Shown piece by piece: positions 1-64,000 of a stretch of 64,000 nucleotides of DNA. Position 1 is the first letter of the stretch; the number at the start of each line of letters is the position of its first letter. Location of the stretch: the IMG/VR virus record IMGVR_UViG_3300021387_001147, positions 23,961-87,960 of that record; one strand, given 5' to 3'. Source of the stretch: a virus (taxonomy: Duplodnaviria; Caudoviricetes). Made by a program: the position numbers and the translations under genes. The notes under the pieces are model-generated. The model had not been told where the DNA came from and ran no database searches. It was given only the letters and a program-made list of their open reading frames with translations.

Positions 1-320
1 GGAATCACTAAACTTACGAATGATTCAATAACGACTGGCACTGTAATAGCAAAGCTCGTTGAAGCGGATGAAGGCGACTTTAAAGCATTACGAGCTGATT
101 CAGCACTAGTTAGAGGCGTTCTTCAAGTTGGCGAATCTGGAATCACTAAAATCGCTAATGACACTATTACAACCGATACAGTAATTTCGAATATTGTTAA
201 AGCCGGGTCTGCTGAGCTTACGAATCTTACATCGAATACGGCTTTCGTTAAGACGATGCTGCAGGTTGGCGAATCTGGCATTACTAAGATCGCTAATGAC
301 ACTATTACAACTGATACAGT
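1..320 (+). repeat. Three 138-bp (46-aa) tandem coding repeats
   Basis: ggaatcactaaa / ggcattactaag units start at 1, 139 and 277. Confidence 0.85.
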
Positions 321-1194
321 GTTAGCAAGACTTGCTGACGTTGACGTTCTTCATTCAGATAAGATTAGTGCTAACAGTGCTTTTGTCAGAAGTCTTCAAG
401 CTATTTCCGTTACTGAAGCAGAAGCTAAAATTACTGATGCTTATATTTACAATGCCGTTGCCGGTAAGATTGCAGTTGCTGATCTTAAAGCTGGTGACAT
501 TTACATAAGTAATAGCGCCAGGATCATGTCTGAGAACGGCGCTATGATCATGACTGGTGATGCTCTTCAGATTTATGGCACAGACTCTCTCGGAAACGAC
601 TATGTTGGCGTTCAATTAGGATACGATGCCGAAAGCATTCCATCATTGATACTACGAAATGCTGATGGTGCTGTTGTTCTTTCTCCTCAAGGTATAACTG
701 AAAACGCTGTTCCAGACGGACTTATCAGAAATGACATGGTACAGAATGGCACTCTAGGTAAAGAGAAATTCAGTTTCAATGTCATGGAGGAAGGCGACAC
801 TATCTCAATGGAACAAATCTACATGGGTGATAAAGCATTCGGATATGAGTGGAATAGCTTTACCACTGGCACAAATCAGGCACTTGAAGATTTGAGCGAT
901 GCAGTTGCAGATAGTGCAAAGTATGATGTCGTAATAGAGACTCCTGACGGCGTAGATATACGAGGCGGAAACATTAGACTAGTTGCTAGACTTTACAGAA
1001 ACGGGGTTGATGTAACAGATAGTTATGATGCTTCCCTTTTTATTTGGACAAGAAATTCATCTGATACAGTTGCTGATACGGCATGGAATCAGAGTCATAA
1101 TACAGGAACTAAGCAGTTATTGCTTTCAGGAACAGATGTTAATAAACGAGTACGATTCAATTGCAGATTTAGATATGATAGAACGGCAGCTTAA
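1..1194 (+). CDS. Minor tail protein / tail spike, C-terminal part (5' end outside window)
   Basis: Frame is open from base 1 into the listed 256 ORF; 46-aa repeats (GITKIANDTITTDTV); C-terminal Ig-like phage tail segment; tail module context. Confidence 0.75.
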   Translation, partial: GITKLTNDSITTGTVIAKLVEADEGDFKALRADSALVRGVLQVGESGITKIANDTITTDTVISNIVKAGSAELTNLTSNTAFVKTMLQVGESGITKIANDTITTDTVLARLADVDVLHSDKISANSAFVRSLQAISVTEAEAKITDAYIYNAVAGKIAVADLKAGDIYISNSARIMSENGAMIMTGDALQIYGTDSLGNDYVGVQLGYDAESIPSLILRNADGAVVLSPQGITENAVPDGLIRNDMVQNGTLGKEKFSFNVMEEGDTISMEQIYMGDKAFGYEWNSFTTGTNQALEDLSDAVADSAKYDVVIETPDGVDIRGGNIRLVARLYRNGVDVTDSYDASLFIWTRNSSDTVADTAWNQSHNTGTKQLLLSGTDVNKRVRFNCRFRYDRTAA

Positions 1195-1212
1195 TAATAG
1201 AGGGATAGCGAT

Positions 1213-3726
1213 ATGGCAGTAATTGAAAGTTATAGCAGTGTGGAGATATCTGATTCGTTAGATGTCGGATCGCTGTCATCATATTTATCAAGTTCTCAGC
1301 CGACTACAGTTGTATATGATCCGAATACAGATGTATACACACCCAACTGGGCTAGTACGAATTTAGTAATTACTCCGACGGTAACGTATAATGGAGCACA
1401 GCTTTCATTAACTGCTAACGAGCTATCGATTACATATCAAAGAAAAGATGGATCATCGTCTGCAACATCTTTAACAACTGGCGAATCTTTAAATAATGGC
1501 GTTTTAACGGTATCTAGGAACAAACTGTCGGAGAGTACTAGTGGCATTATCACTTATATTTGCACAGTCACTTATACAGATCCTTATAGTGCTGTTCCTA
1601 TATCTGTAAAGAACTCTATAACATATTCGCTCCTTACTAATGCGTCTCGAATAAAGCATGCTTACATTACAGGTGAAACAACTTTCCTATACGATTCGCT
1701 TAGAAATGTAATAGGAACCGGCTCTTTAACTATTCATGCTGATGTTCAGAACGTATCCGTCAGTAAGTGGGAATATTTGAATTCGTCTGGCAATTACGTT
1801 ACTTATCCTGATTCTGGAACGGAAACAGATCTAGTTGTACGAGCAGATGAGGCTGATATTTGGAATAATGGACGTACAGCGACAATAAAGCTTGTCACTT
1901 CAGATCCTGATACGTACGACATTGTACAGATTCAGAAGATCTACGACGGTGCAAACGGTACTGAAACGGTATCTGTAATCCTAACTAACACCAGTCATTA
2001 TGTTCCATGCGATGATGAAGGTAATGTCCTTTCGTGGAACGGTGCTCCTACCGAAATTCACATTTATGAAGGCGGCCAGGATGTTACAGCTGTTCCATGT
2101 ACTCTTTTGGATGAAGACGATGCAGTTCTGGTAGATGAAAACGGAGCGATCCTTACCGATTCTAACTGGACTGTTGCAATAGCGCCAGGACCTGGAATAA
2201 CTGGCACCTTTGAAAATTTCATCTTCACTCCGACGAGCCTAACACTTGAAACAAGTTACGTAGATTTCATTTGTTCGAAAGAAGGATACTCTAATCTTCG
2301 TGCAAGATATTCTATTACCAAATCTCGATCTGGAGCAGATGGAGAATCTCCAATAATTTATGAAGTCGGTGCCGATACATATGTACTTAACCTGAGTGAA
2401 TCTGGAGCTTTCTCGCCAGCATCTGTTAAGTTCTCTGCTCATACCATATCTGGTGAATCAATTACCAGAATAGATTATCCTGCGAGATTCATCATCTACG
2501 AATCTACCGACGGCATTAATTTCACTGAGAAGTATAGAAGTGCCGGTGATGAGTATGTGAAGACATATACTCCTTCCTCTGTTAACGTAGTTGCAATCAG
2601 ATGTGTAATGTATGCATCTGGATCTACAACTACTGTTCTTGATGAGCAGATGGTTGTTATTACAAAAGACGGAGTAGATGGAGCGCCTGGCATGTCAGGT
2701 ATGTCTATCGGACTTTCTAATTCTCAGGACATTATATCTTGTAACGAAAATGGATACGCTGCCGAAGCCAAGACAATAACAATTCCATTCTATGCTTATT
2801 TAGGTATAGAAAGAGTACCTGTTACAGCATCGATTATTGGATCTCTTCCTAGCGGTGTTTCCCTTTCAAGTAATGCGAGTGGAACAACTTCAGCAGATGG
2901 GCAGATAGTATTACAAGTTGCTAAAAATGCTACATTCGGTAATGCGTCCACTCTTACTGGAGCTATAATAATCAGGCTTGTATTTAATGGCGGCAGTGTA
3001 GATCGAAATTATATTTGGACAAAGAATCTGAAAGGCGTAGACGGCACAAGTACAAGCATTCTACAAATCTATTCCGACGATGGAAATATTATAAGGAATT
3101 CTGTTGGAACTGTGACATTAAAAGCTAGATACATAAACGGTGGAACTGTAGTAACGCCTACTAGCTTACAGTGGTATAAATTTCAAACAGGTTCATATAA
3201 AGCTATATCAGGAGCTACAGCTGCAACTCTAACAGTAACCGCAGCTATGGTCGATGATATGGCTTTCTTTAAATGCATCGGCACTTATGGCGGAGTATCC
3301 TGTGAAGACTACTATACAGTAGACGATATTCAGGATTTAATAAACGCTGAAGTATTCTCAACAGTCGCTGAATTTAAGAACGGCGAAGGATATGGTGCTG
3401 TTTATACAAGACTATATAGACCGGATGGAGAAATTGATCCTCTGTTGTCAACAGTATTTTCTGCAGTACCACCTTCTAATCCGTCAAACAACGATTACTA
3501 TTATCACCTCGATCGAGATAATAAGACAGTCACTCTTAAAAAGTATAATGGCTCATCTTGGGCTTCAGTAACAGAGAATTACAAATATACATATAAATAC
3601 TACAGAATCAATAAAGATGGGCAGGCATTAGATAAAGCACAGCCATATAAAACATCCAGATGCGTATACGTAGATCCAACTATAGTAGGTGAAGTGATGC
3701 AATTCGTATGCGAGGTTGATGCTTAG
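1213..3726 (+). CDS. Tail-associated beta-rich structural protein (Ig-like modules)
   Basis: 837 aa, Thr/Ser/Val-rich, short collagen-like G-X-X linkers, RBS gggatag. Confidence 0.7.
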   Translation: MAVIESYSSVEISDSLDVGSLSSYLSSSQPTTVVYDPNTDVYTPNWASTNLVITPTVTYNGAQLSLTANELSITYQRKDGSSSATSLTTGESLNNGVLTVSRNKLSESTSGIITYICTVTYTDPYSAVPISVKNSITYSLLTNASRIKHAYITGETTFLYDSLRNVIGTGSLTIHADVQNVSVSKWEYLNSSGNYVTYPDSGTETDLVVRADEADIWNNGRTATIKLVTSDPDTYDIVQIQKIYDGANGTETVSVILTNTSHYVPCDDEGNVLSWNGAPTEIHIYEGGQDVTAVPCTLLDEDDAVLVDENGAILTDSNWTVAIAPGPGITGTFENFIFTPTSLTLETSYVDFICSKEGYSNLRARYSITKSRSGADGESPIIYEVGADTYVLNLSESGAFSPASVKFSAHTISGESITRIDYPARFIIYESTDGINFTEKYRSAGDEYVKTYTPSSVNVVAIRCVMYASGSTTTVLDEQMVVITKDGVDGAPGMSGMSIGLSNSQDIISCNENGYAAEAKTITIPFYAYLGIERVPVTASIIGSLPSGVSLSSNASGTTSADGQIVLQVAKNATFGNASTLTGAIIIRLVFNGGSVDRNYIWTKNLKGVDGTSTSILQIYSDDGNIIRNSVGTVTLKARYINGGTVVTPTSLQWYKFQTGSYKAISGATAATLTVTAAMVDDMAFFKCIGTYGGVSCEDYYTVDDIQDLINAEVFSTVAEFKNGEGYGAVYTRLYRPDGEIDPLLSTVFSAVPPSNPSNNDYYYHLDRDNKTVTLKKYNGSSWASVTENYKYTYKYYRINKDGQALDKAQPYKTSRCVYVDPTIVGEVMQFVCEVDA

Positions 3727-3737
3727 GAGGAACTAAC

Positions 3738-6700
3738 ATGAGTATAGCGTTTGGCAGCATTACGCTAAGCTGCGTAAATGACGGCGAGCCTGGGAGAAAT
3801 GGGGTTGGGATTTCGTCAACTGTAGTTGAATACGCTACCGGATCATCTCAGACAATACCTCCTGAGTATACCCTCGTCGATGAAAACAATACTGTGCTTG
3901 TCGATGGCGATGGCGCTATCTTAACGAATGGCCAGTGGGAAACTGAAATTCCAGTAGTGCATGACGGTATGTACTTGTGGTCTAGAACGATCACGACATA
4001 CGATGATGGAACATTTAGCATATCGTATTCAGTAAGTAGAGACGGTATAGGCATATTAACAGAGAAAAGACAGTACTATCTATCTGATTCTCCTACTACT
4101 TTATCAGGAGGCTCATGGGTATATGAACAGCCATATCCGATTCCTGCTGGCAAATATATGTGGGGTCGTCTGGAATTCAAAATGACAGATGGAACCACTA
4201 CTTATTCAGAAGCTGTTTACGAAAATACTTTGAGTGGCATCATAAATAAGACAGATGCCATTGAAGGAAAGATAACACAGAAGATCTGGCAGACAGATAT
4301 TGAATCTGCTATTGATGACTTTGACACTCTCGAAGGCAACACAACTATAAGAGATCGAATTTCTGAGTTTTCACAGGATCTGGATGGAATTCATACAACT
4401 ATTGGCGATAAAACTTCAAGTCCTAGTGGAATATTGGAAAGGCTATCTAGAGTTTCTCAAACAGCTGACAAGATCTCATGGCTTGTGAAATCTGGTGATA
4501 ACATCTCTAATATGGTCCTTACTGATGAGATGTTTAATCTCATAACTCAGAAGATTAACATTTCTGGTAAGGTCACATTTAGTGCATTTGATTCAGCAGC
4601 TCAGCAAAAGTTTAATGACATGGAGACTGACCTCTCGAATATTAACATCCGAGACTTCAAACAAGAATACGGTTACAGTACAAGCAGAACTGTTCAACCT
4701 GTATCTTGGCAGACAAATGTTCCTGAAGCAGCTGAAGGACGTTATATTTGGCAGAAGACGACTTACACTACTAAAGGCAGTAGCCAGAAGATAGAAGAGA
4801 TAGTATGTCTAACAGGTCAGAAAGGCGATACTGGTCCTGCCGGATCATCTGTCACAGCTTATACGCTCGAAGTTTCTCACGCTGCTGTCGCTAAAGCAGT
4901 TAATGGATCATATAATCCTGCGTCCATTACACTTAACGCTAGGTCGAAGGTAGGGTCATCCCCTGCTTCTGATTACAGTGGACGATTCGTGATTGAGACG
5001 TCTACAGATGGCAGCACTTGGAGGAATCCTCCTGACTATACCTCATCTATAAACGAAGCAATTCGCAGCTTTACAATTCCATCAGGAACAGTTGCAATCA
5101 GATGTTCGCTTTATGCTGCAGGCGGTACTACAACACTTCTTGATCAGCAGACAGTTCCAGTTGTAAACGACGGCGCTAATGGCGGAAAAGGCGAAGACGC
5201 ATATACGATTATATTAACGAATGAGGCTCACACATTTATCGGTAATAGCTCTACAGTTATTCCGACCAGTGTGAATTGCGGTGTTATAGCTTATAAAGGG
5301 GCTACTCAGATAGCAGCTCATATAGGAGAGATTACTGGCAAGCCGTCTGGACTTAGCACCTCTATTACGAATAACGACACTACCACAGCCAGATTTACAG
5401 TAAGCGTTACGTCTTCTTTAGCATCGAATAATGGCACTCTTACAGTTCCAATAGTTGCAGATGGAAAGCAGTTTACTAAATACTTTTCGTATTCTGTATC
5501 ACTTAAAGGGGCTACAGGAGCACAAGGACCTGCTGGAAAAGGCATTACAAATACGGATATTGCTTACTGTGTTGGTGAATCTGGAACCGAAGCTCCTGGC
5601 GGTTATACGATATGGGCTGATGGAGATGGAGCTAAATTAACAGATGGAGATGGAGCCTATCTTATTGACAGCACATGGTCAACAACTATACCAGATGTTC
5701 CAGACGGATCGTTCCTTTGGGTAAGGAAGATTGAAACATATTCTGATGGCAGCTCTACTACATCATATAGTGTAGCTAGAAGTGGTGTATCTGGTGGCGA
5801 CGCTTATACCGTTATGCTGACGAATGAATCTCATACCTTCTTAGGAGCAGAAGATCATGCCATTGGTGGGACAGTTATATTTGAGGTTGCTGCTTACAAA
5901 GGTGCTGGTCGAATAGAAGCTACTATAGGAAACATATCAAGTACTTCAGGTGGGAGCTCTGTATCTGTAACCGGTATGTCTGTTACAGTTACAGAAAACG
6001 GCACAAAGAATCCTAAGATCAGTGTTACCGTTACCGATAAAATGAAGGATGCAAACGGTATACTTTATATTCCGATAACTGTAGATGGTAACACTTTCAC
6101 AAAAGAATTTACTTATTCAGTAGCATTCAAAGGAAAAGACGGAAAAGATGCTAAAGTTCGTTATCTTGAGGTTTCAAATGTTGCAATAGTAAGAGATTCT
6201 AGTGGTACATATACTCCTAATTATATTCAGGTAGGCGCTAAAGAGAGATCTGGAACTTCTGCCATGACTGGGTATTCAGGCAGATTTAAGATTGAGACAA
6301 CTGAAAACTTTACTAATTGGACCGCTAGGTATACAACGCCAAGTGACGTATCAGCTTATATTTATTCCAATTTCCCTGCGAACATTAAAGCTATCAGATG
6401 CAGTCTATACGAAGCTGGAGGAACAACTGTACTTCTTGATCAGCAGACAGTAGCAATCGTTGAGAATGGCTCTGAAGGAAGAGGCGTAGCATCTATTGAA
6501 TATTACTATTGTTTAAGTGAAAATAAGCCGGTAACGAATCCTATAGACGATAAGGTGAATTGGTCTACAACTCCTCAGAAGTATGACGACGTAAGCAAGA
6601 AATATTGGACTTGTACAGTAACTACATATTCTGACGGATCTAAAGTTGCTAGTGCTATAGTCGAGGATTCTGGTGCGAATTCTATGAATGAGTATGCTAT

Positions 6701-8441
6701 GCTCGCATATCAGGCAGCTGGAACTTCTGAACAGATTCTTAAGGTATGGACTAAAGATTCTAGTCTTGCTGATACTACAATTGATGGCGGATTCATTAAA
6801 ACTCATACCATAGATTCTGAGCGGCTTAAAACTGATGCTATAATGTCTGGGAACTATGATCCGTATAGTGGAGGAAAAGCAGCATACAATATTGCACTTT
6901 CTAACGATATGCATACCTTCACTACTGGTGGAAGCTCTACTTTGATTAACGTTGTAGGCTACAAAGGAAGAACTAAAGTTGCCACTAGAGTAGCTTTAAA
7001 AAATGCTGCACCTTCTGGTATGACCTGTTCCATTTCTGATAATAATACAGTAAATACTAAGTGCACTGTTACTACCTCTTCATCTTTTAATAGAAGTGGT
7101 TCGCTTACTTTTGTCGTTACAGTCGGAAGTGGGACAGAAGCTTATAGTGTAGAAAGAACTTTTACATATAATGTTTCGTCAGTTAATAGGCAGCTTAGCT
7201 TAATCTACATTGTTGACACTTCTAGCTATCCAGTATCAATCATTGAGAAGAAAACTGATAATACATTTAACCCGGATAACATATCTGTACAAGCTACAGC
7301 TATACCTGGCGGTATATACAACGGACGCTTTCGTATAGAGACAACTGCCAATATAGAAGACAATCCAGAAAATACTTATTGGGCGTCCCAATACGAATCG
7401 TCACAGGATGAGTTTATGTATAGGTATACTGCCATCCCTGACAAAGTAAAAGCTATCAGATTTTCATTGTATGCATCTGGCGGGTTTACAACACTTCTTG
7501 ATCAGCAGACTGTACTTGTAGCCACTGATTTTGCAGCGTTTTCAGCACAGGGTACATATCTTGACTTAGCTACAGGAAACTTTTATTCTCCGAATTTTGC
7601 AGTAATAAATACCGCTCCTTCTGATACCGGCTTTACTAAGGGCACTTATATGGGACCATGGAGAGTTACAGAAGACGCTATTTGGAAGATAAGCCAAAAG
7701 TTTAAGAATTCTCAAGCGAACTCTGCATATTTTGGAAATGAAGGCATTAGTATTACTGATAAGTTTAGCGTTGACAAGACTGGATATTTGGATACGAAAA
7801 AAGGCAAGATTGGCGATTGGTATATCGATGATGTTAATGGATATTTAAGAAGCGCCGACAGTACTGTTATAATATCACCTAAAAGTACCAAAGATGGAGA
7901 TAATTATATATACGCGAAATTCGGTGGAACATGGATAGATAATCAAGGAAGCATGTATACAAGAGGCATAAATCTTGAGAAATGGATCAGTGCCTATAAT
8001 ATTCATGGGTTTGCCAGTGCACTTGTACCGCAGTGCGGAAAAGAGCTTGGCATTAACAACAGTACTGATTATAATTTTGTAAAGTTCGGAAGTTATGCTT
8101 CAGCATGGATAGCAGCTCACGAGTCAGACAGTTTATTATATGCAAGAGCTGGTGGCGTAATATATGAACTTGGCAACTTCTTGTCCAATACAGTATGTCT
8201 TCGATATAAAAAATCGTCTATAAGAACTGACACTTTCACCGACGTTCAGCTTGGAAAAGTATATTTTGTTTCGATTTATCATACGCAATATGGTGACAGT
8301 ATTGGTCTTTATATGGTTATTGGTGGTAAAGCAACGTACTGTACAATAATCGGCGGAGCTAATCTTAGATTAACAGTTACTGCCAATTCAATAGCATTCG
8401 AAGACACTAAGAATACTTCATCTTGGTACATTTACTATTAA
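3738..8441 (+). CDS. Large tail fibre / adhesin with repeated modules
   Basis: 1567 aa; repeated YTxxLTNExHTF and LLDQQTV modules, collagen-like GQKGDTGPAG, W..T.T.Y.DG repeats. Confidence 0.75.
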   Translation: MSIAFGSITLSCVNDGEPGRNGVGISSTVVEYATGSSQTIPPEYTLVDENNTVLVDGDGAILTNGQWETEIPVVHDGMYLWSRTITTYDDGTFSISYSVSRDGIGILTEKRQYYLSDSPTTLSGGSWVYEQPYPIPAGKYMWGRLEFKMTDGTTTYSEAVYENTLSGIINKTDAIEGKITQKIWQTDIESAIDDFDTLEGNTTIRDRISEFSQDLDGIHTTIGDKTSSPSGILERLSRVSQTADKISWLVKSGDNISNMVLTDEMFNLITQKINISGKVTFSAFDSAAQQKFNDMETDLSNINIRDFKQEYGYSTSRTVQPVSWQTNVPEAAEGRYIWQKTTYTTKGSSQKIEEIVCLTGQKGDTGPAGSSVTAYTLEVSHAAVAKAVNGSYNPASITLNARSKVGSSPASDYSGRFVIETSTDGSTWRNPPDYTSSINEAIRSFTIPSGTVAIRCSLYAAGGTTTLLDQQTVPVVNDGANGGKGEDAYTIILTNEAHTFIGNSSTVIPTSVNCGVIAYKGATQIAAHIGEITGKPSGLSTSITNNDTTTARFTVSVTSSLASNNGTLTVPIVADGKQFTKYFSYSVSLKGATGAQGPAGKGITNTDIAYCVGESGTEAPGGYTIWADGDGAKLTDGDGAYLIDSTWSTTIPDVPDGSFLWVRKIETYSDGSSTTSYSVARSGVSGGDAYTVMLTNESHTFLGAEDHAIGGTVIFEVAAYKGAGRIEATIGNISSTSGGSSVSVTGMSVTVTENGTKNPKISVTVTDKMKDANGILYIPITVDGNTFTKEFTYSVAFKGKDGKDAKVRYLEVSNVAIVRDSSGTYTPNYIQVGAKERSGTSAMTGYSGRFKIETTENFTNWTARYTTPSDVSAYIYSNFPANIKAIRCSLYEAGGTTVLLDQQTVAIVENGSEGRGVASIEYYYCLSENKPVTNPIDDKVNWSTTPQKYDDVSKKYWTCTVTTYSDGSKVASAIVEDSGANSMNEYAMLAYQAAGTSEQILKVWTKDSSLADTTIDGGFIKTHTIDSERLKTDAIMSGNYDPYSGGKAAYNIALSNDMHTFTTGGSSTLINVVGYKGRTKVATRVALKNAAPSGMTCSISDNNTVNTKCTVTTSSSFNRSGSLTFVVTVGSGTEAYSVERTFTYNVSSVNRQLSLIYIVDTSSYPVSIIEKKTDNTFNPDNISVQATAIPGGIYNGRFRIETTANIEDNPENTYWASQYESSQDEFMYRYTAIPDKVKAIRFSLYASGGFTTLLDQQTVLVATDFAAFSAQGTYLDLATGNFYSPNFAVINTAPSDTGFTKGTYMGPWRVTEDAIWKISQKFKNSQANSAYFGNEGISITDKFSVDKTGYLDTKKGKIGDWYIDDVNGYLRSADSTVIISPKSTKDGDNYIYAKFGGTWIDNQGSMYTRGINLEKWISAYNIHGFASALVPQCGKELGINNSTDYNFVKFGSYASAWIAAHESDSLLYARAGGVIYELGNFLSNTVCLRYKKSSIRTDTFTDVQLGKVYFVSIYHTQYGDSIGLYMVIGGKATYCTIIGGANLRLTVTANSIAFEDTKNTSSWYIYY

Positions 8442-8464
8442 CTTTTTGAGAAAGGAGATAACAA

Positions 8465-9433
8465 ATGCCTGATCAAACACGAAATCTTAATAGTGTTACA
8501 GACTTTGCTGGAACACTAGATAGCAACGATCGAATCATCATGACAGACAACAAGGCTTCACTTAAAGCTCTTACTACCGCTATTCTTGGTAAGGCGATAA
8601 TTGAAGGGTATACTGGATCATCGTTAGCAGGAGCGAGTCAGTCTGTTAAGTCTGCTATTGATAGTTTAAATAGCAAACAAGCAGGAGCAAACGCAGGTGG
8701 TCACAACTCCGTTTTCCGTGGCAAGAACCTCGGAACATCTGTTACCGCTTCTCAGTGGTCGGCAATCAGCGGTGGGACGTTCGATGATTTGTATATTGGC
8801 GACTATTGGGTAATTAACTCAGTAACGTGGCGTATTGCAGCTTTCGACTATTGGCTGAATTGCGGTGACACAGCATGCACGACTCACCATGCTGTCATCG
8901 TTCCTGACAGCAATTTGCTGAACGCAGACGGAAGCACAACGCATTATATGAATACTTCAAATACTACTGAAGGCGGCTACATTGGGAGCGGATTTTTCTC
9001 CGGTACGAATGCCGACAGTTCATCGAATACGGCGAAAGCGCAGTGCGTCACAAAGGCACAGAATGCTTTCGGGTCTTCACATATTCTGACTCACAGAGAA
9101 TATTTCTCTAATGCAGTAACGAACGGATATGTATCTGGAGGAACGTGGACAGACAGCACTGTAGATTTGATGAACGAGTCGATGGTATATGGCAACAAGT
9201 TCTTCGAGAACATCATTAACGGAACAAATGTTCCTGCCGCATATACTATTGATAAAGTACAGCTCCCCCTGTTTGCTTTTACACCGCAGTATATTTGTAA
9301 TCGTGCGGACTGGTGGCTTCGTTCTGTTGTTTCTTCTTCGCATTTCGCTCGTGTCGGCGCCAGCGGGCTTTGCTACTACTTCGACGCTTCGAGCCCAGGG
9401 CTTGGGCTTCGCCCGGCTTTCGGAATCAAATAA
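8465..9433 (+). CDS. DGR target-like protein with C-terminal CLec-type variable region (receptor-binding)
   Basis: C-terminus WWLRSVVSSSHFARV...ASSPGLGLRPAF is typical of Firmicutes phage DGR targets; the IGDYW...WRIAAFDY core is also typical. Confidence 0.8.
   Translation: MPDQTRNLNSVTDFAGTLDSNDRIIMTDNKASLKALTTAILGKAIIEGYTGSSLAGASQSVKSAIDSLNSKQAGANAGGHNSVFRGKNLGTSVTASQWSAISGGTFDDLYIGDYWVINSVTWRIAAFDYWLNCGDTACTTHHAVIVPDSNLLNADGSTTHYMNTSNTTEGGYIGSGFFSGTNADSSSNTAKAQCVTKAQNAFGSSHILTHREYFSNAVTNGYVSGGTWTDSTVDLMNESMVYGNKFFENIINGTNVPAAYTIDKVQLPLFAFTPQYICNRADWWLRSVVSSSHFARVGASGLCYYFDASSPGLGLRPAFGIK
9308..9433 (+). other. DGR variable region (VR)
   Basis: Only 7 A in 111 nt (9311-9421); run of NNC/NNT codons as expected from adenine mutagenesis of AAY codons. 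Confidence 0.75.
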
Positions 9434-9440
9434 TCTTTAA

Positions 9441-9463
9441 TCTCCGCCCCTCGTGGGCGGAGA
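9441..9463 (+). promoter_or_regulatory. GC-rich hairpin after VR (DGR target-recognition hairpin and/or terminator)
   Basis: tctccgccc-ctcgt-gggcggaga, 9-bp perfect stem, 7 nt after the stop. Confidence 0.7.
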
Positions 9464-9489
9464 GGTAATTCTGAAAGGAGGAGTTGACT

Positions 9490-9537
9490 ATGTCAGTTCC
9501 TAAGTACCAATTTAACTCATTACTTTTCACAAGTTAA
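9490..9537 (+). pseudogene. Probable truncated avd (DGR accessory) start
   Basis: Strong RBS aaggagg then MSVPKYQFNSLLFTS*; an MSVPK-like start is typical of Avd-like ORFs following VR hairpins (recalled, not searched). Confidence 0.45.
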
Positions 9538-9563
9538 CACACTACTAAGAGAAAGGAGACTCA

Positions 9564-10013
9564 ATGAAAAAGAATCTGACTACAGCCCAAGTTTTATATT
9601 TGCTTGACTTCTATGGCGGGATGAATGAAGAAAAGCTTAACGAACTTGGGATTAAAGTCAGGTGGGCACTAAAGAGAGCTGTGAGTTCTGTGTATCCTAT
9701 AGCTAAGCAGTTCGAGGATTTCAGAAAAGAAGAAATTGAAAAGATCCGAGCCAATTATGCCACACCTGAAAAATCTGTAATTGAGCAAGACGGAGAAGAA
9801 ACTAAAAGATCTATAAAAGATGAATTCAAAGAAGCTTATCAGAAAGATCTTGATAGTCTTAATAAAGCCTTACGAGAGCTTTTGGATGAGCAGCACGAAT
9901 TTGAGTATGGCGGAGTTGATATGGATACGGTTGTTGAATCGTTACCAGACAACTCCGTTTTTACGTTTAAAGATCTTGAAATATTAAGTGATTTCATAGG
10001 AGAAGACCGATGA
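9564..10013 (+). CDS. Hypothetical phage protein (tail chaperone-like, helical)
   Basis: RBS aaggag, 149 aa, position between tail and lysis genes. Confidence 0.6.
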   Translation: MKKNLTTAQVLYLLDFYGGMNEEKLNELGIKVRWALKRAVSSVYPIAKQFEDFRKEEIEKIRANYATPEKSVIEQDGEETKRSIKDEFKEAYQKDLDSLNKALRELLDEQHEFEYGGVDMDTVVESLPDNSVFTFKDLEILSDFIGEDR

Positions 10014-10105
10014 AAGAAAAAACGGATATTAAAGATTTGATTCCTGAAGCTACTGACGAAACAAAAGAAGAGCTTTCAGACAATAAAGGAGACGATGAAG
10101 AATGA
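10010..10105 (+). CDS. Small acidic protein (31 aa)
   Basis: ATGA overlaps with both neighbours; RBS ggag. Confidence 0.5.
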   Translation: MKEKTDIKDLIPEATDETKEELSDNKGDDEE

Positions 10106-11070
10106 GTTATTCGAATAGTTCCCTTGCTACATATACAAAGCTAAGTCCAAATAATTCAGGTCTTAGAGCTCACACTATTGACCGGATCAGTCCTCATTGC
10201 GTGGTTGGTCAATGCTCGATTCAGAGTCTTGGATCATGGTTTGCACTTAGTTCAACCAGAGCTTCTTCTAACTATGGCATTGATAAGGATGGCAAGATTG
10301 GTCTTTTCGTTGAGGAGAAAAATAGATCCTGGTGTACATCGAGTTCAGCTAACGATAATAGAGCTATTACTATTGAGTGCGCTTCCGACTCTACCGATCC
10401 TTATACAATGCATAACTGTGTTTACACTTCTCTTATTAAGCTTTGCGCCGATATTTGTAAGAGAAATGGCAAGACGAAGCTTCTTTGGATTCCTGATAAG
10501 AATAAAGCACTCAATTATTCACCGAAATCTGATGAAATGCTGATTACAGTGCACCGGTGGTTTGCAAATAAGTCTTGCCCAGGAGACTGGTTATATTCTA
10601 GACTTGGAAGTCTTGCAGATCAGGTCAATAAATTACTTGGCGCTAAAACTGAAACCGCTAAGCCTTCTATCTCTACAGCAACTACTCCTGGAACAACTAA
10701 ATCTCATTCGACTCTTAGACTTAATTCTCCTGAGTATGAAGAGGTCAAGACATTGCAGACTTACCTCAACAAGTTTGGAGCGAATCTTGTAGTGGATGGA
10801 CTCTTTGGAATTAAGACTTATCTAGCCGTTCGCGAATTTCAGAAGAATTACGATCTGTTTGTTGATGGCATTGTAGGACCTAATACTTGGGGTAAACTTG
10901 ATAGCCTTGTTAAGAATGCATCTAGCAAGAAGACAGTATCCGAACTTGCTAAAGAAGTTATCTCCGGTAAATGGGGCAATTGGCCAGATCGTGAGAAGAG
11001 ATTGACTTCAGCTGGATACAGCTATAAAGAAGTTCAGGACGAAGTTGACAAACTCATGGGCAAGAAATAA
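10102..11070 (+). CDS. Endolysin: N-acetylmuramoyl-L-alanine amidase + peptidoglycan-binding domain + Cpl-7-like repeat
   Basis: PHCVVG, SSNYGI, AITIECAS, HRWFANKSCPG; VDGLFG..T..AV..FQ; AKEVISGKWGN..R..RL..AGY. Confidence 0.92.
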   Translation: MSYSNSSLATYTKLSPNNSGLRAHTIDRISPHCVVGQCSIQSLGSWFALSSTRASSNYGIDKDGKIGLFVEEKNRSWCTSSSANDNRAITIECASDSTDPYTMHNCVYTSLIKLCADICKRNGKTKLLWIPDKNKALNYSPKSDEMLITVHRWFANKSCPGDWLYSRLGSLADQVNKLLGAKTETAKPSISTATTPGTTKSHSTLRLNSPEYEEVKTLQTYLNKFGANLVVDGLFGIKTYLAVREFQKNYDLFVDGIVGPNTWGKLDSLVKNASSKKTVSELAKEVISGKWGNWPDREKRLTSAGYSYKEVQDEVDKLMGKK

Positions 11071-11468
11071 TGTTCATATACCTTAACATGAATCCAGAAG
11101 CAAAAGAGACATTTGACTGTGTAATTAGAGCTGTTTCTTTTGTTCTTGGACTTGATTGGGATACTACTTTTCTCTACATAGCTATCGAGTGTCTAATTCA
11201 TCATGATATGCCAGAGCAGAATTATATTTGGGCAGGGCTACTTCGGAAAATGGGATTTACACGTCACATTATACCGGACACCTGCCCTGTTTGTTATACA
11301 GTAAAAGATTTCTGCCATGATCATCCTTATGGCACTTATCTTCTTGTAATTATAAGCCACGGTGAAGGTGGCGGACATGTCGTAGCAGTAGAGGATGGGA
11401 ATTACTATGATATTTGGGACTCAGGCGATGAAGTTCCAACGTACTACTGGACTAGAGAAAGGGGATAA
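11070..11468 (+). CDS. Papain-like / C39-type cysteine peptidase-like protein
   Basis: DCVIRA (Cys), GHVVAV (His), YYDIWDSG (Asp) triad pattern. Confidence 0.55.
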   Translation: MFIYLNMNPEAKETFDCVIRAVSFVLGLDWDTTFLYIAIECLIHHDMPEQNYIWAGLLRKMGFTRHIIPDTCPVCYTVKDFCHDHPYGTYLLVIISHGEGGGHVVAVEDGNYYDIWDSGDEVPTYYWTRERG

Positions 11469-11473
11469 GACAA

Positions 11474-11959
11474 ATGGCATATAACTATTCACAATATCAG
11501 CCTGGGTACTATCAGGGCAATGGAAATGGGTATCCTCAGCAGAATCCTTATTATCAAACTGCTGTAAATACTCAGCAATATTCCGGCGGTGGGATGCAAA
11601 CAGCTGTCCCAATGGCTCAAATGCAGCAGCCTATGAGTCAGCAGAGTGCTTCATCTGGAATTAACTGGGTTCAGGGTAGAGCAGGTGCAAATTCGTTTTA
11701 TGTGGCTCCTGGACAGTCAGCTCTTTTGATGGACAGTGAAGATTCTGTCCTCTATGTGAAGTCCGTTGATATGACTGGAAGACCGATGCCTCTTGAAATT
11801 TATGATCTGGTTAAGAGAGATAGTGTCGTCGATGTTCCTCAGATTTCTCAGAGACAAGCTCCAGCATCTCAGCCTGCACCGGACATGAGTCAGTATGTAA
11901 AGGCTTCCGATCTTGAATCTATGGTCGAGAAGTATGTGAATAAAGTCTTAGAGAAATGA
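11474..11959 (+). CDS. Gln/Tyr-rich hypothetical protein
   Basis: Low-complexity Q/Y N-terminus, globular WVQG...LLMDSE core. Confidence 0.75.
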   Translation: MAYNYSQYQPGYYQGNGNGYPQQNPYYQTAVNTQQYSGGGMQTAVPMAQMQQPMSQQSASSGINWVQGRAGANSFYVAPGQSALLMDSEDSVLYVKSVDMTGRPMPLEIYDLVKRDSVVDVPQISQRQAPASQPAPDMSQYVKASDLESMVEKYVNKVLEK

Positions 11960-12012
11960 AAATAGTAATCATTCTTCTTATAGTTCTTTATATCATTGCC
12001 ACAATGTAAGAG

Positions 12013-12249
12013 GTGAATAATATGCCAAATCCCTTATTCAGTAGATTTGGAGGAGGATCAGGTCCAAAGATGCCTGGTCCTTTTTCTAACTTTATGAACA
12101 TGATGAGCCAGTTCAGACAGTTCAGAAGTCAGTTTCAGGGAGATCCTAGGCAGCAAGTTCAGGAGCTTTTGAATTCCGGACAGATGACTCAGGAGCAATT
12201 CAATCAGTTAAGTAGCATGGCTAACCAATTTAAAGATATGTTCAAGTAA
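12013..12249 (+). CDS. Small Met/Gln/Phe-rich protein
   Basis: GDPRQQVQELLNSGQMTQEQFNQL; RBS gagg. Confidence 0.75.
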   Translation: MNNMPNPLFSRFGGGSGPKMPGPFSNFMNMMSQFRQFRSQFQGDPRQQVQELLNSGQMTQEQFNQLSSMANQFKDMFK

Positions 12250-12343
12250 TGTTGTAGGTGGCTTGACGTCTTTACTGCATAAGTATGCGAACAAAAGGCC
12301 ATGCTTAATAGTTTCTTTACAACAGAATATGGAACTCGTAGGG

Positions 12344-12455
12344 CTTAAGTTGGCTTGCTTCTTGAATTGCATCTTTTAACCACAACATAAAGTGTTTGCA
12401 AGTCCGTTTAGCTTTTGATTTATCTAAATTAATTCAAAATGCAAGCCAATTTAAG
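12344..12455. repeat. 25-bp imperfect inverted repeat enclosing 62 nt
   Basis: cttaagttggcttgcttcttgaatt (12344-12368) vs aattcaaaatgcaagccaatttaag (12431-12455). Confidence 0.8.
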
Positions 12456-12504
12456 AGTTTCTAAGTAACTTGTTAAGCGTTTTCTAAAAGGAGGAATATT
12501 TAAT

Positions 12505-13338
12505 ATGTCCTTGGTAAACGATGGAGCTGGTAATATGGTCATGCCTGTAGGTCCTATGGGTGGATATGGAAATGGTAGTCTTGGATGGGGAGGAGATGGA
12601 TCTTTCTGGATCATTATTCTTTTCCTGTTCGCTATGATGAATGGCAATTGGGGAGGATGGGGCAATAATGCAGGCGCTGCTATGCCCTATATCATGAACA
12701 ACACAACGAATAATGACATGCAGCGTGGATTTGATCAGCAGGCTATTATGGGCGGTATTAACGGTATCAACACAGCTCTTGCTAATGCCGAAGTGTCCAG
12801 ATGTAACGCTCAGGCCAACATTCTTCAGACATTAAATCAGAACCAGTCGGCTGCAAATCAGGCTATGAATAGTCTCGCTATGAGTCTGCAGAACTGTTGC
12901 TGTGAGAATAGAGCAGGTCTTGCTGATCTTAAGTATACTGTTGCTACAGAGGCTTGTGCTGATCGTCAGGCTGTTACGAATGCTCTCTTCGATGTGACTA
13001 CTGCTAATAACAATAATACGCAGCAGCTCGCAAATGCGATCAACAACGGCATTCAGTCTATTCAGGATAAGCTTTGCAGTCTTGAGCTTGAAGGCGTTAA
13101 GAATCAGCTTGCTCAGGCGAATAGAGAGAATGCAGCTCTTCAGTCTCAGCTTGCTGTATCTAATCAGAATGCTATTATTCAGCAGGGATTCGCAAATGAG
13201 GTGGACAATCTCTACAATCGTCTGAATAATTGCCCAGTTCCTACCACTCCTGTTTATGGTCGTACTCCGATCTTTACCTGCAATAATGGCATGAGCGGAT
13301 GCGGATGTGGCTGCAGCGGTAACGGCTTCGTAGCATAA
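12505..13338 (+). CDS. Gly/Asn-rich protein with hydrophobic segment, coiled coil, CCC motif and CGCGC tail
   Basis: FWIIILFLFAMM, NCCCEN, GCGCGCSG; strong RBS. Confidence 0.8.
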   Translation: MSLVNDGAGNMVMPVGPMGGYGNGSLGWGGDGSFWIIILFLFAMMNGNWGGWGNNAGAAMPYIMNNTTNNDMQRGFDQQAIMGGINGINTALANAEVSRCNAQANILQTLNQNQSAANQAMNSLAMSLQNCCCENRAGLADLKYTVATEACADRQAVTNALFDVTTANNNNTQQLANAINNGIQSIQDKLCSLELEGVKNQLAQANRENAALQSQLAVSNQNAIIQQGFANEVDNLYNRLNNCPVPTTPVYGRTPIFTCNNGMSGCGCGCSGNGFVA

Positions 13339-13353
13339 GGCTGGAGGTGCAAT

Positions 13354-13818
13354 ATGTCAGAATATTTAACCAGAGATGCAGTTGAAAGTGTAGCTCTTAA
13401 TACTGCAATCCCATTCGTGGATTCTATTCCTTGTACTCGTGGCTATGTATGGCATCAGAGTGGTACAGGAATTTTTGTTCTGCGTGGCATCGTGAATAAT
13501 CCTTGTGCTTCGTTCGCTCGCTATGAAGTAGAGTTTACAGGTAATATTGCTATTCCGACAGGCGGAGCAGTAACTCCGATTGCAACAGCTATTATTGTGT
13601 CAGGTGAGAGTCGTACTGGCAGTAGAAGTATATTTACTCCAGCTGCTGTAGATACATACGGCAATGTTACAAGCCGTGCTACGATCGATGTTCCTAAAGG
13701 ATGCTGCTTCACCGTATCTGTTGAGTATGTGAATGGAGCCGTTGACAATCCTACTGCTACTCCGACTCCACTCATTAATGTGGTTGATGGCAGCTTGTCT
13801 ATTAGAAGGTCAGCTTAA
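13354..13818 (+). CDS. Beta-sandwich protein (BclA C-terminal / C1q-like guess)
   Basis: Alternating beta pattern, YEVEFTGNI, GCC; fold assignment is inference. Confidence 0.6.
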   Translation: MSEYLTRDAVESVALNTAIPFVDSIPCTRGYVWHQSGTGIFVLRGIVNNPCASFARYEVEFTGNIAIPTGGAVTPIATAIIVSGESRTGSRSIFTPAAVDTYGNVTSRATIDVPKGCCFTVSVEYVNGAVDNPTATPTPLINVVDGSLSIRRSA

Positions 13819-13835
13819 GAAAGGAGGGAGATCCC

Positions 13836-14231
13836 ATGAAAGAACTTGAGAATCTGAAAGAATTATATTTGGATGAAATTAAGGCTATCAACAAGAAGGG
13901 GGAGCTCACTCCTACTGATGCTGAAGCTGCAAAGAAAGCACTCGAAGCTATCGAAAAGATCAATAAACTTTGCTATGACGAAGAGTACGAGGATGAAGGA
14001 TATTCCGAAAGGATGTATCCTCGCTATTCTATGAATCGTTCCTACAGAAGCATGATGCCTGAGATGAGACCGTATGAGTATGACGATCATATGAGCCACA
14101 CGGGTTATAGTGAAAGAAGAGGCAGAAGTGCTACCACAGGACGTTATATTTCAAGACACGCTGGAAGTGATAACGATAACATGGTTATTGATGACATTAT
14201 CGCGAAGCTTGAGAACATGAAGAACTATTAA
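13836..14231 (+). CDS. Hypothetical protein with R/Y/M/S-rich disordered C-half
   Basis: RBS aaggaggg; RRGRSATTGRYISR. Confidence 0.7.
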   Translation: MKELENLKELYLDEIKAINKKGELTPTDAEAAKKALEAIEKINKLCYDEEYEDEGYSERMYPRYSMNRSYRSMMPEMRPYEYDDHMSHTGYSERRGRSATTGRYISRHAGSDNDNMVIDDIIAKLENMKNY

Positions 14232-14273
14232 CTTTTAAACAGTATGCAATGATTTAACCTGGAGGCATATCGA

Positions 14274-14834
14274 ATGTCCATAGATGAAATCTTTTCCAAA
14301 ATGTCTGAGCATATGGTAAAGGGAATGATGGTTCATGAGCAGCTTATGAATTCCTATTTATATTTGGGATTAAAAGGCTATGCTGCTTGTCACGAGTATC
14401 ATTATCTTGAAGAGACGAAAGGACACATTAGGCTTAACACATACAAGATTGAACACTATGATTCACTTGTAGTAGGAACGTTTGATAGATCTGATGTTCC
14501 TGAAATTGTCCCAGAGTCATGGTTTAACTTCAAACGGAATACAGTTGATGCTAATACTCGAAATCAAGCAATAGCAGCTGCTTACGATGAATGGATTAAT
14601 TGGGAATCTGAAACGAAAGTTTTATACGAAGAGATCTATTCAGACCTAATTAATCAGGGAGAAATTCCTTTCGCTGAATTCGTTAAGGAATACATCTTAG
14701 ACGTTGAAGAAGAATTAGTTTATGCTAAATCTGAGAGACTCGCTAAATCGTCTATGGACTTCGACATAGTCTCCATTTTAGAAGAGCAGGAGCAGTATGA
14801 ACGTTCTTTTAAAAAGAAAATCCGTAAAGGGTAA
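14274..14834 (+). CDS. Ferritin-like four-helix protein
   Basis: LGLKGYA...EETKGH and later WE..T..LYE...DVEEEL resemble ferritin helices. Confidence 0.6.
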   Translation: MSIDEIFSKMSEHMVKGMMVHEQLMNSYLYLGLKGYAACHEYHYLEETKGHIRLNTYKIEHYDSLVVGTFDRSDVPEIVPESWFNFKRNTVDANTRNQAIAAAYDEWINWESETKVLYEEIYSDLINQGEIPFAEFVKEYILDVEEELVYAKSERLAKSSMDFDIVSILEEQEQYERSFKKKIRKG

Positions 14835-14864
14835 ATCATTTCATACTTCTCATGTGGAGGACGT

Positions 14865-15209
14865 ATGGGAATCATTGGATATATCTCTGCGCACTGGATC
14901 GAGTGGCTCTTCATGATCGTTACTGCTATCATAGGATTCGGTTATAGAACTGTTCTTAAGAGATTGCAAGAAGAAAAGCAGCGAAATGAAGCCATTGCTG
15001 AAGGTGTGCAGAGCCTTTTAAGAGAAAGCATTGTAAACAGTTACAACAAGTATCAGGATAAGGGCTTTTGTCCCATTTATGCGAAAGAGAGCATTCGTAA
15101 AGTTTATTTGGCTTATCATAATCTTGGCGGAAATGATGTAGCCACAAACCTTTACAATAATGTCTTAGCCATGAGGGAAGAGCCTGAAGGTAAAGAGAAG
15201 AATGAGTAA
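14865..15209 (+). CDS. Holin-associated membrane protein
   Basis: N-terminal TM, coiled coil, YHNLGGN motif. Confidence 0.65.
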   Translation: MGIIGYISAHWIEWLFMIVTAIIGFGYRTVLKRLQEEKQRNEAIAEGVQSLLRESIVNSYNKYQDKGFCPIYAKESIRKVYLAYHNLGGNDVATNLYNNVLAMREEPEGKEKNE

Positions 15210-15426
15210 TAAAGTGTATGATATTTTAAAATTCATTGCTCAGATCGTATTGCCTGCCATTGCGACTTTCTATGTAACGATTGCGGGCATTTGGAATTTG
15301 CCACTTGGAGATGAGATTAGCCGTACTGTTATGGCAATTGATACTCTTCTTGGTGCAATCCTTATGATCTCTACTGCTTCGTATAAGAAAGGCCTTTTGG
15401 AAGAAAAGCCTGAAGCAGAGGAATGA
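15202..15426 (+). CDS. Holin (Dp-1-like)
   Basis: MSNKVYDILKFIAQIVLPAIATFY..IAGIWNLP; two TM helices. Confidence 0.85.
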   Translation: MSNKVYDILKFIAQIVLPAIATFYVTIAGIWNLPLGDEISRTVMAIDTLLGAILMISTASYKKGLLEEKPEAEE

Positions 15427-15517
15427 ACTATGGCTGATGATAGGTGATAGTTGCTTATCATCAGCCTTTTGATTTCGAAAACAATATTATATTTATATAG
15501 ATGAGAAAGGAGTACAT

Positions 15518-16678
15518 ATGGCTAATATAGCTACTTACTTAGCAAAAATTAAATCCGCAGTTTACGGAGAAGAGGTACGTGGAGCGATCCATGATTCTAT
15601 TAATACTATAAACAACGATGTGGAAAATGCAATCAGAAGAAATGCCAATGCACTTCCTTTCTGTGGTGATTTAGCTTCAATCAATCTCGATTACGTTACG
15701 GGATCAAACGATAGCTACAGAGGAATTTATAGGCTTCTTCCTAGAAATACGTATACTAATTTGCCGTCCGACTTTAATGCAAATAAAACAGGCTGTCTTA
15801 TTGTTTACACAAATGGATCATATTGTATTCAAGAGCTGCATTACTATGAATCTTTTGTCGGTAATCCCAACATGGGTTTTAAATTTTGGAAAAGAAATGA
15901 CTATATAGGCGGGCTTAGTGATGGGTCATTTTCAGATTGGGTAAGCATAAATTCCTATGTCGAATCTATTATTAGCAACAATTCTATCATCACAGGTTTA
16001 CGGACTGACCTTAATAATCAGAAAACAAAATTCCAGGGCGATGTTGATTACGCTAACGATATGGCAAGAAATGCTATGAATAAGGCGTTAGAACTTGAAC
16101 GTCGTATGGATGGCGGTGAAGGCGGAGGAGGCGGTGGCTCTGTTGTTATCTCTACAGACGCTACATTAACTCAATCTGGTGTTCCTGCTGATGCAAAAGC
16201 TGCTGGGGATAAAATTACTGGAATAAGAACAGACGTCGATACTGCTAATGATTATGCGAGGAATGCTATAAATACTGCTAACAGCGTATCCGGAAGATTA
16301 GATAGTGCACTTGATAGCATTAATAGTGAATTTAGCGGTGTTAACGACAGTATTAGCGACATTAATGACATCTTAAATAGTGCAATTTTTAGAGCTAGAA
16401 CCATTACAAATGGAGACATTAATTTAGTGTACAATCCAGGCATTTATGGAGTACTATCTCCAAGTGCAGAAGCAACACAGAACTGGCCTTATCCTGACGA
16501 ATATGGGACTCTTGCTGTGTTTAGAGGAGCATCAGATTCATTAACGCCAGTTGTTTATTGTTTAGTGCAGGTAGCTTTTTGTTCTCACGGGGCAGCGTTT
16601 AGAATGCTTATTCCGCCTTTAATGGATCCTGAAGATCCTGTATATACAGACTGGATGACATTATATTCTGGAGAGTAA
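15518..16678 (+). CDS. Tail-fibre-like structural protein
   Basis: AVYGEEVRGAIHDSI N-terminus, D.TLTQSG.PADAKA linker, coiled coil, D.N....PG.Y fibre repeats. Confidence 0.6.
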   Translation: MANIATYLAKIKSAVYGEEVRGAIHDSINTINNDVENAIRRNANALPFCGDLASINLDYVTGSNDSYRGIYRLLPRNTYTNLPSDFNANKTGCLIVYTNGSYCIQELHYYESFVGNPNMGFKFWKRNDYIGGLSDGSFSDWVSINSYVESIISNNSIITGLRTDLNNQKTKFQGDVDYANDMARNAMNKALELERRMDGGEGGGGGGSVVISTDATLTQSGVPADAKAAGDKITGIRTDVDTANDYARNAINTANSVSGRLDSALDSINSEFSGVNDSISDINDILNSAIFRARTITNGDINLVYNPGIYGVLSPSAEATQNWPYPDEYGTLAVFRGASDSLTPVVYCLVQVAFCSHGAAFRMLIPPLMDPEDPVYTDWMTLYSGE

Positions 16679-16700
16679 TAAAAAGCATTTAAAAGCAACT

Positions 16701-16885
16701 GATTAGTACCCTACTTATACCACAAATGTTATTTTGTAGCGTAAATAGGTATACTAATCTTTTCTTTCCCTAAATATGAAGACCCCTCCCCGTAGGATCA
16801 TGTGAGAAAACAAGCCTATTGGGAGGGGTATTTCGTTGTCCTAAAATGACATAAAAAGCACTTCATTAGTACCCCACTGGTACCA
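16701..16885. mobile_element. Probable attP region with arm-type repeats
   Basis: attagtaccc.act..tacca at 16702 and 16865, inverted copy at 16748, cccctccc/gggagggg inverted repeat 16783-16828; directly downstream of integrase. Confidence 0.55.
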
Positions 16886-16900
16886 CCTAGGCATATCGCC

Positions 16901-18109
16901 TTATTTTATCTTGGAAAGTTCTTTATGAAGCCAAATGATATTTCTGGCGGTGTATACGCGTTCAGTAATGTCCATAATTCTGTGACCAACAATTAACTTG
17001 ATAGCGTACTCATCTACTCCGGCTTCCTTAGCCATGGTGATGAAATGCTTTCTCCCATCGTGAGGCCTATGATCCGGATTGAGTTTAAGCTCACTTGCCA
17101 GCTCCTTATATTTTACTTTCAAGATTTCATACGATATAGGGTACTTCGGTTTAAAGAACAGCTTACTCATTCCGGATTTAATAGCCTCAGTATACCATCT
17201 TTGAAGAATAGGTCTAATCTTTTCGTGAATCGGTACTTCTCTATTCTTTCCTGCCTCAGTCTTGGATCCGCAGATAATTGACCAGTCTTTCATATTTACT
17301 TTCGATACATCAATATTACAAAGCTCATTAGGACGAAGACCTGAATAGCACTGAAAAACGATCATGTCAGATACCCATGATTCACCTACCTTACTCCAGA
17401 GCTTCTTCATCTCTTCATCTGTATATTTGATATGAGGCTTAACGGCATCATCATTACCGAACCCAGTCCTGATATCACGAGCGTAATTCCGATCTACGTA
17501 TCCATACTCAACGGCGTAGTCCATCATCATTGAGATCGTATACTTTATATTTTTCTTTGTGTTATCTGAAGGGTATAGTGTCTTGTCATTCACAGTCTTA
17601 TGAGCATCGTCAAGAAGTCTTCTAAGATCTGGTGTCTTAATTGACTGCACTAGTCTAAACCCAATAACCTCTTCACAGTACTTCCAGGCAGCTTTAATGG
17701 CATCATACCTCGAATTGCTAACCTCCTGCCTATGAATCTCTACCCATCTCTCATACAGCTCGTTCATAGTCATGTCGTTATCGAAGTCATATGGATTTGC
17801 ATGATATTCTACGAGTGCTTTATAGGCTTCATTATAGGTCTTAAAGTATGCTTCAGGCTTAAGTAGTTTCCCTATCGGATGCCCAAACTCATCCTTTCCA
17901 ACAGATACCATGACTCTGAAAGGTTTACGGCGCTTCTTATCTGTGAGTTCAGTAATCCTGCCGAAACCATTAGGAAGTCTCATATGAGTAGTACGCTTCT
18001 TTTTAGGCGAGTCTTTAGGCTTGGTGAGCGATAGTGGCATACCGCAGTTAGGACAAGAGATAGCTTTATCTGATACGTCATGGCCACACTCTGGGCATTT
18101 AATTAGCAT
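16901..18109 (-). CDS. int: Tyrosine integrase with N-terminal zinc ribbon
   Basis: CPECG..CPNCG; GLRPNE, HDGRKHF, VGH, ERVY catalytic residues. Confidence 0.93.
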   Translation of the reverse strand: MLIKCPECGHDVSDKAISCPNCGMPLSLTKPKDSPKKKRTTHMRLPNGFGRITELTDKKRRKPFRVMVSVGKDEFGHPIGKLLKPEAYFKTYNEAYKALVEYHANPYDFDNDMTMNELYERWVEIHRQEVSNSRYDAIKAAWKYCEEVIGFRLVQSIKTPDLRRLLDDAHKTVNDKTLYPSDNTKKNIKYTISMMMDYAVEYGYVDRNYARDIRTGFGNDDAVKPHIKYTDEEMKKLWSKVGESWVSDMIVFQCYSGLRPNELCNIDVSKVNMKDWSIICGSKTEAGKNREVPIHEKIRPILQRWYTEAIKSGMSKLFFKPKYPISYEILKVKYKELASELKLNPDHRPHDGRKHFITMAKEAGVDEYAIKLIVGHRIMDITERVYTARNIIWLHKELSKIK

Positions 18110-18207
18110 TATTTACATCTCCTTATATTTTTTTCTTGGACTTGAGTGAATTCGCAAGATTTACACATCCTATTATAGGAACCTATATATTTAAGGAGGA
18201 AATTACT

Positions 18208-18429
18208 ATGAAGGATGAAGAAGTATTGAAAATATTTAATTGCGGAGCAAAAACATTTGCGAACATACTAATAGTCTCTTTGTATAATAGCGATCCTAAG
18301 GCTGCAGAAGCATTACTTGATTCTGTAAGATCGATGGACACTATTGAAGCAAGAGTCGATGGAAGGGAGTTACATGTCAATTTATACCAAGCATTAAATA
18401 AACAATTAGAAGAGTATTTACATAGATGA
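18208..18429 (+). CDS. Small hypothetical cassette protein
   Basis: RBS aaggagg, ATG 18208, own promoter motif. Confidence 0.7.
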   Translation: MKDEEVLKIFNCGAKTFANILIVSLYNSDPKAAEALLDSVRSMDTIEARVDGRELHVNLYQALNKQLEEYLHR

Positions 18430-18502
18430 TTAGGTTCCTATACGGGATTGTATAATAAACTACAGTCCCTTATTTTTTCGCAACTTTTACATGTTCTATA
18501 AT

Positions 18503-18697
18503 AGAAAGGATCAATGGGTATTAAAGTACCTATGGCGGAACATATACGCAAATGGATCGCCTGTTTGGCAAGCAGGAATATGCGTTATTGCTAGAAGGTG
18601 TATCGCAACCAACGTGAAGCCTTATCCCATTTCGAGTTGGGAATCGGGGAAATAGGCATTCTTATGGATCCATAAGAATTACATCTTCTTATTTTTT
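18503..18697 (+). ncRNA. Putative structured ncRNA cassette
   Basis: Promoter motif, several hairpins, T-tract; only a 26-codon ORF with poorly spaced RBS. Confidence 0.45.
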
Positions 18698-18756
18698 TCG
18701 CAATATTTACACCTCATATTATAGCAGATAAAAACTATTTTATGGGAGGCATTATT

Positions 18757-19041
18757 ATGTATAACTTAAATTATGTATATGTAGTAGTTTCTATGGACAA
18801 AAAGGATTATATGATTGAACAGCTTATCAGCGATCTTGAAGGCTGGGCTAGACATCTGTATAGAGTCGATCGGAAGAATCGGGTCCTGTATAGAGGTCTT
18901 ATTCCAGTGAAAGAACTTGAGAGTCTGTTTACATTAGAAGCCATGAGTCCTTATGGAGCTGGCTACGAGATTACAGTTGACGGAGTACCTGCCAGGGATT
19001 ATGGTTGTTATCCTTGGAAAGTAGTTAGAGGGATTGCATAA
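18757..19041 (+). CDS. Small hypothetical cassette protein
   Basis: RBS ggagg; own promoter motif and downstream hairpin. Confidence 0.7.
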   Translation: MYNLNYVYVVVSMDKKDYMIEQLISDLEGWARHLYRVDRKNRVLYRGLIPVKELESLFTLEAMSPYGAGYEITVDGVPARDYGCYPWKVVRGIA

Positions 19042-19114
19042 ATTGCAGTCCCTTTAATTTTTACATATCCTATAATGTAACAATAACTCACAACTCAATA
19101 AAGGAGGAACGATT

Positions 19115-19417
19115 ATGGAAGAACTTATTAATGCTTTGAATGAACTATTCAGCAATGCACTGAAAGTAGGAATTGTTGAATACCCGGAAGACCCTGGATA
19201 CTTATATTTCAAAGAGGACAACGATTTGTACAAGAAAGTGGATAAGTTGTGTGATCAGTTATTGATTGACAGCTCCGGGCACTGCAACTGGACAAACATT
19301 AACACTCTTCGAAATTCTGGATTCAGGGTCTTCCCTGGAGATAAAGATAGTTTCGGCTGGCTAGTTGGATGTATTCAGAGAAATGGTGACCGTAAGCTTA
19401 CGTTTACTTATGGATGA
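19115..19417 (+). CDS. Small hypothetical cassette protein
   Basis: RBS aaggagga; own promoter motif and hairpin. Confidence 0.75.
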   Translation: MEELINALNELFSNALKVGIVEYPEDPGYLYFKEDNDLYKKVDKLCDQLLIDSSGHCNWTNINTLRNSGFRVFPGDKDSFGWLVGCIQRNGDRKLTFTYG

Positions 19418-19484
19418 TGTTTGTTACGACTTAAGAGCAACTTCTACAGCTGCTCTTAATTTTTCTATAAACTTATGAGAGTTA

Positions 19485-19513
19485 TTGACAACACGACGAA
19501 AACCCTATATAAT
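19485..19513 (+). promoter_or_regulatory. Consensus sigmaA promoter
   Basis: TTGACA-17 nt-TATAAT, perfect. Confidence 0.85.
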
Positions 19514-19591
19514 GCCTTAGTGAGGTACCAATCGCAAAACCTAAGGGCATACATAGGGTATTCTATCATATATGGATCCTAAGCAAATCCT

Positions 19592-19620
19592 ATTGTAGAA
19601 TATTTTCTAAGCCATGTCAA
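19592..19620 (-). promoter_or_regulatory. Convergent sigmaA promoter
   Basis: Minus strand TTGACA-17 nt-TACAAT. Confidence 0.7.
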
Positions 19621-19684
19621 GTGGTTTTGTGACGAAATAGTAAAATTTAAGTCACTCATTTTCATGAAAGGAGATCAAAACGAC

Positions 19685-19882
19685 ATGGTTTACGAACAGA
19701 TTTTAAAGTATTGCGAAGAGGAGAACATTTCGCTCTCAGAATTCGAGAAGAGATGCGAGATCGGAAATGGTACTGTAGGCAAATGGAAGGACGGTAAAAC
19801 GAGTCCTACGATTAAGACTTTGAATAAGATAGCTATTCATACGGATGTCACGATTGGATACTGGCTGGGAGGGATGGCATAA
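19685..19882 (+). CDS. XRE/Cro-like HTH regulator
   Basis: ISLSEFEKRCEIGNGTVGKWKDGKTSPTIKTLNKIA. Confidence 0.88.
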   Translation: MVYEQILKYCEEENISLSEFEKRCEIGNGTVGKWKDGKTSPTIKTLNKIAIHTDVTIGYWLGGMA

Positions 19883-20220
19883 TGTATGAGCTTAGCAGAA
19901 ACAGATTCAAAGAGCTTAAACACTTCTGTTTACAGTATCCTGAAATGAAGGAAAGGGCATCCAAATTATATTCTGAAGCCTATGAAAATGACTTTGATCC
20001 AACAGGCAAGATTGCTTCAGAACTTGCTGACATAAAGAAAGCGATGAATCTGATCGAGATGACAGCATTCAATGTCGGAAAATTCCCGGGGGAGAAAATT
20101 CTGAAAATCGTTACAGAAGGAAGGGTAGTGGGAGAAGTCTGTCCTGGTGATAATGACATTTGCGAGTGGCATCTTCGGAAGTTTTACTGGATGCTGGATA
20201 AAGCTAAGGGTGTGATTTGA
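19882..20220 (+). CDS. Conserved phage protein (possible regulator)
   Basis: ELKHFCLQYPE motif; coupled to HTH gene. Confidence 0.65.
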   Translation: MYELSRNRFKELKHFCLQYPEMKERASKLYSEAYENDFDPTGKIASELADIKKAMNLIEMTAFNVGKFPGEKILKIVTEGRVVGEVCPGDNDICEWHLRKFYWMLDKAKGVI

Positions 20221-20261
20221 AGCAAATATTACAACTCTTAAAATAGAAAGGAGTGATGAAT

Positions 20262-20432
20262 ATGAAAGAAATAATACTGTATTCCGAAGGTCATATCTTT
20301 GCCAGCGATGCAGAAAGGATAAAGCAAATATGTGACGAACTTAATCAAAAGCTGGCGGCTGAAGGATATCTTTCGGCATACGATGCCCTTGATGAAATCT
20401 ATGAAGCACTCGGCATTAAAGAGGCAGATTAA
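20262..20432 (+). CDS. 56-aa protein resembling the C-terminal domain of the 33815/35552 family
   Basis: Not in ORF track; RBS aaaggag; IFASDAERIKQICDELNQKL aligns with FKSDVETIQRACMSLTKRL. Confidence 0.6.
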   Translation: MKEIILYSEGHIFASDAERIKQICDELNQKLAAEGYLSAYDALDEIYEALGIKEAD

Positions 20433-20490
20433 ACATCTGCTTCTTATTTTGCAATTATTACATCTCCTAGTATAGAAAGGAGTGATATTT

Positions 20491-20697
20491 ATGACGGATT
20501 TAGAATTTCAGAAGGCTAGAGGAGACGAACATTTCAAAGCTTTAACAAAAGCCTGGTCTGATATTGAGTGTTATCAAAAGAGGATCAGTGAGCTGTATGA
20601 AAAGTTAAACGAGAAAGATTTGGAGATATATCGTCTCAAATGTCAGATCTCTGATTTGAAATTCGACTTAAATTATTACAAAACGAGGCAAGAGTAA
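20491..20697 (+). CDS. Small coiled-coil protein
   Basis: RBS aaaggag, heptad pattern. Confidence 0.7.
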   Translation: MTDLEFQKARGDEHFKALTKAWSDIECYQKRISELYEKLNEKDLEIYRLKCQISDLKFDLNYYKTRQE

Positions 20698-20753
20698 CAT
20701 CTTGCTTCTTTTTGCAATTATTACAGCTCCTAGTATAGAAAGGAGTGATATTT

Positions 20754-20990
20754 ATGGTAATAAAAACAAAGGAACTTAAGGACAGATTAAGCACTATGCG
20801 AGATCTTTATAATAAGCAGTCAGCACATGCTTATGCGGCACGAGTACAGTTGGAACTCGAATCATTTGATATTTGTGATTACGGTTATGTTACAATACCG
20901 CGAGCTGTTTATGATGCTGTTATATCAAATCTCAAGAATAGTGAAGCGATGTCCGACAAACTTCTTGAAGAATTTAATAAATTACAATAG
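20754..20990 (+). CDS. Small hypothetical cassette protein
   Basis: RBS aaaggag. Confidence 0.65.
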   Translation: MVIKTKELKDRLSTMRDLYNKQSAHAYAARVQLELESFDICDYGYVTIPRAVYDAVISNLKNSEAMSDKLLEEFNKLQ

Positions 20991-21093
20991 TATTGCTAAA
21001 AAGAGACTGGATTAACATCTGGTCCTCTTTTTTCAACATAATTTACACTTCCTATAATGAAACCTATTATCAATTTCATGAAAGGAGGAAATT

Positions 21094-21396
21094 ATGGATA
21101 AGGAAAGACTCAAAAAGGATGCTAAATTCTGCAAAGACAAGATTAAAGACTTTTGGCATGATCATAAACGAGAGATCAAAAGAACAATAAAGATCGGTGG
21201 AGTTTGTATGCTTATCGGATTTTTGAAAGGAGTTAAATTCGAGTCAATAAATACTGGAAAACTCATTGATAGACTTCCGAAAACACCAGACTTAGATGAT
21301 CTGGACGATTGGCTCGTTGCTTCTGGTATGTCAAAGAAAGAGCTTGAATACTTTATCAATGAATTGGCAGACAATGACCTTATTCCTATCGAATAA
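21094..21396 (+). CDS. Basic helix + single TM protein
   Basis: KDKIKDFWHDHK then IGGVCMLIGFL. Confidence 0.7.
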   Translation: MDKERLKKDAKFCKDKIKDFWHDHKREIKRTIKIGGVCMLIGFLKGVKFESINTGKLIDRLPKTPDLDDLDDWLVASGMSKKELEYFINELADNDLIPIE

Positions 21397-21491
21397 TTGA
21401 TGATTGGCGATAAGAGCATCTACTACAGGTGCTCTTAATTTTTACATATCCTATGATGAAATAAACTTTATATTTTCGAAAGGAGATACTT

Positions 21492-21800
21492 ATGGTAGAA
21501 AAAGAGGTATTGCAGAATTTTATAGGAATTAAATTCTGGGATTTAAAAAGGCAACTCGGTGTCGATAACGATTATTCCGACTATAAGCAGAATAATATTA
21601 GACAGACATATCTTGACGAATGCATCGAATTGTTACCGTATTTAATGACAAGAAGCGGAACTGTAGATGAGGCAAAAAGACTGACAAAATATTATTTTGT
21701 ACTAAAGGTGTCAGAGCATCGTCACGATCTCGATATCACCAAGGCCAGAATTGATTTGGGAATTGCAGAGCTCAAAGAAAAGTGTTGTAAGGAAATTTAG
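21492..21800 (+). CDS. Stand-alone paralog of phage RNAP helical module (copy 1)
   Basis: RQTYLDEC...SEHRHDLDITKARIDLGIAELKEK aligns with RNAP 62641-62826. Confidence 0.6.
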   Translation: MVEKEVLQNFIGIKFWDLKRQLGVDNDYSDYKQNNIRQTYLDECIELLPYLMTRSGTVDEAKRLTKYYFVLKVSEHRHDLDITKARIDLGIAELKEKCCKEI

Positions 21801-21877
21801 AAATGAAAAAGATGAGGAGTCCTAACAAGGGCTCTTCTTTTTGTTGAGTGAAACGAAACAGCAAGGAGGTTATATTT

Positions 21878-22147
21878 ATGGGACCAGATTTATTAGAAAT
21901 TTACATTCCATGGACTGGCGAGATTGTTAAGACAACCCATACGAATCTTATGAGCAGCATTAAGACATTAAACAAGCTATCTCGTCCTGTTGAGTTATGG
22001 TCGTTACGGTATGCGTTTGGATTAGAGCAAAGTGCATCGAGTAAAAGAACTGTCATTTTGACAGATTCATCTGAAAACCTTGGAGTCAGAACGGCAAGGC
22101 TAAACGACAAAATAGTATTTGAATTCTACATTCGAACTGATCTGTAA
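21878..22147 (+). CDS. Hypothetical protein
   Basis: RBS aaggagg. Confidence 0.55.
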   Translation: MGPDLLEIYIPWTGEIVKTTHTNLMSSIKTLNKLSRPVELWSLRYAFGLEQSASSKRTVILTDSSENLGVRTARLNDKIVFEFYIRTDL

Positions 22148-22202
22148 TTTTTACAGCTCCTTTAATGACACTAGCATTATTATTCAAAAGGAGGAATTCA
22201 GT

Positions 22203-22463
22203 ATGAAAACACCTAAAAATGAAGTGGTAAACGTTGGAATTGAAACACTTAAAAGTCTTATTATGAAGCTTGCATATGGAGAAGGAGAATCAGATGATTT
22301 TGATAGCATTGTTGCTATTAATGAAATACTCAAAGTTCTTCTCGACGAGGTAGCTGCAATTGAGGCCGATCGTGATCAGTACAAGGAAGCCGCATCAAGA
22401 TTAAGAAACGATAAAACTATTGAATTAGAATGGGATAAAGTTGATAAAAGTAGTGTCAAATGA
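22203..22463 (+). CDS. Small helical cassette protein
   Basis: RBS aaggagga, own promoter motif. Confidence 0.7.
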   Translation: MKTPKNEVVNVGIETLKSLIMKLAYGEGESDDFDSIVAINEILKVLLDEVAAIEADRDQYKEAASRLRNDKTIELEWDKVDKSSVK

Positions 22464-22613
22464 TTGGACTGACCCTATGTGATGATATTTTACATGGGGT
22501 CTTTTCTTTGCAATTGTTGCATCTTTTTTTTAATGATACAATAATGCTTTTTCGCAAATTCTACACTCCATATAATGTAAGTAATAACTAACTTTTCAAA
22601 AGGAGGAAACATT

Positions 22614-22817
22614 ATGACAAACGAAAACTATGCGAACACTCGTGTAACGAAGAAGTACCGTATGGCTGTAGTTTCAGCAACAGCAGCACATCTTCAGAAT
22701 GCAAGAGCATCTGAGAATGGTATTGTGACGGTTGACCAGAGCTATCTTGCAGCGGTATTAAAATGCTTGAGTGCAGAAAAGACCGTTGAAGTCAGAAAGA
22801 TTGATGAGGAAAAGTAA
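22614..22817 (+). CDS. Small cassette protein
   Basis: RBS aaggagga. Confidence 0.7.
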   Translation: MTNENYANTRVTKKYRMAVVSATAAHLQNARASENGIVTVDQSYLAAVLKCLSAEKTVEVRKIDEEK

Positions 22818-22921
22818 CAAGTTATGAAACTAAAAATAGGAGAGGTACTGCTTCTCCTATTGTTTTTCTAATTGCTTCATGATATTCTATTCGTACACTT
22901 TACTAAAAGGAGGAGAGACCT

Positions 22922-23137
22922 ATGAAAGTGACGTTTGATGAGTATCTTGAAGCTTGTAACAGAAGCGTTGAAAATCCAGATATTCCTATGCCGATTCCAT
23001 GTGCTAGCTGTGAGGATGAAATGATGGAATACGATTCAGATAGTGAAAGTTATATTTGCCCATCTTGTGGAAGAGAAGTGCTACTTGAAGATAAAGACGA
23101 ATATCTTGAGGACATTGTATCAGGAAAGTATGAATAA
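22922..23137 (+). CDS. Zinc-ribbon protein
   Basis: CASC...CPSCG. Confidence 0.7.
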   Translation: MKVTFDEYLEACNRSVENPDIPMPIPCASCEDEMMEYDSDSESYICPSCGREVLLEDKDEYLEDIVSGKYE

Positions 23138-23242
23138 TAGAATTTCAAAAGGCTCTATCAGAAATGGTAGGGTCTTTTCTATTCGTAAAAATTACATCGG
23201 CTATAATGCAATGTAAACATTTATTTCAGAAAGGAGAAAATT

Positions 23243-23554
23243 ATGGCTTGGAAAGAAACTGTAAACAAATTCATGGAGCTTGGAAAGAGATTCATGCCTG
23301 AGGATTATGATTTCTCTGAATACAAGGAAGAGGGACATGGCAGTAAAAACAGCCGCAAAGTCCGGCAGGTCTATATTGGTGAATGCGTAACCACATTACC
23401 AATCATGATCTTAAAAGGAGCCGATGACGATGAGCTGATGAGGATCACTGTTATGTACTACGTACTTCTGAAGTCAGAGAAACTTGGGCTTGACTTCGGA
23501 AAGGCATGGCGCGAACTCAGGATCGACGAGATTAGAGACAAGTATACCTTCTAA
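23243..23554 (+). CDS. Stand-alone paralog of phage RNAP helical module (copy 2)
   Basis: RQVYIGE...MILKGADDDELMR...KSEKLGLDF...RIDEIRDKY. Confidence 0.65.
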   Translation: MAWKETVNKFMELGKRFMPEDYDFSEYKEEGHGSKNSRKVRQVYIGECVTTLPIMILKGADDDELMRITVMYYVLLKSEKLGLDFGKAWRELRIDEIRDKYTF

Positions 23555-23673
23555 GTTATATTTATGCTATCGAGAAGGAGGGACTTAGCACGAGACTGTT
23601 GCAAGTCCTTTCTTTTTCGCAATTTTAACAGCTCCTAGTATAGAAAAGAAGAGGCTTTTGAAAGGAGAGTATT

Positions 23674-24039
23674 ATGGCAAATAACGAACTTAGTATTGAT
23701 TGCATACTGTATATCGGCACATTATTTGAAAAATGGCGTAATCTGCTTTCGAAAGAAGACATTGCTGAATTACATAAGAAGTATGCTTTAGCACCAGATG
23801 TGACAATAATGGCAGAAAAAGCTTATAGAAAGAGGCAGAGATGCATTGGCGAAGCCGTGAGACTCATTTATGCTATTTTAGAGGATGAGGGTCTGGCCAT
23901 TACGTCAATGAATTTCAACAACGCTATGAGATATCTGCTTGTATCTATGGATTGTGTGAAGTATGCTCTTGATGTCGACTTCGCAAGAGCAGATAATGTC
24001 ATCGCTGAAATGAAAGAACAGTACATATTGAAACATTGA
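23674..24039 (+). CDS. Stand-alone paralog of phage RNAP helical module (copy 3)
   Basis: RQRCIGEAVRLI...MDCVKYALD...ARADNVIAEMKEQY. Confidence 0.65.
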   Translation: MANNELSIDCILYIGTLFEKWRNLLSKEDIAELHKKYALAPDVTIMAEKAYRKRQRCIGEAVRLIYAILEDEGLAITSMNFNNAMRYLLVSMDCVKYALDVDFARADNVIAEMKEQYILKH

Positions 24040-24151
24040 GCTTGTAATTGCTAACTAAATAATTTACAAAGCCTCTTCTTTTTTTTTTTCGCAAATTTAA
24101 CATTTACTTTAATGATATACATTAACTATTTATTATAAAGGAGGAAATGAC

Positions 24152-24328
24152 ATGAAAAGCTGGATCTTGAAAATGATTGGATTTATTCATGGAGGTGTGT
24201 TTATGACGAGTATTTGTATGAACGCTATACTTGCTCTCATTATAGCGCTCATGTATAAAGAAGACAAGAAGAAAGAAAAAGAGAATCCATGGCACAGTTA
24301 TAGCGGATATTATAATGAAAAGAGATGA
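24152..24328 (+). CDS. 58-aa membrane protein
   Basis: Not in ORF track; RBS aaggagga; hydrophobic core. Confidence 0.65.
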   Translation: MKSWILKMIGFIHGGVFMTSICMNAILALIIALMYKEDKKKEKENPWHSYSGYYNEKR

Positions 24329-24336
24329 TATTTTCG

Positions 24337-24367
24337 AAAGCTTCAGGCAGAAATGTCTGGGGCTTTT
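24337..24367 (+). terminator. Hairpin terminator, identical copy at 37644-37674
   Basis: aaagcttcaggcagaaatgtctggggctttt. Confidence 0.75.
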
Positions 24368-24430
24368 AATTTTTACAAGTCCTATGATGAGATACTTGTT
24401 AACCAGTATTCAAAGCAAAGGAGGAAAATT

Positions 24431-24802
24431 ATGAATGAAGTAACTGTAACTAAAAGGCAGAAGGCAAAGAAGTGGCTTGATGATCACACAGTTGAACTCT
24501 TGTTAGGAACAGTTGCTGTGGTTAGCGCTGGAGCTGGCATCATATGGGGATTTGATCTCGGTGACACACGAGGCTTTACTAGAGGATTAAAGACCTTTAG
24601 AAAAGAGCATTGTGATGTAGCAAAGACGATCCTTAATGAAGCAGCTCATGAAGGAGCTTTTACAGCACTGAAACTTGTGAGAGACAACAAAGAGGTATAC
24701 GAGCAGCTTCTTAAGGAACCAGATGCCGTAATCAGTAAAGTTGGGGAATTATTCTACAATTCCGAGTATGCAACGAGTATGCTGGATGTACTGAAAGAGT
24801 AA
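24431..24802 (+). CDS. Basic helix + single TM protein
   Basis: KAKKWLDDH then LLLGTVAVVSAGAGIIWGF. Confidence 0.7.
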   Translation: MNEVTVTKRQKAKKWLDDHTVELLLGTVAVVSAGAGIIWGFDLGDTRGFTRGLKTFRKEHCDVAKTILNEAAHEGAFTALKLVRDNKEVYEQLLKEPDAVISKVGELFYNSEYATSMLDVLKE

Positions 24803-24810
24803 TCTCACAA

Positions 24811-24846
24811 AAGGGCTTGCAGTTAATGCTGCAGGCCTTTATTTTT
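24811..24846 (+). terminator. Hairpin terminator, 25-bp identical copy at 28432-28456
   Basis: aagggcttgcagttaatgctgcagg + T-tract. Confidence 0.7.
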
Positions 24847-24905
24847 CTGCTCAAATATTATGAGAGCTGGTGAGTGCAGTGAACGAACTAACAAAAGGAG
24901 AGCTT

Positions 24906-25403
24906 ATGGACAAACTTTATATTCATTACGGGTCTGATCATTTAATCAAAGAGAAAGTTACTGAAATGAAACATGAAGCAGGAAGCAATATGTATATAAA
25001 TAAGCCTGACTTCGGACTTTGGGGCTCTCCAGTTGACTGTGAATTCGGATGGAAGGAGTGGTGCGAATCCGAAGACTTTCATACGGATACTCTTGATCAA
25101 TATTTTGTATTCAAGGTGAAAGACGGAGCCAAGATTTTTACAGTGAGAAAGAATGATGACGTATCAGACTATCTTCTCACTCCATATCTGTATACGCTCG
25201 AATATATGTTCCCACCGAAATACATAGATTTCAACAAAATCATGAAAGAATACGACGGCATGGAATTAATTCACGGCGATAACTATATGGATCTTCATTA
25301 TGGGTATTTCTACAGTTGGGATGTTGATTCAATAGTCGTCTGGAATCCGGATGTTATCGAAGTAGTTAGGAAGTATACGCAAAAACTACACATACTAAGA
25401 TAG
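24906..25403 (+). CDS. Conserved phage hypothetical protein
   Basis: KP..GLWGSP and SWDVDSIVVWN motifs. Confidence 0.7.
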   Translation: MDKLYIHYGSDHLIKEKVTEMKHEAGSNMYINKPDFGLWGSPVDCEFGWKEWCESEDFHTDTLDQYFVFKVKDGAKIFTVRKNDDVSDYLLTPYLYTLEYMFPPKYIDFNKIMKEYDGMELIHGDNYMDLHYGYFYSWDVDSIVVWNPDVIEVVRKYTQKLHILR

Positions 25404-25710
25404 AAAGGAGGTTGACCGGGAGGCCGGCAGAGGCACATCTATGGCCATATCTATGTCATCTCTATTTCACATCTAAGTAACGCTTTGAGTTAGATTGCAA
25501 GTAATTCAAGGCGTTATATCTTTTTGAGAAAGGAGGCGAAAAAGTGGATACACTGGGCATTGTTTGTATTGTTTTTACGATTATCATTCAAACTTTTTGT
25601 CTGGGAGAAGATTTGGGTAATTTTAAAGCGGCCGTTAAAGTTACCTGTATCTCTTTCTGGACCATGTTACTCGCTGTGTTACTATTTAAACTAATATGAA
25701 AGGAACTAAA

Positions 25711-26013
25711 ATGAAGGTATTTTTAAGTTATCCAATGAATGGAAAGTCTTTATCTGAGCAGCTTGGAATCAGGCATGCTATGAAAGAAGCATTGTGGAAT
25801 CAAGGCTATGCAGGGTGCGAAGTTACTCATAATGCCTACTGTCCGATTGTAGAAGGAGCAGGTAGACTTTACTACTTAGGACAGGCTATCTCAAAAATGG
25901 ACGGATGTGATGCAGTTGCATTTCATCCTGAGTGGATCAGGGCGAATGGATGCAGAGTTGAAAGATTTGTCGCTGAGATATACGGACTTACTATCATTGA
26001 TCTTGACATGTAA
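25711..26013 (+). CDS. DUF4406-like (nucleoside deoxyribosyltransferase-like fold)
   Basis: VFLSYPMNG...CDAVAF..EW..ANGC.VE. Confidence 0.75.
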   Translation: MKVFLSYPMNGKSLSEQLGIRHAMKEALWNQGYAGCEVTHNAYCPIVEGAGRLYYLGQAISKMDGCDAVAFHPEWIRANGCRVERFVAEIYGLTIIDLDM

Positions 26014-26029
26014 AGGAGTGATATTTATC

Positions 26030-26314
26030 ATGTGGATTTTAATTTTGACATTTATAATCGGCTTACTGATGGGCATTGTGATAGGCATTCCTGTAACACT
26101 ATATCTCTATAAAGCAGGAACTCTTGTAATTGATCAATCTGATCTTATCACAGACAAATACTCATTCGAAATAGATAAGGATCTTGCTAAGCTGCCTCGT
26201 GAAGATTATATTTCAATGAAGATCAAAGTAATAAACGAGCGTCCAGAAGTCGTTACTGAAGAGCATGTTAAGAAGTATTTAGACGTGCCTGAAGATGACC
26301 TTGACCCGCAATAA
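26030..26314 (+). CDS. N-terminal TM protein
   Basis: MWILILTFIIGLLMGIVIG; RBS aaggag. Confidence 0.7.
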   Translation: MWILILTFIIGLLMGIVIGIPVTLYLYKAGTLVIDQSDLITDKYSFEIDKDLAKLPREDYISMKIKVINERPEVVTEEHVKKYLDVPEDDLDPQ

Positions 26315-26369
26315 AAACAATGACTTTAATGAAACTATAAATTTGGTCTTAGAAAGGAGACACGGAAAC

Positions 26370-26768
26370 ATGACAACAAATTATGCGGAAACTCTTGATC
26401 AGATTCTTGAAGTAAATGCAGAATCTATATTGCAGATGGATCTGACAGATGAGAAAGCAGAAAAAGCTGTTAAGAATTTGGAAACTCTTAGTGGCATTCG
26501 TGTTCAACTGTATCAGGCACAGCAAGAAGCATATGAAGCTGAAGTTAAGGCTCAGCAGGAAGATGCTAAGGCTGTACTTGATCGGAAGAATACGGTTGCA
26601 ACATGGGCAACCAATGGCTTCACAGCTGTATTGATGCTTTTCTCTGCGGTAACTCCGTTTGTGATCATGAACGCTGAGAAAGAGGGCAGATTCTGGTCGA
26701 GAGCTGCCATGAATGCTGTCGAAAAGGGTCCGAAGTTTGGATTCGTAAAGGCTATTTTTAGGAAGTAG
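26370..26768 (+). CDS. Coiled-coil + TM protein
   Basis: RBS aaaggag. Confidence 0.7.
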   Translation: MTTNYAETLDQILEVNAESILQMDLTDEKAEKAVKNLETLSGIRVQLYQAQQEAYEAEVKAQQEDAKAVLDRKNTVATWATNGFTAVLMLFSAVTPFVIMNAEKEGRFWSRAAMNAVEKGPKFGFVKAIFRK

Positions 26769-26872
26769 TTTCAATCGGTTTAAGGCCCTGTGTGATATTT
26801 TACATGGGGTCTTAATTTTTACAAGTCGTATAGTGATACTAATTAAAATGTTTCTGAGAAAGGAGAAATGTT

Positions 26873-27220
26873 ATGAAGGAAGAAACTATTAACAAACTTG
26901 ACAGGATCAAAAGAAAGATCGATGACCATCCACTTTTGGCAGGTCTTATTATAGGCATATCAACCGGGTCGATCATTGGCATTCCTTATTTGATTGGCTA
27001 CAAGCACGGTAAAGTAGACATGCTTAATACTGTGGATAAAAGTACAGAGCCAATCATTCAGAGAGCCTTTGACATTGGTGGAGAAGTCGTGTATAGGACG
27101 ATTAAAGAAAAGGCACCGAAAGCTTTCGATATGATACATAAAGAAGTTGGGACGTTTTTAACAGTTGAGTATCCTGGAGCAACAGTAGACTATTTCAAAG
27201 GAACTATCAGAGTAAAATAA
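26873..27220 (+). CDS. Basic helix + single TM protein
   Basis: KRKIDDHP then LLAGLIIGI...YLIGYKHG. Confidence 0.7.
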   Translation: MKEETINKLDRIKRKIDDHPLLAGLIIGISTGSIIGIPYLIGYKHGKVDMLNTVDKSTEPIIQRAFDIGGEVVYRTIKEKAPKAFDMIHKEVGTFLTVEYPGATVDYFKGTIRVK

Positions 27221-27290
27221 GTATTATTAAGGGCTTGTGGCAAATGCTACAGGTCCTTATATTTTTCGCAAAAACTACACATACTAAGAT

Positions 27291-27453
27291 AGAGAGTAAA
27301 TACAAACTGAAGACTAGTTTCAGTTAAGTATTGAGCTCAAGGGATAAGAGCTAGTGGTTCTAGTATCCTAAACCCTAACCAGGCATGGATATTGTTCAAG
27401 TAGAGTGGGAATCTTGAAAAGGATTCTGCACCCCTTGCAACTCTTATTTTTTT
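27291..27453 (+). ncRNA. Putative multi-stem ncRNA cassette
   Basis: Promoter motif, no RBS or ORF, three internal hairpins, 5'/3' closing stem, T-tract. Confidence 0.55.
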
Positions 27454-27549
27454 CTGCTCGAACGTAGTGAGAACTGTGCGAGTGTAACGAGTTTTTCGCA
27501 AATTTAACAGCCACTATGATAGAAAATATTTTATAAGGAGGACGAAAAT

Positions 27550-27750
27550 ATGTTTAGTTTTGAAAGGTCTGTAGCAAAAGTAAGATTGCATTATCATGCC
27601 AATCGAATCGACATTAACAACGCACTTAATCAGTTGCATTTGATGTCTGACGAGAGGAATGAGGAAAGTAATAAGAAGCATACTATGATCCTATTCACAG
27701 ATGTATATCCAAGACTTCTTGGCAGAGATATTTTTAAAGATAAGGAATAA
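27550..27750 (+). CDS. Small cassette protein
   Basis: RBS aaggagga. Confidence 0.7.
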   Translation: MFSFERSVAKVRLHYHANRIDINNALNQLHLMSDERNEESNKKHTMILFTDVYPRLLGRDIFKDKE

Positions 27751-27857
27751 TGAAAAGGGCATCTTTTACAGGTGCTCTTTCTTTTTCGAACGAACCGCAA
27801 ATATTTCATGGATTTTAATGAAAGAAAGGGCTTTCTAATAAAGGAGGAACTTATATT

Positions 27858-28130
27858 ATGAAACGTAACAGAGTCATAAGAATCAACATTTATACTGAAG
27901 GCTATATTGTAGCGGCAGTATGGTTTCTGGCAGCGGCAATAGCTCTGATGACGGCAGGTCATGTAACAGAAAACGTTAAGTACATGATGCTTGTCGGTAT
28001 CGGAAGTTTGTTGACGACTCTTACACAGAGATTGATAACAGAATACAAGAATAGACAAAAAATAAAAAGAATGATGATTGATACATATGGCAAAGATGAA
28101 TACGAAAGGTACATGAAAAGTAAGAAATAA
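27858..28130 (+). CDS. Two-TM small protein
   Basis: RBS aaggagga; two hydrophobic helices. Confidence 0.7.
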   Translation: MKRNRVIRINIYTEGYIVAAVWFLAAAIALMTAGHVTENVKYMMLVGIGSLLTTLTQRLITEYKNRQKIKRMMIDTYGKDEYERYMKSKK

Positions 28131-28260
28131 CTCTTAACTAATTCAAGCCCTTTCTTTTTCTGCTCGAATGGAGTGAGAACTGGTGAGTATGACGAACCGC
28201 AAATATTTCATGGCTTTTAATGATACAATTCAGATTATATTTGAAAGGAGAACTGCAGTT

Positions 28261-28425
28261 ATGAAAATTAATTTAGATATCGGAAAAGCAGGACTTGGCT
28301 TATTCGGTGCTGGCTTAGCTATATTAGCAGGCATTGTTGAGGACAAGAAAATGGAATATACCGTAGAAAAGGAGGTGAAGAAACAGCTCTCTGGAGGAGA
28401 TGAATCTGAAGAAAAGAAGAAATAA
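28261..28425 (+). CDS. Small membrane-associated protein
   Basis: GLGLFGAGLAILAG. Confidence 0.65.
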   Translation: MKINLDIGKAGLGLFGAGLAILAGIVEDKKMEYTVEKEVKKQLSGGDESEEKKK

Positions 28426-28528
28426 AGGCATAAGGGCTTGCAGTTAATGCTGCAGGTCCTTACATTTTTGCAATTTTTACATTCTTTATTATAGAACATA
28501 TTGATCTAAATAAAGGAGGAAAAGGATT

Positions 28529-28768
28529 ATGAAACATGAAAAAATATGGTACTTTCTGGCGTTATTTGGACATGGAAATTTGCTTATGACAGTAATTATA
28601 GCGTTCGTAATTAGGCTTATGCACAACGTAGGTCTTGCATCTAGTACTATGAATAGTATTGGAACTGGACTTGCTATGTATGGCGTGGCTTGTTACGGTG
28701 CTGCATTAACAGTAGCATATTTCCTGGACAAATATGAGGAAAAGGACAAAAGAAAGGAGGCGAAATAA
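28529..28768 (+). CDS. Two-TM small protein
   Basis: RBS aaggagga. Confidence 0.7.
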   Translation: MKHEKIWYFLALFGHGNLLMTVIIAFVIRLMHNVGLASSTMNSIGTGLAMYGVACYGAALTVAYFLDKYEEKDKRKEAK

Positions 28769-28889
28769 TCCTCCTCTTTATTTTTTTTCTGACTGAATTG
28801 AAAATAGTATATTATAGAACAAAATGTTCGCAATATTAACATCTCCTATGATAGAACAATACATGTTTTATTATGAAAGGAGAAGAATT

Positions 28890-29066
28890 ATGTTTAAATT
28901 GTTTGGAATTAAACGCTATACAGAGGGATCAAAGATTGCATGTGTGCAGGATTCAACTGAAGATATGAGTCTTGAGCACTTAGAAATCGATGATCTCAAC
29001 GAAAGGATATTAAGAACAAATGAGAAACTGATGAAAAATTTTCAGGAGATATTAAGAAACATGTAA
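28890..29066 (+). CDS. Small coiled-coil protein
   Basis: RBS aaaggag. Confidence 0.6.
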   Translation: MFKLFGIKRYTEGSKIACVQDSTEDMSLEHLEIDDLNERILRTNEKLMKNFQEILRNM

Positions 29067-29170
29067 AAAAGAATTCGGGGATCTATTACAGGTCCCTGAT
29101 ATTTTCGCAGTTTTTACACTTCTTATAATGAATCAAGATGGAATGAATTCATATAAAGGAGGAAAATATT

Positions 29171-29344
29171 ATGACTAGTTTACTTATGATTGCACTTTGT
29201 TGCGTGATTCTGGCGGTATTGCTGCCTATTTTAGGAGCAATCTTTCAGGTTATTGCGCCTGTGTTAGCAGTAATAATAATCGTTATATTTGTCCCTCTGG
29301 CAATTGGAATCATTGTCGGACGGATTTCAAATAGAAAGGAGTGA
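29171..29344 (+). CDS. 57-aa very hydrophobic protein
   Basis: Not in ORF track; RBS aaggagga; MTSLLMIALCCVILAVLLPIL... Confidence 0.7.
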   Translation: MTSLLMIALCCVILAVLLPILGAIFQVIAPVLAVIIIVIFVPLAIGIIVGRISNRKE

Positions 29345-29433
29345 TATTGAAGGGGATCTATTACAGGTCCCCACAATTTTTACAACTCCTTTAATGAAAC
29401 ATTCTTAAATGATACTTTAAAGGAGGATTAATT

Positions 29434-29730
29434 ATGTATTATAGTTACAAACAAGCATTAAAAGATCTATTTGAGATAGGCGAAAAGGACCTGTGGGTAG
29501 TTCGTGCTTTCACTGAGAACGATGTAGCAGGTACTGAGGTGTTCTCTATTTATGGAACGAAAAAAGAAGCCAAAGCCTATATTAAGAGTGTAAGAAATTA
29601 TTATAAAACAAGTAGATTTTATGAGTTTCTTAGAGAAAATATAGTGACTGGCTCTTTTAGAGTCAAAGAAGTAGGAACGAACAATATACTGCTGAATAAA
29701 TTTCAGTTAATTCACGAAAGAGCTGCATAG
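29434..29730 (+). CDS. Small cassette protein
   Basis: RBS aaggagga. Confidence 0.65.
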   Translation: MYYSYKQALKDLFEIGEKDLWVVRAFTENDVAGTEVFSIYGTKKEAKAYIKSVRNYYKTSRFYEFLRENIVTGSFRVKEVGTNNILLNKFQLIHERAA

Positions 29731-29812
29731 GCTCTTTTTTTTCTGCTTGAGTATTTTCGCAATTAATACACTCCTTATAATGAAATACTTATTAAATTAA
29801 GGAGGTTCGACT

Positions 29813-29959
29813 ATGAAAAGATTATTGAAATGGATGGCAAAAGTAATACTTGAGGCAGCACTCGAAACTGTTTGGGGAATGATTGGTGCTGTAGTAATAC
29901 TTGTATCACTTGGCAAGATATTTGAATTCATAGAAAGGAGGACTAATAAGAGTAAGTAA
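29813..29959 (+). CDS. 48-aa membrane peptide
   Basis: Not in ORF track; RBS aaggagg. Confidence 0.6.
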   Translation: MKRLLKWMAKVILEAALETVWGMIGAVVILVSLGKIFEFIERRTNKSK

Positions 29960-30073
29960 TTCGAAGGAGATGCTGGACGAATGATATTTACATCTGGCAT
30001 TTCCTTTCGCATTTTTTACACTTCTTATAATGAATCAATAGCGATTCGTTTTCAGAAAAGGAGGAAAAATAAT

Positions 30074-30139
30074 ATGTTTACAATCGGCGTTGTATTGATT
30101 TGTGCTGGATTGATCCTGTTAGTAATGGATCATAAATAA
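30074..30139 (+). CDS. 21-aa hydrophobic peptide MFTIGVVLICAGLILLVMDHK
   Basis: Own promoter motif, RBS aaaggagga. Confidence 0.55.
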   Translation: MFTIGVVLICAGLILLVMDHK

Positions 30140-30220
30140 CAACTGAATCGACATAACTAAGATGGGGACAGGATTATCTTGTCCTCTCTTTCTTTTTTCT
30201 TTTTGAAAGGAGGATTATAT

Positions 30221-30652
30221 TTGAAAGGCTACACTATTTGTCCTGGATTTGGCAAGGCGTTTAAGAGAATTCGAGATCGCTATGGCATGACCATGAAGCA
30301 ATTCGGAAAGACACTCGGCATATCATCGTCGACTTGTCATAGGTACGAGCATGAAATAGCAAAAAGAATACCAGAGGACGTGTATAATAGCTTACTTGCA
30401 CTCGCTATGTATCCGGAAGATACTAATCTATTATATTCTCTTGTAAACGAAGATGACAGCATAGATGAAGAAATGCTCAGACTTCAAGGAATTATTGATC
30501 AATTAACGGAAGAAAACAAACATTTAAAAGCGCTACTTACTGAAAAATGGATTAAGGAATGGGAAGCACAGAACAGATTATACGAGATTACCAAAAATCA
30601 CAGGAAAGGCATAGAAGACTATTTACCTGAAGCATTTAGAATAAAAGAATGA
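30221..30652 (+). CDS. XRE HTH protein with coiled coil
   Basis: KRIRDRYGMTMKQFGKTLGISSSTCHRYE; TTG start after aggagg. Confidence 0.75.
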   Translation: MKGYTICPGFGKAFKRIRDRYGMTMKQFGKTLGISSSTCHRYEHEIAKRIPEDVYNSLLALAMYPEDTNLLYSLVNEDDSIDEEMLRLQGIIDQLTEENKHLKALLTEKWIKEWEAQNRLYEITKNHRKGIEDYLPEAFRIKE

Positions 30653-30694
30653 TTCGTATTTTCAATCACATTAATGAAGAGGGGAGCATAAAAA

Positions 30695-31015
30695 ATGGCA
30701 CTTGTAGATAAAAATGAAATGATGGAACTTGGCAAATACTTTATTAATGGCATCGCTTACGGTGGATCTGATCCAGTTAAGGATTATATCCTGAAAGATA
30801 AGCCGTCAATTAAACAGAAGCTTGAGACTAAAGCAACTCTTCTGAAATGCCTTAACACAGCTAAGAAGATGAAGGCAAAAGGTGCTGATCGTAATGACAT
30901 GCTGGATGCACTCACTTATGCTTATATTTTGCTTGAAACCGAAGAGCACACTATGGATCTTGGAAGAGCTAAGGCTGACTTTAGAATGGATGAGATTCAG
31001 AGGAAGTATACTTAA
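30695..31015 (+). CDS. Stand-alone paralog of phage RNAP helical module (copy 4)
   Basis: MKAKGADRNDM...ETEEHTMDLGRAKADFRMDEIQRKYT. Confidence 0.6.
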   Translation: MALVDKNEMMELGKYFINGIAYGGSDPVKDYILKDKPSIKQKLETKATLLKCLNTAKKMKAKGADRNDMLDALTYAYILLETEEHTMDLGRAKADFRMDEIQRKYT

Positions 31016-31075
31016 ACTGTTTGAGTGTAACGAAAATCTTATGAAGTATTCATGATATTTCTAGGGAGGAAGTTT

Positions 31076-31498
31076 ATGAGCATTGATTTGAGTACTTTAA
31101 ATGATGTTGAACTTAATGAATTGTTTAAATCTATCAAGCAAGAAAAAGAACTTAGATCTAACCCTTTACGATACAAGAGCGGAATAACTAATCTTGTCAC
31201 GAAAAATGAAAGCACCTTCTTGAAGTATATTGCAGAGCTTAATAAGTGCATGGGAGATGATATTCCGGAAGAAAAATTAAGTCATTATTACGAAAATTAT
31301 AGAGATCTCGAAAAATCATGTTTAAAGATCTGTGATATAACACTTGGTAACTATAAAGCCCATATCAATTCTTTAGGCTCTATTAAACGAGGATGTAACG
31401 GTTCAATGATAGAACTTCCTGATCCTTCAGAATACGCTGAAATGTATCAGGAGCTGTTCGAAGTGATCGATAAGCATTTGTTTAAAGAAGTCGAATGA
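31076..31498 (+). CDS. Hypothetical protein
   Basis: RBS gggagg. Confidence 0.65.
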   Translation: MSIDLSTLNDVELNELFKSIKQEKELRSNPLRYKSGITNLVTKNESTFLKYIAELNKCMGDDIPEEKLSHYYENYRDLEKSCLKICDITLGNYKAHINSLGSIKRGCNGSMIELPDPSEYAEMYQELFEVIDKHLFKEVE

Positions 31499-31571
31499 TA
31501 TTTCCGCAATTTTTACCTTTCGTATAATGAGACGATGTAGATCTCATTAATTTTTGAAAGGAGAAAGAATT

Positions 31572-31955
31572 ATGGAAAACGAGAAGATTATTAACTTTGA
31601 AGCACTTAAGAAACAGATTAAAATCGAAACTGCTAAAAGAAAGTTTAAAGAGGCAACAGACAAGGCAAAGCAGAAAGCCGGCGAAGTGTATTGCTGGGCA
31701 AAGGAACATCCTGCTGAAGCTGCTTCTCTTGGTGCATCTGCAGCTATTATCGCGAAGAAGACGATTGGCTACAGAGCTGTCAAGAAGGAGGAGTACAGAA
31801 GGAAGACGGAGTTCTTCGATCCACGAACAGGCAAATACGCCTTTTCGAAGAAGCCTCTTACAACTAAACAGCAGCTCGAAGCAGAAAGGAGGTACAAAGA
31901 AAATAGAAATACAACTTGGACCCAGGTTCTCTATGAAATGGGATTGTCTAAGTAG
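31572..31955 (+). CDS. Basic helix + hydrophobic segment protein
   Basis: WAKEHP then AASLGASAAII. Confidence 0.7.
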   Translation: MENEKIINFEALKKQIKIETAKRKFKEATDKAKQKAGEVYCWAKEHPAEAASLGASAAIIAKKTIGYRAVKKEEYRRKTEFFDPRTGKYAFSKKPLTTKQQLEAERRYKENRNTTWTQVLYEMGLSK

Positions 31956-31961
31956 TCTCAA

Positions 31962-31991
31962 AACCCTGTGGCAGAAATGTCATGGGGTTAT
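31962..31991 (+). terminator. Hairpin, identical 30-bp copy at 48691-48720
   Basis: aaccctgtggcagaaatgtcatggggttat. Confidence 0.7.
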
Positions 31992-32102
31992 ATTTTTCTG
32001 TTTGAACGTAGTGAAAACTGGCGAGTGTAATGAGCGCGAAAGGAGAAATCTAATTAGGCTATCAATTTTGCTCGAATATTATGAGAAAAAAGGAGGCTTA
32101 AG

Positions 32103-32342
32103 ATGAAGATTAATGTGACAGATGAAGGGAGAATTGAAGGGTATTTATCGACCTCTGAATACGCTGAATCAATTGGTGTAACTGTTGGAAATGTACGAAT
32201 GATGATCGAGAGAGGACAGATTACTCCGCTTCAGATTAGAGCTGGGACTGGTAAGAATCAGTGCTTCAATTTTATTAAGGAAGGAACACCTAAACCTACG
32301 AAGAGTATAAGGAGGACAAATGATGAGCTGCAAGTATTGTGA
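32103..32342 (+). CDS. Excisionase/MerR-like HTH protein
   Basis: YLSTSEYAESIGVTVGNVRMMIERGQI. Confidence 0.65.
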   Translation: MKINVTDEGRIEGYLSTSEYAESIGVTVGNVRMMIERGQITPLQIRAGTGKNQCFNFIKEGTPKPTKSIRRTNDELQVL

Positions 32343-32601
32343 TGACGTATTCACTGGTAACTGTTGCGATGATATTTTAACTGGAGATCTTCATATGGGA
32401 TCAGTTAAGGTTGGAGATATTTCTGTATTCATTACAGAGGATTGGAAAGAAGGCGATGCAATCCTTAAACTCTACGCTGAAGTAGCTGACACTCCGATCG
32501 TGAGAAAAGGAATTCCGATCAAGTTCTGTCCGTTCTGTGGTAAGAAGCTTATCATGCCTGCCAAAGCTCAGGAGGATTTCCGAAAGAGGTTTTGGTCATG
32601 A
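32320..32601 (+). CDS. Cys-rich small protein
   Basis: CKYC...FCPFCGKKL. Confidence 0.6.
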   Translation: MMSCKYCDDVFTGNCCDDILTGDLHMGSVKVGDISVFITEDWKEGDAILKLYAEVADTPIVRKGIPIKFCPFCGKKLIMPAKAQEDFRKRFWS

Positions 32602-32828
32602 GTAGCTATAAACCGAAGCAGATCTCAGTATTAAAGAGGGCAAAATTCCCGTGTAAAGACTGCAGCGACAGACACACAGGATGCCATGATGAATGCATGA
32701 AGTATAAGGAAAGCATTGATAGATTTCACAATGCAAAAGGCGAAAACGAATCTGTTTACAAGGATCTCTATAAAGGAATTTATAGGGGTCCTTCTATTTA
32801 TTATGGAACAAGTAGGAGGTATAAATGA
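32592..32828 (+). CDS. Cys/His-rich small protein (paralog of 39060)
   Basis: PCKDCSDRHTGCHDEC. Confidence 0.6.
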   Translation: MVMSSYKPKQISVLKRAKFPCKDCSDRHTGCHDECMKYKESIDRFHNAKGENESVYKDLYKGIYRGPSIYYGTSRRYK

Positions 32829-33388
32829 AACGAACAATCATAAGCTGGATTATAGGAGTTATATTTGGGATCATTGGATGCATTGCCGCAATCGCAGGAG
32901 TATTTAAGAAACTTTGCAATAGCATGCTTATTAGAGAGGAGATCATTTCATCGATTAAGAGCATTATCACTATAGCTTTGTTTGGTTCAAAGAGGGTTAC
33001 ATACGCTAACTCGTACACAGGCAAACCTAACAAGTATTCGGCATCATACTATTATATTAATGACGCTGTTCGTAGGGTTGAAGAAGTTAAGTTTGATAAT
33101 CATAAGATAGCAGTCGAAATGATCTACGACATTAGGGATATGCTGAATAAATGCGGAGGCAGGATCACCGTAGAGGAAGTTTTAGACATTATATACGGAG
33201 GTACGAATCACACTGAAAAGTATCTTGATAAGCTGTTCGGCTGGGATTCTCCAGACTCATTCAAGATAGGAACAACAGGGTTTTCTGAAAACAGTAAGTA
33301 TTATATTTATGTAGCAGATAAACCGCACAAACTTGAGGAGGATGATAGTTATGTACAAGCAAGTGCCACTGAAGTGCAAAGACAGTAG
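32825..33388 (+). CDS. TM-anchored protein related to the 38156 family
   Basis: N-terminal TM; I..ML...GGRITV.EV...FGW. Confidence 0.55.
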   Translation: MKRTIISWIIGVIFGIIGCIAAIAGVFKKLCNSMLIREEIISSIKSIITIALFGSKRVTYANSYTGKPNKYSASYYYINDAVRRVEEVKFDNHKIAVEMIYDIRDMLNKCGGRITVEEVLDIIYGGTNHTEKYLDKLFGWDSPDSFKIGTTGFSENSKYYIYVADKPHKLEEDDSYVQASATEVQRQ

Positions 33389-33599
33389 AAAGTGTTTCGG
33401 CAAGGCTGAAAAGCTGTTGAGTGGAAGAAAGAAGGATTATATTTGCAGAATCCTTCTTGAGAATTATGGAAGTAAAGGATATGAAGATGGAGCTTGTCCT
33501 TTCTGTAAACCGATTCAGGACGTAACTAATGGTAAAGTGTACAGTAAAATGACAGCTCAGTACAAATAAATCAGATCAATTGAATAAAGGAGAAAGATT

Positions 33600-33818
33600 A
33601 TGTCGACTTTAAAGATTTACGATTTCACGAAAAGAAACCAGTGGGAAAACTTCAAGAGAAGGATGACAACTCCTAACGAAAAGAAAATTGTTGAGTATTT
33701 CGAGCTCATGGAAAAGCAGATCAATCTCTTAACAGCTTACATTCATAACATGGAAGTTCAGCAGGCTAAGGAAGCCCTGGAAGCCATGATTGATGATAAG
33801 AAGGAGGAAGAATCATGA
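33600..33818 (+). CDS. Small helical protein
   Basis: RBS aaaggag. Confidence 0.6.
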   Translation: MSTLKIYDFTKRNQWENFKRRMTTPNEKKIVEYFELMEKQINLLTAYIHNMEVQQAKEALEAMIDDKKEEES

Positions 33819-34663
33819 ATATCGGACGGATATTTAAATCAGCTATCAGATCGGCGAAAGATCATTCAGGTACTATCTGTGCTGTTACTGCTATGGCTGG
33901 CGTTGTAGCTACTGCTATTTTTTCAGGTAAGGCAGCTGTAAGGGCTGATCACGAAATTGATTGCGATATGACAAGAAAAGAGCGAGCCAAAGTATACGCC
34001 AGATGTTACTGGAAGACCGCAGCTGTTGGTGCTGCTACATGTGGACTTATATTTGGCAGCGATAGAATTCATGTGAGAAAAGAAGTTGGGCTTGCTGGTC
34101 TTGCAGCACTCTGGAAAAGCAAGTATGTAGATCTTGATAAGGCAACACTTGAGACTGTTGGAGAGGAGAAGTATAAGGAGATTCAGAAGACAGTTATCGA
34201 GAACAAGATCAAAGAGAACCCGAATATTCCTGAGAGACCTGCAAACGCAACTGCTGATACGATTCTTGTGTATGAACCGTATACAGATCAGTATATTTGG
34301 ACGACAAGAGAGCAAATCTGGTATGCACTTTATGAAGCTAACTTAAGACTTCAAAAGGATGGTGAAGTTAAGCTGTCTGTTATCATCGATTATCTCGGTG
34401 GTGAATGGGATCCGATGGGAGACATGATAGGTTGGAATTACGATAACGAAGTCCAGGCAGAAGCATGGAGCTATTATGATGGAGGAATTGAATTGCTTTC
34501 AGATGTGTATAGAAGGGTCGAGGACAAAGGTGAACCAATACCGACTTCATATGTAAAGAAAGGCGACCAAGTAAGTCCTGGTGATGCAATTTGCCTATTC
34601 TATACTGTTGATCCGGAGACTCAGACGCCAGAAGATATGATCTATTTTGATAATGATAAGTAA
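33815..34663 (+). CDS. DUF6353-like family protein (paralog 1)
   Basis: KDHSGTICAVTAMAGVVATA...YARCYWKT...IGW; family name recalled, not searched. Confidence 0.6.
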   Translation: MNIGRIFKSAIRSAKDHSGTICAVTAMAGVVATAIFSGKAAVRADHEIDCDMTRKERAKVYARCYWKTAAVGAATCGLIFGSDRIHVRKEVGLAGLAALWKSKYVDLDKATLETVGEEKYKEIQKTVIENKIKENPNIPERPANATADTILVYEPYTDQYIWTTREQIWYALYEANLRLQKDGEVKLSVIIDYLGGEWDPMGDMIGWNYDNEVQAEAWSYYDGGIELLSDVYRRVEDKGEPIPTSYVKKGDQVSPGDAICLFYTVDPETQTPEDMIYFDNDK

Positions 34664-34678
34664 AGGAGGATTATATGC

Positions 34679-35452
34679 ATGGCAAACTGCTATAAGACCA
34701 AGAAAAAGGAAGAACGCAGAGAAAAGTTATATTTGTTTCTGAGAAAAAACCCCGGGAAGGAATTTTCCTGGAAACAATTGAGTCCAGTCCTTAATGTGAA
34801 ATACAATGCAATTTGTCGTGATATGGATGCACTCACTGAAGAATATGGAGATATAGTAAGAACCAGCATTGGGATCATGTACAATGGGAAGATTATCATG
34901 GAGGAAAATAAAGACAGGTATCCTATCACGAAGAACAATGAGGGATATTCTGATCCAACTGCTGCTGCAACACTTATCAAGGAGCAGAAGGAAGAGTCTA
35001 GACAGCAGGATCAAAGGAAAGAGATTACTAACCCTAAGCCAAGTGAAGTCTGGCATGTGGCAAGATCGGATGGCAAGGACGATGATATTCTGTTAGTGCT
35101 TGCTGTTGATACTGACAAGAGATTTGCTACATGCTGCCCCTATTGTATAGAATCTGTAGGTGCTCCTTCTGAATACAATAGGCTTTTCACGAAGCCTCTT
35201 AAATACTTCAAAACGAAAGCTTGGGGAATGCCTTTGTCTGTTATGATTGAGACTCGCAATGCTCTTCGCGAATACTTCGAAATTGATCCTGAACTTATTG
35301 AAGTCGAAAAGATCGTAGAGAAGCCTGTTACTGTAGATGCTCCGGCTGTTACAACTGACAAATTATATTCTCAGCTTGAAATGGATGCTGCAATTGCCAG
35401 AGTGAAAGCCGATGCATATGAGGAATGCTTCAAGGCTCTTGCAAGGAGATAA
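34679..35452 (+). CDS. HTH-containing protein
   Basis: N-terminal winged HTH, KNNEGYSDPTA motif. Confidence 0.55.
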   Translation: MANCYKTKKKEERREKLYLFLRKNPGKEFSWKQLSPVLNVKYNAICRDMDALTEEYGDIVRTSIGIMYNGKIIMEENKDRYPITKNNEGYSDPTAAATLIKEQKEESRQQDQRKEITNPKPSEVWHVARSDGKDDDILLVLAVDTDKRFATCCPYCIESVGAPSEYNRLFTKPLKYFKTKAWGMPLSVMIETRNALREYFEIDPELIEVEKIVEKPVTVDAPAVTTDKLYSQLEMDAAIARVKADAYEECFKALARR

Positions 35453-35551
35453 TTCGCAAAAATTTCATATCACATAATGAGTCGGAGAAATCCGGCTTTT
35501 GTTTTTCATGTAGTTATATCTTTGAAGCTATTATCAAGAAAGGAGAAAAGG

Positions 35552-36400
35552 ATGAATCTTGGTAAGGTACTAAAATCAACCGGCAAGTCGATACTTGGAT
35601 TTGCCAATAAGAACTCGCACATCATAAGTGGATGCGCTGCAATTGCAGGGGTAGCTGTTACGGCTATCCTTGCATATAAGTCATATCCGAAAGTGAATAG
35701 AATTATCGAAGATCAGAAAGAAAAGATGGATGAGCTCGATGAAGTAGTTAATATTCCGGAAGAAGAGCTCAAGAGATGTCGTCGTGAGATCACTGTTGAT
35801 ACATGTAAGAGTCTTGCTCCAGCACTTGCACCCGCTATCGTGAGTGGTATTGCTACATGCTCCCTCATGGGATTCTCTATTATATCTGGTAATAAGAAGA
35901 TTGCGGCTGCTACGAGTCTTGCTGCTTTATACGAAACGGCAAACAGAGAGATCTTAAACAAGACAAAAGAGCTCGTTGGCGAAGAAAAGGCTGAGGAGAT
36001 TAGACAGGAGGCACTAAAAGAAGAAGTCAAGAATAAATTCTGTGATATTTCAGAAGAAGAGATGGAACAGATAATCATGCAGGCAGATGGCGGAGATACC
36101 TGGTTCTATGATCCGAATATTGGAAGGCCATTCAAGTCTGATGTGGAGACAATTCAAAGAGCTTGCATGAGTCTAACTAAGAGGCTGATTAGTGGTCAGG
36201 AACCGTATATAGACTATAATGACTTTCAATCAGCAATAGGTCTTCCGCAGACAATGTTTGGATCATTGGTGGCATGGGGAGGCACTTCACCAGCACGGGA
36301 GATTGAACCGAATCTTAATAACACAATCAGAATTGGTGAAAAAGCCATGATCATTCTTGATTGGTACACAAGACCGACATCACAATATAGAAATCTCTGA
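35552..36400 (+). CDS. DUF6353-like family protein (paralog 2)
   Basis: KNSHIISGCAAIAGVAVTA...FYDPNIGRPFKSD...AW. Confidence 0.65.
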   Translation: MNLGKVLKSTGKSILGFANKNSHIISGCAAIAGVAVTAILAYKSYPKVNRIIEDQKEKMDELDEVVNIPEEELKRCRREITVDTCKSLAPALAPAIVSGIATCSLMGFSIISGNKKIAAATSLAALYETANREILNKTKELVGEEKAEEIRQEALKEEVKNKFCDISEEEMEQIIMQADGGDTWFYDPNIGRPFKSDVETIQRACMSLTKRLISGQEPYIDYNDFQSAIGLPQTMFGSLVAWGGTSPAREIEPNLNNTIRIGEKAMIILDWYTRPTSQYRNL

Positions 36401-36907
36401 ACAGTAGAAATCGTAACGGAAGGGGGTGATTGTATTCTATGGACTTTTTAAAGTGTCCTAAATGCGGACGTTACATGATCCCCTATATCGTTACGACAGA
36501 TAAAACGCATTATAGATGTGTATGCGGGTATGATACAGCAAAGAATAAGATTATATTTTGGAGGTGGATTTTTGACTAGTCTTGGAAATTGGAAAGATCT
36601 CGTTGATTTCGTTCAAACACTTCAGAAAGCTGAAAAAGAGCTTAGAAACAGGAGATTTATTAAGGAAGCTAATGCAGTTAAGGATTCTTACAAGATTATC
36701 CTTTTGATAGCCGATGAGATGAATAAGGAGGGAGAGAATGGCTAATTATATTCTGAAGGATGACGACAATAAAGTTGTAGATGAATGCGCTGATTGCGAT
36801 TACAGCCAGTTCGATTATACATCTAAAAAATGGATCTGTATTTCCGATGATCCGTGCGATGCAGCACTTAGCGTTAAGCATATTAAAGAAAACAGAAGGA
36901 GGAAAAA

Positions 36908-37288
36908 GTGATGGCAGCTACTATCACAGTTGAGAAGAAAGACGAAAGATCTAAGCTTCAGAAGGCTAAAGACTTCGCTATTAAGTATCGCTATGGTATT
37001 ATCGGAGGAGCAACGGCCGGAGTATTATATTTCCTGTGGTTTAAAAGTGGATGGAACACTAAGGCTAAAGTCGATTTGAATATATTCAATGAATCTCTTC
37101 CTGCTATTGTCGAGAAAAGTGGACGAATAGGAGCATTCAGCTTTTATGATTGGATGGCTGAAAGAGTACCGGAGGCATTAAAGCTTTGTGATGAGTTCAG
37201 TGACAAGCATCCGGAGCTTTCGAATATTCGTGATTATTTTATGAAAAATGAAGAGATTATGAAGACTCTTGAGGTCTGCAAAAAGTAA
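36908..37288 (+). CDS. Basic helix + single TM protein
   Basis: KAKDFAIKYRYGIIGGATAGVLYFLW. Confidence 0.65.
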   Translation: MMAATITVEKKDERSKLQKAKDFAIKYRYGIIGGATAGVLYFLWFKSGWNTKAKVDLNIFNESLPAIVEKSGRIGAFSFYDWMAERVPEALKLCDEFSDKHPELSNIRDYFMKNEEIMKTLEVCKK

Positions 37289-37352
37289 CTATCGCAAAAA
37301 TTACACTTGTTATAGTAGAACCTAAAGTTCAACAATTATATTTCAGGAGGAA

Positions 37353-37598
37353 ATGAAAATGAACAACGAAGAAAACAAGGTTGTAGAAAACACAGAAGAA
37401 ACTGTAGAAGAGATCAAAGAAGAAGGAAAATTCAAGAAGGGCCTTAAGACTGTCTGGAAGTACACGAAGAAAGCTATTCCGGCTGTAGCAGCTGGCGTTG
37501 GCTGCTTCGTACTTGGCAGACTCTCAAAAGGGGCTGTTGATGTTCCTGATGAGATCAAAGAAGCAGTTGAGACTGTAACCGAGAACGTAACTGAGTGA
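37353..37598 (+). CDS. Acidic/basic + single TM protein
   Basis: KKGLKTVWKY..AIPAVAAGVGCFVLG. Confidence 0.7.
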   Translation: MKMNNEENKVVENTEETVEEIKEEGKFKKGLKTVWKYTKKAIPAVAAGVGCFVLGRLSKGAVDVPDEIKEAVETVTENVTE

Positions 37599-37700
37599 TA
37601 TTTGATTACAACTGAATATGGAACTATTGGTTTGGTGAAGATAAAAGCTTCAGGCAGAAATGTCTGGGGCTTTTGATTTTCTAAATAAGGAGGAATAGAC

Positions 37701-38009
37701 TTGAGTAAAGATTATATTTCATTGATTAGCTTTTCAGTAATGATGTGCGGTGGTGTAGCGCTTAGAGATATCACAAATAGGACTATGAAGGAGCTTCCTC
37801 ACTCGCATGGACTTATGACTATGATTGGAAGATCGGCTATTAGAGCAGGTGCATTCGTAACTGGTGCTAAGATTGCAGCTATTGGAGTGAAGTTCGTAGA
37901 AGAGATCACCGATTCATATGGCAGGAAGATCAAAGATAAAACAGAGGATTCCGTTGAGGTAGTTGAGGAAGAAGAGAATAAGGAGGAAGACAATGGAAGG
38001 GCAGAATGA
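37701..38009 (+). CDS. Small membrane-associated protein
   Basis: RBS aaggagga, TTG start. Confidence 0.6.
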   Translation: MSKDYISLISFSVMMCGGVALRDITNRTMKELPHSHGLMTMIGRSAIRAGAFVTGAKIAAIGVKFVEEITDSYGRKIKDKTEDSVEVVEEEENKEEDNGRAE

Positions 38010-38155
38010 GAGAGAAGTATTATATTCTCAGTATTGCAAGACCTGCAGACATGTGAATGTACCTGAGACAGAAGATCCGTGTAATGAATGTCTCACGTAT
38101 CCGTCGAATATAGATTCGCATAAACCTATCAATTACGAGAAAGGAGCAGCAAACA

Positions 38156-38824
38156 ATGGCTAAGGACACTAATGGCGACAAGATTGTTACAAAAGACAAA
38201 GCTGCTATCACTAAAGGCGTTGAAATTGAGGATTCTGCTCTCAAGAAAGCTGCCAAACTGTTTTTCGCTGAGGACATTGATCATGTAACAGATTCGATTG
38301 TTGATGAGTTTATTAAGCCTCGTACAAAATCATTTGGACTTGATCTCGTGAAGAAGTTTAAGGAGTTCATGTTCAATTCGCTATCTGATCTGGCTCGTCA
38401 ACTTATATTTGGAAATGGGCCTAGTAAGAGATCAGATTCGTATTATAGCGATGGATACACTTCATATACAAAGTATCATTACGGTGAAGACTACTATGGC
38501 AATGGATCCAGCTACTACTATAAATCAAATAGTAGCGTATCAAAGCCTGATGACAGACCTCGTGATCAGTTGAAAAGAATTGCAATAGAGTCGCTCGGTA
38601 AAGCTCAGGAGGTTCTTGATGACTTAAGAACTGAAATCGCCACTACTGAAAAGCATCAGGTGAGCATTGCCACATATTATCAGCTTGTAAGGACCAGTGT
38701 TAACAAGATAGACTTCGAGTATGGATGGAAGAGAGGAATGCTCGATGGAAACATTCCAATCAGATATGTTGGAAAAGACGGATACTTGATCTGTTTCCCT
38801 AAGCCGGTACCACTGGATTCTTAA
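38156..38824 (+). CDS. Conserved phage protein
   Basis: KAQEVLDDL...SIATYYQL...EYGW...LICFPKPVPL. Confidence 0.65.
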   Translation: MAKDTNGDKIVTKDKAAITKGVEIEDSALKKAAKLFFAEDIDHVTDSIVDEFIKPRTKSFGLDLVKKFKEFMFNSLSDLARQLIFGNGPSKRSDSYYSDGYTSYTKYHYGEDYYGNGSSYYYKSNSSVSKPDDRPRDQLKRIAIESLGKAQEVLDDLRTEIATTEKHQVSIATYYQLVRTSVNKIDFEYGWKRGMLDGNIPIRYVGKDGYLICFPKPVPLDS

Positions 38825-39059
38825 TTATATTTCAAGTCAGCTTCGAAGGGGGATGAGGGATTGTTCTTTGTTATAGCAATAGTTTTGTGTCTGTTTTCAT
38901 TGATTGATTTCGCAGTTGGTAATCATGAGGCTGCCTGGAAGTTAGTTGTTCTGGGCAGTCTTTCTCTTAATCTTTACTATTTAACTTATATTTTCTTGAG
39001 GGTAAGGGAGATCGAGAAATTCATAGAGTTTATGAAGAAAAAATCCGAGGGGTCAAATT

Positions 39060-39263
39060 TTGAGCAACTTTAATTATCCATTTAATCCAAATGGTCCATG
39101 CAGAGAGTGCCACGACAGGCATCCAGCTTGCCATGACAAATGTGAAAGTTATATTTCATACAAGAAAGAATACGATAAGAAGCAAAAGAGAATTAGAGCT
39201 GACAAGTATCTTCATAGCTTGTCGTTTCCAATGAGCACGCATCCAAAACGGAGAGAACTATGA
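39060..39263 (+). CDS. Cys/His-rich small protein
   Basis: PCRECHDRHPACHDKC. Confidence 0.6.
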   Translation: MSNFNYPFNPNGPCRECHDRHPACHDKCESYISYKKEYDKKQKRIRADKYLHSLSFPMSTHPKRREL

Positions 39264-39417
39264 GTATATTTTTCAAGAGGGGAAAACGAAAACCAATCAA
39301 GTATCCATGCAGAAAATGCGTTTACTACTGTGCATGCGGAGATGGAGGGAGAACCAAAGCATGCGAAGATCGTAAAACTAAAGCAGAACTTCGTGAGGAA
39401 GAAAGGAGAAAAATTAA

Positions 39418-39954
39418 ATGAAGAAACAGATTGAAATTAACTTTGACAGTGGCATTGTAGTTGGAGGAGTGAGTCTTTTAGTTTCTGCTGTGTCTATTAT
39501 ATTTGCCGGTAAAGCTTCATCGAAACTTAATCGGTTCAGTAAGAAGATCGGGATGTCTCTTGAAGATCTGTCAAATAAGACATCGGTTGAGATCACTGAG
39601 GAAATGGTGAACCGGTGTACTGAAACAGCTGTACAGAAGGCTGCGGACAAAGCTGCTAATTCTGTAATTGCTACGATTAGATCCGATGCTGATGCTGTAA
39701 TTAGTAGCAAAGTACAGGATGCTATTCAGAACCAGTACGATAATGTGAAGGACGATGTTACAAGAGAGCTCAGAAAGCAGGTATCCAGGATCAATGTCTC
39801 AAGCCTCAAGGCTGAAATCAAGGACAGCGTGAAGAGAGAAGTTACGGATAGACTTCACAACGAGATGAATGATATTTTGGATAGCTATAACTCGCAGCTT
39901 ACTGACATCGGTAAGATCTATTCGTCTATTGCTGATAGTATGAGTAAGAAGTAA
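39418..39954 (+). CDS. TM + coiled-coil protein
   Basis: RBS aaaggag. Confidence 0.7.
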   Translation: MKKQIEINFDSGIVVGGVSLLVSAVSIIFAGKASSKLNRFSKKIGMSLEDLSNKTSVEITEEMVNRCTETAVQKAADKAANSVIATIRSDADAVISSKVQDAIQNQYDNVKDDVTRELRKQVSRINVSSLKAEIKDSVKREVTDRLHNEMNDILDSYNSQLTDIGKIYSSIADSMSKK

Positions 39955-40432
39955 GGAGGGACACGGCATGAGTGAATTACTTAAAGATGTGGTGAATAAA
40001 GTCTATAACGGAGACGGAGATGCTGTAATGATTGCCAACTCAATTCTTAGTAACACAAAGACTTTATCAGGAGGATTCTCACTGTCAGATTGCATTGATT
40101 ATGACTTTAAAGAAGCCGGTAAAGGTTTCAAAGAGTGGAGAGACAAGCTGATGGCAGAAGCTTAATTATATTTCAGAGGGGAGAAAGGGGCTTTATTATG
40201 AGCGATGTGAATTGGGCAAAACTGATTTCAAAGCCGGATATGGTTAAAAGCATGCCTGATGTTGACTTGATCTTTTATCATGGAGTGGTTGGGCATTCGT
40301 ACTTCAATAACGATGAAATGCTGCCTGGAGGGTACAGATCGGCTGTTCAAAAGTTATATTTTGCAATCAATGAAGAACTTATGAATAGACTTTGTTGTCA
40401 TAAGAGCATAAAGAGAGAGGAGGCGGATACTG

Positions 40433-40897
40433 TTGACTGAAATTGATTTCTACGAACTGATTAAAGATTTTGATGGCTTCATGCGGGATAGAGGCTATGT
40501 ACGCAGCAAAGAATGGGCACAGGTAAAGAATGTAAGTCTCAGTAGACCTAACGCTATGATTAATGAGGGAAAAATCAGCGGGCTAAACTACTTCAAAGTT
40601 GGTCATGTTCATTATATTTCACTCGAGAGGGACGGGTATAAGAAATATGGTGAAGAATTCAAGGCAATGCTTGAGGACTTTGAAGGCTATATGAGGGATC
40701 ATGGCTATGTCAGAACATCCGAATACGCTGAAGAGAATTTTCAGAGTGTTGTTACCGTTAGGAACTGGTATCAGAGAGGTATACTTATATTTCCAGATGT
40801 TGTTAAGATCGGAGAGGTCTATTACATGAGGAAAGATGTAGACATAGTTTCAAAGTTTAAGCCGAGGGGACCTAAAAGAGGAAGGAGAGTGAAGTAG
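40433..40897 (+). CDS. Protein with two tandem HTH-like repeats
   Basis: DFDGFMRDRGYVRSKEWA / DFEGYMRDHGYVRTSEYA. Confidence 0.65.
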   Translation: MTEIDFYELIKDFDGFMRDRGYVRSKEWAQVKNVSLSRPNAMINEGKISGLNYFKVGHVHYISLERDGYKKYGEEFKAMLEDFEGYMRDHGYVRTSEYAEENFQSVVTVRNWYQRGILIFPDVVKIGEVYYMRKDVDIVSKFKPRGPKRGRRVK

Positions 40898-41420
40898 TAT
40901 GCCGCCAAAAGAAGTCACAAACATAATTAACGGAACATTATATTTCGAAGATGAAAACGGCGAACTTAAGCCTATTTGTATGGCTTCTGAAGTTTTGGGC
41001 GATGATTTGTTTCAGTTTGCTAATAATGTACTGTCTACTGATCAAAATTGCGAAGATTTAGTTTCTGGTCTGTTTAGAATGCTGCCTGAGTATCATTTTA
41101 GTTTTGATTTAGATAGATTTACTTATAAGATGCTCGTCAGATCACATTCAAATAACTATAGAAGGCTTCATGGTTTGAGACCTGTCAGATATAAAGTTCA
41201 AAGACATAAGCCAGAAAATAGTTTGTTTGCAGTAAAGCGTATGAGAGGAGGATTTAAGTTTAAATGACCTGTGAAGAAGCGTATACCTATTTAATGCATT
41301 TTTCATGGAAAATCGGAACCACAGCAATGGAAGAAATGAATCAGAAAGATGGCGACAGATTTAGAGAAGCAGTGCAGACATTATATTTAAATGCTGCTTG
41401 CTCAGCGTTGGAGGACGAAT

Positions 41421-41993
41421 ATGAATTACCACGATATTTCTCACGATAACATGCAAAACGGGGAAGGTCTTCGTACAGTTCTCTGGGTTGCTGGATGTAG
41501 TCATCATTGTAAAGGCTGTCAGAATCCTTCGACCTGGAATCCAGAAGGCGGTGTTCCTTTTGATGAAGATGCCTGGAACGAACTTTTCGATGCACTGGAT
41601 AAGGATTACTGTTCTGGGCTAACTTTATCTGGTGGGGATCCATTATCTATGTGGTGCTGTGAAGAGTCAGCTAGAATCGTTGGAGAGTTTCGGAGAAGGT
41701 ATGGATTCGGAAAGAAAACGATCTGGGTATATACAGGGTTTACGATGGATGATCTAAGAGGACTTAAGCTTCATCCTGCCGTAGATTATATTCTCGAAAA
41801 TGTAGATGTAATAGTCGATGGTCCATATATCGAGGAGCAGCGTAATATTCATAGACTCTGGTGTGGATCTGAGAATCAGCGTATTTGGAGAAGAATGACT
41901 TCAGGGTGGATTGCTGACGCTCCAGAGTATGAGAAGTCGCTGAATGAATTGAACTTGGATGAGCAGCATGCAAAAGAATGCGGATGTGAGTAA
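41421..41993 (+). CDS. nrdG: Anaerobic ribonucleotide reductase activating protein (radical SAM)
   Basis: NGEGLRTVLWVAGCSHHCKGCQN, GLTLSGGDPL, DVIVDGPY, GSENQR. Confidence 0.92.
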   Translation: MNYHDISHDNMQNGEGLRTVLWVAGCSHHCKGCQNPSTWNPEGGVPFDEDAWNELFDALDKDYCSGLTLSGGDPLSMWCCEESARIVGEFRRRYGFGKKTIWVYTGFTMDDLRGLKLHPAVDYILENVDVIVDGPYIEEQRNIHRLWCGSENQRIWRRMTSGWIADAPEYEKSLNELNLDEQHAKECGCE

Positions 41994-42014
41994 TTATATT
42001 TCATAGGGGGACTA

Positions 42015-42296
42015 ATGGATATGAGTATTAATACTACTAAGCTCACAGGCTCTGTTCCAGTCGCAGTGGCAGCCAAAGTATATGGTAAAGATGCTTGCTG
42101 GGTAAGAGCAGGAATTATTGAGGGATGGCTTCCGATTGGTACTGCAACAAGACGAGGGAAGCAGGTAAAGACTATCAAAGAAATGGACAGCAGGCTCGGT
42201 AGGATTAACTATTATATTTCGCCAGCTAAGTTATACGAGAGCACTGGGTATTTGTATATGTTTAAAGATAATAAGAGAAAGGAGAATCAAATATGA
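42015..42296 (+). CDS. Small DNA-binding-like phage protein
   Basis: VPVAVAAKVYGKD..WVRAGI..GWLPIG...YYISP. Confidence 0.6.
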   Translation: MDMSINTTKLTGSVPVAVAAKVYGKDACWVRAGIIEGWLPIGTATRRGKQVKTIKEMDSRLGRINYYISPAKLYESTGYLYMFKDNKRKENQI

Positions 42297-44121
42297 ATAT
42301 TAATACTGTATATAGATGCCCATACTACGGTAACAGTATAGAATGTCCTAATGAGTGTAATTCTATACAGCATGCAACACTGGCTAACGAATTCTATGCA
42401 ACTGACAAAATCTATGGATACGATCCGTTTTTCTGCGATCGCGATGGAGTTCTGATTGACAATGATAAAAACCCGATATGCAGAATAAATATCGACACAG
42501 ATATTGAGCATAGTCTTCAGAATGCTATTGATTATATTTCAAAATGCAAAGTTAGAGGCGAGAAAGGATAAGGAGGAAGATTAGGTATGGGACCGAAAGA
42601 AAAAGAAACACGGGACATTATTAATGATACAGCAATAGCTCTTCAAGATGGTGCAAATCCTGAGAGATGCATGTTTATTCTTCTATGTGATATAGCAGTG
42701 TCACTTTCTAATATTTGTGATAATGATTTAAAAGAGGAGTGATTATATTTGCATGATGTTGCTCGAAATGAATACGGAGAAGTGATTGGAAGCTGTAAGA
42801 TTTGTAAACATATAAAGAGTGCTGCTAAGCCTGTAACAGGAGATCCTGGAATGTATGAACTTGACTTCGCATGTTCTTTGCCAGATCACGAATGTAGATT
42901 TGAGGAAAAAGTTGATGAAAAAGTTGATGAATCTTGTGACGATTACAAACTATATCGTAGTATAAGTGGAAATGCCAAGGAGCTTCTTAATCTTATCAGT
43001 GATGAACTTTTCGCAATCAATAAAGGAGGAGATAAAGTTAAAGGATTAGCTCTCATTGAAGGATATTTAGAAGGATTTCAGATGCTAATGAATGCTTTAA
43101 GGTATATTGATCCGCCTGCTAATTTTGGTGATAAAGAAGGAGAGTGATCATATTTGAAAGTAGAAAACGCATTAGTAGATTTTTTGATAAAGCATCCAAG
43201 AATCAGAGGCATATCTTTTAAGCCCTGTCTTCTGGACTTTGAAAGAGCTATAATTGTTGATCTTTCTATCGTGGATGCAGAAGGCTTTGAAAGATATGCT
43301 GATCATAAAATCATAACGCATTCAGAACTTTTATCTAACGAAAATTTTCTTATAGATACTTTAGAGACAATGGCTAAAGAGCTTGAAGTTACTTATCCGC
43401 AATTTGAAGGATTCGATGATTAGAGAGGAATGATTATATTTGACGAATGAGGATTTGTACCGATTGTTTCGAAGTACGTATCCAGAAATTAATCCTGTTG
43501 ATTATAGACCTGCAGAATCTATGTTCGTGAAAGGCAGAGTAGGTATAACTATCTGGATTGACAATGGAGATATGTTAATGTATTTTCCAAATCAAGACAC
43601 TCTAAATAGACGAGATGCATCCATAAGTGAGTTATTTGCAAAGATGCTTGCCAGTAATACGATTGTAAGTAATGAAGTAGTTGAAAAATTGCTAAATAAT
43701 GAGGAAGAGGAGTGATTATATTTGATAGATATCTGTATGTCTGGTGTGTGCAAAAACTGTAAGTATGCCGATCTTAAGCTTGAATCGCTGGTTTTCGATT
43801 CGTTCGAAGATCAGAGAACTGATTACATACTAAAATGTAGTCACGAAGAGATCTGCCACTTGTGGGAACGAAAACTAGAATCTGAACGTGCCAAGTTTAA
43901 TAGATAGGGGTGAATACTAATGTTTGAATTAAATCCTATACAACCATTTATAGAAATGGATAGTAAAGCTAAACATGATCAAGAGTTATGGGTTGCAATA
44001 ACAACTGCTATTCATTTATGCGGTCTTAGCGGAGAAGATGTAACTATGATGGGAATCGAGACATTAAAAAGGCTTGGCAGGTATGATTTGCTTCCTCCGT
44101 GTGAAAGGTAGGTGATTATAT

Positions 44122-44760
44122 TTGAAAGTAATAGAGCCTAGCTTTGAGATTCTTACACCTATTTCAGAAGGTGGGATTGAGGAGCTTAAAAGAATTGAAA
44201 GAATCGGGAGGATTTGCTACAAATCAGAAGACAAAATTTCCCCGGATGGAGTTTCTGCTAAAAAGTTTGTAAAGATGCTTATTGATAGAGGACACGAAGC
44301 GATGATTGAACATAGTCAGCTTAGTGTTCTTTTTGTTTGCGATCGAGGAGTATCTCATGAGCTTGTTAGGCATAGGCTTTGTAGTTTTGCTCAGGAGAGT
44401 ACAAGGTATGTCAACTATTCAAGAGAAGATAAGGCTCCTGAAGGCATTATATTTATTAAGCCGTTGTGGTTAGAGGAAGGGTCGAATGAATATAGAGAGT
44501 GGGAGACAGTATGCTCGGATTGTGAGTTTTGGTATCTTCAGGCACTAAAGCATGGACAGACTCCTCAGGAAGCAAGAGCGGTACTTATTAATTCAGTTAA
44601 GACGGAGATTGTGGTGACTGGGAATTATCGTGAGTGGCGCCATTTGCTTAAACTCAGATGCGATCAGGCTGCTCATCCACAAATGAGAGAGATTATGGTA
44701 CCACTACTTTCGGAGCTTAAGCAGAGGATTCCAGTTGTATTTGATGATATTTTTGTATGA
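44122..44760 (+). CDS. thyX: FAD-dependent thymidylate synthase
   Basis: GHEAMIEH, DRGVSHELVRHR..SFAQESTRY, EARAVL, AHPQMR. Confidence 0.95.
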   Translation: MKVIEPSFEILTPISEGGIEELKRIERIGRICYKSEDKISPDGVSAKKFVKMLIDRGHEAMIEHSQLSVLFVCDRGVSHELVRHRLCSFAQESTRYVNYSREDKAPEGIIFIKPLWLEEGSNEYREWETVCSDCEFWYLQALKHGQTPQEARAVLINSVKTEIVVTGNYREWRHLLKLRCDQAAHPQMREIMVPLLSELKQRIPVVFDDIFV

Positions 44761-44770
44761 GGTATCAAAT

Positions 44771-45271
44771 ATGAAAGAACAGACAAACTCATTCGGCAAA
44801 AGATTAGATGAACTCATTGAAAAAAGAGGCATTACACGGCGGGAATTTGCTGCAAAAATTGATATTACAGAAGTTTCATTATCAAGATACATTAGCGGTG
44901 AAAGAGAACCAAAAGCTTCTGTTGTTGCTAAAATTGCATTTTGTTTAAATGTATCAACAGATTATCTGTTAGAAGGGTATATAAAGCCTTTGTATGTCAT
45001 TATTGAAAATCCTTTAATAATTGACGTATATGATACAATTCCGAAAGCATTACGACTGCAAATACAGACTGTCATAAAAGAAATTTCAAAAGGTATTAAA
45101 CCAAGACCAATATTGGATAGAGAATTATTCGGAAAATTGGACGAAGAGCAGAAGAATGTGGTCTATTATATTTTCGGAGTAATAACAGGATCTGATAAAG
45201 ATTATAAAAGCGAAGTAGTTCTTGATCATGTTCTTAATAAAGATGAATCAACGTATGTTGAAATTGTTTGA
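44771..45271 (+). CDS. XRE HTH regulator
   Basis: RGITRREFAAKIDITEVSLSRYISGEREP. Confidence 0.85.
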   Translation: MKEQTNSFGKRLDELIEKRGITRREFAAKIDITEVSLSRYISGEREPKASVVAKIAFCLNVSTDYLLEGYIKPLYVIIENPLIIDVYDTIPKALRLQIQTVIKEISKGIKPRPILDRELFGKLDEEQKNVVYYIFGVITGSDKDYKSEVVLDHVLNKDESTYVEIV

Positions 45272-45622
45272 TGATATTTTTGTATGAAAGGAGTACACAT
45301 GAAAGCTGAAGAATTCATGAGTTATCTTGACCAAGATGAAATAAATAGGGCAACTCGTGATATTGGAGCAGTAATTAAAATTCAGCCTGTTGATAGAATT
45401 TATCGTATCGATGACGAGACAGATTGTATCAGCGTTGACATTACATTTCTTGGCATATGTAAGCATGCTAATGTAATTCTTAGCGATGATTATATAAACA
45501 GATACACGATAAATGATCAGATAAAAAGATTTATATTTTCAATTATGGTAAATATTTTCAGTGATCATTTATGTAATGTGCTTAATATTTCTAGAATGAA
45601 AGAAACGAAGGAGGAGAATTAA

Positions 45623-46165
45623 TTGAGTTTAGAGTATGATAACTATTTAATTAGGCATATTGGGGATGTTCAGGAGGCATTTAGTTGGATTCAGGGAAAT
45701 TTGCCAGAGCTTGTGCCGCTTGAAGTTAATCTTGAACACATTTCAACGCATGATGAATCAAAGAAGACAATTGAAGAGTATGCAGCTTATGACAATTATT
45801 TTTATGGAGATGAGAAGGATGAACTGACTGAGGAACTGTTCGATGCGGCATGGCTTCATCACATTCACAATAATCCGCATCATTGGCAATATTGGGTTCT
45901 TATTAAAGATGATCCTTCGCCTAATCTTAAGAATAATATGACTCCGATTCGTATTCCGTATAAGTATATTTTGGAGATGGTTTGTGATTGGTGGTCATTC
46001 TCATGGGCTAAAGGAGATCTTCGGGAGATTTTCAAGTGGTATGATGACCATAAGGGCACTATGGTGATTCATCCTGATTCAAAGGAAAAGGTTGAGTATA
46101 TTTTAAATAAGATCAAAGAGAAACTGGATGAACTAGATGCGTTGGAGGGAAAAGAGAATGAGTGA
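45623..46165 (+). CDS. DUF5662-like HD-fold protein
   Basis: THDESK, WLHHIHNNPHHWQYW, EMVCDWW. Confidence 0.7.
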   Translation: MSLEYDNYLIRHIGDVQEAFSWIQGNLPELVPLEVNLEHISTHDESKKTIEEYAAYDNYFYGDEKDELTEELFDAAWLHHIHNNPHHWQYWVLIKDDPSPNLKNNMTPIRIPYKYILEMVCDWWSFSWAKGDLREIFKWYDDHKGTMVIHPDSKEKVEYILNKIKEKLDELDALEGKENE

Positions 46166-46369
46166 CAGTTATATTCCTGATAGCATTCAGAATCTTATCG
46201 ATAGGCTTAATAATGTTAATTCTATTACTGGCATTGAGTCAATTATAGATATGTGCCATGAAGCTGCTAACTATATTTCGAATATGGAAGCATATAGGCA
46301 TGAAGTGCTTTGTCATACAGAAGCTATTAAGCAGCAACTTGACAGAATTATCTAATAGGAGGCAAATTA

Positions 46370-47092
46370 GTGAACAAAGTAGCTGTATATACAGGAACAA
46401 GAAACTTATACATTCATATTGTTCCAGCATTAAAGAGTCTATTAGCCAATTCAGATGTCGAGAGAGTGTATCTTCTTATAGAGGATGATGAGTTTCCGTA
46501 TTATATTCCTAAGGGCTTAGTTAAGACGATTAACATGTCGGATCAGAAGTTCTTTGACATGACGGTGAATCCAAATAGCAAAAGCCGTTTTACCTATATG
46601 GCAATGATAAGAACCGCTTTCACAAAGATTTTCCCTGAGCTTGATACTATTCTTTCACTTGATGTAGATACTTTCTGTATCAATGATATTTCTGACATTT
46701 GGAATATTCCTATCGATCAGTATTACTTTTCAGCAGTGAAGGAAAATCCTGAAACTGGAGGATGTGATGGATGGAATGCTGGTGTAATGCTTCAGAATCT
46801 AAAGAAACTTAGAGAAACAGGCATGGATGATATTCTGATCAATAGACTTCGTAATGAGGAGATCAGGTTTTTGGATCAAACAGTTTACAATCAGGAATGC
46901 AAAGACGCGGTGTATGATATGAATCCATCATATAATGTGTGCGAGTATTGTATTCCTACAAATGATCCAAGAATTATTCACTACGCAGGTCATCCCAACT
47001 GGCATAGCTACCCAGAGTATCATAAGTGGATAAATGAATCATGGGAAAAAGTATTAGCTAGACATGAAGAAAGGATAAAAGTGGGTTTATGA
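46370..47092 (+). CDS. Glycosyltransferase family 8
   Basis: LSLDVDT (DxD), NAGVMLQNL, DQTVYN, IIHYAG. Confidence 0.88.
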   Translation: MNKVAVYTGTRNLYIHIVPALKSLLANSDVERVYLLIEDDEFPYYIPKGLVKTINMSDQKFFDMTVNPNSKSRFTYMAMIRTAFTKIFPELDTILSLDVDTFCINDISDIWNIPIDQYYFSAVKENPETGGCDGWNAGVMLQNLKKLRETGMDDILINRLRNEEIRFLDQTVYNQECKDAVYDMNPSYNVCEYCIPTNDPRIIHYAGHPNWHSYPEYHKWINESWEKVLARHEERIKVGL

Positions 47093-47784
47093 ATTATCTG
47101 ATTCATGCATATGAGCCAAGACTATGGTATGTAAATGAGTTTCTGATACCGTCAATGATCGATCAGGGTATTAAAAGAGAAGATATTAACGTGTTTACAG
47201 ATGATGGCTCTTTGGGAAACCTTAAGGCAGCTATGGATAGCTTTAGAAACTTATCGGATTCTGATGGCAGCACATGGCATTTACAGGATGATATTTGCAT
47301 TTGTTCTGATTTTGCTAAAGTAACAAAGAACTATGAAAACGAATATGCTATTGTCTGTGGTTACTGCTACTGCAGAGATACATACTCAATCATAAGAAAA
47401 GGGGGCGAAGTAGGCGCAAAAGACATGTGGCATTCGTTCCCATGCATTATGATACCTAATAAGATTGCCATTGAATGCTCTGAATGGTTTTATAGTGATG
47501 CCATGTATCGACCAGAATTCAAGGAATGGGTAGACGAAAACAAGTACGATGATGCTTTCTTTAAAAAATTCATAGAAGAAAACTATCATAGGTTGGGCGT
47601 TAAAATCATAAATTATATTCCAAACCTGGTTGATCACATTGATTATCTCATAGGAGGATCGACTGTAAACAAAGAACGTGAAAAATGGTATAAGCAGTCA
47701 AGAGCAGCGTGGTTTAGTGATAGGTGTCTTGTAGATAAGCTTGCGGTGAGATTAGAGGAAAGGAAAATGGAGGTAAAACAGTGA
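47089..47784 (+). CDS. GT-A-like glycosyltransferase
   Basis: WHLQDDICIC, PNLVDHI; coupled to GT8. Confidence 0.6.
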   Translation: MNYLIHAYEPRLWYVNEFLIPSMIDQGIKREDINVFTDDGSLGNLKAAMDSFRNLSDSDGSTWHLQDDICICSDFAKVTKNYENEYAIVCGYCYCRDTYSIIRKGGEVGAKDMWHSFPCIMIPNKIAIECSEWFYSDAMYRPEFKEWVDENKYDDAFFKKFIEENYHRLGVKIINYIPNLVDHIDYLIGGSTVNKEREKWYKQSRAAWFSDRCLVDKLAVRLEERKMEVKQ

Positions 47785-48044
47785 AATTCATATCTAAAAA
47801 GAACTTAATCGGGGTTTTGGAGCTCATAGGGTCTGATTATATTTCAGGGGAGACGCTTCAGAAGGTAGTTACGGCTTATGGCGATGACTACTTCAAGGAT
47901 CCTGGAGTAGAGCCATGGGAGAGAACTGGTATCAATGAAGAAATCAAAATCGTGCTCGGGAGTTCGTATGAAGAGCTTCCTGAAAGGCTTAGATAGGTAA
48001 AAATAGTCCAATTTGGGCTGATTTGGAGGTGAAATTAGTACATT

Positions 48045-48683
48045 ATGGGCTATTTTGAGTTATATTTGGACTCTGTTTTGGCTGGAATGGCTATTGGACT
48101 AGGTGGTTGCGGGTATCTTTCGTGTGAAAATAAAGTCGTAGGAGCACTTTTGTTTAGCATAGGACTTCTCACAATTTTGGGGTTTAGATGGAAACTTTTC
48201 ACTGGGATGCTGTGCTCGAAGGCTGAAATTAGCGAACTTTTGGTGTGTTACATCGGAAATTACTCAGGAACAGCCATAATTTCAGTTATATTTTGGTTTT
48301 CAAAGGCTTTTGATCGAGAAAAACTTGCAGATTTTGCGAATTTTGCCTATATGAAGCTTCAAAAGCCACTTTATAGTACGTTTTGTTCTGCTATTTTATG
48401 CGAATTTTGCATTTTTGTAGCTGTAATTGGCTATAAAAAGGTACATTATGTTCTAGGAAAGTACTTTTGCGTAGTGCTAGGAGTGATGGTCTTCGTGATT
48501 TCTGGATTTGAGCACTCGATCGCTGATATGTATTACATGGGTCTTTCTGGTGCTAATGACTTAGCTTTGATCGGCAGAATTATTATATTTTTAGCAGTTG
48601 TAACAGCCGGAAATGTGTTCGGAGCAGTGATTTTGAGGCTATTTTCAGAGAAATTCCCGCAAAAATTACAAAGTTCTAAATGA
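48045..48683 (+). CDS. Formate/nitrite transporter (FNT) family
   Basis: Six TM helices, LFTG, YIGN, FVISGFEHSIADM, AGN. Confidence 0.85.
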   Translation: MGYFELYLDSVLAGMAIGLGGCGYLSCENKVVGALLFSIGLLTILGFRWKLFTGMLCSKAEISELLVCYIGNYSGTAIISVIFWFSKAFDREKLADFANFAYMKLQKPLYSTFCSAILCEFCIFVAVIGYKKVHYVLGKYFCVVLGVMVFVISGFEHSIADMYYMGLSGANDLALIGRIIIFLAVVTAGNVFGAVILRLFSEKFPQKLQSSK

Positions 48684-48785
48684 AACAGGTAACCCTGTGG
48701 CAGAAATGTCATGGGGTTATCGTTTTCTGCTCGAATATTATGAGAGCTGGTGAACAAAGTGAACTAATGAGAAAGGAGAAAAATT

Positions 48786-49385
48786 ATGACATGTTATGAG
48801 TTTCTAGCGACTTTCACAAAAGAAGAGGATGGCAAGTATTCAGTAGATTTTCCAGACATTGAAGGCTGTCATACATGCGGGGATAATCTGAATGATGCTT
48901 TTTTTATGGCACATGATGCTTTAAAAACGGTGCTTAGATTCAGAAAAAGCAATAATCAGCCTATGCCTGTAGCACATGCAAATAGAGAAAATCTGGCACT
49001 TAAGAAGAATCAGGACGCCTATACGATTGCAGTTGATCTTGACGATGATTATATTTCAGATGAGAAAGAGAAAAAGGAAGATCCTGTAAACCATCCGTCT
49101 CACTATGAAAAGCAGTGCTCTCTTGAGTGCATTGACGTTATGGAGGCTGTTTTTGAGTACGATGCAGTGTTCGATTTCTGTGTCTGTAATGCATTCAAGT
49201 ATTTGTGGAGACACAAATTCAAGAATGGTGAGGAAGATATTAAGAAAGCTGAATGGTACATCAATAAAGCCGAGACAATCATGTACGATGTAGGCGATGA
49301 AGAGCACCTGATGAACAAACTCATCAAGGCACGGGATCTTTATAAGAAGGTAGAGAAGAAAGAGGCAAGCATTGACTCAGAGTAA
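48786..49385 (+). CDS. HicB-like antitoxin domain fused to DUF3310-like domain
   Basis: YSVDFPDIEGCHTCGD...A.DAL; DPVNHPSHY...ECID...KYLWR..KNG.EDI.KA.WY. Confidence 0.8.
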   Translation: MTCYEFLATFTKEEDGKYSVDFPDIEGCHTCGDNLNDAFFMAHDALKTVLRFRKSNNQPMPVAHANRENLALKKNQDAYTIAVDLDDDYISDEKEKKEDPVNHPSHYEKQCSLECIDVMEAVFEYDAVFDFCVCNAFKYLWRHKFKNGEEDIKKAEWYINKAETIMYDVGDEEHLMNKLIKARDLYKKVEKKEASIDSE

Positions 49386-50131
49386 AGGTTACAAGTCCAT
49401 TTTGGGCTAAAAACTCGCAGAAAAAACATGGCGTATAATAGGAGCATGATTTTAGCTATTTTTAGCTACATCTGCTCCTATTTTTGCCTCGAAAAAGAGC
49501 ATAGATTATATTTTTGCAAGGAGTATCATCATGGAAAAATTCAAAGAAATTTGGGCTACAATCGGCAAGGAAGACAAAGAAAAACTGTACAATCTCATCG
49601 GAAAAACATTCACAAATGGGAAAAGACAGGCTATTCCGAAGGATATTTATGATGGACTTTCAAAGGAACAGAGGATTGCGGCTCGTTATATTTTAGATCT
49701 AGCTCAGGAGTGTTTTGGCAATACTTCAGATAAGTGGCTGTAAATGAATATAGATTTTAAAGGCGTCTCAAATAGGGATTACATGATGGTAGTAGCAGTT
49801 ATATTTGAGCTGCCAAATGGTGAATATGTGTCTGTTGGATGTGACGGCTATTCATTCTTTTCAGATTTCACGGTAGATGAAGAGAATGCTGAAGAAGGAT
49901 GGCTTGTTGAGTATGAAATGACATGGAAGGCATGCTTCATATGGGATACGTCGGATCCTGATAACTTCATAGTGGACAGATATTTCGTATCAGGAGATGA
50001 GAAGATACTTAATAATAGCGCAGTCGTTGGATTCATGACAGACCACGATGCAATAGACGATTATGAAATGGCGTTTGATGAGTTTGAGGCGTACTAAGAG
50101 AGGTAAAGATTAAGAAAGGAGATTATATTTC

Positions 50132-51226
50132 ATGAGTAAAGGAAAAGTGGCGAAATTGTTCACTAAAATCAAGCTGCCTGAAAAGGTAAAAGTGGGGGTT
50201 GGCATGGCAAGTCTCAAGGTAAAGAAGCATTCACCAGAAATTCTTCTTGGCCTTGGATTCGTGTCAATGGGAGCTGCAATTATATCTGCAGTGAGGTCAG
50301 CAAGAGAGCACGATCAGCTCATTGCAGACCATGAGGAAAGACTTGAGGCAGCCAAATGTGAGTATGTTATCCCGGATGAATATGACATCATCGCAGAGGC
50401 TGAATCAGGGGAATACAAGATGAGTGCTGGCGGTGGCACAATCGTTCGGAAGACAGAGAAAGAAGTGAACAGTGCCATCAGGAAATGTTACTTCGAGACA
50501 GCTGTAGGGTTCGCTAGATTATATGCCCGTACAACGCTGTATACGGCGATTTCAGCGCTTTGTTTCGTTAGTGCATATAATATACAGGCTAGGAGGGTAT
50601 TGGCCCTAGAAACGGCATATACGAGCTTACAGGAGTATATTAGGAAGTACGAACAGCGGAATATTGAACTCAACGGGAAAAAGAGCCATGAAATGTGTAA
50701 ATATGGCTATAAAGAGATCGAAGTAGAGGAAGAAGACCCGGATACTGGAGAGACTGTAAAAGAGAAAAAGTTAGTACCTGCTTATGAAGGTGCGAGTAGT
50801 GAAGAGATGGCTAAAATGCCGTTCCACGATCAGTTCTTTATATTCTGTAAGCAGTCAGCGCCAGGAAAGTATACAGGGTTTGCAAATCGTGATAAGACAG
50901 AACTTGCGATTTCAGAAGACTATCTGAATGATCTTATTAATGCAAGAGGCTGGGCAGTTGTAAATGACTGGCTCGATTCAATTGGAATGGAAAGAACGGC
51001 TCAGGGTATGATTGAAGGCTGGGTCAAAGGTTATGGTCCCAGAGCTACGATCGGCTGGGATGATCCGATTAATCGCGAGGCACTTGATGGTCATAATCAC
51101 AGGGATTGGTACCTGGATTGCAATGTTCACGGCAATGTTTTCTCTATCCTTTCGGAGATGGAAAAGAAGAAAGAGGAACTCGAAGAGAAGTTAAAAGCTG
51201 AGCGTCTTGCTGAGGAGAAGGTGTAA
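50132..51226 (+). CDS. DUF6353-like family protein (paralog 3)
   Basis: KKHSPEILLGLG...GW.VNDWL...GMIEGW...LDCNVHG. Confidence 0.7.
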   Translation: MSKGKVAKLFTKIKLPEKVKVGVGMASLKVKKHSPEILLGLGFVSMGAAIISAVRSAREHDQLIADHEERLEAAKCEYVIPDEYDIIAEAESGEYKMSAGGGTIVRKTEKEVNSAIRKCYFETAVGFARLYARTTLYTAISALCFVSAYNIQARRVLALETAYTSLQEYIRKYEQRNIELNGKKSHEMCKYGYKEIEVEEEDPDTGETVKEKKLVPAYEGASSEEMAKMPFHDQFFIFCKQSAPGKYTGFANRDKTELAISEDYLNDLINARGWAVVNDWLDSIGMERTAQGMIEGWVKGYGPRATIGWDDPINREALDGHNHRDWYLDCNVHGNVFSILSEMEKKKEELEEKLKAERLAEEKV

Positions 51227-51228
51227 TT

Positions 51229-52053
51229 ATGACAAATGGGAGACTTCGAGGGGCAATTATATTTGTGATCGGAGCAGCTGTAGGAGGTTCTGCAGCTGCT
51301 TTTTTTACTCATAAATGGGCGAAAAAGAAGTATATGGCTATCGCTAAATCTGAGGTTGATAGCTTAAAAGAGTATATTGAAAAGCTTCAAGCAGAAAGAA
51401 TATGCGAAATGAGTGGATACTCTGGTAAGGATAGCGGTGATGGGTCTGATGCTGTTGAAGATGGAGATGCAGCTGGACCAGATGGCTATCGTAAAGAGAA
51501 AGGAGAGAGTCAGGCAAGAAATTCTGGGTATAAGGGCAGGGAGGATCCTAATTATATTCCCTATTCACAGTATTCAAAGCATGGAAATGGCGATTCATGG
51601 AGGTCTGAGGAGGGAAAAAAGAGCAAAGTAGATGAAATTTATGATCAATTAGCTGCTGAATTAGAGCATCCAAGTGAAGGCGATGAAGGCGATTGGGATG
51701 CAGAGGACGCATATTATCGTTCAGTCGAAAGAAGAAAAGTAGATTCGGCAGAAGAATTGTCAGAGAGAGCAAATTCAGATGATAGTGGACCAGTAATTAT
51801 ATCCTTCCAGGAGTGTGGACTAAACCCTGAATATGACAAAGAAGACCTGTTTTTCTATAAGGAAGACGGTGTTATAACTAATGATAATGAAGAAATCTGT
51901 GCCGCTCCTGAAGATATGATTGGCACATGTATTCAGGATTCGGGGTTTGATAGAAATGATCAGGAGATTCTGTATGTTCGGAATGATCGGAGGCTTACTT
52001 ACTATGCTATCGAGAAGTATGACTATGCCTATTCAGAGAAAGATGGGTACTAA
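51229..52053 (+). CDS. Conserved phage protein, N-terminal TM
   Basis: FVIGAAVGG; LYVRNDRR..YYAI. Confidence 0.65.
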   Translation: MTNGRLRGAIIFVIGAAVGGSAAAFFTHKWAKKKYMAIAKSEVDSLKEYIEKLQAERICEMSGYSGKDSGDGSDAVEDGDAAGPDGYRKEKGESQARNSGYKGREDPNYIPYSQYSKHGNGDSWRSEEGKKSKVDEIYDQLAAELEHPSEGDEGDWDAEDAYYRSVERRKVDSAEELSERANSDDSGPVIISFQECGLNPEYDKEDLFFYKEDGVITNDNEEICAAPEDMIGTCIQDSGFDRNDQEILYVRNDRRLTYYAIEKYDYAYSEKDGY

Positions 52054-52929
52054 ATATGGCAGGAATGAGGATATTTAGGACTGCAGACGACATGATGTAT
52101 GACTTAGGATATCATAAAGTTGAGGATAGTGTTTCATGCAAAGATCTGTCCGGAGTTACCTATGAAAGGTTCATGGGAGAAGGCATCGGAACTAAGGTTA
52201 TAGCTCTTGAACGGCAAGATGATGGACATTATATTCTTGGCTGTTTCAACAAATCTGGGAGTATTCTTGGGACAGGCGGACACACTATGAGCTGGCTTAC
52301 TGATAAGGAGATGAAAGCTGCTTATAGGAAGATGAAGGAGCTTCGAAGTAAGGAGTAGGGGGAAGTGATATGGGCGAATCATGGGAAAATGAAGTTGTCC
52401 GTAAGAAAGATCTTGTAGATTGGATTCAGAAGGCGGCATCTGCATATAAACAGCTACAATATTTGTATAGGAACCGCATAGATTATGGAAAAGAAATGAC
52501 AATTCTTTGTGCTGTTGCAGATTATGTGCGTTGTATGAAGCCGTATGATAGTGATGGGGAAAAGGAGGAATGATATGGCAGAATCATTTGAGAATCAGAC
52601 AGTGAGTAAAAAAGATGTTCTGGTACTGCTTGAAAGTATATTTAACTTATATAGTAGGATAGAAAACTTCGATGATTGTGGGGCTCTTTTGGCTTTAAAA
52701 GAACGTATTGAAGCCTTGCCTTCAGATGATGACGAACCTAAGACAGCTAAGTGGGTTGAAAGTGATACTAGTCTCTATATGTCCCCTTTTAATGATGTCA
52801 CAGAGCCAATAGTTGAATGTAGTCATTGCGGTCAAGAAGTGAGGATAAGTAGAGCTAGTATTTACTGTCCTACATGTGGCTACCGAATGATAAAATAGTA
52901 ATTATATTTCACAGTTTGGGAGGAGGTGA

Positions 52930-53484
52930 TTGTTATTGGAGAAATTCCGCGGGTGGCATATTTTCGAATATTATCAATGGCTTCTTGAGAAGATTGACGG
53001 TTACAAGGAGCCTTATTATAACTATAGTTTGTTGCTTCATGAGCTTCATTCAATGCCTTTTATCTACTCACTTGAGATGGATGAAAACAGGGCTTCGGAT
53101 GGCATTAGACTTCGCTGGGCTTACATGGATGAAAACAATATTCCAGACCTTTATTACAAAGAAGGATTCTCTTGTTCAGTGCTCGAAATGATGATTGGAC
53201 TCGCGATTCGATGCGATGTTGAGATCATGGGAGACGGGGATTCGTATGGAACAAATGCAGGAAAATGGTTCTGGATAATGATCGATAATCTGGATTTAAT
53301 GAAGTGCGATGATGAGCATTTTTCGAGTGAATACGTGCATCAACAAATCAAGATTTGGCTGACTCGTACGTTCTCAAGGAATGGCGAAGGGAGTCCGTTT
53401 CCGCTTCACAAAAAGAGATGCAGAGACCAGAGAAATGTCGACATTTGGTTTCAGATGTGCGGGTATTTGAGTGAGAATTTTTAG
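52930..53484 (+). CDS. Conserved phage protein
   Basis: DENRASDG..LR, CSVLEMMIGLA, IWFQM..YL. Confidence 0.65.
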   Translation: MLLEKFRGWHIFEYYQWLLEKIDGYKEPYYNYSLLLHELHSMPFIYSLEMDENRASDGIRLRWAYMDENNIPDLYYKEGFSCSVLEMMIGLAIRCDVEIMGDGDSYGTNAGKWFWIMIDNLDLMKCDDEHFSSEYVHQQIKIWLTRTFSRNGEGSPFPLHKKRCRDQRNVDIWFQMCGYLSENF

Positions 53485-53517
53485 TGATTTTGGAGGAGAA
53501 ATGGGAGATTATATTTC

Positions 53518-53712
53518 ATGAAAATTGATGATGAAAATCGTGGTCGAGGAAGGCCGAAAAAGGACAGAATTACGTTAAAAAATGATGCACATTTTCGCAT
53601 TTCTGACGAGGATGATGAGCGCTTAAATTTGATAGCAAAAGAGCTAAAAACTACGCGTTCAAATGCCATCAGAATACTCATAAAAGAGGCCAAAAATATA
53701 CTAAATATTTAG
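53518..53712 (+). CDS. AT-hook + ribbon-helix-helix regulator
   Basis: RGRGRPKK; FRISDEDDERL..IAK...TRSNAIR. Confidence 0.7.
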   Translation: MKIDDENRGRGRPKKDRITLKNDAHFRISDEDDERLNLIAKELKTTRSNAIRILIKEAKNILNI

Positions 53713-54035
53713 AACAAAATGGGCATTACATTTTCATTACATTTTGCCAAAAAATGCCTTACATTTTTGCCATTTTCGATTTAGTGTATCCCAAAATAAA
53801 AAAATAAAATGGGATACACTAATTCAAAAGTGTAATGAAATGTAAGGAAATGTAATGCCCGAAACCCGCATAAATACTGGGTTTTTTCAAATCCTTACAA
53901 ATTACATAATTTTTTTATATTGCATCTATAGAAATTAAAAAATGAAAATATATAGAACAAACTGAAAAATTTTTGTAATTTTGTAATGCGAGTCCAAAAT
54001 GGGCTAAAAATTGATGAAAGGAGGTGCGAAAATGA
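53713..54035. other. Putative replication origin
   Basis: AT-rich non-coding gap, repeated CATTACA/TGTAATG in both orientations, 13-bp inverted repeat ttagtgtatccca/tgggatacactaa; next to replicase gene. Confidence 0.55.
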
Positions 54036-57000
54036 ATGCGACATTTTGTGCGAATTGATTGCGAAATTAGGGAGGCAAAACGCAACGGAAAAAAGAGGTT
54101 ATATTTGATCGTAAAACCGGCCTATAACATCACTGCAAAAGACATCATGAAGAAGGGTGGAAAGTTCTATGCAATCCTCGATAGAAATACCGGAATGTGG
54201 TCAACAGATGAAGGCGATGTAGCCACTATAATTGACAACGATATAAAAGAGTATGTGAAGACACAATGCCGTAAGGATGAATCCGGAAATTATATTTGGC
54301 ATGATAGAACCGATGACACTTATTTACCAGTGCATATGCTACTAATTGACGATAGTACTTCTGGCCAGCTTCTTGAGTTCAATAGGTGGTTCAACAACCT
54401 TCCTCCTAATCATAACTATGTGCAGCTTGATTCAGATATCACATTTAAAGATGACGCGGTTACTCCTGAAATGTACAGAAGCAAGCGACTGTCATATAGT
54501 ATAAGTCCTGGAGACATTGAAGCTTATGACAGACTTATGAGCGTATTATATTCTGAGCAGGATAGAGAAAAAATTGAATGGTCTATTGGATCAGTGTTCA
54601 CAGGGATGTCTAAGAAGATTGAGAAGATTCTTGTTCTTTACGGAAAACCTGGAAGCGGAAAGTCGACAGTACTTGATCTTATCAAAGAATTGTTCAAAGG
54701 ATACTGGGCTCCGTTTGTTGCAAGTGAGCTTGTCAGTAAAACGAATCAGTTTGCGACTGCAGTGTTTAAGGACAATCCTTTAATAGCAATTCAGGACGAT
54801 GGCAGTCTTGCCAAGATCGAGTCTCCAGTCATTAATGAAATTATATCCCATAAGGATGTAATGATTAATGAGAAGTCTAAGCAGCAGTATGCAATCCGTT
54901 CAAACGCATTCTTATTTCTCGCCACCAATGAGGTTGTAGACATACGCGATAGAAAACTTGGCATCACAAGAAGGCTTCTTGACGTTTATCCATCTGGCAA
55001 AAAAATACCGGAAGATGAATTTGACTCAATCGTTGAAAGACTGAGATTTGAACTTGGAGCAATAGCTGATCATTGCATAACGGTATTTAAAACTCTTGGC
55101 AAGAATTACTATAGTCGATACGAGCCAATGAAGATGATCGAAAAAACTAATCCTCTTCAGAATTTCTTGTTTGATAACTTAGACAGTCTCATGGGCAAGG
55201 AGTTCTACTTTCGGGACGATCTATATAAAGACTATAAAGACTATTTTGAAGAAAGCGGGTTCGGGTATCCTCCAAAGAGAATGGACTTTACTGAACAGAT
55301 TACTGAATATTTTGACACATACGAAAAATCCAAATGGATTCCTGGAAAAGGAACTGTTAGAAATGTATTTACTGGTCTTAAAGTTAATAAGATTTGCGGA
55401 CTTGGAGAAAGTGACACTGTAAAAAAGTCGTCGACTTGGCTTAACTTTGATCAGACGGAATCAATTCTTGATGAATTATATTCTGATCAGCCTGCGCAGT
55501 ATGCAAAAGATGACGGAACTCCAAAAAATAAATGGAGTAAAGTCAAGACGAAACTTAAAGACATGGATAAGTCCAAGCTTTATTGGGTGAAGTTTCCTGA
55601 GAATGTGATAAAGATGGATTTTGACTTGACTGACAAAGACGGGAATAAGTCGCTGGAGGAGAATGTTAAGGCAGCTTCTAAGTTTCCTCCAACTTACGGT
55701 GAGTTATCAAAGTCTGGTCAAGGCATTCACCTTTATTATATTTATGATGGAGACCCTAGCGAGCTTGAAGATATGTTTGCTGAACATATTGAAATCAAGA
55801 AATCATTTGGCGACAGATCGCATAGACGACTTATCACGAAATGTAATAATCTACAATTAGCTCATTTAAGCACGGGACTTCCGTTGAAAGGAGAGGGGGT
55901 CAAAGTGATAGACGAAAATGTAGTAGCAACAGAAAAGGGATTGCGGACAACTATTCTGAAATGCACTCACAAAGAAGTTCATGGTGATACGAGATCAAAT
56001 GTTGATTTCATTTACAAAGTTCTTGAAGATGCTTACAATAGCGGACTCAAGTATGACGTATCTGATATGAGACAGGAAGTACTTATATTCGCTATGAACT
56101 CAACTCACCAGTCTGAATACTGTGTCAACAAAGTCGGAGAAATGAAGTTCTCATCTGAAGAAGCTGGAAGATATGATGACGGCTATGATCCAGATGGACC
56201 AATTATATTCTTCGATTATGAAGTTTTTCCGAACCTTGTATTACTTTGCTATAAAGTACAAGGCGAAGGAAATCCAGTAACTAAAATATTTAATCCTACT
56301 CCGAAACAGATTCAAGATTTTCTTGGAATGGAGCAGAAGTACAAGAACAAAGTCATAGGATTCAATAACAAAGAATATGATAATCACATAACTTATGCTC
56401 TTCTTATGGGCAAGACGCCTTATGAGGTCTTTATTATATCTCAGGGAATCATTAATAAAGAGAAAGGTGCTAAGTTCAGAGAAGCTTACAATTTGTCGTA
56501 TTCAGATATCAGAGACTTTTGTCCAAATAAGCAGTCACTAAAGAAATGGGAGATTCAGCTTGGCATTCATCATCAGGAACTTGGATTCAGATGGGATGAG
56601 CCTGTCGATGAAAAAGATTGGCCGACAGTAGCATCGTATTGCGAAAATGATGTCATTGCAACTGAAGCAGTTTTTGAAGCTAATCAGGCAGCTTGGAAAG
56701 GAAGACAGATACTAGTAGATCTTGCGAATATCCTTATTGGTCCTGGATCAACAGTTAATGACAGTACGAATCAGCTTACAACAAAACTGATTGTCGGAAA
56801 TGAGAAGAATCCTCAGAGGTATTACAATTATCCAGATTTAGCAAAAGAGTTCCCAGGATATGAATTTAACAAATTTGGCATTGATAAGTCTCGTTATATT
56901 TCAAAAGATGTAATTATCAGTGGCAAATCTATTTACAAAGGTTATGATCCTGGAGAAGGTGGCTTTGTCTGGGCAAATCATGGAATGTACGGAAGAGCGA

Positions 57001-58040
57001 TAAGCTTTGATAGTGCTTCTCATCATCCTAGCTCAATAATTGCTGAGAATGGATTCGGCAAGTTCACAGAAAACTTTAAACGGCTTCTTGATCTGAGACT
57101 TCATGTGAAGCATAAAGAGTATGACGTTATCAGAAGCATGTACAATGGAGCGTTGGCAAAATATCTGCAAACAGATGAAGATGCCGATGCTCTTTCTTTT
57201 GCACTTAAGATAGCAATCAATAGTGTATACGGCCTTACAGCAGCTACATTTCCTCATCCTCTTCGTGATCCGAGGAATATCGACAATTGGGTTGCTAAGC
57301 GCGGAGCACTATTCATGATTGATTTGATGCTTAATGTAAGAGCTATGGGCTACACCGTGCTACATTGTAAGACGGATTCGATAAAGGTCCTTAATCCTGA
57401 CGAGAAAGTAGCCAATTATATTTACGAATATGGCAAGAAGTTTGGATACACCTTTGAGATTGAGCATATCTTTGATCGTATTTGTCTTGTTAATGATGCT
57501 GTTTACGTCTGTAAGTATACAGAAGATCCTGAAAATGGAAAGCATGCTGGCAAATGGGATGCTACTGGAAAACAGTTTCAGGTTCCGTATGTTTTCAAGA
57601 CTCTATTCTCGCATGAGCCAATAGAGTTTGAAGACATGTGCGAAACGAAGAACGTCGAGACGGCATTATATTTGGATTACAACGAAAATCTGCCTGATGG
57701 AGAGCATGATTATCAGTTCGTTGGAAAGACAGGTCAGTTTTGTCCTATAAAGCCTGGCTGTGGTGGAGCTCTTCTTATGCGAGAGAAAGATGGAAAGTAC
57801 GCCGCTGCAGAAAGTACGAAAGGATATAGATGGCTTGAGGCAGAAGTTGTAAAGAAGTTTGAAAAAGAGGACACTATTGACACTTCATACTATGAAGTCA
57901 TGGTAAATAAAGCATTGGACAAAATTGGCGAATTCGGAAGCTATGAAAAGTTTGTTTCTGATGAGCCTATTGATCCTCCATTACCAGATTTCATGAATAT
58001 CCCGGAAACAGATGAAGAAGAATTGCCATGGGCACTTTAA
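54036..58040 (+). CDS. SF3-like helicase + AEP primase + family B DNA polymerase fusion
   Basis: GKPGSGKST; DFD...SKSGQGIHLYY; FDYEVF, GFNNKEYD, YCENDV; FDSASHHPS, KIAINSVYG, KTDS. Confidence 0.85.
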   Translation: MRHFVRIDCEIREAKRNGKKRLYLIVKPAYNITAKDIMKKGGKFYAILDRNTGMWSTDEGDVATIIDNDIKEYVKTQCRKDESGNYIWHDRTDDTYLPVHMLLIDDSTSGQLLEFNRWFNNLPPNHNYVQLDSDITFKDDAVTPEMYRSKRLSYSISPGDIEAYDRLMSVLYSEQDREKIEWSIGSVFTGMSKKIEKILVLYGKPGSGKSTVLDLIKELFKGYWAPFVASELVSKTNQFATAVFKDNPLIAIQDDGSLAKIESPVINEIISHKDVMINEKSKQQYAIRSNAFLFLATNEVVDIRDRKLGITRRLLDVYPSGKKIPEDEFDSIVERLRFELGAIADHCITVFKTLGKNYYSRYEPMKMIEKTNPLQNFLFDNLDSLMGKEFYFRDDLYKDYKDYFEESGFGYPPKRMDFTEQITEYFDTYEKSKWIPGKGTVRNVFTGLKVNKICGLGESDTVKKSSTWLNFDQTESILDELYSDQPAQYAKDDGTPKNKWSKVKTKLKDMDKSKLYWVKFPENVIKMDFDLTDKDGNKSLEENVKAASKFPPTYGELSKSGQGIHLYYIYDGDPSELEDMFAEHIEIKKSFGDRSHRRLITKCNNLQLAHLSTGLPLKGEGVKVIDENVVATEKGLRTTILKCTHKEVHGDTRSNVDFIYKVLEDAYNSGLKYDVSDMRQEVLIFAMNSTHQSEYCVNKVGEMKFSSEEAGRYDDGYDPDGPIIFFDYEVFPNLVLLCYKVQGEGNPVTKIFNPTPKQIQDFLGMEQKYKNKVIGFNNKEYDNHITYALLMGKTPYEVFIISQGIINKEKGAKFREAYNLSYSDIRDFCPNKQSLKKWEIQLGIHHQELGFRWDEPVDEKDWPTVASYCENDVIATEAVFEANQAAWKGRQILVDLANILIGPGSTVNDSTNQLTTKLIVGNEKNPQRYYNYPDLAKEFPGYEFNKFGIDKSRYISKDVIISGKSIYKGYDPGEGGFVWANHGMYGRAISFDSASHHPSSIIAENGFGKFTENFKRLLDLRLHVKHKEYDVIRSMYNGALAKYLQTDEDADALSFALKIAINSVYGLTAATFPHPLRDPRNIDNWVAKRGALFMIDLMLNVRAMGYTVLHCKTDSIKVLNPDEKVANYIYEYGKKFGYTFEIEHIFDRICLVNDAVYVCKYTEDPENGKHAGKWDATGKQFQVPYVFKTLFSHEPIEFEDMCETKNVETALYLDYNENLPDGEHDYQFVGKTGQFCPIKPGCGGALLMREKDGKYAAAESTKGYRWLEAEVVKKFEKEDTIDTSYYEVMVNKALDKIGEFGSYEKFVSDEPIDPPLPDFMNIPETDEEELPWAL

Positions 58041-58064
58041 CAAAGAGAAAGGAGAATTATATTT

Positions 58065-58568
58065 ATGGCAAGAGTATTTGACCTTGATTTTGAAAACGTA
58101 CGAATTGTATCTAGAGATTTTGGCGGAGAGACATTTGGACCTGATCAGAGGCAGTTTAAAGTTGTTATTGAGGATCCTGAATTCATCCAGAAGCTTATTA
58201 ATGACGGAGTTAAGATATGGTGCCCTGAGAAGCAGAGCCCTGATGATCCGCCTGTTGGATACATGACTGTTAAAGTTAGCTATAGATTTGGAGCACCTAA
58301 GATTGCTCTTCTTACACCTGAAGGTAATGCTCACCTTTTTGATGAGAGATCTGTGCATGAGCTTGACAGAGCATGGATCAAGGATGTTGAACTTCATGTT
58401 CATGGTAGCACCTGGGAACGTCCGAATGGGCAGAAAGGCATCTCTGTCTACCTTGACACACTTGTTGGTCATCTGATCAGTAAAGAAGAGCGTGATCAGC
58501 TTATGCAGGAATCTCAGTATACAAATGATCCTGTGAGAAACAAGTATAAAGGAATTTTTGGAGAATAA
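58065..58568 (+). CDS. Putative single-stranded DNA-binding protein
   Basis: Beta-rich, RIVSRDFGG..RQFKV; replication context. Confidence 0.55.
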   Translation: MARVFDLDFENVRIVSRDFGGETFGPDQRQFKVVIEDPEFIQKLINDGVKIWCPEKQSPDDPPVGYMTVKVSYRFGAPKIALLTPEGNAHLFDERSVHELDRAWIKDVELHVHGSTWERPNGQKGISVYLDTLVGHLISKEERDQLMQESQYTNDPVRNKYKGIFGE

Positions 58569-58571
58569 ACT

Positions 58572-59789
58572 ATGGAATTATATTCTCACCAGATTAAAGC
58601 TATAGATAAGCTTAAAAACGGTTCGATACTTTGTGGTGATGTTGGCACCGGAAAAAGTAGAACAGCGCTTGCTTACTATTACACAAAAGTGTGCGGTGGG
58701 AGTATGGAAGTTAACGATGAAGGTGCCTGGGGAGATCCAACAGCTCCTCGGGACCTTTTTATTATCACCACTGCTAAGAAACGAGATGATTGTGAATGGC
58801 TTAAAGAATGCATTCCATTTGGCATTGGTTCCGATCCAAATATCAGCATTTCAGGAATTAAGGTCACTGTAGACTCTTGGAACAACATTCGAAAATATGT
58901 AAATGTCTACGGAGCGTTTTTCATTTTTGATGAACAGAGAGTTTGCGGATATGGAGCTTGGGTAAAGGCATTCTTTAAGATCACTAAGAAAAATCAATGG
59001 ATTCTGCTTTCTGCAACTCCTGGCGATACATGGTCTGATTATATTCCTGTGTTTATAGCAAACGGATTCTACAGAAACAAAACAGACTTCAATTCACAGC
59101 ATTGCATTTTCAGCCCGTATACGAATTATCCGAAAATTGAGAAATATGTGAATATAGGCACTTTGATGAGGCACCGTCAGGAAATCTTAGTTCGGATGAA
59201 ATATCGAAAGCAGGCTGAACAGCATCATCTTTACATTCAGACACTTTATGATAAGCAATTATATTTGCAAGTTTTCAAATATCGATGGGATCCATATGAC
59301 AATGTTCCAATAGACGAAACTGGCAAATTGTGTTATCTACTTAGAAAGGTGGTGAATTCAGATATCAGCAGAATAGAAGCTGTAAGAGACATCTTGAAAG
59401 ATCATAAAAAAGTTATAGTGTTTTATAACTTCACTTATGAGCTTGAAATGTTACGAGATCTTTTTACAGCTCTTAAGATTTCGTTTACAGAGTGGAATGG
59501 ACAAAAGCATGAGACTATTTCAGATGGCGACACTTGGGGCTACTTTGTTCAGTACTCTGCTGGCTGTGAAGGTTGGAATTGTATCACTACTGACACAATT
59601 ATATTCTATTCTCAAAACTATTCATACAGAATGACTGTTCAGGCTTCTGGCAGAATAGACAGAATGAATACGCCATTTACAGATTTGTACTATTACCATT
59701 TGAAATCTTCATCGCCAATAGATTCTGCAATAGCTCGTGCTTTGCATAACAAAAAGAACTTTAACGAGAAAGGCTTTTTAGGAGGGTAA
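58572..59789 (+). CDS. SNF2-like / SF2 helicase
   Basis: DVGTGKS, FDE, LSATP, EGWN, QASGRIDR. Confidence 0.9.
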   Translation: MELYSHQIKAIDKLKNGSILCGDVGTGKSRTALAYYYTKVCGGSMEVNDEGAWGDPTAPRDLFIITTAKKRDDCEWLKECIPFGIGSDPNISISGIKVTVDSWNNIRKYVNVYGAFFIFDEQRVCGYGAWVKAFFKITKKNQWILLSATPGDTWSDYIPVFIANGFYRNKTDFNSQHCIFSPYTNYPKIEKYVNIGTLMRHRQEILVRMKYRKQAEQHHLYIQTLYDKQLYLQVFKYRWDPYDNVPIDETGKLCYLLRKVVNSDISRIEAVRDILKDHKKVIVFYNFTYELEMLRDLFTALKISFTEWNGQKHETISDGDTWGYFVQYSAGCEGWNCITTDTIIFYSQNYSYRMTVQASGRIDRMNTPFTDLYYYHLKSSSPIDSAIARALHNKKNFNEKGFLGG

Positions 59790-59931
59790 GCCATAATATT
59801 ATATTTAAAAGCAGTCTTTGCAGGTGCTATAAATTCGCAAAAATTACAAGGCGTATAATAGAAGAGAAGGGATAGAATACGGCATTTCTAGAACTTCTTT
59901 TAATTTTCGAATTATTGAGAGGTGCCTTGTA

Positions 59932-60222
59932 ATGTTAGAAAACAACTTCCAGAAGAAGATCAAAAAAGAGATAAAAGAACGATTTCCTGGTTGCTACATT
60001 TACAAGACAGATTCTCAGCAGATTCAGGGAAGTCCTGATCTTTTAATTTTGCATAAAGACAAATGGGCTGCCCTTGAAGTTAAGAAAAGCGAGAATGCAC
60101 CGCATAGACCAAATCAGGATTACAGAGTGAGGCAAATGAACGAGATGTCATATGCCTCTTTTATTTTTCCCGAAAATAAGGAGAAAGTGTTAAATGATTT
60201 GGAAAGATTATTCAAAGCTTAA
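59932..60222 (+). CDS. VRR-NUC nuclease (resolvase-like)
   Basis: GSPDLLIL..WAALEVK..RPNQ. Confidence 0.85.
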   Translation: MLENNFQKKIKKEIKERFPGCYIYKTDSQQIQGSPDLLILHKDKWAALEVKKSENAPHRPNQDYRVRQMNEMSYASFIFPENKEKVLNDLERLFKA

Positions 60223-60823
60223 GAATACTCATGCATTCTGCGGCGCTAGTAACTACAGATGGCGAAACTACGATCCTGAGAAACTGATTCAGAGCAAAGA
60301 GAATAGTTATGCTACAACTATTGGAACTCTTCTTCATGACAGAGCGGCGCATTATATTTCAAAACCGAAAAAGATGATTAAGAGTTCTAAAATCAGCATC
60401 TATGATTACTTGACAATTGATAATGACATTCCTGAGTCAGCTATCGACATCGACAGGCTGTTTCCGAACCTCATGAATTATGTGAATGAAACGATAGCCT
60501 TTGAGATGGATCCAGAAATAACATTATATTTCTCTGACAACTTTTATGGAACTGCAGATGCCATTTCATGGGAAGATGGATTGCTTAGAATATCTGACTT
60601 AAAGACAGGAGTTACTCCTGCTTCCTTTATGCAGCTTGAAAACTATGCTGTCTTCTTCTGCCTTGATTACAAGATTAAACCGTCACAGATCAAGAAACTT
60701 GAGTTTAGAATTTATCAAAACAACGAAGTACTGTTTGCTGATCCAGATCCGCACATATTGAACCCGATTATCGAGCAGGTAATTGAGTTCAATAAGATTC
60801 TTTCAGACTTCGAGAGGAGATAG
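60194..60823 (+). CDS. Cas4-like PD-(D/E)xK exonuclease
   Basis: GTLLH, GTADAI, ISDLKTG, QLENYA. Confidence 0.75.
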   Translation: MIWKDYSKLKNTHAFCGASNYRWRNYDPEKLIQSKENSYATTIGTLLHDRAAHYISKPKKMIKSSKISIYDYLTIDNDIPESAIDIDRLFPNLMNYVNETIAFEMDPEITLYFSDNFYGTADAISWEDGLLRISDLKTGVTPASFMQLENYAVFFCLDYKIKPSQIKKLEFRIYQNNEVLFADPDPHILNPIIEQVIEFNKILSDFERR

Positions 60824-60825
60824 AA

Positions 60826-63690
60826 ATGGACAATTATATTTCATCAGCAAATGACGAAATGTTAGATGAATTCTTAATGCACTATGGTGTTGGTCCTGAT
60901 GACAATCCACCTGGCAGAGGATCAGGAAGATATGCAAAAGGCAGCGGTGACAATCCGCTTCAGCACGACACTAGCATTTTGGGCGTTGTCGCAGACATGA
61001 AAAAGCAAGGCATGTCAGAGTCTGATATAGCTTTAGCGCTTGGATTTGTGAACCGTAAAGGTAAACCATCTACGACATCACTTAGAGCTGCACAGTCTAT
61101 TGCTAAAGATCAGAGAAAGCTCGATCTGTCACAAATGGTTCCAAGGTATAAAGAAAGCGGCATGAGCAATCAGGCTATAGCTTCTAAACTTGGAATCTCT
61201 GAATCGTCTGTTCGTAACTATCTTGATAAAGACAGAACAATTCAGCTTGGCAAGGCAACCAATGTTGCTAACAGACTGAAAGAAGAATTAAAAACGAAGC
61301 ATTATATTGACGTTGGTCCTGGTGTCGAGCTTGAAAACGGCGTTTCTGCTGAACGAATGAAGACAGCACTTGAGATGATGAAGCAAGAAGGATACAAGAT
61401 TCATCTCGTAAACGTCGAGCAAGTTGGAAATCCTGGGAAATACACAACGATCAAAGTAGTAGGCGAACCAGATACTGAATGGAAGACTGTTGTTCAAGAT
61501 CCAAGCCTTATAAAGCCATTTCAGAGCTATGCTCAGAATGACGGTGAAACTGTTCTTGGACTTAGACCAGTTAAGTCGATTGATTCGAAGCGAGTCTATA
61601 TTAATTACACTGATGAAAATGGTAAAGGCGGCGCTGAGAAAGACGGAACCATTGAACTTAGACGAGGCGTTGAAGACATTTCTCTTGGCAACAGTAGATA
61701 TGCTCAGGTTCGAATTGGCGTAGATGGCACTCATTACATGAAAGGTATGGCTATTTATAGTGATAACATACCTGACGGCTATGATGTTGTCTATAACACT
61801 AATAAAAAGATTGGAACTCCTCCTGAAGATGTCTTCAAACCTATGAAAAGGATTAAGAATCCAGATGGTTCTGATGGTCCAATCAATCAGGAGAATCCAT
61901 TTGGTGCTTCTATTAAGCCTTTCAATGCTGGAGGCCAGAGCTACTGTCTTGATAAGAATGGCAATCCTACTGATCAGCTTAGAGTTATCAATAAGATTAA
62001 TGATCAGGGCGACTATGCTGAGTGGTCTAAGACTATTTCGGCACAGGTTCTTGCTAAGCAACCATTACCACTTATCAGAAGACAGCTTGAGCTTACTTAC
62101 CAGGACAAAGTTGAACAGTACAATACCATCAAGTCGTTAGATAATCCAACAATCAAGAAGAAATTGCTTGAATCATTTGCCGATGATTGTGATGCTTCTG
62201 CCGTTCACCTTAAAGCTCAGGCATTTCCTGGTCAGGCTAGTCATGCTATCATACCAATTCCTTCTTTAGCCGGTGATGACAACTACAAGAAGAAGCATGG
62301 CGTTGATGGTGAGATCTATGCACCGAATTATGAGAATGGAACGACTGTTGCTCTTATACGATACCCGCATGCTGGCACATTTGAGATTCCTATTCTTAGA
62401 GTTAATAATAACAACAAAGAAGGTCGCGCTGTTCTTGGCAATGCTCCTGACGCTGTTGGAATTAATGCTAAGATTGCAGAACGATTATCAGGTGCCGACT
62501 TTGATGGTGACACTGTTTCTGTAATACCTACAACTCATACGAATATTCTTAGTACACCAAGACTTGACGGACTTAAGAACTTCGATCCTAAGATGTATAA
62601 GTTTGCTGACCCAAATGCACCTGGCATTAAGTCACAAACTAAGCAGACTGAGATGGGTAAGGTTACAAACCTGATTGCAGATATGCAGATCAAGGGTGCT
62701 AAGCCTGAAGAGATTGTAAGAGCTGTTAAACATTCCATGGTTGTTATCGATTCAGAGAAGCATCATCTTGATTACAAGGCATCCGAAGCTGACAACAGAA
62801 TTAAAGAGTTGAAAGAACTGTACCAGAGAACTCCTGAAGGTACTGGCGCTTCCACACTCATCACTCGTGCTGGATCAGAGAAGCATATTCCTGAGCGTAA
62901 GGTTGGCAGTGTTGAGATTACAGATCCTGTTACTGGCAAGACACGTAAGTATTATGGAGTTGATCCTCGTACTGGCGAGAAGATACTTGTGCCTACTGGT
63001 AATACTTATGAGAAAGATGGCAAGACAGTAACAAGAACGGAGACAGTTCCTTGGATGTCAATCAAGACTGACGCAAGAGAACTGATGTCATCACGGAGTA
63101 ATCCAAACCCGGTAGAGCTGGCTTATGCAAACTATGCTAACCGTATGAAAGCTATGGCTCTTGAAGCTAGGAAGGAAGCAGTGAATACCCCCGGACTCAA
63201 GAGAGACCCCCAGGCTGCCAGGGAGTACCGTGAAGAAGTTGATACCCTCACCTCTAAACTGAACATCGCTTTAAAGAATGCACCTAAAGAAAGGCAAGCT
63301 CAGATCATTGCTAATGTCACCTATAAGAATCAGATAGAATCTAACCCATCCCTGAAGGAGGATAAGACCTATCTGAAGAGACTACGTGGCCAGGCACTTG
63401 ACGCCGCTCGTCGACGCATTGGCGCTGGCAAAACAAGGATAGACATAACTGATAGGGAATGGGAAGCTATTCAAAAGGGTGCCATTAGTGATGCAAAGCT
63501 TAGAAAGATTCTGGATAACACCAAATCTGAAGAGATTGTTAAGCGTGCAACTCCAAGAGAAAACAAAGCTTTGTCTGCAAGCAGGGAGGCATTAGCTAAA
63601 ACAATGGCCGCCTCTGGTTACACACAGGCAGAGATAGCACAGAGACTTGGCGTGTCTGTCACTACTGTATCTAAAGCTATTAATGGTTAA
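60826..63690 (+). CDS. Putative single-chain two-barrel RNA polymerase with N- and C-terminal HTH domains
   Basis: QVR...KGM (61705-61749), RYPH (62359), GADFDGD (62491-62511), GKVTNL...VIDSEK; HTHs AIASKLGISESSVRNYL and EIAQRLGVSVTTVSKA. Confidence 0.78.
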   Translation: MDNYISSANDEMLDEFLMHYGVGPDDNPPGRGSGRYAKGSGDNPLQHDTSILGVVADMKKQGMSESDIALALGFVNRKGKPSTTSLRAAQSIAKDQRKLDLSQMVPRYKESGMSNQAIASKLGISESSVRNYLDKDRTIQLGKATNVANRLKEELKTKHYIDVGPGVELENGVSAERMKTALEMMKQEGYKIHLVNVEQVGNPGKYTTIKVVGEPDTEWKTVVQDPSLIKPFQSYAQNDGETVLGLRPVKSIDSKRVYINYTDENGKGGAEKDGTIELRRGVEDISLGNSRYAQVRIGVDGTHYMKGMAIYSDNIPDGYDVVYNTNKKIGTPPEDVFKPMKRIKNPDGSDGPINQENPFGASIKPFNAGGQSYCLDKNGNPTDQLRVINKINDQGDYAEWSKTISAQVLAKQPLPLIRRQLELTYQDKVEQYNTIKSLDNPTIKKKLLESFADDCDASAVHLKAQAFPGQASHAIIPIPSLAGDDNYKKKHGVDGEIYAPNYENGTTVALIRYPHAGTFEIPILRVNNNNKEGRAVLGNAPDAVGINAKIAERLSGADFDGDTVSVIPTTHTNILSTPRLDGLKNFDPKMYKFADPNAPGIKSQTKQTEMGKVTNLIADMQIKGAKPEEIVRAVKHSMVVIDSEKHHLDYKASEADNRIKELKELYQRTPEGTGASTLITRAGSEKHIPERKVGSVEITDPVTGKTRKYYGVDPRTGEKILVPTGNTYEKDGKTVTRTETVPWMSIKTDARELMSSRSNPNPVELAYANYANRMKAMALEARKEAVNTPGLKRDPQAAREYREEVDTLTSKLNIALKNAPKERQAQIIANVTYKNQIESNPSLKEDKTYLKRLRGQALDAARRRIGAGKTRIDITDREWEAIQKGAISDAKLRKILDNTKSEEIVKRATPRENKALSASREALAKTMAASGYTQAEIAQRLGVSVTTVSKAING

Positions 63691-63694
63691 CGTT

Positions 63695-63955
63695 ATGGAA
63701 AAAGAATTTGCTTTAACTACTTCTGACAATCCTTTTAATCCAATAAAAGACTTTGATCGTTGGTTCTTCTTTGATCAAATCGAAAAAGGTTATTGTACTT
63801 GTCAGTATTTAGATTCAATTAGTATGAGGGGAGACGGACTTGGTGACGTGCTGAACGATGAAATAATTGAAGCAGCAATCGATGAAGCTGTTCAACTTGA
63901 CTTGATTGCTCTTCGAACAGAAAACAAAGTACACTATGTCAAGGTAACTGGATAA
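63695..63955 (+). CDS. Conserved small phage protein
   Basis: LTTSDNPFNP..DFDRW..FD..KGYCTCQYL. Confidence 0.65.
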   Translation: MEKEFALTTSDNPFNPIKDFDRWFFFDQIEKGYCTCQYLDSISMRGDGLGDVLNDEIIEAAIDEAVQLDLIALRTENKVHYVKVTG

Positions 63956-64000
63956 GTGACAGGGGGAGGGGCACCCAAAATTAACCCCTCCTCCCTACAT

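Follow-up and report, generated by a model that had tools for sequence, protein, structure and literature searches.

A phage receptor-binding gene with the remains of a probably decayed DGR cassette

Introduction

In DGR cassettes of the BPP-1 type (mtd-VR, IMH, hairpin, avd, TR, brt), a receptor-binding gene ends in the variable repeat (VR), its stop codon is followed within a few nucleotides by a GC-rich hairpin, and a gene coding for a helical bundle of the Avd family comes next. A hairpin of this kind was shown to be necessary in BPP-1 (PMC3240598), and a GC-rich hairpin or cruciform located 4-34 bp downstream of the VR is used as a criterion for DGR targets (PMC3240598). The phage locus that we describe here resembles these cassettes in all three features, and its relatives have, like the BPP-1 type, a template repeat (TR), a reverse transcriptase (RT) and VR/TR mismatches that are specific to adenines (PMC3240598). 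Unlike in the BPP-1 type, however, its avd gene is reduced to five codons while TR and RT are absent. The loop of its hairpin, which counts 5 nt, also differs from the GRNA tetraloop of BPP-1-like hairpins (PMC3240598).

Incomplete loci are known from Thiohalocapsa PB-PSB1, where target and VR are kept and an intact RT and/or TR is lacking (PMC10907252), as is the case here. In contrast to our locus, which belongs to a complete phage genome without a DGR and for which no matching TR was found in the data searched, the Thiohalocapsa loci are chromosomal and stand beside complete DGRs. Since that genome also holds complete DGRs, activity in trans could be shown there.

Among phages, Acutalibacter phage Fontainebleau (ON453893) and the IMG/VR loci L004, L006, L008, L016 and L040 share with our locus a homologous target (39-62% identical), a hairpin and an Avd-like gene, and also have TR and RT; their cassettes are intact whereas ours is truncated. 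ORF23 of phage JCL1032 (NC_019456) is 46% identical to our target over the C-terminal domain, has the same WxLR...GVRPAF end and is A-poor over its last 132 nt. As with our target, it is followed by lysis genes, with no RT annotated, and its annotation reads as possibly host-specificity associated. Yet it comes without hairpin or avd stump, so that a DGR past is not demonstrable there, whereas in our locus the scars are still visible.

Results

The target gene lies between a tail fibre gene and the lysis genes

The window analysed here comprises 64,000 nt and corresponds to bases 23,961-87,960 of an 87,960-bp IMG/VR phage record, which is 100% complete according to CheckV. The target ORF of the ORF listing (8465..9433, + strand) encodes a protein of 322 aa of the tail-fibre/receptor-binding type. 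It is placed between a 1567-aa tail fibre gene of the late region (3738-8441), located 5' of it, and the lysis genes. On its 3' side come, in this order, a 149-aa ORF (9564-10013), a 31-aa ORF and an endolysin with Amidase_2, PG_binding_1 and CW_7. For the 149-aa gene, we found no relatives in IMG/VR and nothing from Pfam or PHROGs. Independent ENA and Logan assemblies of ~88 kb encode the identical target protein in an identical gene order.

The target belongs to a very large family, whose homologues at E<=1e-20 exceed 7,456 in number, and a homologue in Lactobacillus phage JCL1032 is annotated as tail fiber; PHROGs had no family for the target protein. A sequence-only reading of the window had described the C-terminus as CLec-like, a label that we could not confirm. 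First, DUF6273 matched the C-terminus with E = 0.0098, that is short of the cut-off, which the homologue in L008 passes. Second, the AlphaFold model of the target had a mean pLDDT of 71 with values below 50 for residues 237-306, the VR-bearing part, and with this low-confidence model Foldseek found no match at E<=0.001. Third, a profile search of the target against PDB sequences gave no match. With the same low-confidence model, VIA-align returned weak but suggestive matches, the top one being 9qa6, the N-terminal region of a T. ramosa IgA peptidase (Z 5.7), together with the C-terminal domain of Legionella Lcl (Z 2.7) and the DGR variable proteins TaqVP and TvpA (Z 2.1 each).

The 3' end of the target gene has the composition and the variation of a VR

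The VR extends over 9302..9416 (+ strand), as placed from the limits of TR/VR homology in the intact locus L040. The A-depletion and the NNC/NNT codons that had been noticed in this segment both hold, with a corrected count of 8 A in 114 nt (9308-9421) against a genome mean of 36.9 +/- 5.8. By scanning the whole genome (87,960 nt) in segments of 114 nt, we found that the segment with the fewest A (7 A) starts at 9310 and that the one with the highest GC content (61%) starts at 9302, inside the VR. When the TRs of L008 and L040 are aligned to the VR, the variable codons, NNC or NNT, coincide with AAY codons. Such AAY-type positions number roughly 25, on codon positions 1-2 of 9308-9402.

Clustering at 90% identity grouped the window protein with two other members, L038 and L002/L039. 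L038 is a 2.4-kb ENA contig with the same C-terminal domain and hairpin, and it is ~98% identical to the window outside the VR. Between the two, 33 of 105 VR positions (9307-9411) differ compared to 10 of 641 in the gene body (Fisher 4e-22), which corresponds to a 20-fold density of differences in the VR. Most of these differences (27/33) fall on codon positions 1-2, and at the protein level 17 of the final 45 residues differ. The excess of VR differences over those in the body indicates that a DGR was recently active in the lineage.

A similar pattern was observed with L043, a 1.3-kb JGI contig (Ga0326511) whose target-like protein is 69% identical to that of the window. Over 9301-9433, both sequences are 89% identical, and 11 of the 15 differences are at codon positions 1-2, at the same sites as above. 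From the stop codon to the hairpin (9434-9465) identity reaches 97%, compared to only 70% for the DNA of the gene body. Thus, AAY-type sites excepted, this segment is better conserved than the surrounding gene, as a shared template would produce.

Relatives of the target keep the complete cassette

Seven IMG/VR loci encode relatives of the target protein. In L004, L006 and L008, whose targets are 52-62% identical, an RT is found 1.1-1.5 kb downstream and the layout is target-VR-hairpin-accessory gene-TR-RT. Their direct repeats are 99-115 nt long, and the VR/TR mismatches are at adenines of the TR in 11/11, 7/7 and 8/8 cases, respectively. This layout recurs in L016, L032, L034 and others, where adenines account for 12/12 to 17/17, or 16/17, of the mismatches. 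The same cassette layout is also found in Acutalibacter phage Fontainebleau, with an annotated RT downstream of the target homologue. Read against these relatives, which keep the full cassette, the VR of the window was evidently written by a DGR.

The sequence-only reading had asked for such a comparison with relatives retaining avd, TR and RT, and had held that its view would fall if relatives never carried avd and RT at this place and VR codons were invariant. In the relatives, avd and RT do occur here and VR codons do vary between close relatives, and the comparison confirmed the DGR origin as well as the avd stump described below.

A DGR hairpin and five avd codons follow the target gene

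A GC-rich DNA hairpin, or cruciform, whose stem has 9 bp and whose loop has 5 nt, is located at 9441..9463 (+ strand), 8 nt past the target stop. This is the 9-bp GC hairpin of the sequence-only reading, which our folding supports: folded as DNA, it has a dG of -11.5 kcal/mol (z = -5.0) and 0 of 200 shuffles fold equally well. The hairpin lies within the interval of 4-34 bp downstream of the VR expected for DGR targets. Its exact 21-nt sequence is found just behind VR-like gene ends on nine other IMG/VR contigs, eight of which have an RT, while the ninth stops 350 nt past the hairpin. In more distant relatives, the stems differ in sequence at the same position, and for each of the seven predicted pairs (7/7), at least one sequence carries a compensatory double change. 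The element at 9441-9463 is a DGR target-recognition hairpin. A match of the 21-mer in Streptomyces was read as chance in GC-rich DNA.

Behind the hairpin, we found the RBS of the former avd gene (9473..9483, + strand), which is present with the same start in L002 and L038, and an ATG at 9490 opening an ORF of 15 codons (9490-9537). Both the strong RBS and the short ORF starting with MSVPK had been pointed out from the sequence. The first five codons (9490..9504, + strand; MSVPK) are the sole remnant of avd. They are identical to the starts of the L038 and L002 stumps and homologous to the start of intact Avd-like genes of 187-220 aa, so that the proposal of an avd gene cut off after a few codons was right. 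The junction is at 9504/9505 and is followed by ten unrelated codons and a stop (9505..9537, + strand), the first 11 nt of which (9505-9515) are common to the L002 junction. When compared to the intact cassette of L040, the sequence downstream of 9504 showed no similarity anywhere.

In the loci sharing the 21-mer, the gene that follows the hairpin starts with MSVPK and encodes 205-220 aa; the TR is located ~700 nt from the hairpin and the RT comes next. The Avd-like protein of this lineage differs from the BPP-1 type by its length of 187-220 aa and its lack of a Pfam match, and searching PHROGs with the intact protein gave no match either. Foldseek returned only generic helical bundles (E>0.04). 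Helical bundles generally give high structural-match scores. We then compared the model of an intact 187-aa homologue, P0124 (pLDDT 83, five helices), to 48,161 PDB chains by using VIA-align. The top four chains were 2gsc, 2rld, 8ub7_B and 4dwl, with Z of 13.1-14.4 and rmsd of 1.9-3.0 over 106-113 residues. All four belong to the Avd family, 8ub7_B being the Avd chain of a DGR ribonucleoprotein and 4dwl the Avd of BPP-1. Given that the four top ranks fall in one family and that the gene has the matching position, we call the accessory gene Avd-like, an assignment which the modelled structure supports.

One could argue that the gene was never a DGR target, its A-poor and GC-rich end reflecting the composition of a conserved domain and its hairpin being a transcription terminator. 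The very large size of the target family and the A-poor C-termini that are also found in the RT-less L005, L007 and JCL1032 ORF23 would fit with this. However, the hairpin lacks a T-run and has the exact sequence found behind the VRs of RT-bearing loci, and it is followed by the RBS, the start codon and five homologous codons of avd. Moreover, where the window departs from L038 and L043, it does so mainly at codon positions 1-2 of AAY-type sites, 20 times as densely as in the body, and L038 retains fragments of both avd and RT. We therefore regard an origin outside any DGR as extremely improbable, and treat the locus in what follows as a former DGR target.

TR and RT are missing from the whole phage genome

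The sequence-only reading had found neither TR nor RT in the window, and this absence extends to the whole 87,960-bp record. A six-frame search with PF00078 over the entire record gave no match at E<=10; the identical search detects the RT in 11 related records. Upon a sliding comparison of both strands of the whole genome that tolerated mismatches at A, the VR itself was the sole match for a TR, and no direct repeats involving 9300-9420 were reported. No intact Avd gene is present in the phage either, the five homologous codons at 9490-9504 being all that remains. As had been proposed, the locus is an orphan DGR target: the gene with its VR and the hairpin are intact, but TR and RT have been lost.

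It had also been suggested to look for a TR differing from the VR only at adenines, and none turned up in the phage genome, IMG/VR, JGI metagenomes or GTDB genomes. Three patterns derived from the VR matched only L002 in IMG/VR, the VR pattern matched only the VR of L043 in JGI metagenomes, and the pattern of the VR 3' part matched nothing in GTDB genomes. The TR of L040 was ruled out as that of the window, with many mismatches at non-adenine positions. As for an intact cassette of the exact sub-lineage, a 26-mer internal to the avd of L038 was unmatched in IMG/VR and JGI metagenomes, and the closest intact Avd-like protein among 5.8 billion proteins is 69% identical. An exact-protein look-up of the L043 target yielded no longer contig. 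Since an intact cassette of the exact sub-lineage was not found, we infer the cognate TR rather than see it.

Close relatives are truncated at other points of avd

The two other members of the 90%-identity cluster are truncated as well. In L038, the avd gene encodes 132 aa, with ~117 codons as in intact homologues followed by the C-terminal tail of the RT. Past this avd/RT fusion come the 100-aa gene that follows the RT and then XkdX; a gene of ~100 aa and XkdX also come next downstream in L040. Compared to the intact L040, 1,600 bp are missing from L038 (L040 2128-3727) and the junction lies in a microhomology of 5-6 nt. L002/L039 is represented by contigs of 52-154 kb, with an IMG/VR record of 127 kb, and L002 is 97.4% identical to the window over 8666-9510 (blastn). 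Its avd stump of 45 aa is the same as L038 through codon 42, after which we found AT-rich sequence, a terminator, an RHH gene and a tyrosine recombinase.

In the window, avd codon 5 is joined directly to the same 11 nt that are found past the L002 break. By our own estimate, the probability of sharing such an 11-mer by chance, at flexible offsets, is roughly 1e-3. Hence, ~117 avd codons are kept in L038, 42 in L002 and 5 in the window. The simplest reading of this series would be an ancestral break after codon 42 that was followed by a deletion of ~112 nt. In a first step, avd would have been broken after codon 42, the rest of avd, the TR and the RT being replaced or deleted, a state that would survive in L002. 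In a second step, a further deletion of ~112 nt inside the stump would have left the window with five avd codons; by shifting the frame, this deletion would lead to the ten unrelated codons. The sequence-only reading had offered as one of its options a clean deletion that froze one receptor variant. Deletion and freezing are indeed what the data favour, but the loss does not look like one clean event, since the junction of the window is best explained by a second deletion of ~112 nt in an older stump that L002 shares.

It might be objected that the cassette was removed by assembly, through a collapsed VR/TR repeat or mis-joined contigs. Indeed, short-read assemblies are known to break at VR/TR repeats, and the graph of run X3 breaks into short unitigs around the VR. 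Nevertheless, the junction of the window is inside avd, away from any VR/TR boundary, and the same arrangement is found in IMG/VR, ENA (88,016 bp) and Logan, on five contigs in all, including one uninterrupted Logan contig of 42.9 kb with 0 differences. In addition, the junctions of L002 and L038 are different and independent. An assembly artefact thus appears highly improbable, and we keep to genuine deletions.

The module has probably been exchanged between phages

By protein alignment, the beginning of the target gene (8465..8665, + strand) encodes a lineage-specific N-terminal segment, which is absent from L002, L038 and L043 (identity to L043 is 55% there) and is presumably the part attaching to the phage tail. 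The blastn similarity to L002 begins at 8666, and the C-terminal binding domain, the VR, the hairpin and the avd stump form an exchangeable module (8666..9504, + strand).

At a finer scale, the 3' flank of the window (9395-9465) matches L043 while that of L002 matches L038, and on the 5' flank the window, L002, L038 and L043 share states in all combinations. Given that several of the flank differences are beyond the end of TR homology, they point to homologous recombination among co-circulating modules, not to retrohoming. The fine-scale mosaic of the region means that the order of events is blurred by recombination. Also, the identical VR core that we found in two backbones (see below) may have spread by recombination.

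The VR core is shared by two phages

In comparison to L002, the window has 0 differences over 9307-9394 while the body differs at 11/641 positions, on par with the comparison between the window and L038. The VR core is thus identical in a second phage, which is TAG-recoded, and five assemblies encode the identical target protein. In run X3, which comes from another sample of the same study as X1, we observed two flank haplotypes, with depths of 10.2 and 5.9 on the 5' side and of 11.1 and 6.2 on the 3' side, around a single VR-core unitig that covers exactly 9307-9394 at a depth of 15.1. With two flanks on each side and one unitig for the core, two phages share one VR allele in one gut. We judged VR variation on Logan contigs, which drop rare variants, so that minority VR variants would be missed; at this contig level, the data favour a frozen VR. 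Nothing has been lost from the hairpin or the VR 3' end, the two elements that a recipient site needs (PMC3240598), and this would also fit a target still in use.

The other option of the sequence-only reading was that the VR is still diversified in trans, by a DGR of the host chromosome or of a co-infecting phage, L043-like for example, that would supply Avd, RT and TR RNA. For the host, the lead points to Lachnospiraceae of ruminant gut. There is precedent for this, since IMH and hairpin were sufficient in BPP-1 to target a heterologous gene (PMC3240598) and since remote, incomplete loci of Thiohalocapsa are diversified in trans (PMC10907252). Besides, the hairpin of the window is that of active loci, and L043 has the VR scaffold, the stop region and the hairpin almost exactly as in the window, with an avd reading frame that stays open over at least 80 codons, as far as the contig reaches. 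In the sheep-gut data (runs X6 and X7), we also found TR-like contigs, in which the 5' scaffold of the VR (9302-9349) is followed by AAY codons. Against this, in the codon that follows GGG-NNT, the X6/X7 contigs mismatch the VR of the window at positions that are not adenines. Furthermore, the phage genome is complete without TR or RT; the patterns of invariant VR positions matched only the own VR lineage in IMG/VR and JGI metagenomes, and the pattern of the 3' half gave nothing further in IMG/VR and GTDB. Finally, two phages and five assemblies have the same VR core, which also forms only one unitig in the sample with both haplotypes. Continued diversification in trans is therefore unlikely, and a VR that stays frozen accounts better for these observations.

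Discussion

Our data make it very probable that this locus is a decayed DGR, in which the cassette was lost downstream of the hairpin and one receptor variant was frozen. When the DGR was active, the VR of the target, that is its C-terminal 115 nt, would have been repeatedly overwritten by adenine-mutagenised cDNA from the template repeat, with the VR 3' end and the adjacent hairpin serving to guide the cDNA. As TR and RT are absent, the VR could no longer be rewritten: one receptor-binding variant would be fixed, and the hairpin, the RBS and the 15-codon ORF would be inert leftovers. We infer that the frozen variant is functional and kept by selection.

We consider this decay real yet rather ordinary, as both incomplete DGR loci and family members without an RT are already known. 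L005 and L007, whose records are 100% and 97% complete and have no RT, carry A-poor VR-like ends without hairpin or avd stump. Together with JCL1032 ORF23, they indicate that RT-less members of this receptor-binding family are not rare. What makes the window distinct from them is that its scars are still legible. In the literature searched, we found no description of a phage deletion series of this kind, which is no proof of absence.

There is some chance, albeit a small one, that RT-less phages keep a perfect VR 3' end and hairpin by borrowing the DGR of co-infecting relatives. If so, the orphan locus would be a 'receiver', diversified occasionally without carrying the 2-kb cassette, which would explain why a single tight lineage tolerates three loci with different truncations.

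Under the favoured reading of a decayed and frozen DGR, the locus offers a clear natural example of how a phage loses its DGR, by stepwise deletions that start from inside avd and remove TR and RT; comparing L038, L002 and the window to the intact L040 maps the breakpoints to the nucleotide. For annotation, an A-poor C-terminus together with the conserved hairpin of the lineage can flag former DGR targets without an RT, loci which DGR surveys requiring an RT leave uncounted. For the phages themselves, it means that a receptor-binding tip written by a DGR can be fixed and then shared across phage backbones, as with the VR core common to two backbones found together in one gut sample, one of them being a phage in which TAG is a sense codon.

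Variant cassette layouts among target-family members

By comparing loci that carry homologues of the 322-aa tail-fibre/receptor-binding-type target, we found loci that depart, or seem to depart, from a single target-VR-hairpin-avd-TR-RT order. In L015 (1-3457), and also in L035, two target genes lie in tandem. Each ends in its own VR, behind which stands a 21-nt hairpin identical to that of the window (at 1306 and 2354 in L015), and avd-TR-RT stands behind the second target only. This arrangement is a two-target DGR. Another family member (L021, 1060-1200) bears the same hairpin followed by a non-avd gene, and an RT (G015, 42243-42956) is found near the opposite end of the 45.6-kb contig from it. 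This would reflect either a different cassette order or a circularly permuted contig.

The relative with a full cassette, L040, also showed peculiarities. Between 1592-1750 and 2357-2490, four codons carry mismatches between TR and its own VR where the TR base is not an adenine, in a cassette that is otherwise intact, a pattern suggestive of mutation or conversion in the template. The L040 target has also had its stop codon replaced, so that its ORF continues through the hairpin.

Apparent recoding of TAG in a related phage

A related phage, represented by contigs of 52-154 kb, encodes a 413-aa target homologue (L002, 5947-7242; L039, 6001-7242) that can be translated only if TAG is read as Gln. 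This phage seems to have recoded a stop codon, yet an 845-nt module of its DNA is 97.4% identical in the window phage, which reads normally under table 11.

Other features of the window

The DGR scar is separated from the endolysin by a 149-aa and a 31-aa ORF (9564-10105), which had no match in Pfam or PHROG and for which a pattern search of IMG/VR found no relatives. Upstream of these, at 2576-7514, an 80-nt segment (family D5) occurs four times, in diverged form, within the two large tail fibre genes, which suggests that their 837-aa and 1567-aa products contain repeated domains. From 18100 to 32000, a promoter-like repeat of 33-47 nt (TTCGCA, spacer, TATAAT; families D1-D4 and D9-D15) recurs in many copies upstream of short genes, often with hairpins before the repeats.

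Lifestyle and host

The minus strand encodes, at 16901-18109, a tyrosine integrase in which Pfam recognises a zinc-ribbon domain at the N-terminus; this gene implies a temperate lifestyle. Finally, a target-family member with a VR-like end and a hairpin identical to that of the window was found in a Lachnospiraceae MAG from water deer omasum (L045, 1-360), where it adjoins phage terminase genes. This locus offers a lead to the host clade, which may be Lachnospiraceae of the ruminant gut.

Follow-up and report, generated by a model that had tools for sequence, protein, structure and literature searches.

How is a long run of small early genes transcribed in a temperate phage, and how does its content change? 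The locus lies in the window, a 64,000-nucleotide stretch (positions 23,961 to 87,960) of the 87,960-bp record IMGVR_UViG_3300021387_001147, which comes from a temperate gut phage with an integrase. The phage is a temperate siphovirus of the Lactococcus 1706/Faecalibacterium FP_oengus/actinophage AM-AU lineage. In window coordinates, the region and its landmarks are:

16901..18109, minus strand, phage tyrosine integrase with an N-terminal zinc ribbon, the array's left border; not IntI
18151..37680, plus strand, early accessory array with 31 promoters and about 50 small ORFs
19485..19513, plus strand, sole perfect sigma-A consensus promoter of the array (12/12), ahead of a cro-like gene
19685..20220, plus strand, cro-like HTH gene (19685-19882) and conserved 112-aa gene (19882-20220; phrog_11237)

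The initial annotation placed the motif CGCA-N5-WACA-N5-TAWWAT upstream of nearly every ORF here. Exact matches number 9, against 0.00 in 100 shuffles, and allowing up to 2 mismatches gives 35 matches against 4.2. An iterated weight matrix run over the whole 87,960-bp record found 34 sites on the plus strand and 0 on the minus strand, all within window positions 18153-59836; the structural half has none. The fixed 14-nt distance from CGCA to the hexamer held up, with 12 plus-strand matches at this spacing and 0 to 1 at each other spacing from 10 to 19 nt, and the example coordinates given for the motif are correct. The boxes are spaced 5 + 5 only. The sites are as follows (G056 is a relative compared below):

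18153..18176, plus strand, motif promoter
18479..18502, plus strand, motif promoter; Shine-Dalgarno (SD) sequence starts 3 nt past hexamer
18699..18722, plus strand, motif promoter
19053..19076, plus strand, motif promoter; CGCA replaced by hairpin arm
20221..20244, plus strand, motif promoter; SD abuts; left breakpoint of five-cassette replacement
20450..20473, plus strand, motif promoter; SD abuts; junction 98% identical to 20713 junction
20713..20736, plus strand, motif promoter; SD abuts
21035..21058, plus strand, motif promoter
21434..21457, plus strand, motif promoter
22143..22166, plus strand, motif promoter
22553..22576, plus strand, motif promoter; breakpoint at +9
23184..23207, plus strand, motif promoter
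23618..23641, plus strand, motif promoter; recombined with 24090 promoter in G056
24090..24113, plus strand, motif promoter
24365..24388, plus strand, motif promoter; breakpoint at +9
25378..25401, plus strand, motif promoter of a structured ORF-less unit of about 120 nt, terminator near 25519
26307..26330, plus strand, motif promoter
26811..26834, plus strand, motif promoter
27267..27290, plus strand, motif promoter, 97% identical to 25378; ORF-less unit of about 160 nt, terminator near 27445
27497..27520, plus strand, motif promoter
27796..27819, plus strand, motif promoter
28198..28221, plus strand, motif promoter; breakpoint at first base
28469..28492, plus strand, motif promoter
28829..28852, plus strand, motif promoter
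29106..29129, plus strand, motif promoter
29372..29395, plus strand, motif promoter; breakpoint at +9
29758..29781, plus strand, motif promoter
30008..30031, plus strand, motif promoter
31505..31528, plus strand, motif promoter, head of an 8-gene operon
35455..35478, plus strand, motif promoter; 792-nt insertion directly upstream in G056
37293..37316, plus strand, motif promoter
48658..48681, plus strand, motif promoter outside array; hairpin 48688-48721 directly downstream
49416..49439, plus strand, motif promoter outside array, middle/replication region
59836..59859, plus strand, motif promoter of endonuclease-exonuclease-RNA polymerase operon, 990 nt upstream of polymerase start

These sites lie downstream of terminators and 12 to 44 nt upstream of start codons with an SD. 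Seven lack CGCA and have TGCA/AGCA or a hairpin's 3′ arm in its place, so this box is not strictly required. All 34 sites have a purine immediately 3′ of the hexamer, followed by (A)GAA, and at four sites the SD starts 3 nt past the hexamer. Terminator-like hairpins with T-tracts number 31, versus 8.7 in shuffles, and 23 of them are on the plus strand; a second junction repeat, of 24 nt, is called D9 here. The repeating unit is thus a terminator hairpin, a 24-nt tripartite promoter with about 4 conserved nt downstream, an SD, and a small ORF. Terminators and D9 repeats are located as follows:

18444..18469, plus strand, terminator hairpin and T-tract
20685..20708, plus strand, terminator hairpin and T-tract
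21005..21024, plus strand, terminator hairpin and T-tract
21411..21437, plus strand, terminator hairpin and T-tract
21814..21837, plus strand, terminator; right breakpoint of five-cassette replacement
22471..22501, plus strand, terminator hairpin and T-tract
22835..22861, plus strand, terminator hairpin and T-tract
24336..24367, plus strand, terminator; 97% identical copy at 37642
24811..24840, plus strand, terminator; breakpoint; hairpin family with 27228 and 28431
24846..24869, plus strand, D9 repeat, immediately 3′ of terminator
26780..26815, plus strand, terminator hairpin and T-tract
27228..27259, plus strand, terminator hairpin and T-tract; family of 24811
27453..27476, plus strand, D9 repeat; breakpoint at first base in G056 and in run X6
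27754..27780, plus strand, terminator hairpin and T-tract
28159..28182, plus strand, D9 repeat; joint end at first base
28431..28462, plus strand, terminator hairpin and T-tract; family of 24811
29075..29099, plus strand, terminator hairpin and T-tract
29352..29372, plus strand, terminator hairpin, abuts promoter
29716..29738, plus strand, terminator hairpin and T-tract
30164..30186, plus strand, terminator hairpin and T-tract
31962..31989, plus strand, terminator hairpin and T-tract
31997..32020, plus strand, D9 repeat; breakpoint 32006
35479..35498, plus strand, hairpin immediately 3′ of 35455 promoter
37642..37675, plus strand, array-closing terminator
48726..48749, plus strand, D9 repeat outside array

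Within 18151-37680, about 50 SD-led ORFs share 31 motif promoters. The motif and its spacing as first described therefore stand, but the count of about 35 cassettes with a motif promoter has to be lowered to 31, and the claim that nearly every ORF has its own promoter is right for 18.1-31.6 kb, where dense cassettes hold 29 promoters, and wrong for 32.1-37.3 kb, which is operonic. Twenty-one promoters drive one ORF, nine drive 2 to 8 ORFs, and one drives none; for 17 of the 21 single-ORF promoters, a terminator closes the unit ahead of the next promoter. No PHROG family was assigned to 22 of 30 ORFs, and PADLOC gave no credible match for the 10 largest. With orphans in the majority, the host-takeover or anti-defence function first suggested for these genes is a conjecture. 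About one-third of the array genes encode small membrane proteins, and a few encode HTH regulators. Four ORFs are paralogous to a single segment of the phage RNA polymerase described below:

21492..21800, plus strand, cassette ORF, paralog of polymerase residues ~571-675
23243..23554, plus strand, cassette ORF, paralog of polymerase residues ~571-675; replaced in G056
23674..24039, plus strand, cassette ORF, C-terminal part paralogous to polymerase residues ~571-675; missing from G056
30695..31015, plus strand, cassette ORF, paralog of polymerase residues ~571-675

Is the motif simply a form of the host promoter? The sites have no -35 box, the position 17 nt upstream holding only T-tract and CG, and no TG extension was found at them. 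Matches of the sigma-70 type are at chance level (80 versus 63 and 51 versus 44). In the window, 25 of the 34 hexamers would also be acceptable as sigma-A -10 boxes. Sigma-A -10 boxes require A at position 2, and the hexamers of relatives, CTTTAT at 15 sites on the same strand in FP_oengus and TTTTAT in many others, are unfit for sigma-A because they lack it. At the four sites with the SD only 3 nt from the hexamer, a transcript begun about 7 nt past the hexamer would have lost part of the SD. A search of the phage for a Sigma70_r2 domain found none. At the level of sequence, then, the motif is shown to be private to the phage lineage and distinct from the host sigma-A promoter, in line with the non-sigma-A character first ascribed to it, and host enzymes are unlikely to recognize it.

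A candidate reader is encoded downstream of the last motif site:

60826..63690, plus strand, 954-aa single-chain two-barrel RNA polymerase, HTH-fused; presumed motif reader

The protein carries DFDGD at residues 558-562 and, around residues 58-90, 105-135, and 928-953, HTH modules whose recognition helices are conserved across the polymerase family. Among PDB folds, its AlphaFold model (pLDDT 79.7) best matches QDE-1 (E 1.8e-8), then the gp64 polymerase of the P23-45 type (E 1e-5). By these features the enzyme is an RNA polymerase. We found no significant sign that it is packaged in the particle.

The motif travels with this enzyme. Applied to 80 IMG/VR loci with polymerases just 41-50% identical to that of the window, the window matrix found 57 sites, all on the strand that encodes the polymerase (0 on the opposite strand); in about 40 of these loci a site falls 900-1050 nt ahead of the polymerase gene, matching the position of 59836. 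Forward and reverse sites number 16 and 0 in one record (G005) and 10 and 0 in Arthrobacter phage Dynamite, where one lies 950 nt upstream of the polymerase gene. A search using just the motif retrieved 48 records, 19 of them at least 90% complete; phrog_4291 is present in 18 of the 19 (in one weakly), and the contig of the 19th breaks off within the helicase gene upstream of the polymerase operon. In three lysogen genomes (3.5-5.6 Mb), the motif is confined to prophages, and 26 of 27 pattern matches fall in 4 clusters, each beside a polymerase gene. These data support the view that the motif accompanies the HTH-fused polymerase across phages of Clostridia and an Arthrobacter phage. Shared ancestry accounts for part of this co-occurrence, and the role of reader, or of a required cofactor, could fall to another protein conserved in the lineage. 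No RNA runs containing the phage were found.

We propose that the motif promoter is read by the phage's own 954-aa two-barrel polymerase. Through its conserved HTH modules, this enzyme would bind CGCR and xACA, two boxes spaced by one turn of the helix; melting would take place at the A/T-rich hexamer, and RNA may start at the conserved purine 1-2 nt past it. Since the polymerase operon carries a motif promoter, polymerase expression would feed itself, and the loop would need an initial supply of the enzyme, its gene lying behind its own promoter type. We found no paper describing such a pairing of motif promoter and polymerase. With some reserve, we consider it likely that the best explanation as a whole is an early region of small-gene cassettes in a temperate phage, with the phage's own polymerase probably the reader.

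One alternative, which we judge unlikely, is that host RNA polymerase reads these promoters with a phage specificity factor or activator that recognizes CGCR and xACA and replaces the -35 contact, while the two-barrel enzyme serves otherwise, for example in late transcription or priming. The window hexamer is TATAAT-like, the perfect sigma-A promoter at 19485 leads to the cro-like HTH gene and the 112-aa protein, a candidate factor, and a polymerase gene behind its own promoter type is awkward if that enzyme is the sole reader. However, this 112-aa protein is detectable in 1 phage record versus 250 for the polymerase, the phage has no sigma region 2, and the motif is common to phages of Clostridia and Arthrobacter, whose housekeeping promoters differ. 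Hexamers without A at position 2 in relatives, and the four abutted by an SD, also speak against it. It is very improbable that the sites are ordinary host -10-only promoters whose two upstream boxes form the operator of a phage repressor, a reading modeled on SPBRE/MrpR of SPbeta and the stoperators of Cluster A mycobacteriophages. The phage is temperate, as its integrase indicates, and early promoters with repeated operators have a precedent in SPbeta, where about ten promoter regions contain the repeated SPBRE element and are bound there by MrpR, the master repressor (PMC10516654). But the phase between boxes and hexamer is invariant at all sites, there is no evident repressor gene near the array on either strand, the FP_oengus hexamer is not sigma-A-like, and host genomes make no use of the motif outside prophages. 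The motif is also retained in Dynamite, which has no annotated integrase in the 38 kb examined; a study of this phage group reports an integrase in Galaxy alone among Arthrobacter phages (PMC5513430).

We then considered how the array changes. The relative G056, from IMG/VR, aligns colinearly with window positions 19817-51058 (84-97% identity). Fourteen events, each an insertion, a deletion, or a replacement, set the two apart and give 28 breakpoints. All but one of these (27/28) lie within 20 nt of a gene end or of a promoter, a terminator, or a D9 repeat, and three are inside promoters at +9. Five cassettes are replaced by five others with the same promoter type, and of the 13 ORFs found only in the relative, 12 show no relationship to the ORFs of the window. 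One deletion spans the interval between two D9 repeats, another that between two promoters. At several junctions the blocks overlap by 7-28 nt, indicating flanking direct repeats, and junctions are up to 98% identical although the ORFs that they flank are unrelated. In Logan contigs from four gut metagenomes, 36 of 44 joint ends fall in junction space, which makes up 26% of the sequence; many of these joints include a short flank, 22-30 nt long, that lies in repeated sequence. Cassette order is thus not invariant, and the proposed reshuffling at junction repeats is borne out. These comparisons of related sequences show the promoter, the terminator families, and the D9 repeat to be sites of cassette deletion, insertion, and replacement; because cassettes turn over at these modules, the array acts as a bank of accessory genes whose content changes fast.

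As for the shuffling mechanism alone, half of the events (7/14) lie in the operonic 32-51 kb, at gene ends with no motif promoter, so selection for intact genes explains part of the breakpoint pattern. This fits general phage mosaicism, in which viable illegitimate recombinants are selected without homologous exchange between junction repeats. We regard that as a doubtful though substantial possibility for the array, given the direct repeats implied by the block overlaps, the +9 breakpoints within promoters, the D9-to-D9 and promoter-to-promoter deletions, and the near-identity of junctions beside unrelated ORFs.

The initial interpretation was thus sound on the non-sigma-A promoter and on exchange at junctions; the label integron-like has to be dropped. 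The array adjoins a tyrosine recombinase gene and hairpins bound its cassettes, so the recombinase might have captured cassettes site-specifically at the hairpins. We consider this extremely improbable. With the Xer/integron-integrase model, whose cut-off is 220 bits, the recombinase reaches 64.5 bits; far under the IntI/Xer cut-offs, it was rejected as IntI and is an ordinary phage tyrosine integrase. The hairpins were rejected as attC sites, their G+C-rich stems and T-tracts having terminator geometry. Breakpoints also fall within promoters and at D9 repeats, besides hairpins, and Dynamite has a comparable small-gene array with no integrase annotated in the same 38 kb. With neither IntI nor attC, the array differs from an integron in its cassettes as well: integron cassettes are promoterless, whereas those of the array each carry a promoter.

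The record is 87,960 bp long and rated complete by CheckV, and the window covers its bases 23961-87960. The main features of the window are as follows.

1-16.7 kb, + strand: tail and host-range genes
16901-18109, - strand: tyrosine integrase with an N-terminal zinc ribbon
right of the integrase, + strand: long run of small genes
54036-58040: helicase-primase-polymerase, 1334 aa, phrog_4210
58572-59789: helicase, 3' of the helicase-primase-polymerase
last operon: endonuclease, exonuclease and a 954-aa protein (60826-63690, phrog_4291)

The family phrog_4210 is that of phage 1706 GP55 (PMC12205980). The gene order of small-gene array, DNA polymerase, helicase and polymerase operon is common to the window, Faecalibacterium phage FP_oengus and Arthrobacter phage Dynamite, and the FP_oengus integrase lies to the left of its array, as in the window. 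Sequencing runs containing the DNA of this phage are gut metagenomes, and bovine gut runs contain partial relatives. An RNA data set with the phage was not listed, and the single run labelled metatranscriptomic is available as contigs, a form in which transcription starts are not visible. A megablast search with the array against 50,697 phage records returned no match.

The array is built around a repeated motif, CGCA-N5-WACA-N5-TAWWAT. We found 9 exact matches against 0 in shuffled sequences, and 35 against 4.2 when up to two mismatches were allowed. An iterated matrix run over the whole record gave 34 sites, all on the + strand and between window positions 18153 and 59836; the structural half has none. 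Terminator-like hairpins are strongly enriched on the + strand. We called SD-led ORFs and then overlaid promoters and terminators, which places 31 promoters, about 50 ORFs and 23 + strand terminators in the interval 18151-37680. A single ORF follows 21 of the 31 promoters, and 17 of these 21 units are closed by a terminator; nine promoters drive 2 to 8 ORFs, and one (27267) heads a structured unit of about 160 nt without an ORF. Cassettes are dense up to 31.6 kb, with operons beyond. The initial annotation had described about 35 self-contained cassettes and a fixed distance of 14 nt between CGCA and hexamer. The kind of unit was right, while its number and extent were somewhat overstated; the distance held, 14 nt being the only gap seen and 5+5 the only inner spacing.

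Two strongly folded units lack an ORF, 25378-25519 (about 120 nt) and that at 27267-27445. Both end in a terminator, their promoters are 97% identical, and they are candidate small RNAs. A search of the whole window against Rfam, these units included, gave nothing at gathering score. At 48658-48765, a motif promoter is followed after 7 nt by a strong terminator-like hairpin (48688-48721) and then by a copy of the 24-nt junction repeat D9, with gene 48786-49385 downstream, an arrangement that resembles an attenuator ahead of this gene.

The products of the array are largely unfamiliar to databases, 22 of the 30 ORFs tested having no PHROG family. About 15 of 55 ORFs (about a third) have a predicted membrane span, two encode XRE-type HTH proteins, and two or three encode DUF6353 proteins. 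Among eight array ORFs submitted to Pfam, two had HTH domains and no other domain was found. PADLOC made no credible match to the 10 largest ORFs. The host-takeover or anti-defence role suggested in the initial annotation is neither supported nor contradicted by these results. The ORF at 22922 was considered as Lar-like (E 0.002) and rejected, the likeness being that of a zinc ribbon only.

As the initial annotation had proposed, the motif is different from a sigma-A promoter: it has no -35 box and no TG extension, and the hexamers of relatives are not tied to the sigma-A form. The expected -35 position holds only a terminator T-tract and CG, and C or T stands where the TG would be. Matches to a sigma-70-type consensus are at chance level, both in the array and around the polymerase operon, and the sole perfect TTGACA-17-TATAAT of the array lies apart from the motif, 5' of a cro-like gene. 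Recognition of the -10 element by sigma-A depends on A at hexamer position 2. Most window hexamers have this A, together with T at position 6, but FP_oengus and many IMG/VR relatives with the same motif do not. The 15 sites of FP_oengus all lie on one strand and read CGCG-N5-xxCA-N6-CTTTAT-GGAA, and TTTTAT is found in many metagenomic relatives; both hexamers are without the A. A purine follows the hexamer in 34/34 sites, and (A)GAA comes next. In four sites the SD begins 3 nt past the hexamer and would be lost from an RNA starting about 7 nt downstream.

Sigma-A consensus sequences do occur in the 268-nt gap 19417-19685. A perfect one at 19485-19513 (+) reads rightward toward the cro-like gene, and a near-perfect TTGACA-17-TACAAT at 19620-19592 (-) reads leftward and faces it. 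There is no repressor gene to the left of the pair. These promoters may be the first site of action of the host polymerase, or a lysis/lysogeny switch.

What, then, reads the motif? We scanned 80 IMG/VR loci with the window matrix; the sole ground for choosing them was a gene for a relative of the 954-aa protein (protein identity 41-50%, G+C 31-57%). The matrix found 57 sites on the strand of the polymerase gene and 0 on the opposite strand, and in about 40 of the 80 loci a site lies 900-1050 nt upstream of the polymerase start, as against 990 nt in the window. A whole relative from IMG/VR (G005) has 16 forward and 0 reverse sites; they form a cluster in its small-gene array, and one precedes the polymerase operon. 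The actinobacterial phage Dynamite has 10 sites of the form CGCG-N5-TACA-N5-TATAAT, all forward and in its small-gene array, and one more 950 nt upstream of its polymerase gene. The association also holds from the other side. Among 48 IMG/VR records picked by the motif alone, 31 encode phrog_4291. Among the 19 with a completeness of 90% or more, 17 have a clear and one a weak match to it; the contig of the last one breaks off within the helicase gene, just short of the expected place of the polymerase operon. In three bacterial genomes (3.5-5.6 Mb) with related prophages, 26 of 27 pattern matches fall into four clusters, each beside a polymerase gene, while reversed-pattern controls gave 0-2 matches. 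Since the motif is confined to prophage clusters, the host does not use this signal for its own genes. A literature search found no paper describing the motif.

Of four polymerase genes in prophages of sequenced bacterial genomes, three were reported with a match interrupted by a single in-frame stop (TGA or TAA):

G053:C5:204565-207291
G054:C7:192287-195016
G055:C1:33971-36679

Locus L001 has an in-frame stop too; the polymerase gene of the window has none. The stops may reflect decay, recoding or artefacts at the alignment edge.

The co-occurrence of motif and gene, the conserved site before the polymerase operon and the lack of an alternative sigma together lead us to infer that the 954-aa polymerase is the presumed reader of the motif. 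An element repeated in promoter regions could also be an operator of the SPBRE/MrpR type, bound by a master repressor of the phage, but the motif is conserved in Dynamite, and no repressor candidate was identified. A conserved cofactor of the lineage might also take part in reading the motif. One candidate is the 112-aa product of 19882-20220, whose gene is predicted to be co-expressed with the cro-like gene from the sigma-A promoter. Neither Pfam nor NCBIfam has a family for this protein, and the ESM Atlas gave no informative cluster; against its being such a cofactor, it is detectable in only 1 phage record, versus 250 for the polymerase.

The 954-aa protein is predicted to be a single-chain two-barrel RNA polymerase of the QDE-1/YonO/gp64 class. 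Its catalytic loop, DFDGD at residues 558-562, is invariant in 29 family members, and an AlphaFold model built from those 29 sequences has a pLDDT of 79.7. Compared with solved structures by Foldseek, the model matches QDE-1 (E 1.8e-8), gp64-type enzymes of P23-45-like Thermus phages (1e-5) and crAss gp66 (0.011); plant RDR2 and gp96 are also among the best matches, and all are two-barrel polymerases. A search of the PDB by sequence found no homolog. The family had been predicted from sequence to be a polymerase (PMC2919709; bioRxiv 10.1101/842583). For the enzymes of phage 1706, FP_oengus and actinophages, we found no published activity, promoter or start site in the literature. HTH modules lie near residues 58-90, 105-135 and 928-953, the latter two being sigma-70 region-4-like in Pfam and NCBIfam; sigma region 2 was found nowhere in the phage. 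The recognition helices are conserved across the family, and helices and promoter boxes are both nearly invariant.

Several other features of the polymerase were noted. A blastp search with its first 95 residues, as a possible packaging tag, against all phage ORFs gave nothing below E 0.8. A 253-aa ORF outside the window, between terminase and portal (G000:C1:6421-7182), resembles the polymerase at both ends: its N-terminal part has the same short motif, H-(H/Y)-G ... (K/R)-(W/Y)-x-K-G, and its C-terminus a sigma-4-like HTH (PF08281, 26.1 bits). Its neighbor, ORF 3219-4679, begins with the same 7 residues. The likeness may be relevant to polymerase packaging or point to a second partner that binds DNA. 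Residues 1-41 are disordered in the model (pLDDT <50), and within residues 19-41 a motif of S33 G34 R35 Y36 and G39 S40 G41 is nearly invariant in the 29 members; this stretch looks like a conserved peptide signal. Finally, four cassette ORFs are paralogs of residues ~571-675, a helical segment just past the catalytic loop (blastp E 1e-4 to 1e-7):

21492-21800
23243-23554
23674-24039
30695-31015

Similar stand-alone copies occur in two other IMG/VR records (G008 and G028), and two of the four are replaced or absent in the array of a relative, G056.

This relative, a 29.5-kb IMG/VR contig, came to light because it encodes the 112-aa protein (88% identity). It aligns colinearly with window 19817-51058; the alignment consists of 15 blocks, 84-97% identical, and 14 events lie between them. 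Seven of these lie in 12.2 kb of the dense array:

first base of promoter 20221 to terminator 21814: five-for-five cassette replacement
promoter 23618 to promoter 24090: deletion, 28-nt overlap
terminator/promoter junction 24374 to terminator 24811: deletion
27454 to 28198: deletion from D9 to D9
three replacements, ending within promoters (at +9), at a start codon or at a D9 repeat

Cassette content is not invariant: insertions, deletions and replacements separate the two phages, and 27 of the 28 breakpoints are no farther than 20 nt from a promoter, a terminator, a D9 repeat or the end of a gene. This agrees with the initial annotation, which had suggested reshuffling at junction repeats. 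The segments private to G056 bring motif promoters of their own (23 sites, all forward), and no window ORF corresponds to 12 of the 13 ORFs found only in G056. Four further IMG/VR phages with the same motif type (G006-G009, 68-95 kb) were rejected as comparison relatives; they are too distant, having only core genes and promoters in common with the window.

The junctions resemble each other more than the genes that they flank. Promoter-SD-start junctions 20447 and 20710 are 98% identical and lead into unrelated ORFs, terminators 24337 and 37644 are 97% identical, and several hairpin families recur. D9 has the form TCTGCTCGAA-N4-GTGAGAACTG, is 24 nt long and always on the + strand, and follows terminator T-tracts five times, versus 0 in shuffles:

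24846, + strand: D9
27453, + strand: D9
28159, + strand: D9
31997, + strand: D9
48726, + strand: D9

Its first base coincides with breakpoints in G056 and in metagenome contigs, and D9 resembles a spacer module that can be present or absent between terminator and promoter. When Logan contigs from four gut metagenomes were placed on the array, 36 of 44 joint ends fell in junction space, which makes up 26% of the sequence, and 14 of 22 joints had both ends there (1.5 expected); in many of these joints the sides are short and repetitive. As for G056, half of its events map to gene ends of the operonic part, where no motif is present, which indicates that selection for intact genes contributes beside repeat homology. 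Two joints run backward, 28419 to 27228 and 32086 to 24895, in bovine gut contigs (runs X6 and X15), at homologous hairpin or D9 repeats. They fit either an altered cassette order in relatives or excised mini-circles of the PeSL type.

Taken together, we tentatively propose, giving the whole somewhat less than an even chance, that the enzyme would be a self-sufficient, sigma-independent two-barrel polymerase whose three conserved HTH modules, two at the N-terminus and a sigma-4-like one at the C-terminus, would each recognize one promoter element, with transcription starting 1-2 nt past the hexamer. The same promoter would double as a recombination substrate, making the early region a swappable gene bank, and the four stand-alone segment copies would tune or protect the enzyme.

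Phage-private polymerase/promoter pairs such as that of T7 are workhorses of biotechnology, and single-chain two-barrel polymerases are the closest minimal relatives of cellular RNA polymerase. The motif is a concrete candidate promoter for the phage 1706/FP_oengus/actinophage family, with Lactococcus phage 1706, Arthrobacter and Gordonia phages and FP_oengus as cultured systems. The promoter as an exchange seam would explain the variability of the early region in a phage lineage widespread in gut and soil.

How does the array compare with known systems? The initial annotation had called it integron-like. As in an integron, single-gene units form a string beside a tyrosine recombinase. Integron cassettes, however, are promoterless, bounded by attC and expressed from one Pc promoter. 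Here there is no IntI, attC or attI: the best NCBIfam match of the integrase scores 64.5 bits against a cut-off of 220 and Pfam assigns it to Phage_integrase, each unit has its own promoter and the cassettes their own terminators, and the hairpins are terminator-like with T-tracts. The array is not an integron. Like T7/T3/SP6-type promoters, the motif is contiguous (~25-30 nt), phage-private and present in many copies on one strand, with an A/T-rich segment just before a purine-rich start; the polymerases of those phages, however, are of the right-hand single-subunit type and of unrelated fold, and the motif has three boxes spaced by one helical turn and a start site that is predicted.

Closer parallels come from phages with two-barrel enzymes. 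Thermus phage P23-45 has two such polymerases, gp96 and gp64, with promoters mapped by cappable-seq and ChIP-seq (PMC10770324). Both phages have a single-chain two-barrel polymerase and a repeated promoter motif 5' of early genes, the reader being presumed here; but the P23-45 promoters are unrelated in sequence to the motif, P23-45-type phages are virulent, and the paper on its polymerases does not mention a helix-turn-helix (PMC10770324). YonO of prophage SPbeta, a temperate phage of Firmicutes, is likewise a DNA-dependent RNA polymerase of the single-chain two-barrel type, but it transcribes one late operon from P_YONO, whose sequence is undefined (PMC5467207), whereas about 34 copies of the motif stand 5' of early and middle genes. 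The polymerase here is also of a different family (phrog_4291, the 'phage 1706' family) and has HTH modules. Small-gene arrays have been described for Arthrobacter Clusters AM and AU (PMC5513430). They agree with the window array in lineage, in genome position and in the presence of transmembrane segments, found in about a third of the ORFs; the window array, ~20 kb in an 88-kb genome, is larger, and the Cluster AM/AU paper mentions no promoter or motif and has no cassette-exchange analysis (PMC5513430).

The known regions that behave most like the array are the PeSL (promoter-early stem-loop) regions of T4-type phages such as RB49 and phi1. In both, a promoter and a terminator hairpin form small composites that separate non-essential small genes of a hyperplastic region, and insertions, deletions and replacements between close relatives fall at the composites (PMC2839356). 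The defining sigma-70-like promoter is missing: PeSL promoters are strong, sigma-70-like and read by the host, in virulent myoviruses, whereas those of the array are tripartite, private to the lineage and without a -35 box, in a temperate siphovirus (PMC2839356). The array also has an extra 24-nt junction repeat, unlike PeSL regions. The G056 comparison indicates that a non-host promoter can fill the PeSL role, as both a portable expression signal and a seam for accessory-gene exchange. Two-barrel phage polymerases with a repeated promoter (P23-45), PeSL-type exchange and the AM/AU small-gene arrays were already known, and we regard the array as a variant of these.

Follow-up and report, generated by a model that had tools for sequence, protein, structure and literature searches.

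Stand-alone paralogs of a predicted bridge-helix and trigger-loop module from a phage two-barrel RNA polymerase in the cassette array of a gut phage

At the heart of every RNA polymerase of the cellular type lie two moving elements, the bridge helix and the trigger loop. In the enzyme, this helical unit follows the barrel that carries the DFDGD motif. Its bridge helix holds the template in position, and its trigger-loop helix, which bears a D..K motif, does the same for the incoming NTP. The secondary-channel factors Gre and DksA reach the active site with the acidic tip of a coiled-coil hairpin. The YonO/1706-type phage polymerases are poorly studied and are common in gut Clostridia prophages and actinophages. 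To our knowledge, the bridge helix and trigger loop have not previously been seen as an independent gene product. The closest described counterparts of the unit are found in QDE-1 and plant RDR2, in which a bridge helix and a rigid trigger-loop subdomain likewise come after the Asp-triad barrel and are held together by hydrophobic packing between the two elements (PMC9508822; 10.1101/2021.08.31.458351). The residues concerned in QDE-1 are L1082, G1083, M1084, N1087 and R1091 of the bridge helix and V1115, D1116 and K1119 of the trigger loop (PMC9508822), and those in RDR2 include G886 and K923 (bioRxiv 10.1101/2021.08.31.458351).

Here we analysed a window of 64,000 nucleotides, which belongs to an 88-kb gut phage and carries both a polymerase of this kind and four small ORFs that, on the sequence evidence given below, are true paralogs of its residues 578-668. 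The parent gene (60826..63690, plus strand) encodes a 954-aa RNA polymerase of the single-chain two-barrel type, which carries an HTH module at each end and is a member of the phage 1706 / YonO-like family (phrog_4291, PHROG match E = 0). Its AlphaFold model finds QDE-1 (Foldseek E 1.9e-8), RDR2 and two-barrel polymerases of phages as structural matches, and the Pfam RdRP profile aligns weakly to aa 549-645; when the PDB was searched by sequence, with either the polymerase or its profile as query, matches were confined to the HTH parts. The codons of the catalytic DFDGD triad lie at 62497..62511 (plus strand, aa 558-562), and the segment homologous to the small ORFs lies shortly downstream at 62557..62829 (plus strand, aa 578-668), as had been claimed in the first-pass annotation for the part of it that corresponds to aa 606-666. 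This segment contains a loop with FDPK.Y, the bridge helix H603-622 with M610, G611, N615 and D619, the trigger-loop helix H627-646 with I641, D642, K645 and H646, and two short helices (650-656 and 659-666). It shares the motif logic of QDE-1 and RDR2, namely [LM]-G-x3-N in the bridge helix and [VI]-D-x2-K in the trigger loop at like spacing (PMC9508822; 10.1101/2021.08.31.458351), the bridge-helix Gly and the trigger-loop Lys being 36 residues apart in QDE-1, 37 in RDR2 and 34 in this polymerase. The annotation had put the segment next to the active site as in QDE-1/RdRP-like enzymes, and this can now be refined: with residues mapped by motif and not by superposition, aa 578-668 correspond to the bridge helix and trigger-loop subdomain.

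The four small ORFs are all on the plus strand: paralog 1 at 21492..21800 (102 aa), paralog 2 at 23243..23554 (103 aa), paralog 3 at 23674..24039 (121 aa) and paralog 4 at 30695..31015 (106 aa). That they share a pattern with the 954-aa polymerase was noted before at these coordinates, and several independent comparisons agree on it far beyond chance. By pairwise BLASTP, all four align to polymerase aa 582-666. When run against the 1,378 six-frame ORFs of the genome, an HMM built from the four ORFs found the polymerase as its sole other match (E 1.8e-11), and conversely an HMM of the polymerase family matched, besides the polymerase itself, just the four ORFs (E 4e-9 to 1.6e-4). Profile-profile alignment by hhalign of the four ortholog groups against 57 polymerases gave a probability of 97.2% (E 4.6e-11), and 96.7% with the four ORFs alone. 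In a search of 1.84 billion proteins, polymerases were matched with whole-database E-values down to 5.6e-8, and each of the 31 large matches carries D[FY]DGD 30-70 aa upstream of the matched region. No fifth copy was found in the genome at E<0.1. The ORF at 39418-39954, a weak match of the polymerase HMM, was rejected with an hhalign probability of 0.4%.

The predicted fold agrees with this relationship. Paralog 2 was modelled by AlphaFold2 with a pLDDT of 92.6, and its helices 24-27, 38-57, 62-81, 85-91 and 94-101 correspond to 588-591, 603-622, 627-646, 650-656 and 659-666 in the polymerase model, each shifted by the same 565 residues; separate alignments underlie the two models, and it is the helix boundaries that are compared, not a three-dimensional superposition. 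A profile-profile match and a shared predicted fold, whose absence was to count against the first-pass annotation, are both present. The model has one additional N-terminal helix, and according to it the small proteins keep the hydrophobic core of the helical unit and add an N-terminal capping helix. Foldseek against the PDB with the small-protein model returned nothing at E<=0.001, the ESM Atlas search gave no usable match, and a wide fold search (VIA) gave only generic helical bundles with Z<6, the model containing a helical hairpin.

The small proteins are homologous to about 90 residues of the phrog_4291 polymerases, aligning solely to aa 578-668, and have neither the two double-psi beta-barrels nor the DFDGD triad nor the HTH ends; therefore they cannot be polymerases. 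Unlike the unit in QDE-1 and RDR2, the unit here is a separate protein of 100-120 aa with an extra N-terminal helix, in which most residues contacting template or NTP are replaced. N615, D619 and H646, invariant in polymerases, are variable in the small family and lost in the window copies; D642 or K645 is lost in three of the four, and the positive charge of the module is absent. The earlier description of the copies as non-catalytic is thus borne out. At the same time, paralog 3 alone among the four keeps the bridge-helix G and the trigger-loop D and K, and the wider family retains the D in 66%, the K in 82% and the G in 70%. Such retention would fit the idea that the small proteins provide these two elements of a polymerase in trans, or take their place, so that the active centre becomes split or exchangeable and its properties change. 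We regard this as highly improbable: the polymerase of the genome has an intact module of its own, the polymerase-family HMM found no barrel-only protein in the genome, and N615, D619, H646 and the positive charge are lost.

The small proteins show in addition family-specific hydrophobic shifts (H636>Y, S653>A, N657>L/F, H646>Y). Together with the N-terminal helix, these may bury the surface that lies against the barrels in the polymerase, and docking into a polymerase core would, if so, become harder. The copies are under purifying selection, judging by substitution rates: paralog 2 and its metagenomic ortholog give a dN/dS of 0.16, with zero amino-acid changes across the two long helices at dS 0.35.

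Beyond this genome, about 100 diverse stand-alone relatives or clusters were found among the 1.84 billion proteins, conserved in length and in the position of the module. In other phages, HTH, zinc-ribbon, membrane or coiled-coil parts are joined to the module, and tandem forms also exist; some fusions resemble the polymerase minus its barrels, and several join the module specifically to polymerase pieces (the N-terminal HTH pair, the N-domain, the sigma-4-like HTH). A 1365-aa match, P0027, is a TPR-repeat false positive. No family in Pfam, NCBIfam, PADLOC or PHROGs matches the small ORFs above threshold, although two of them weakly match phrog_4291 at the polymerase positions of the same segment; with no description in those databases or in the literature found, the stand-alone family is, as the first-pass annotation supposed, previously undescribed. 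A number of database relatives share 57-75% identity with polymerase modules and might be fragments, which raises the idea that the small genes are functionless, decaying pieces of duplicated polymerase genes. This we find barely credible for the copies studied here, given the dN/dS above, the confident predicted fold, the length and module position conserved over about 100 diverse clusters, and the ribosome-binding sites, putative promoters and terminators that the copies have of their own.

Judged by its sequences, the small family is a large, old and mostly single clade, largely separate from the polymerases, and the four ORFs are not more similar to the polymerase of their own genome than to other polymerases. 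An old and separate clade could have acquired an unrelated function, and it is conceivable that the bundle was captured long ago as a generic helical domain whose role, for example as an adaptor or in oligomerisation, now has nothing to do with the polymerase. The lack of special similarity to the co-resident enzyme, the promiscuous fusions to unrelated domains and the merely generic bundles recovered by the fold searches all speak for this possibility, which we consider unlikely though worth serious attention. Against it stand the fusions with polymerase pieces and the co-occurrence with the polymerase. A free copy and the polymerase are found together in all five copy-bearing genomes examined (the phage's own genome, G006, G033, G041 and G048), while the polymerase itself occurs in no more than about 2% of Lachnospiraceae genomes. 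G041 is the one case to which the small protein led; the others had been preselected for the polymerase, and the association thus rests on few unbiased cases. Consistently, no clear stand-alone copy without the polymerase was found in 401 Lachnospiraceae genomes, and among GenBank phages the module occurs only in polymerase-bearing records.

The reverse does not hold. Free copies are missing from 38 of 40 polymerase-bearing IMG/VR records and from 49 of 50 polymerase-bearing bacterial genomes, and the small genes are accessory, about 95% of polymerase-bearing phages doing without them. Single-protein scans of IMG/VR with P0037, P0053, P0028, P0030 and P0025 returned zero loci, that with P0032 returned one locus, and the metagenome scan yielded a single short contig. 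The first-pass annotation had named three candidate functions, those of a modulator, a dominant-negative subunit and a decoy. That the genes are accessory and patchily distributed speaks against an obligatory subunit of the polymerase and is compatible with a regulatory or conflict role.

Two kinds of small protein offer analogies for such a role. microProteins, such as Id and LITTLE ZIPPER, are likewise small single-domain paralogs co-encoded with a multidomain parent, and by analogy the small ORFs might compete for the contacts of the domain they copy; known microProteins copy dimerisation domains of eukaryotic transcription factors, whereas here the active-centre module of an enzyme is copied. 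T7 lysozyme, other small phage RNAP binders and anti-sigma factors may share the principle of a small accessory protein that restrains a polymerase, and the membrane-anchored relatives of the small ORFs recall anti-sigma factors; unlike the small ORFs, those proteins are not paralogs of polymerase parts, and no sequence or fold is shared.

Our favoured reading, to which we give a probability of roughly 0.4, is that the small proteins act on a phage-type polymerase as non-catalytic, microProtein-like mimics of its active-centre module. Their binding partner would be the one that the bridge helix and trigger loop normally have in the enzyme; this could be the barrel core while a polymerase folds or breathes, or a factor entering through the secondary channel to reach the module. 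Such binding would damp or redirect transcription by this type of polymerase. The target could be the phage's own enzyme, for timing or feedback as with T7 lysozyme on T7 RNA polymerase, or the polymerase of a rival related phage, for exclusion. Since the genes are accessory and four divergent copies sit in a hypervariable array, a rival's polymerase is as likely a target as the own enzyme. A specific form of the latter option, in which the dead copies of a resident (pro)phage fill the active-centre slot in polymerases newly made by superinfecting relatives, whose late genes are thereby silenced, is distinctly unlikely on our estimate; if true, it would constitute a new exclusion type via active-centre mimicry, with the HTH- and membrane-fused relatives as variations.

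The same genomic setting can be read in another way. Accessory, multi-copy and divergent genes in a hypervariable array are typical conflict genes, the part retained is exactly the secondary-channel-crossing loop plus bridge helix and trigger loop, and membrane-anchored and tandem forms would suit sequestration; the small proteins might therefore be protective decoys, which show the secondary-channel face of the polymerase and soak up an inhibitor or sensor from the host or a rival phage. This proposal is rather unlikely, in that a sensor would normally be set off by a decoy of its ligand, the PADLOC search was without match, and we know of no factor that targets this polymerase family. Moreover, surface residues invariant in polymerases are not retained, and the exposed face is therefore poorly mimicked. 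Mimicry of the active-centre module, should it be true, would be a new principle of transcription control or of phage-phage exclusion. Whatever the function, the family suggests, with the fold as modelled, that the bridge-helix and trigger-loop unit can fold and evolve alone, which bears on the evolutionary assembly of two-barrel polymerases, and it offers natural candidate probes or inhibitors for YonO/1706-type phage polymerases.

Regarding the genes themselves, a strong Shine-Dalgarno sequence precedes each of the four small ORFs. Paralog 1 forms a monocistronic cassette flanked by terminator-like hairpins (21411-21437 and 21814-21837), while paralog 4 is probably co-transcribed with an HTH-protein ORF that ends 43 nt upstream of it. 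Cassettes are variably present or absent among relatives, some of which carry orthologs of the small ORFs; that of paralog 3 is missing in the related contig L171. The exact motif TTCGCA-N14-TATAAT shows no enrichment around distant homologs of the polymerase (3 occurrences vs 3 expected), and therefore we make no claim that the phage polymerase reads it. Within the window, one type of promoter-like 26-mer is common to the cassettes and the polymerase operon, all on the plus strand: TTCGTA-N14-TATAAT upstream of paralog 2 (23182..23207), TTCGCA-N14-TAGTAT upstream of paralog 3 (23616..23641) and TTCGCA-N14-TATAAT upstream of the two-gene unit whose last gene is the polymerase (59834..59859).

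Four small genes of the window, ORFs 21492, 23243, 23674 and 30695 (102, 103, 121 and 106 aa, named by start coordinate), lie at the places given by the first-pass annotation, each behind a GGAGG-type ribosome-binding site. The pattern they had been said to share with the window's 954-aa polymerase is real homology, since BLASTP, HMM, profile-profile and large-scale database searches are concordant. Pairwise BLASTP on a small test set linked 23243 to 21492 (E = 1e-13) and 30695 (E = 1e-11), the link of 23674 being weaker than those of the other small ORFs, and polymerase residues 582-666 are the single place where all four align. Searched against the genome's 1,378 six-frame ORFs, an HMM of the four matched only the polymerase (E = 1.8e-11). 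The polymerase-family HMM returned, after the polymerase itself, exactly these four, each matched at profile positions 532-615, and a broader family HMM found no fifth module copy in the genome. The annotation had staked its claim on a profile-profile match or a shared predicted fold, and in profile-profile comparison 28 orthologs of the four ORF groups matched 57 polymerases with a probability of 97.2% (E = 4.6e-11), the four ORFs alone matching 80 polymerases at 96.7%. In addition, HMMER run without filters against 1.84 billion proteins gave 192 proteins at E ≤ 1e-3, the best 150 of which were examined. Among these 150 are 31 large proteins (887-1127 aa) whose match lies at about residues 540-800, and all 31 have D[FY]DGD 30-70 residues upstream of it.

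The parent protein (60826-63690, plus strand) matches phrog_4291 along its whole length (E = 0) and carries a helix-turn-helix (HTH) match at each end. It belongs to the "phage 1706" branch of YonO-like proteins (PMC2919709), and DNA-dependent RNA polymerase activity has been proven for YonO itself (PMC5467207). An AlphaFold2 model based on 57 homologs (pLDDT 85.7, pTM 0.78) matches QDE-1 (Foldseek E = 1.9e-8, probability 1.0) and also phage P74 gp62, P32 gp64, P23-45 gp96, plant RDR2 and crAss-like phage gp66. Thus the window protein has the two-barrel polymerase fold. The window covers bases 23961-87960 of an 87,960-bp IMG/VR virus record, and the sequencing runs that contain it are animal-gut metagenomes. 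The polymerase's relatives, 41-50% identical to it, were found in three collections: GenBank (about 250 phages of Arthrobacter, Gordonia, Streptomyces, Lactococcus and Faecalibacterium), IMG/VR (at least 273 contigs) and GTDB (305 genomes, mainly of gut Lachnospiraceae, Oscillospiraceae and Ruminococcus). Homologs were also seen in metagenome-assembled genomes labelled Bathyarchaeum, Scandinavium, Parabacteroides, Burkholderiaceae, Bacteroidaceae and Absconditabacterales (loci L115, L127, L132, L151, L154 and L159); these are probably mis-binned phage contigs, not true hosts.

What the shared segment does in such enzymes is known from two structures. In QDE-1, template contact by the bridge helix involves L1082, G1083, M1084, N1087 and R1091, NTP contact by the trigger-loop subdomain (residues 1102-1136) involves V1115, D1116 and K1119, and hydrophobic packing locks the two subdomains together (PMC9508822). 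In RDR2, a loop exits the Asp-triad barrel, spans the secondary channel and reaches a bridge helix with the conserved G886, after which come a helix (906-922) and K923, the counterpart of the multisubunit trigger-loop histidine (10.1101/2021.08.31.458351). In the phage polymerase, helix 603-622 contains M610-G611-x3-N615-x3-D619, and helix 627-646 ends with I641-D642-x2-K645-H646; the eight named residues are invariant in 57 homologs. The distance from the last catalytic Asp to the bridge-helix Gly is 72 residues in QDE-1, 52 in RDR2 and 49 here, and that from this Gly to the trigger-loop Lys is 36, 37 and 34, respectively; the Pfam RdRP profile aligns to residues 549-645 below threshold (E = 0.0087). 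We conclude, by motifs, spacing and overall fold match and not by residue-level superposition, that residues 578-668, just after DFDGD (558-562), are the channel-crossing loop, bridge helix and trigger-loop subdomain. This bridge-helix/trigger-loop (BH-TL) unit is called the module below, and the corresponding subdomains of QDE-1 and RDR2 are the nearest structures to the small family.

The small proteins are non-catalytic, self-contained versions of this unit. ORF 23243, modelled by AlphaFold2 from an alignment of 71 small relatives and zero polymerases, reached pLDDT 92.6 and pTM 0.85, with helices at 2-17, 24-27, 38-57, 62-81, 85-91 and 94-101. In the models, the last five correspond at a constant offset of 565 to polymerase 588-591, 603-622, 627-646, 650-656 and 659-666, while helix 2-17 has no counterpart, the enzyme having a barrel strand and loop there. 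Column comparison gave a common core of F586, Y591, G611, L616, M620, G624, A625, E629, R632, A633, V639, D642, K645, L648, D649, D656, I659, L662, K665 and Y666. The same comparison showed the polymerase-invariant N615, D619, T621, S637, M638 and H646 gone from the small family, and hydrophobic preferences gained (H636>Y, S653>A, N657>L/F, H646>Y). Of the four copies in the window, 23674 alone has retained all of G, D and K. The polymerase module is basic (median pI 9.1, charge +3) and the small family near neutral, the window's copies having charges of -1.4, -1.3, +1.6 and -2.3. With the template and NTP contacts gone, the recognisable partner would be the barrel core that normally cradles the unit, or alternatively something approaching it via the secondary channel. 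For this reason we favour, with a probability of about 0.4, that the small proteins mimic the active-centre module and so act on the phage's polymerase system; the microProtein is the nearest known concept. The main caveat is that the barrel-contacting face may be hidden by the extra N-terminal helix and the newly gained hydrophobic residues.

Among the 150 matches examined, 97 are no longer than 140 aa, mostly 100-125 aa, with the module C-terminal. The small proteins matched no Pfam, NCBIfam or PADLOC family, and neither the literature searched nor curated family libraries describe stand-alone BH-TL proteins. Other architectures are tandem double modules (P0049, P0061), and modules joined to a sigma-4/LuxR-like HTH (P0052, P0088, P0101), to the polymerase's YxDVG...EGY N-domain (P0082, P0137), to a zinc ribbon (P0039), to a membrane helix (P0085, P0163) or to a coiled coil (P0115, P0165). 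A 193-aa protein of genome G033 (L167, G033:C1:16800-19200, minus strand) joins the module to the polymerase's N-terminal HTH pair, its residues 6-83 aligning to polymerase 54-137 (E = 4e-7). In a Blautia faecis prophage (L169, G048 contig, 105500-108000), a protein of about 269 aa begins with the module and continues into an uncharacterised domain (about 200 aa, with GVRPAFRV at its end); it lies 25 kb upstream of the same prophage's polymerase. The BH-TL unit is the single part kept in every architecture, and several of the fusions look like barrel-less polymerase genes. In two related phages, one genomic slot with near-identical upstream DNA contains a 103-aa bare module (L166, G006) in one and the HTH-pair fusion (L167) in the other.

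A tree of the module separates the 57 polymerases from 71 divergent small proteins with only two label changes (42 in shuffles), so the small family is mostly one old clade. The changes rise to four once 30 extra polymerase-like small proteins join, some of which may be gene fragments. Moreover, small copies are not nearer to their own genome's polymerase than to other polymerases. The family's age would be enough for a move to a job unrelated to the polymerase, which we regard as only somewhat less probable than action by mimicry.

Free copies are rare: 2 of 40 polymerase-bearing IMG/VR records and 1 of 50 polymerase-bearing bacterial genomes hold one. By tblastn, the module in GenBank phages is found almost only within the polymerase gene (252 places in 250 records, the same as the polymerase records), and a second query matched polymerase genes only. 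In all five genomes found to have a free copy (the window's, G006, G033, G048 and G041, the last alone reached via its small protein and the others via the polymerase), the polymerase lies 16-40 kb downstream on the same strand. Of 401 Lachnospiraceae genomes sampled, 8 encode the polymerase and one of these 8 a free copy as well; no clear free copy was found where the polymerase is lacking. In the window's lineage, cassettes come and go as wholes, with breakpoints at terminator-promoter junctions. In contig L171 (1-1579, against window 23321-24900), the 23674 cassette is absent, and the ortholog of ORF 24870-25403 comes right after that of 23243. Metagenome contigs bridge whole cassettes at such junctions (e.g. 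21438 to 21863 and 23637 to 24078), their short flanks making this weak evidence. Because the genes are accessory and multi-copy in a hypervariable setting, a role in conflict is at least as likely as self-regulation, and could be the poisoning of rival polymerases or the decoying of an inhibitor.

A metagenomic ortholog of 23243 differs by 13 synonymous and 10 non-synonymous changes (dS 0.35, dN/dS 0.16), and the two long helices are free of amino-acid change. Related contigs hold orthologs of all four ORF groups, and bovine-gut contigs hold relatives of 21492 and 23243. It is well supported that the four genes are non-catalytic, free-standing paralogs of the BH-TL unit, that they are under selection and that they are linked to the polymerase.

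Terminator-like hairpins flank 21492 on both sides. A promoter-like 26-mer, TTCG[CT]A-N14-TATAAT, precedes 23243, 23674 and many neighbouring cassettes, and is found again at 59834-59859, before the two-gene unit of a 209-aa gene and the polymerase that ends it. It occurs 12 times on the genome's plus strand, with window sites at 18477, 22551, 23182, 27265, 27495, 28827, 29104, 29756, 30006 and 59834-59859; it has an internal TTTACA-like core, and its spacing is incompatible with a sigma-70 promoter. Near distant polymerase homologs, the strict pattern shows no enrichment. In an unrelated 63-kb phage (L168, G041:C1:26300-28700, minus strand), the small-module gene comes after a similar element, TTTGCA-N14-TATAGT, and a hydrophobic mini-ORF of 21 codons. 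An Xre-type HTH and coiled-coil protein (30179-30652) is encoded 43 nt upstream of 30695 with no terminator between, its real start probably being a later ATG past the terminator at 30164-30186, and this neighbour echoes the HTH-module fusions found elsewhere. The cassette immediately upstream of 23243 is a 71-aa zinc-ribbon ORF with two CxxC pairs (22922-23137), and the database relative P0039 has the module fused to a zinc ribbon.
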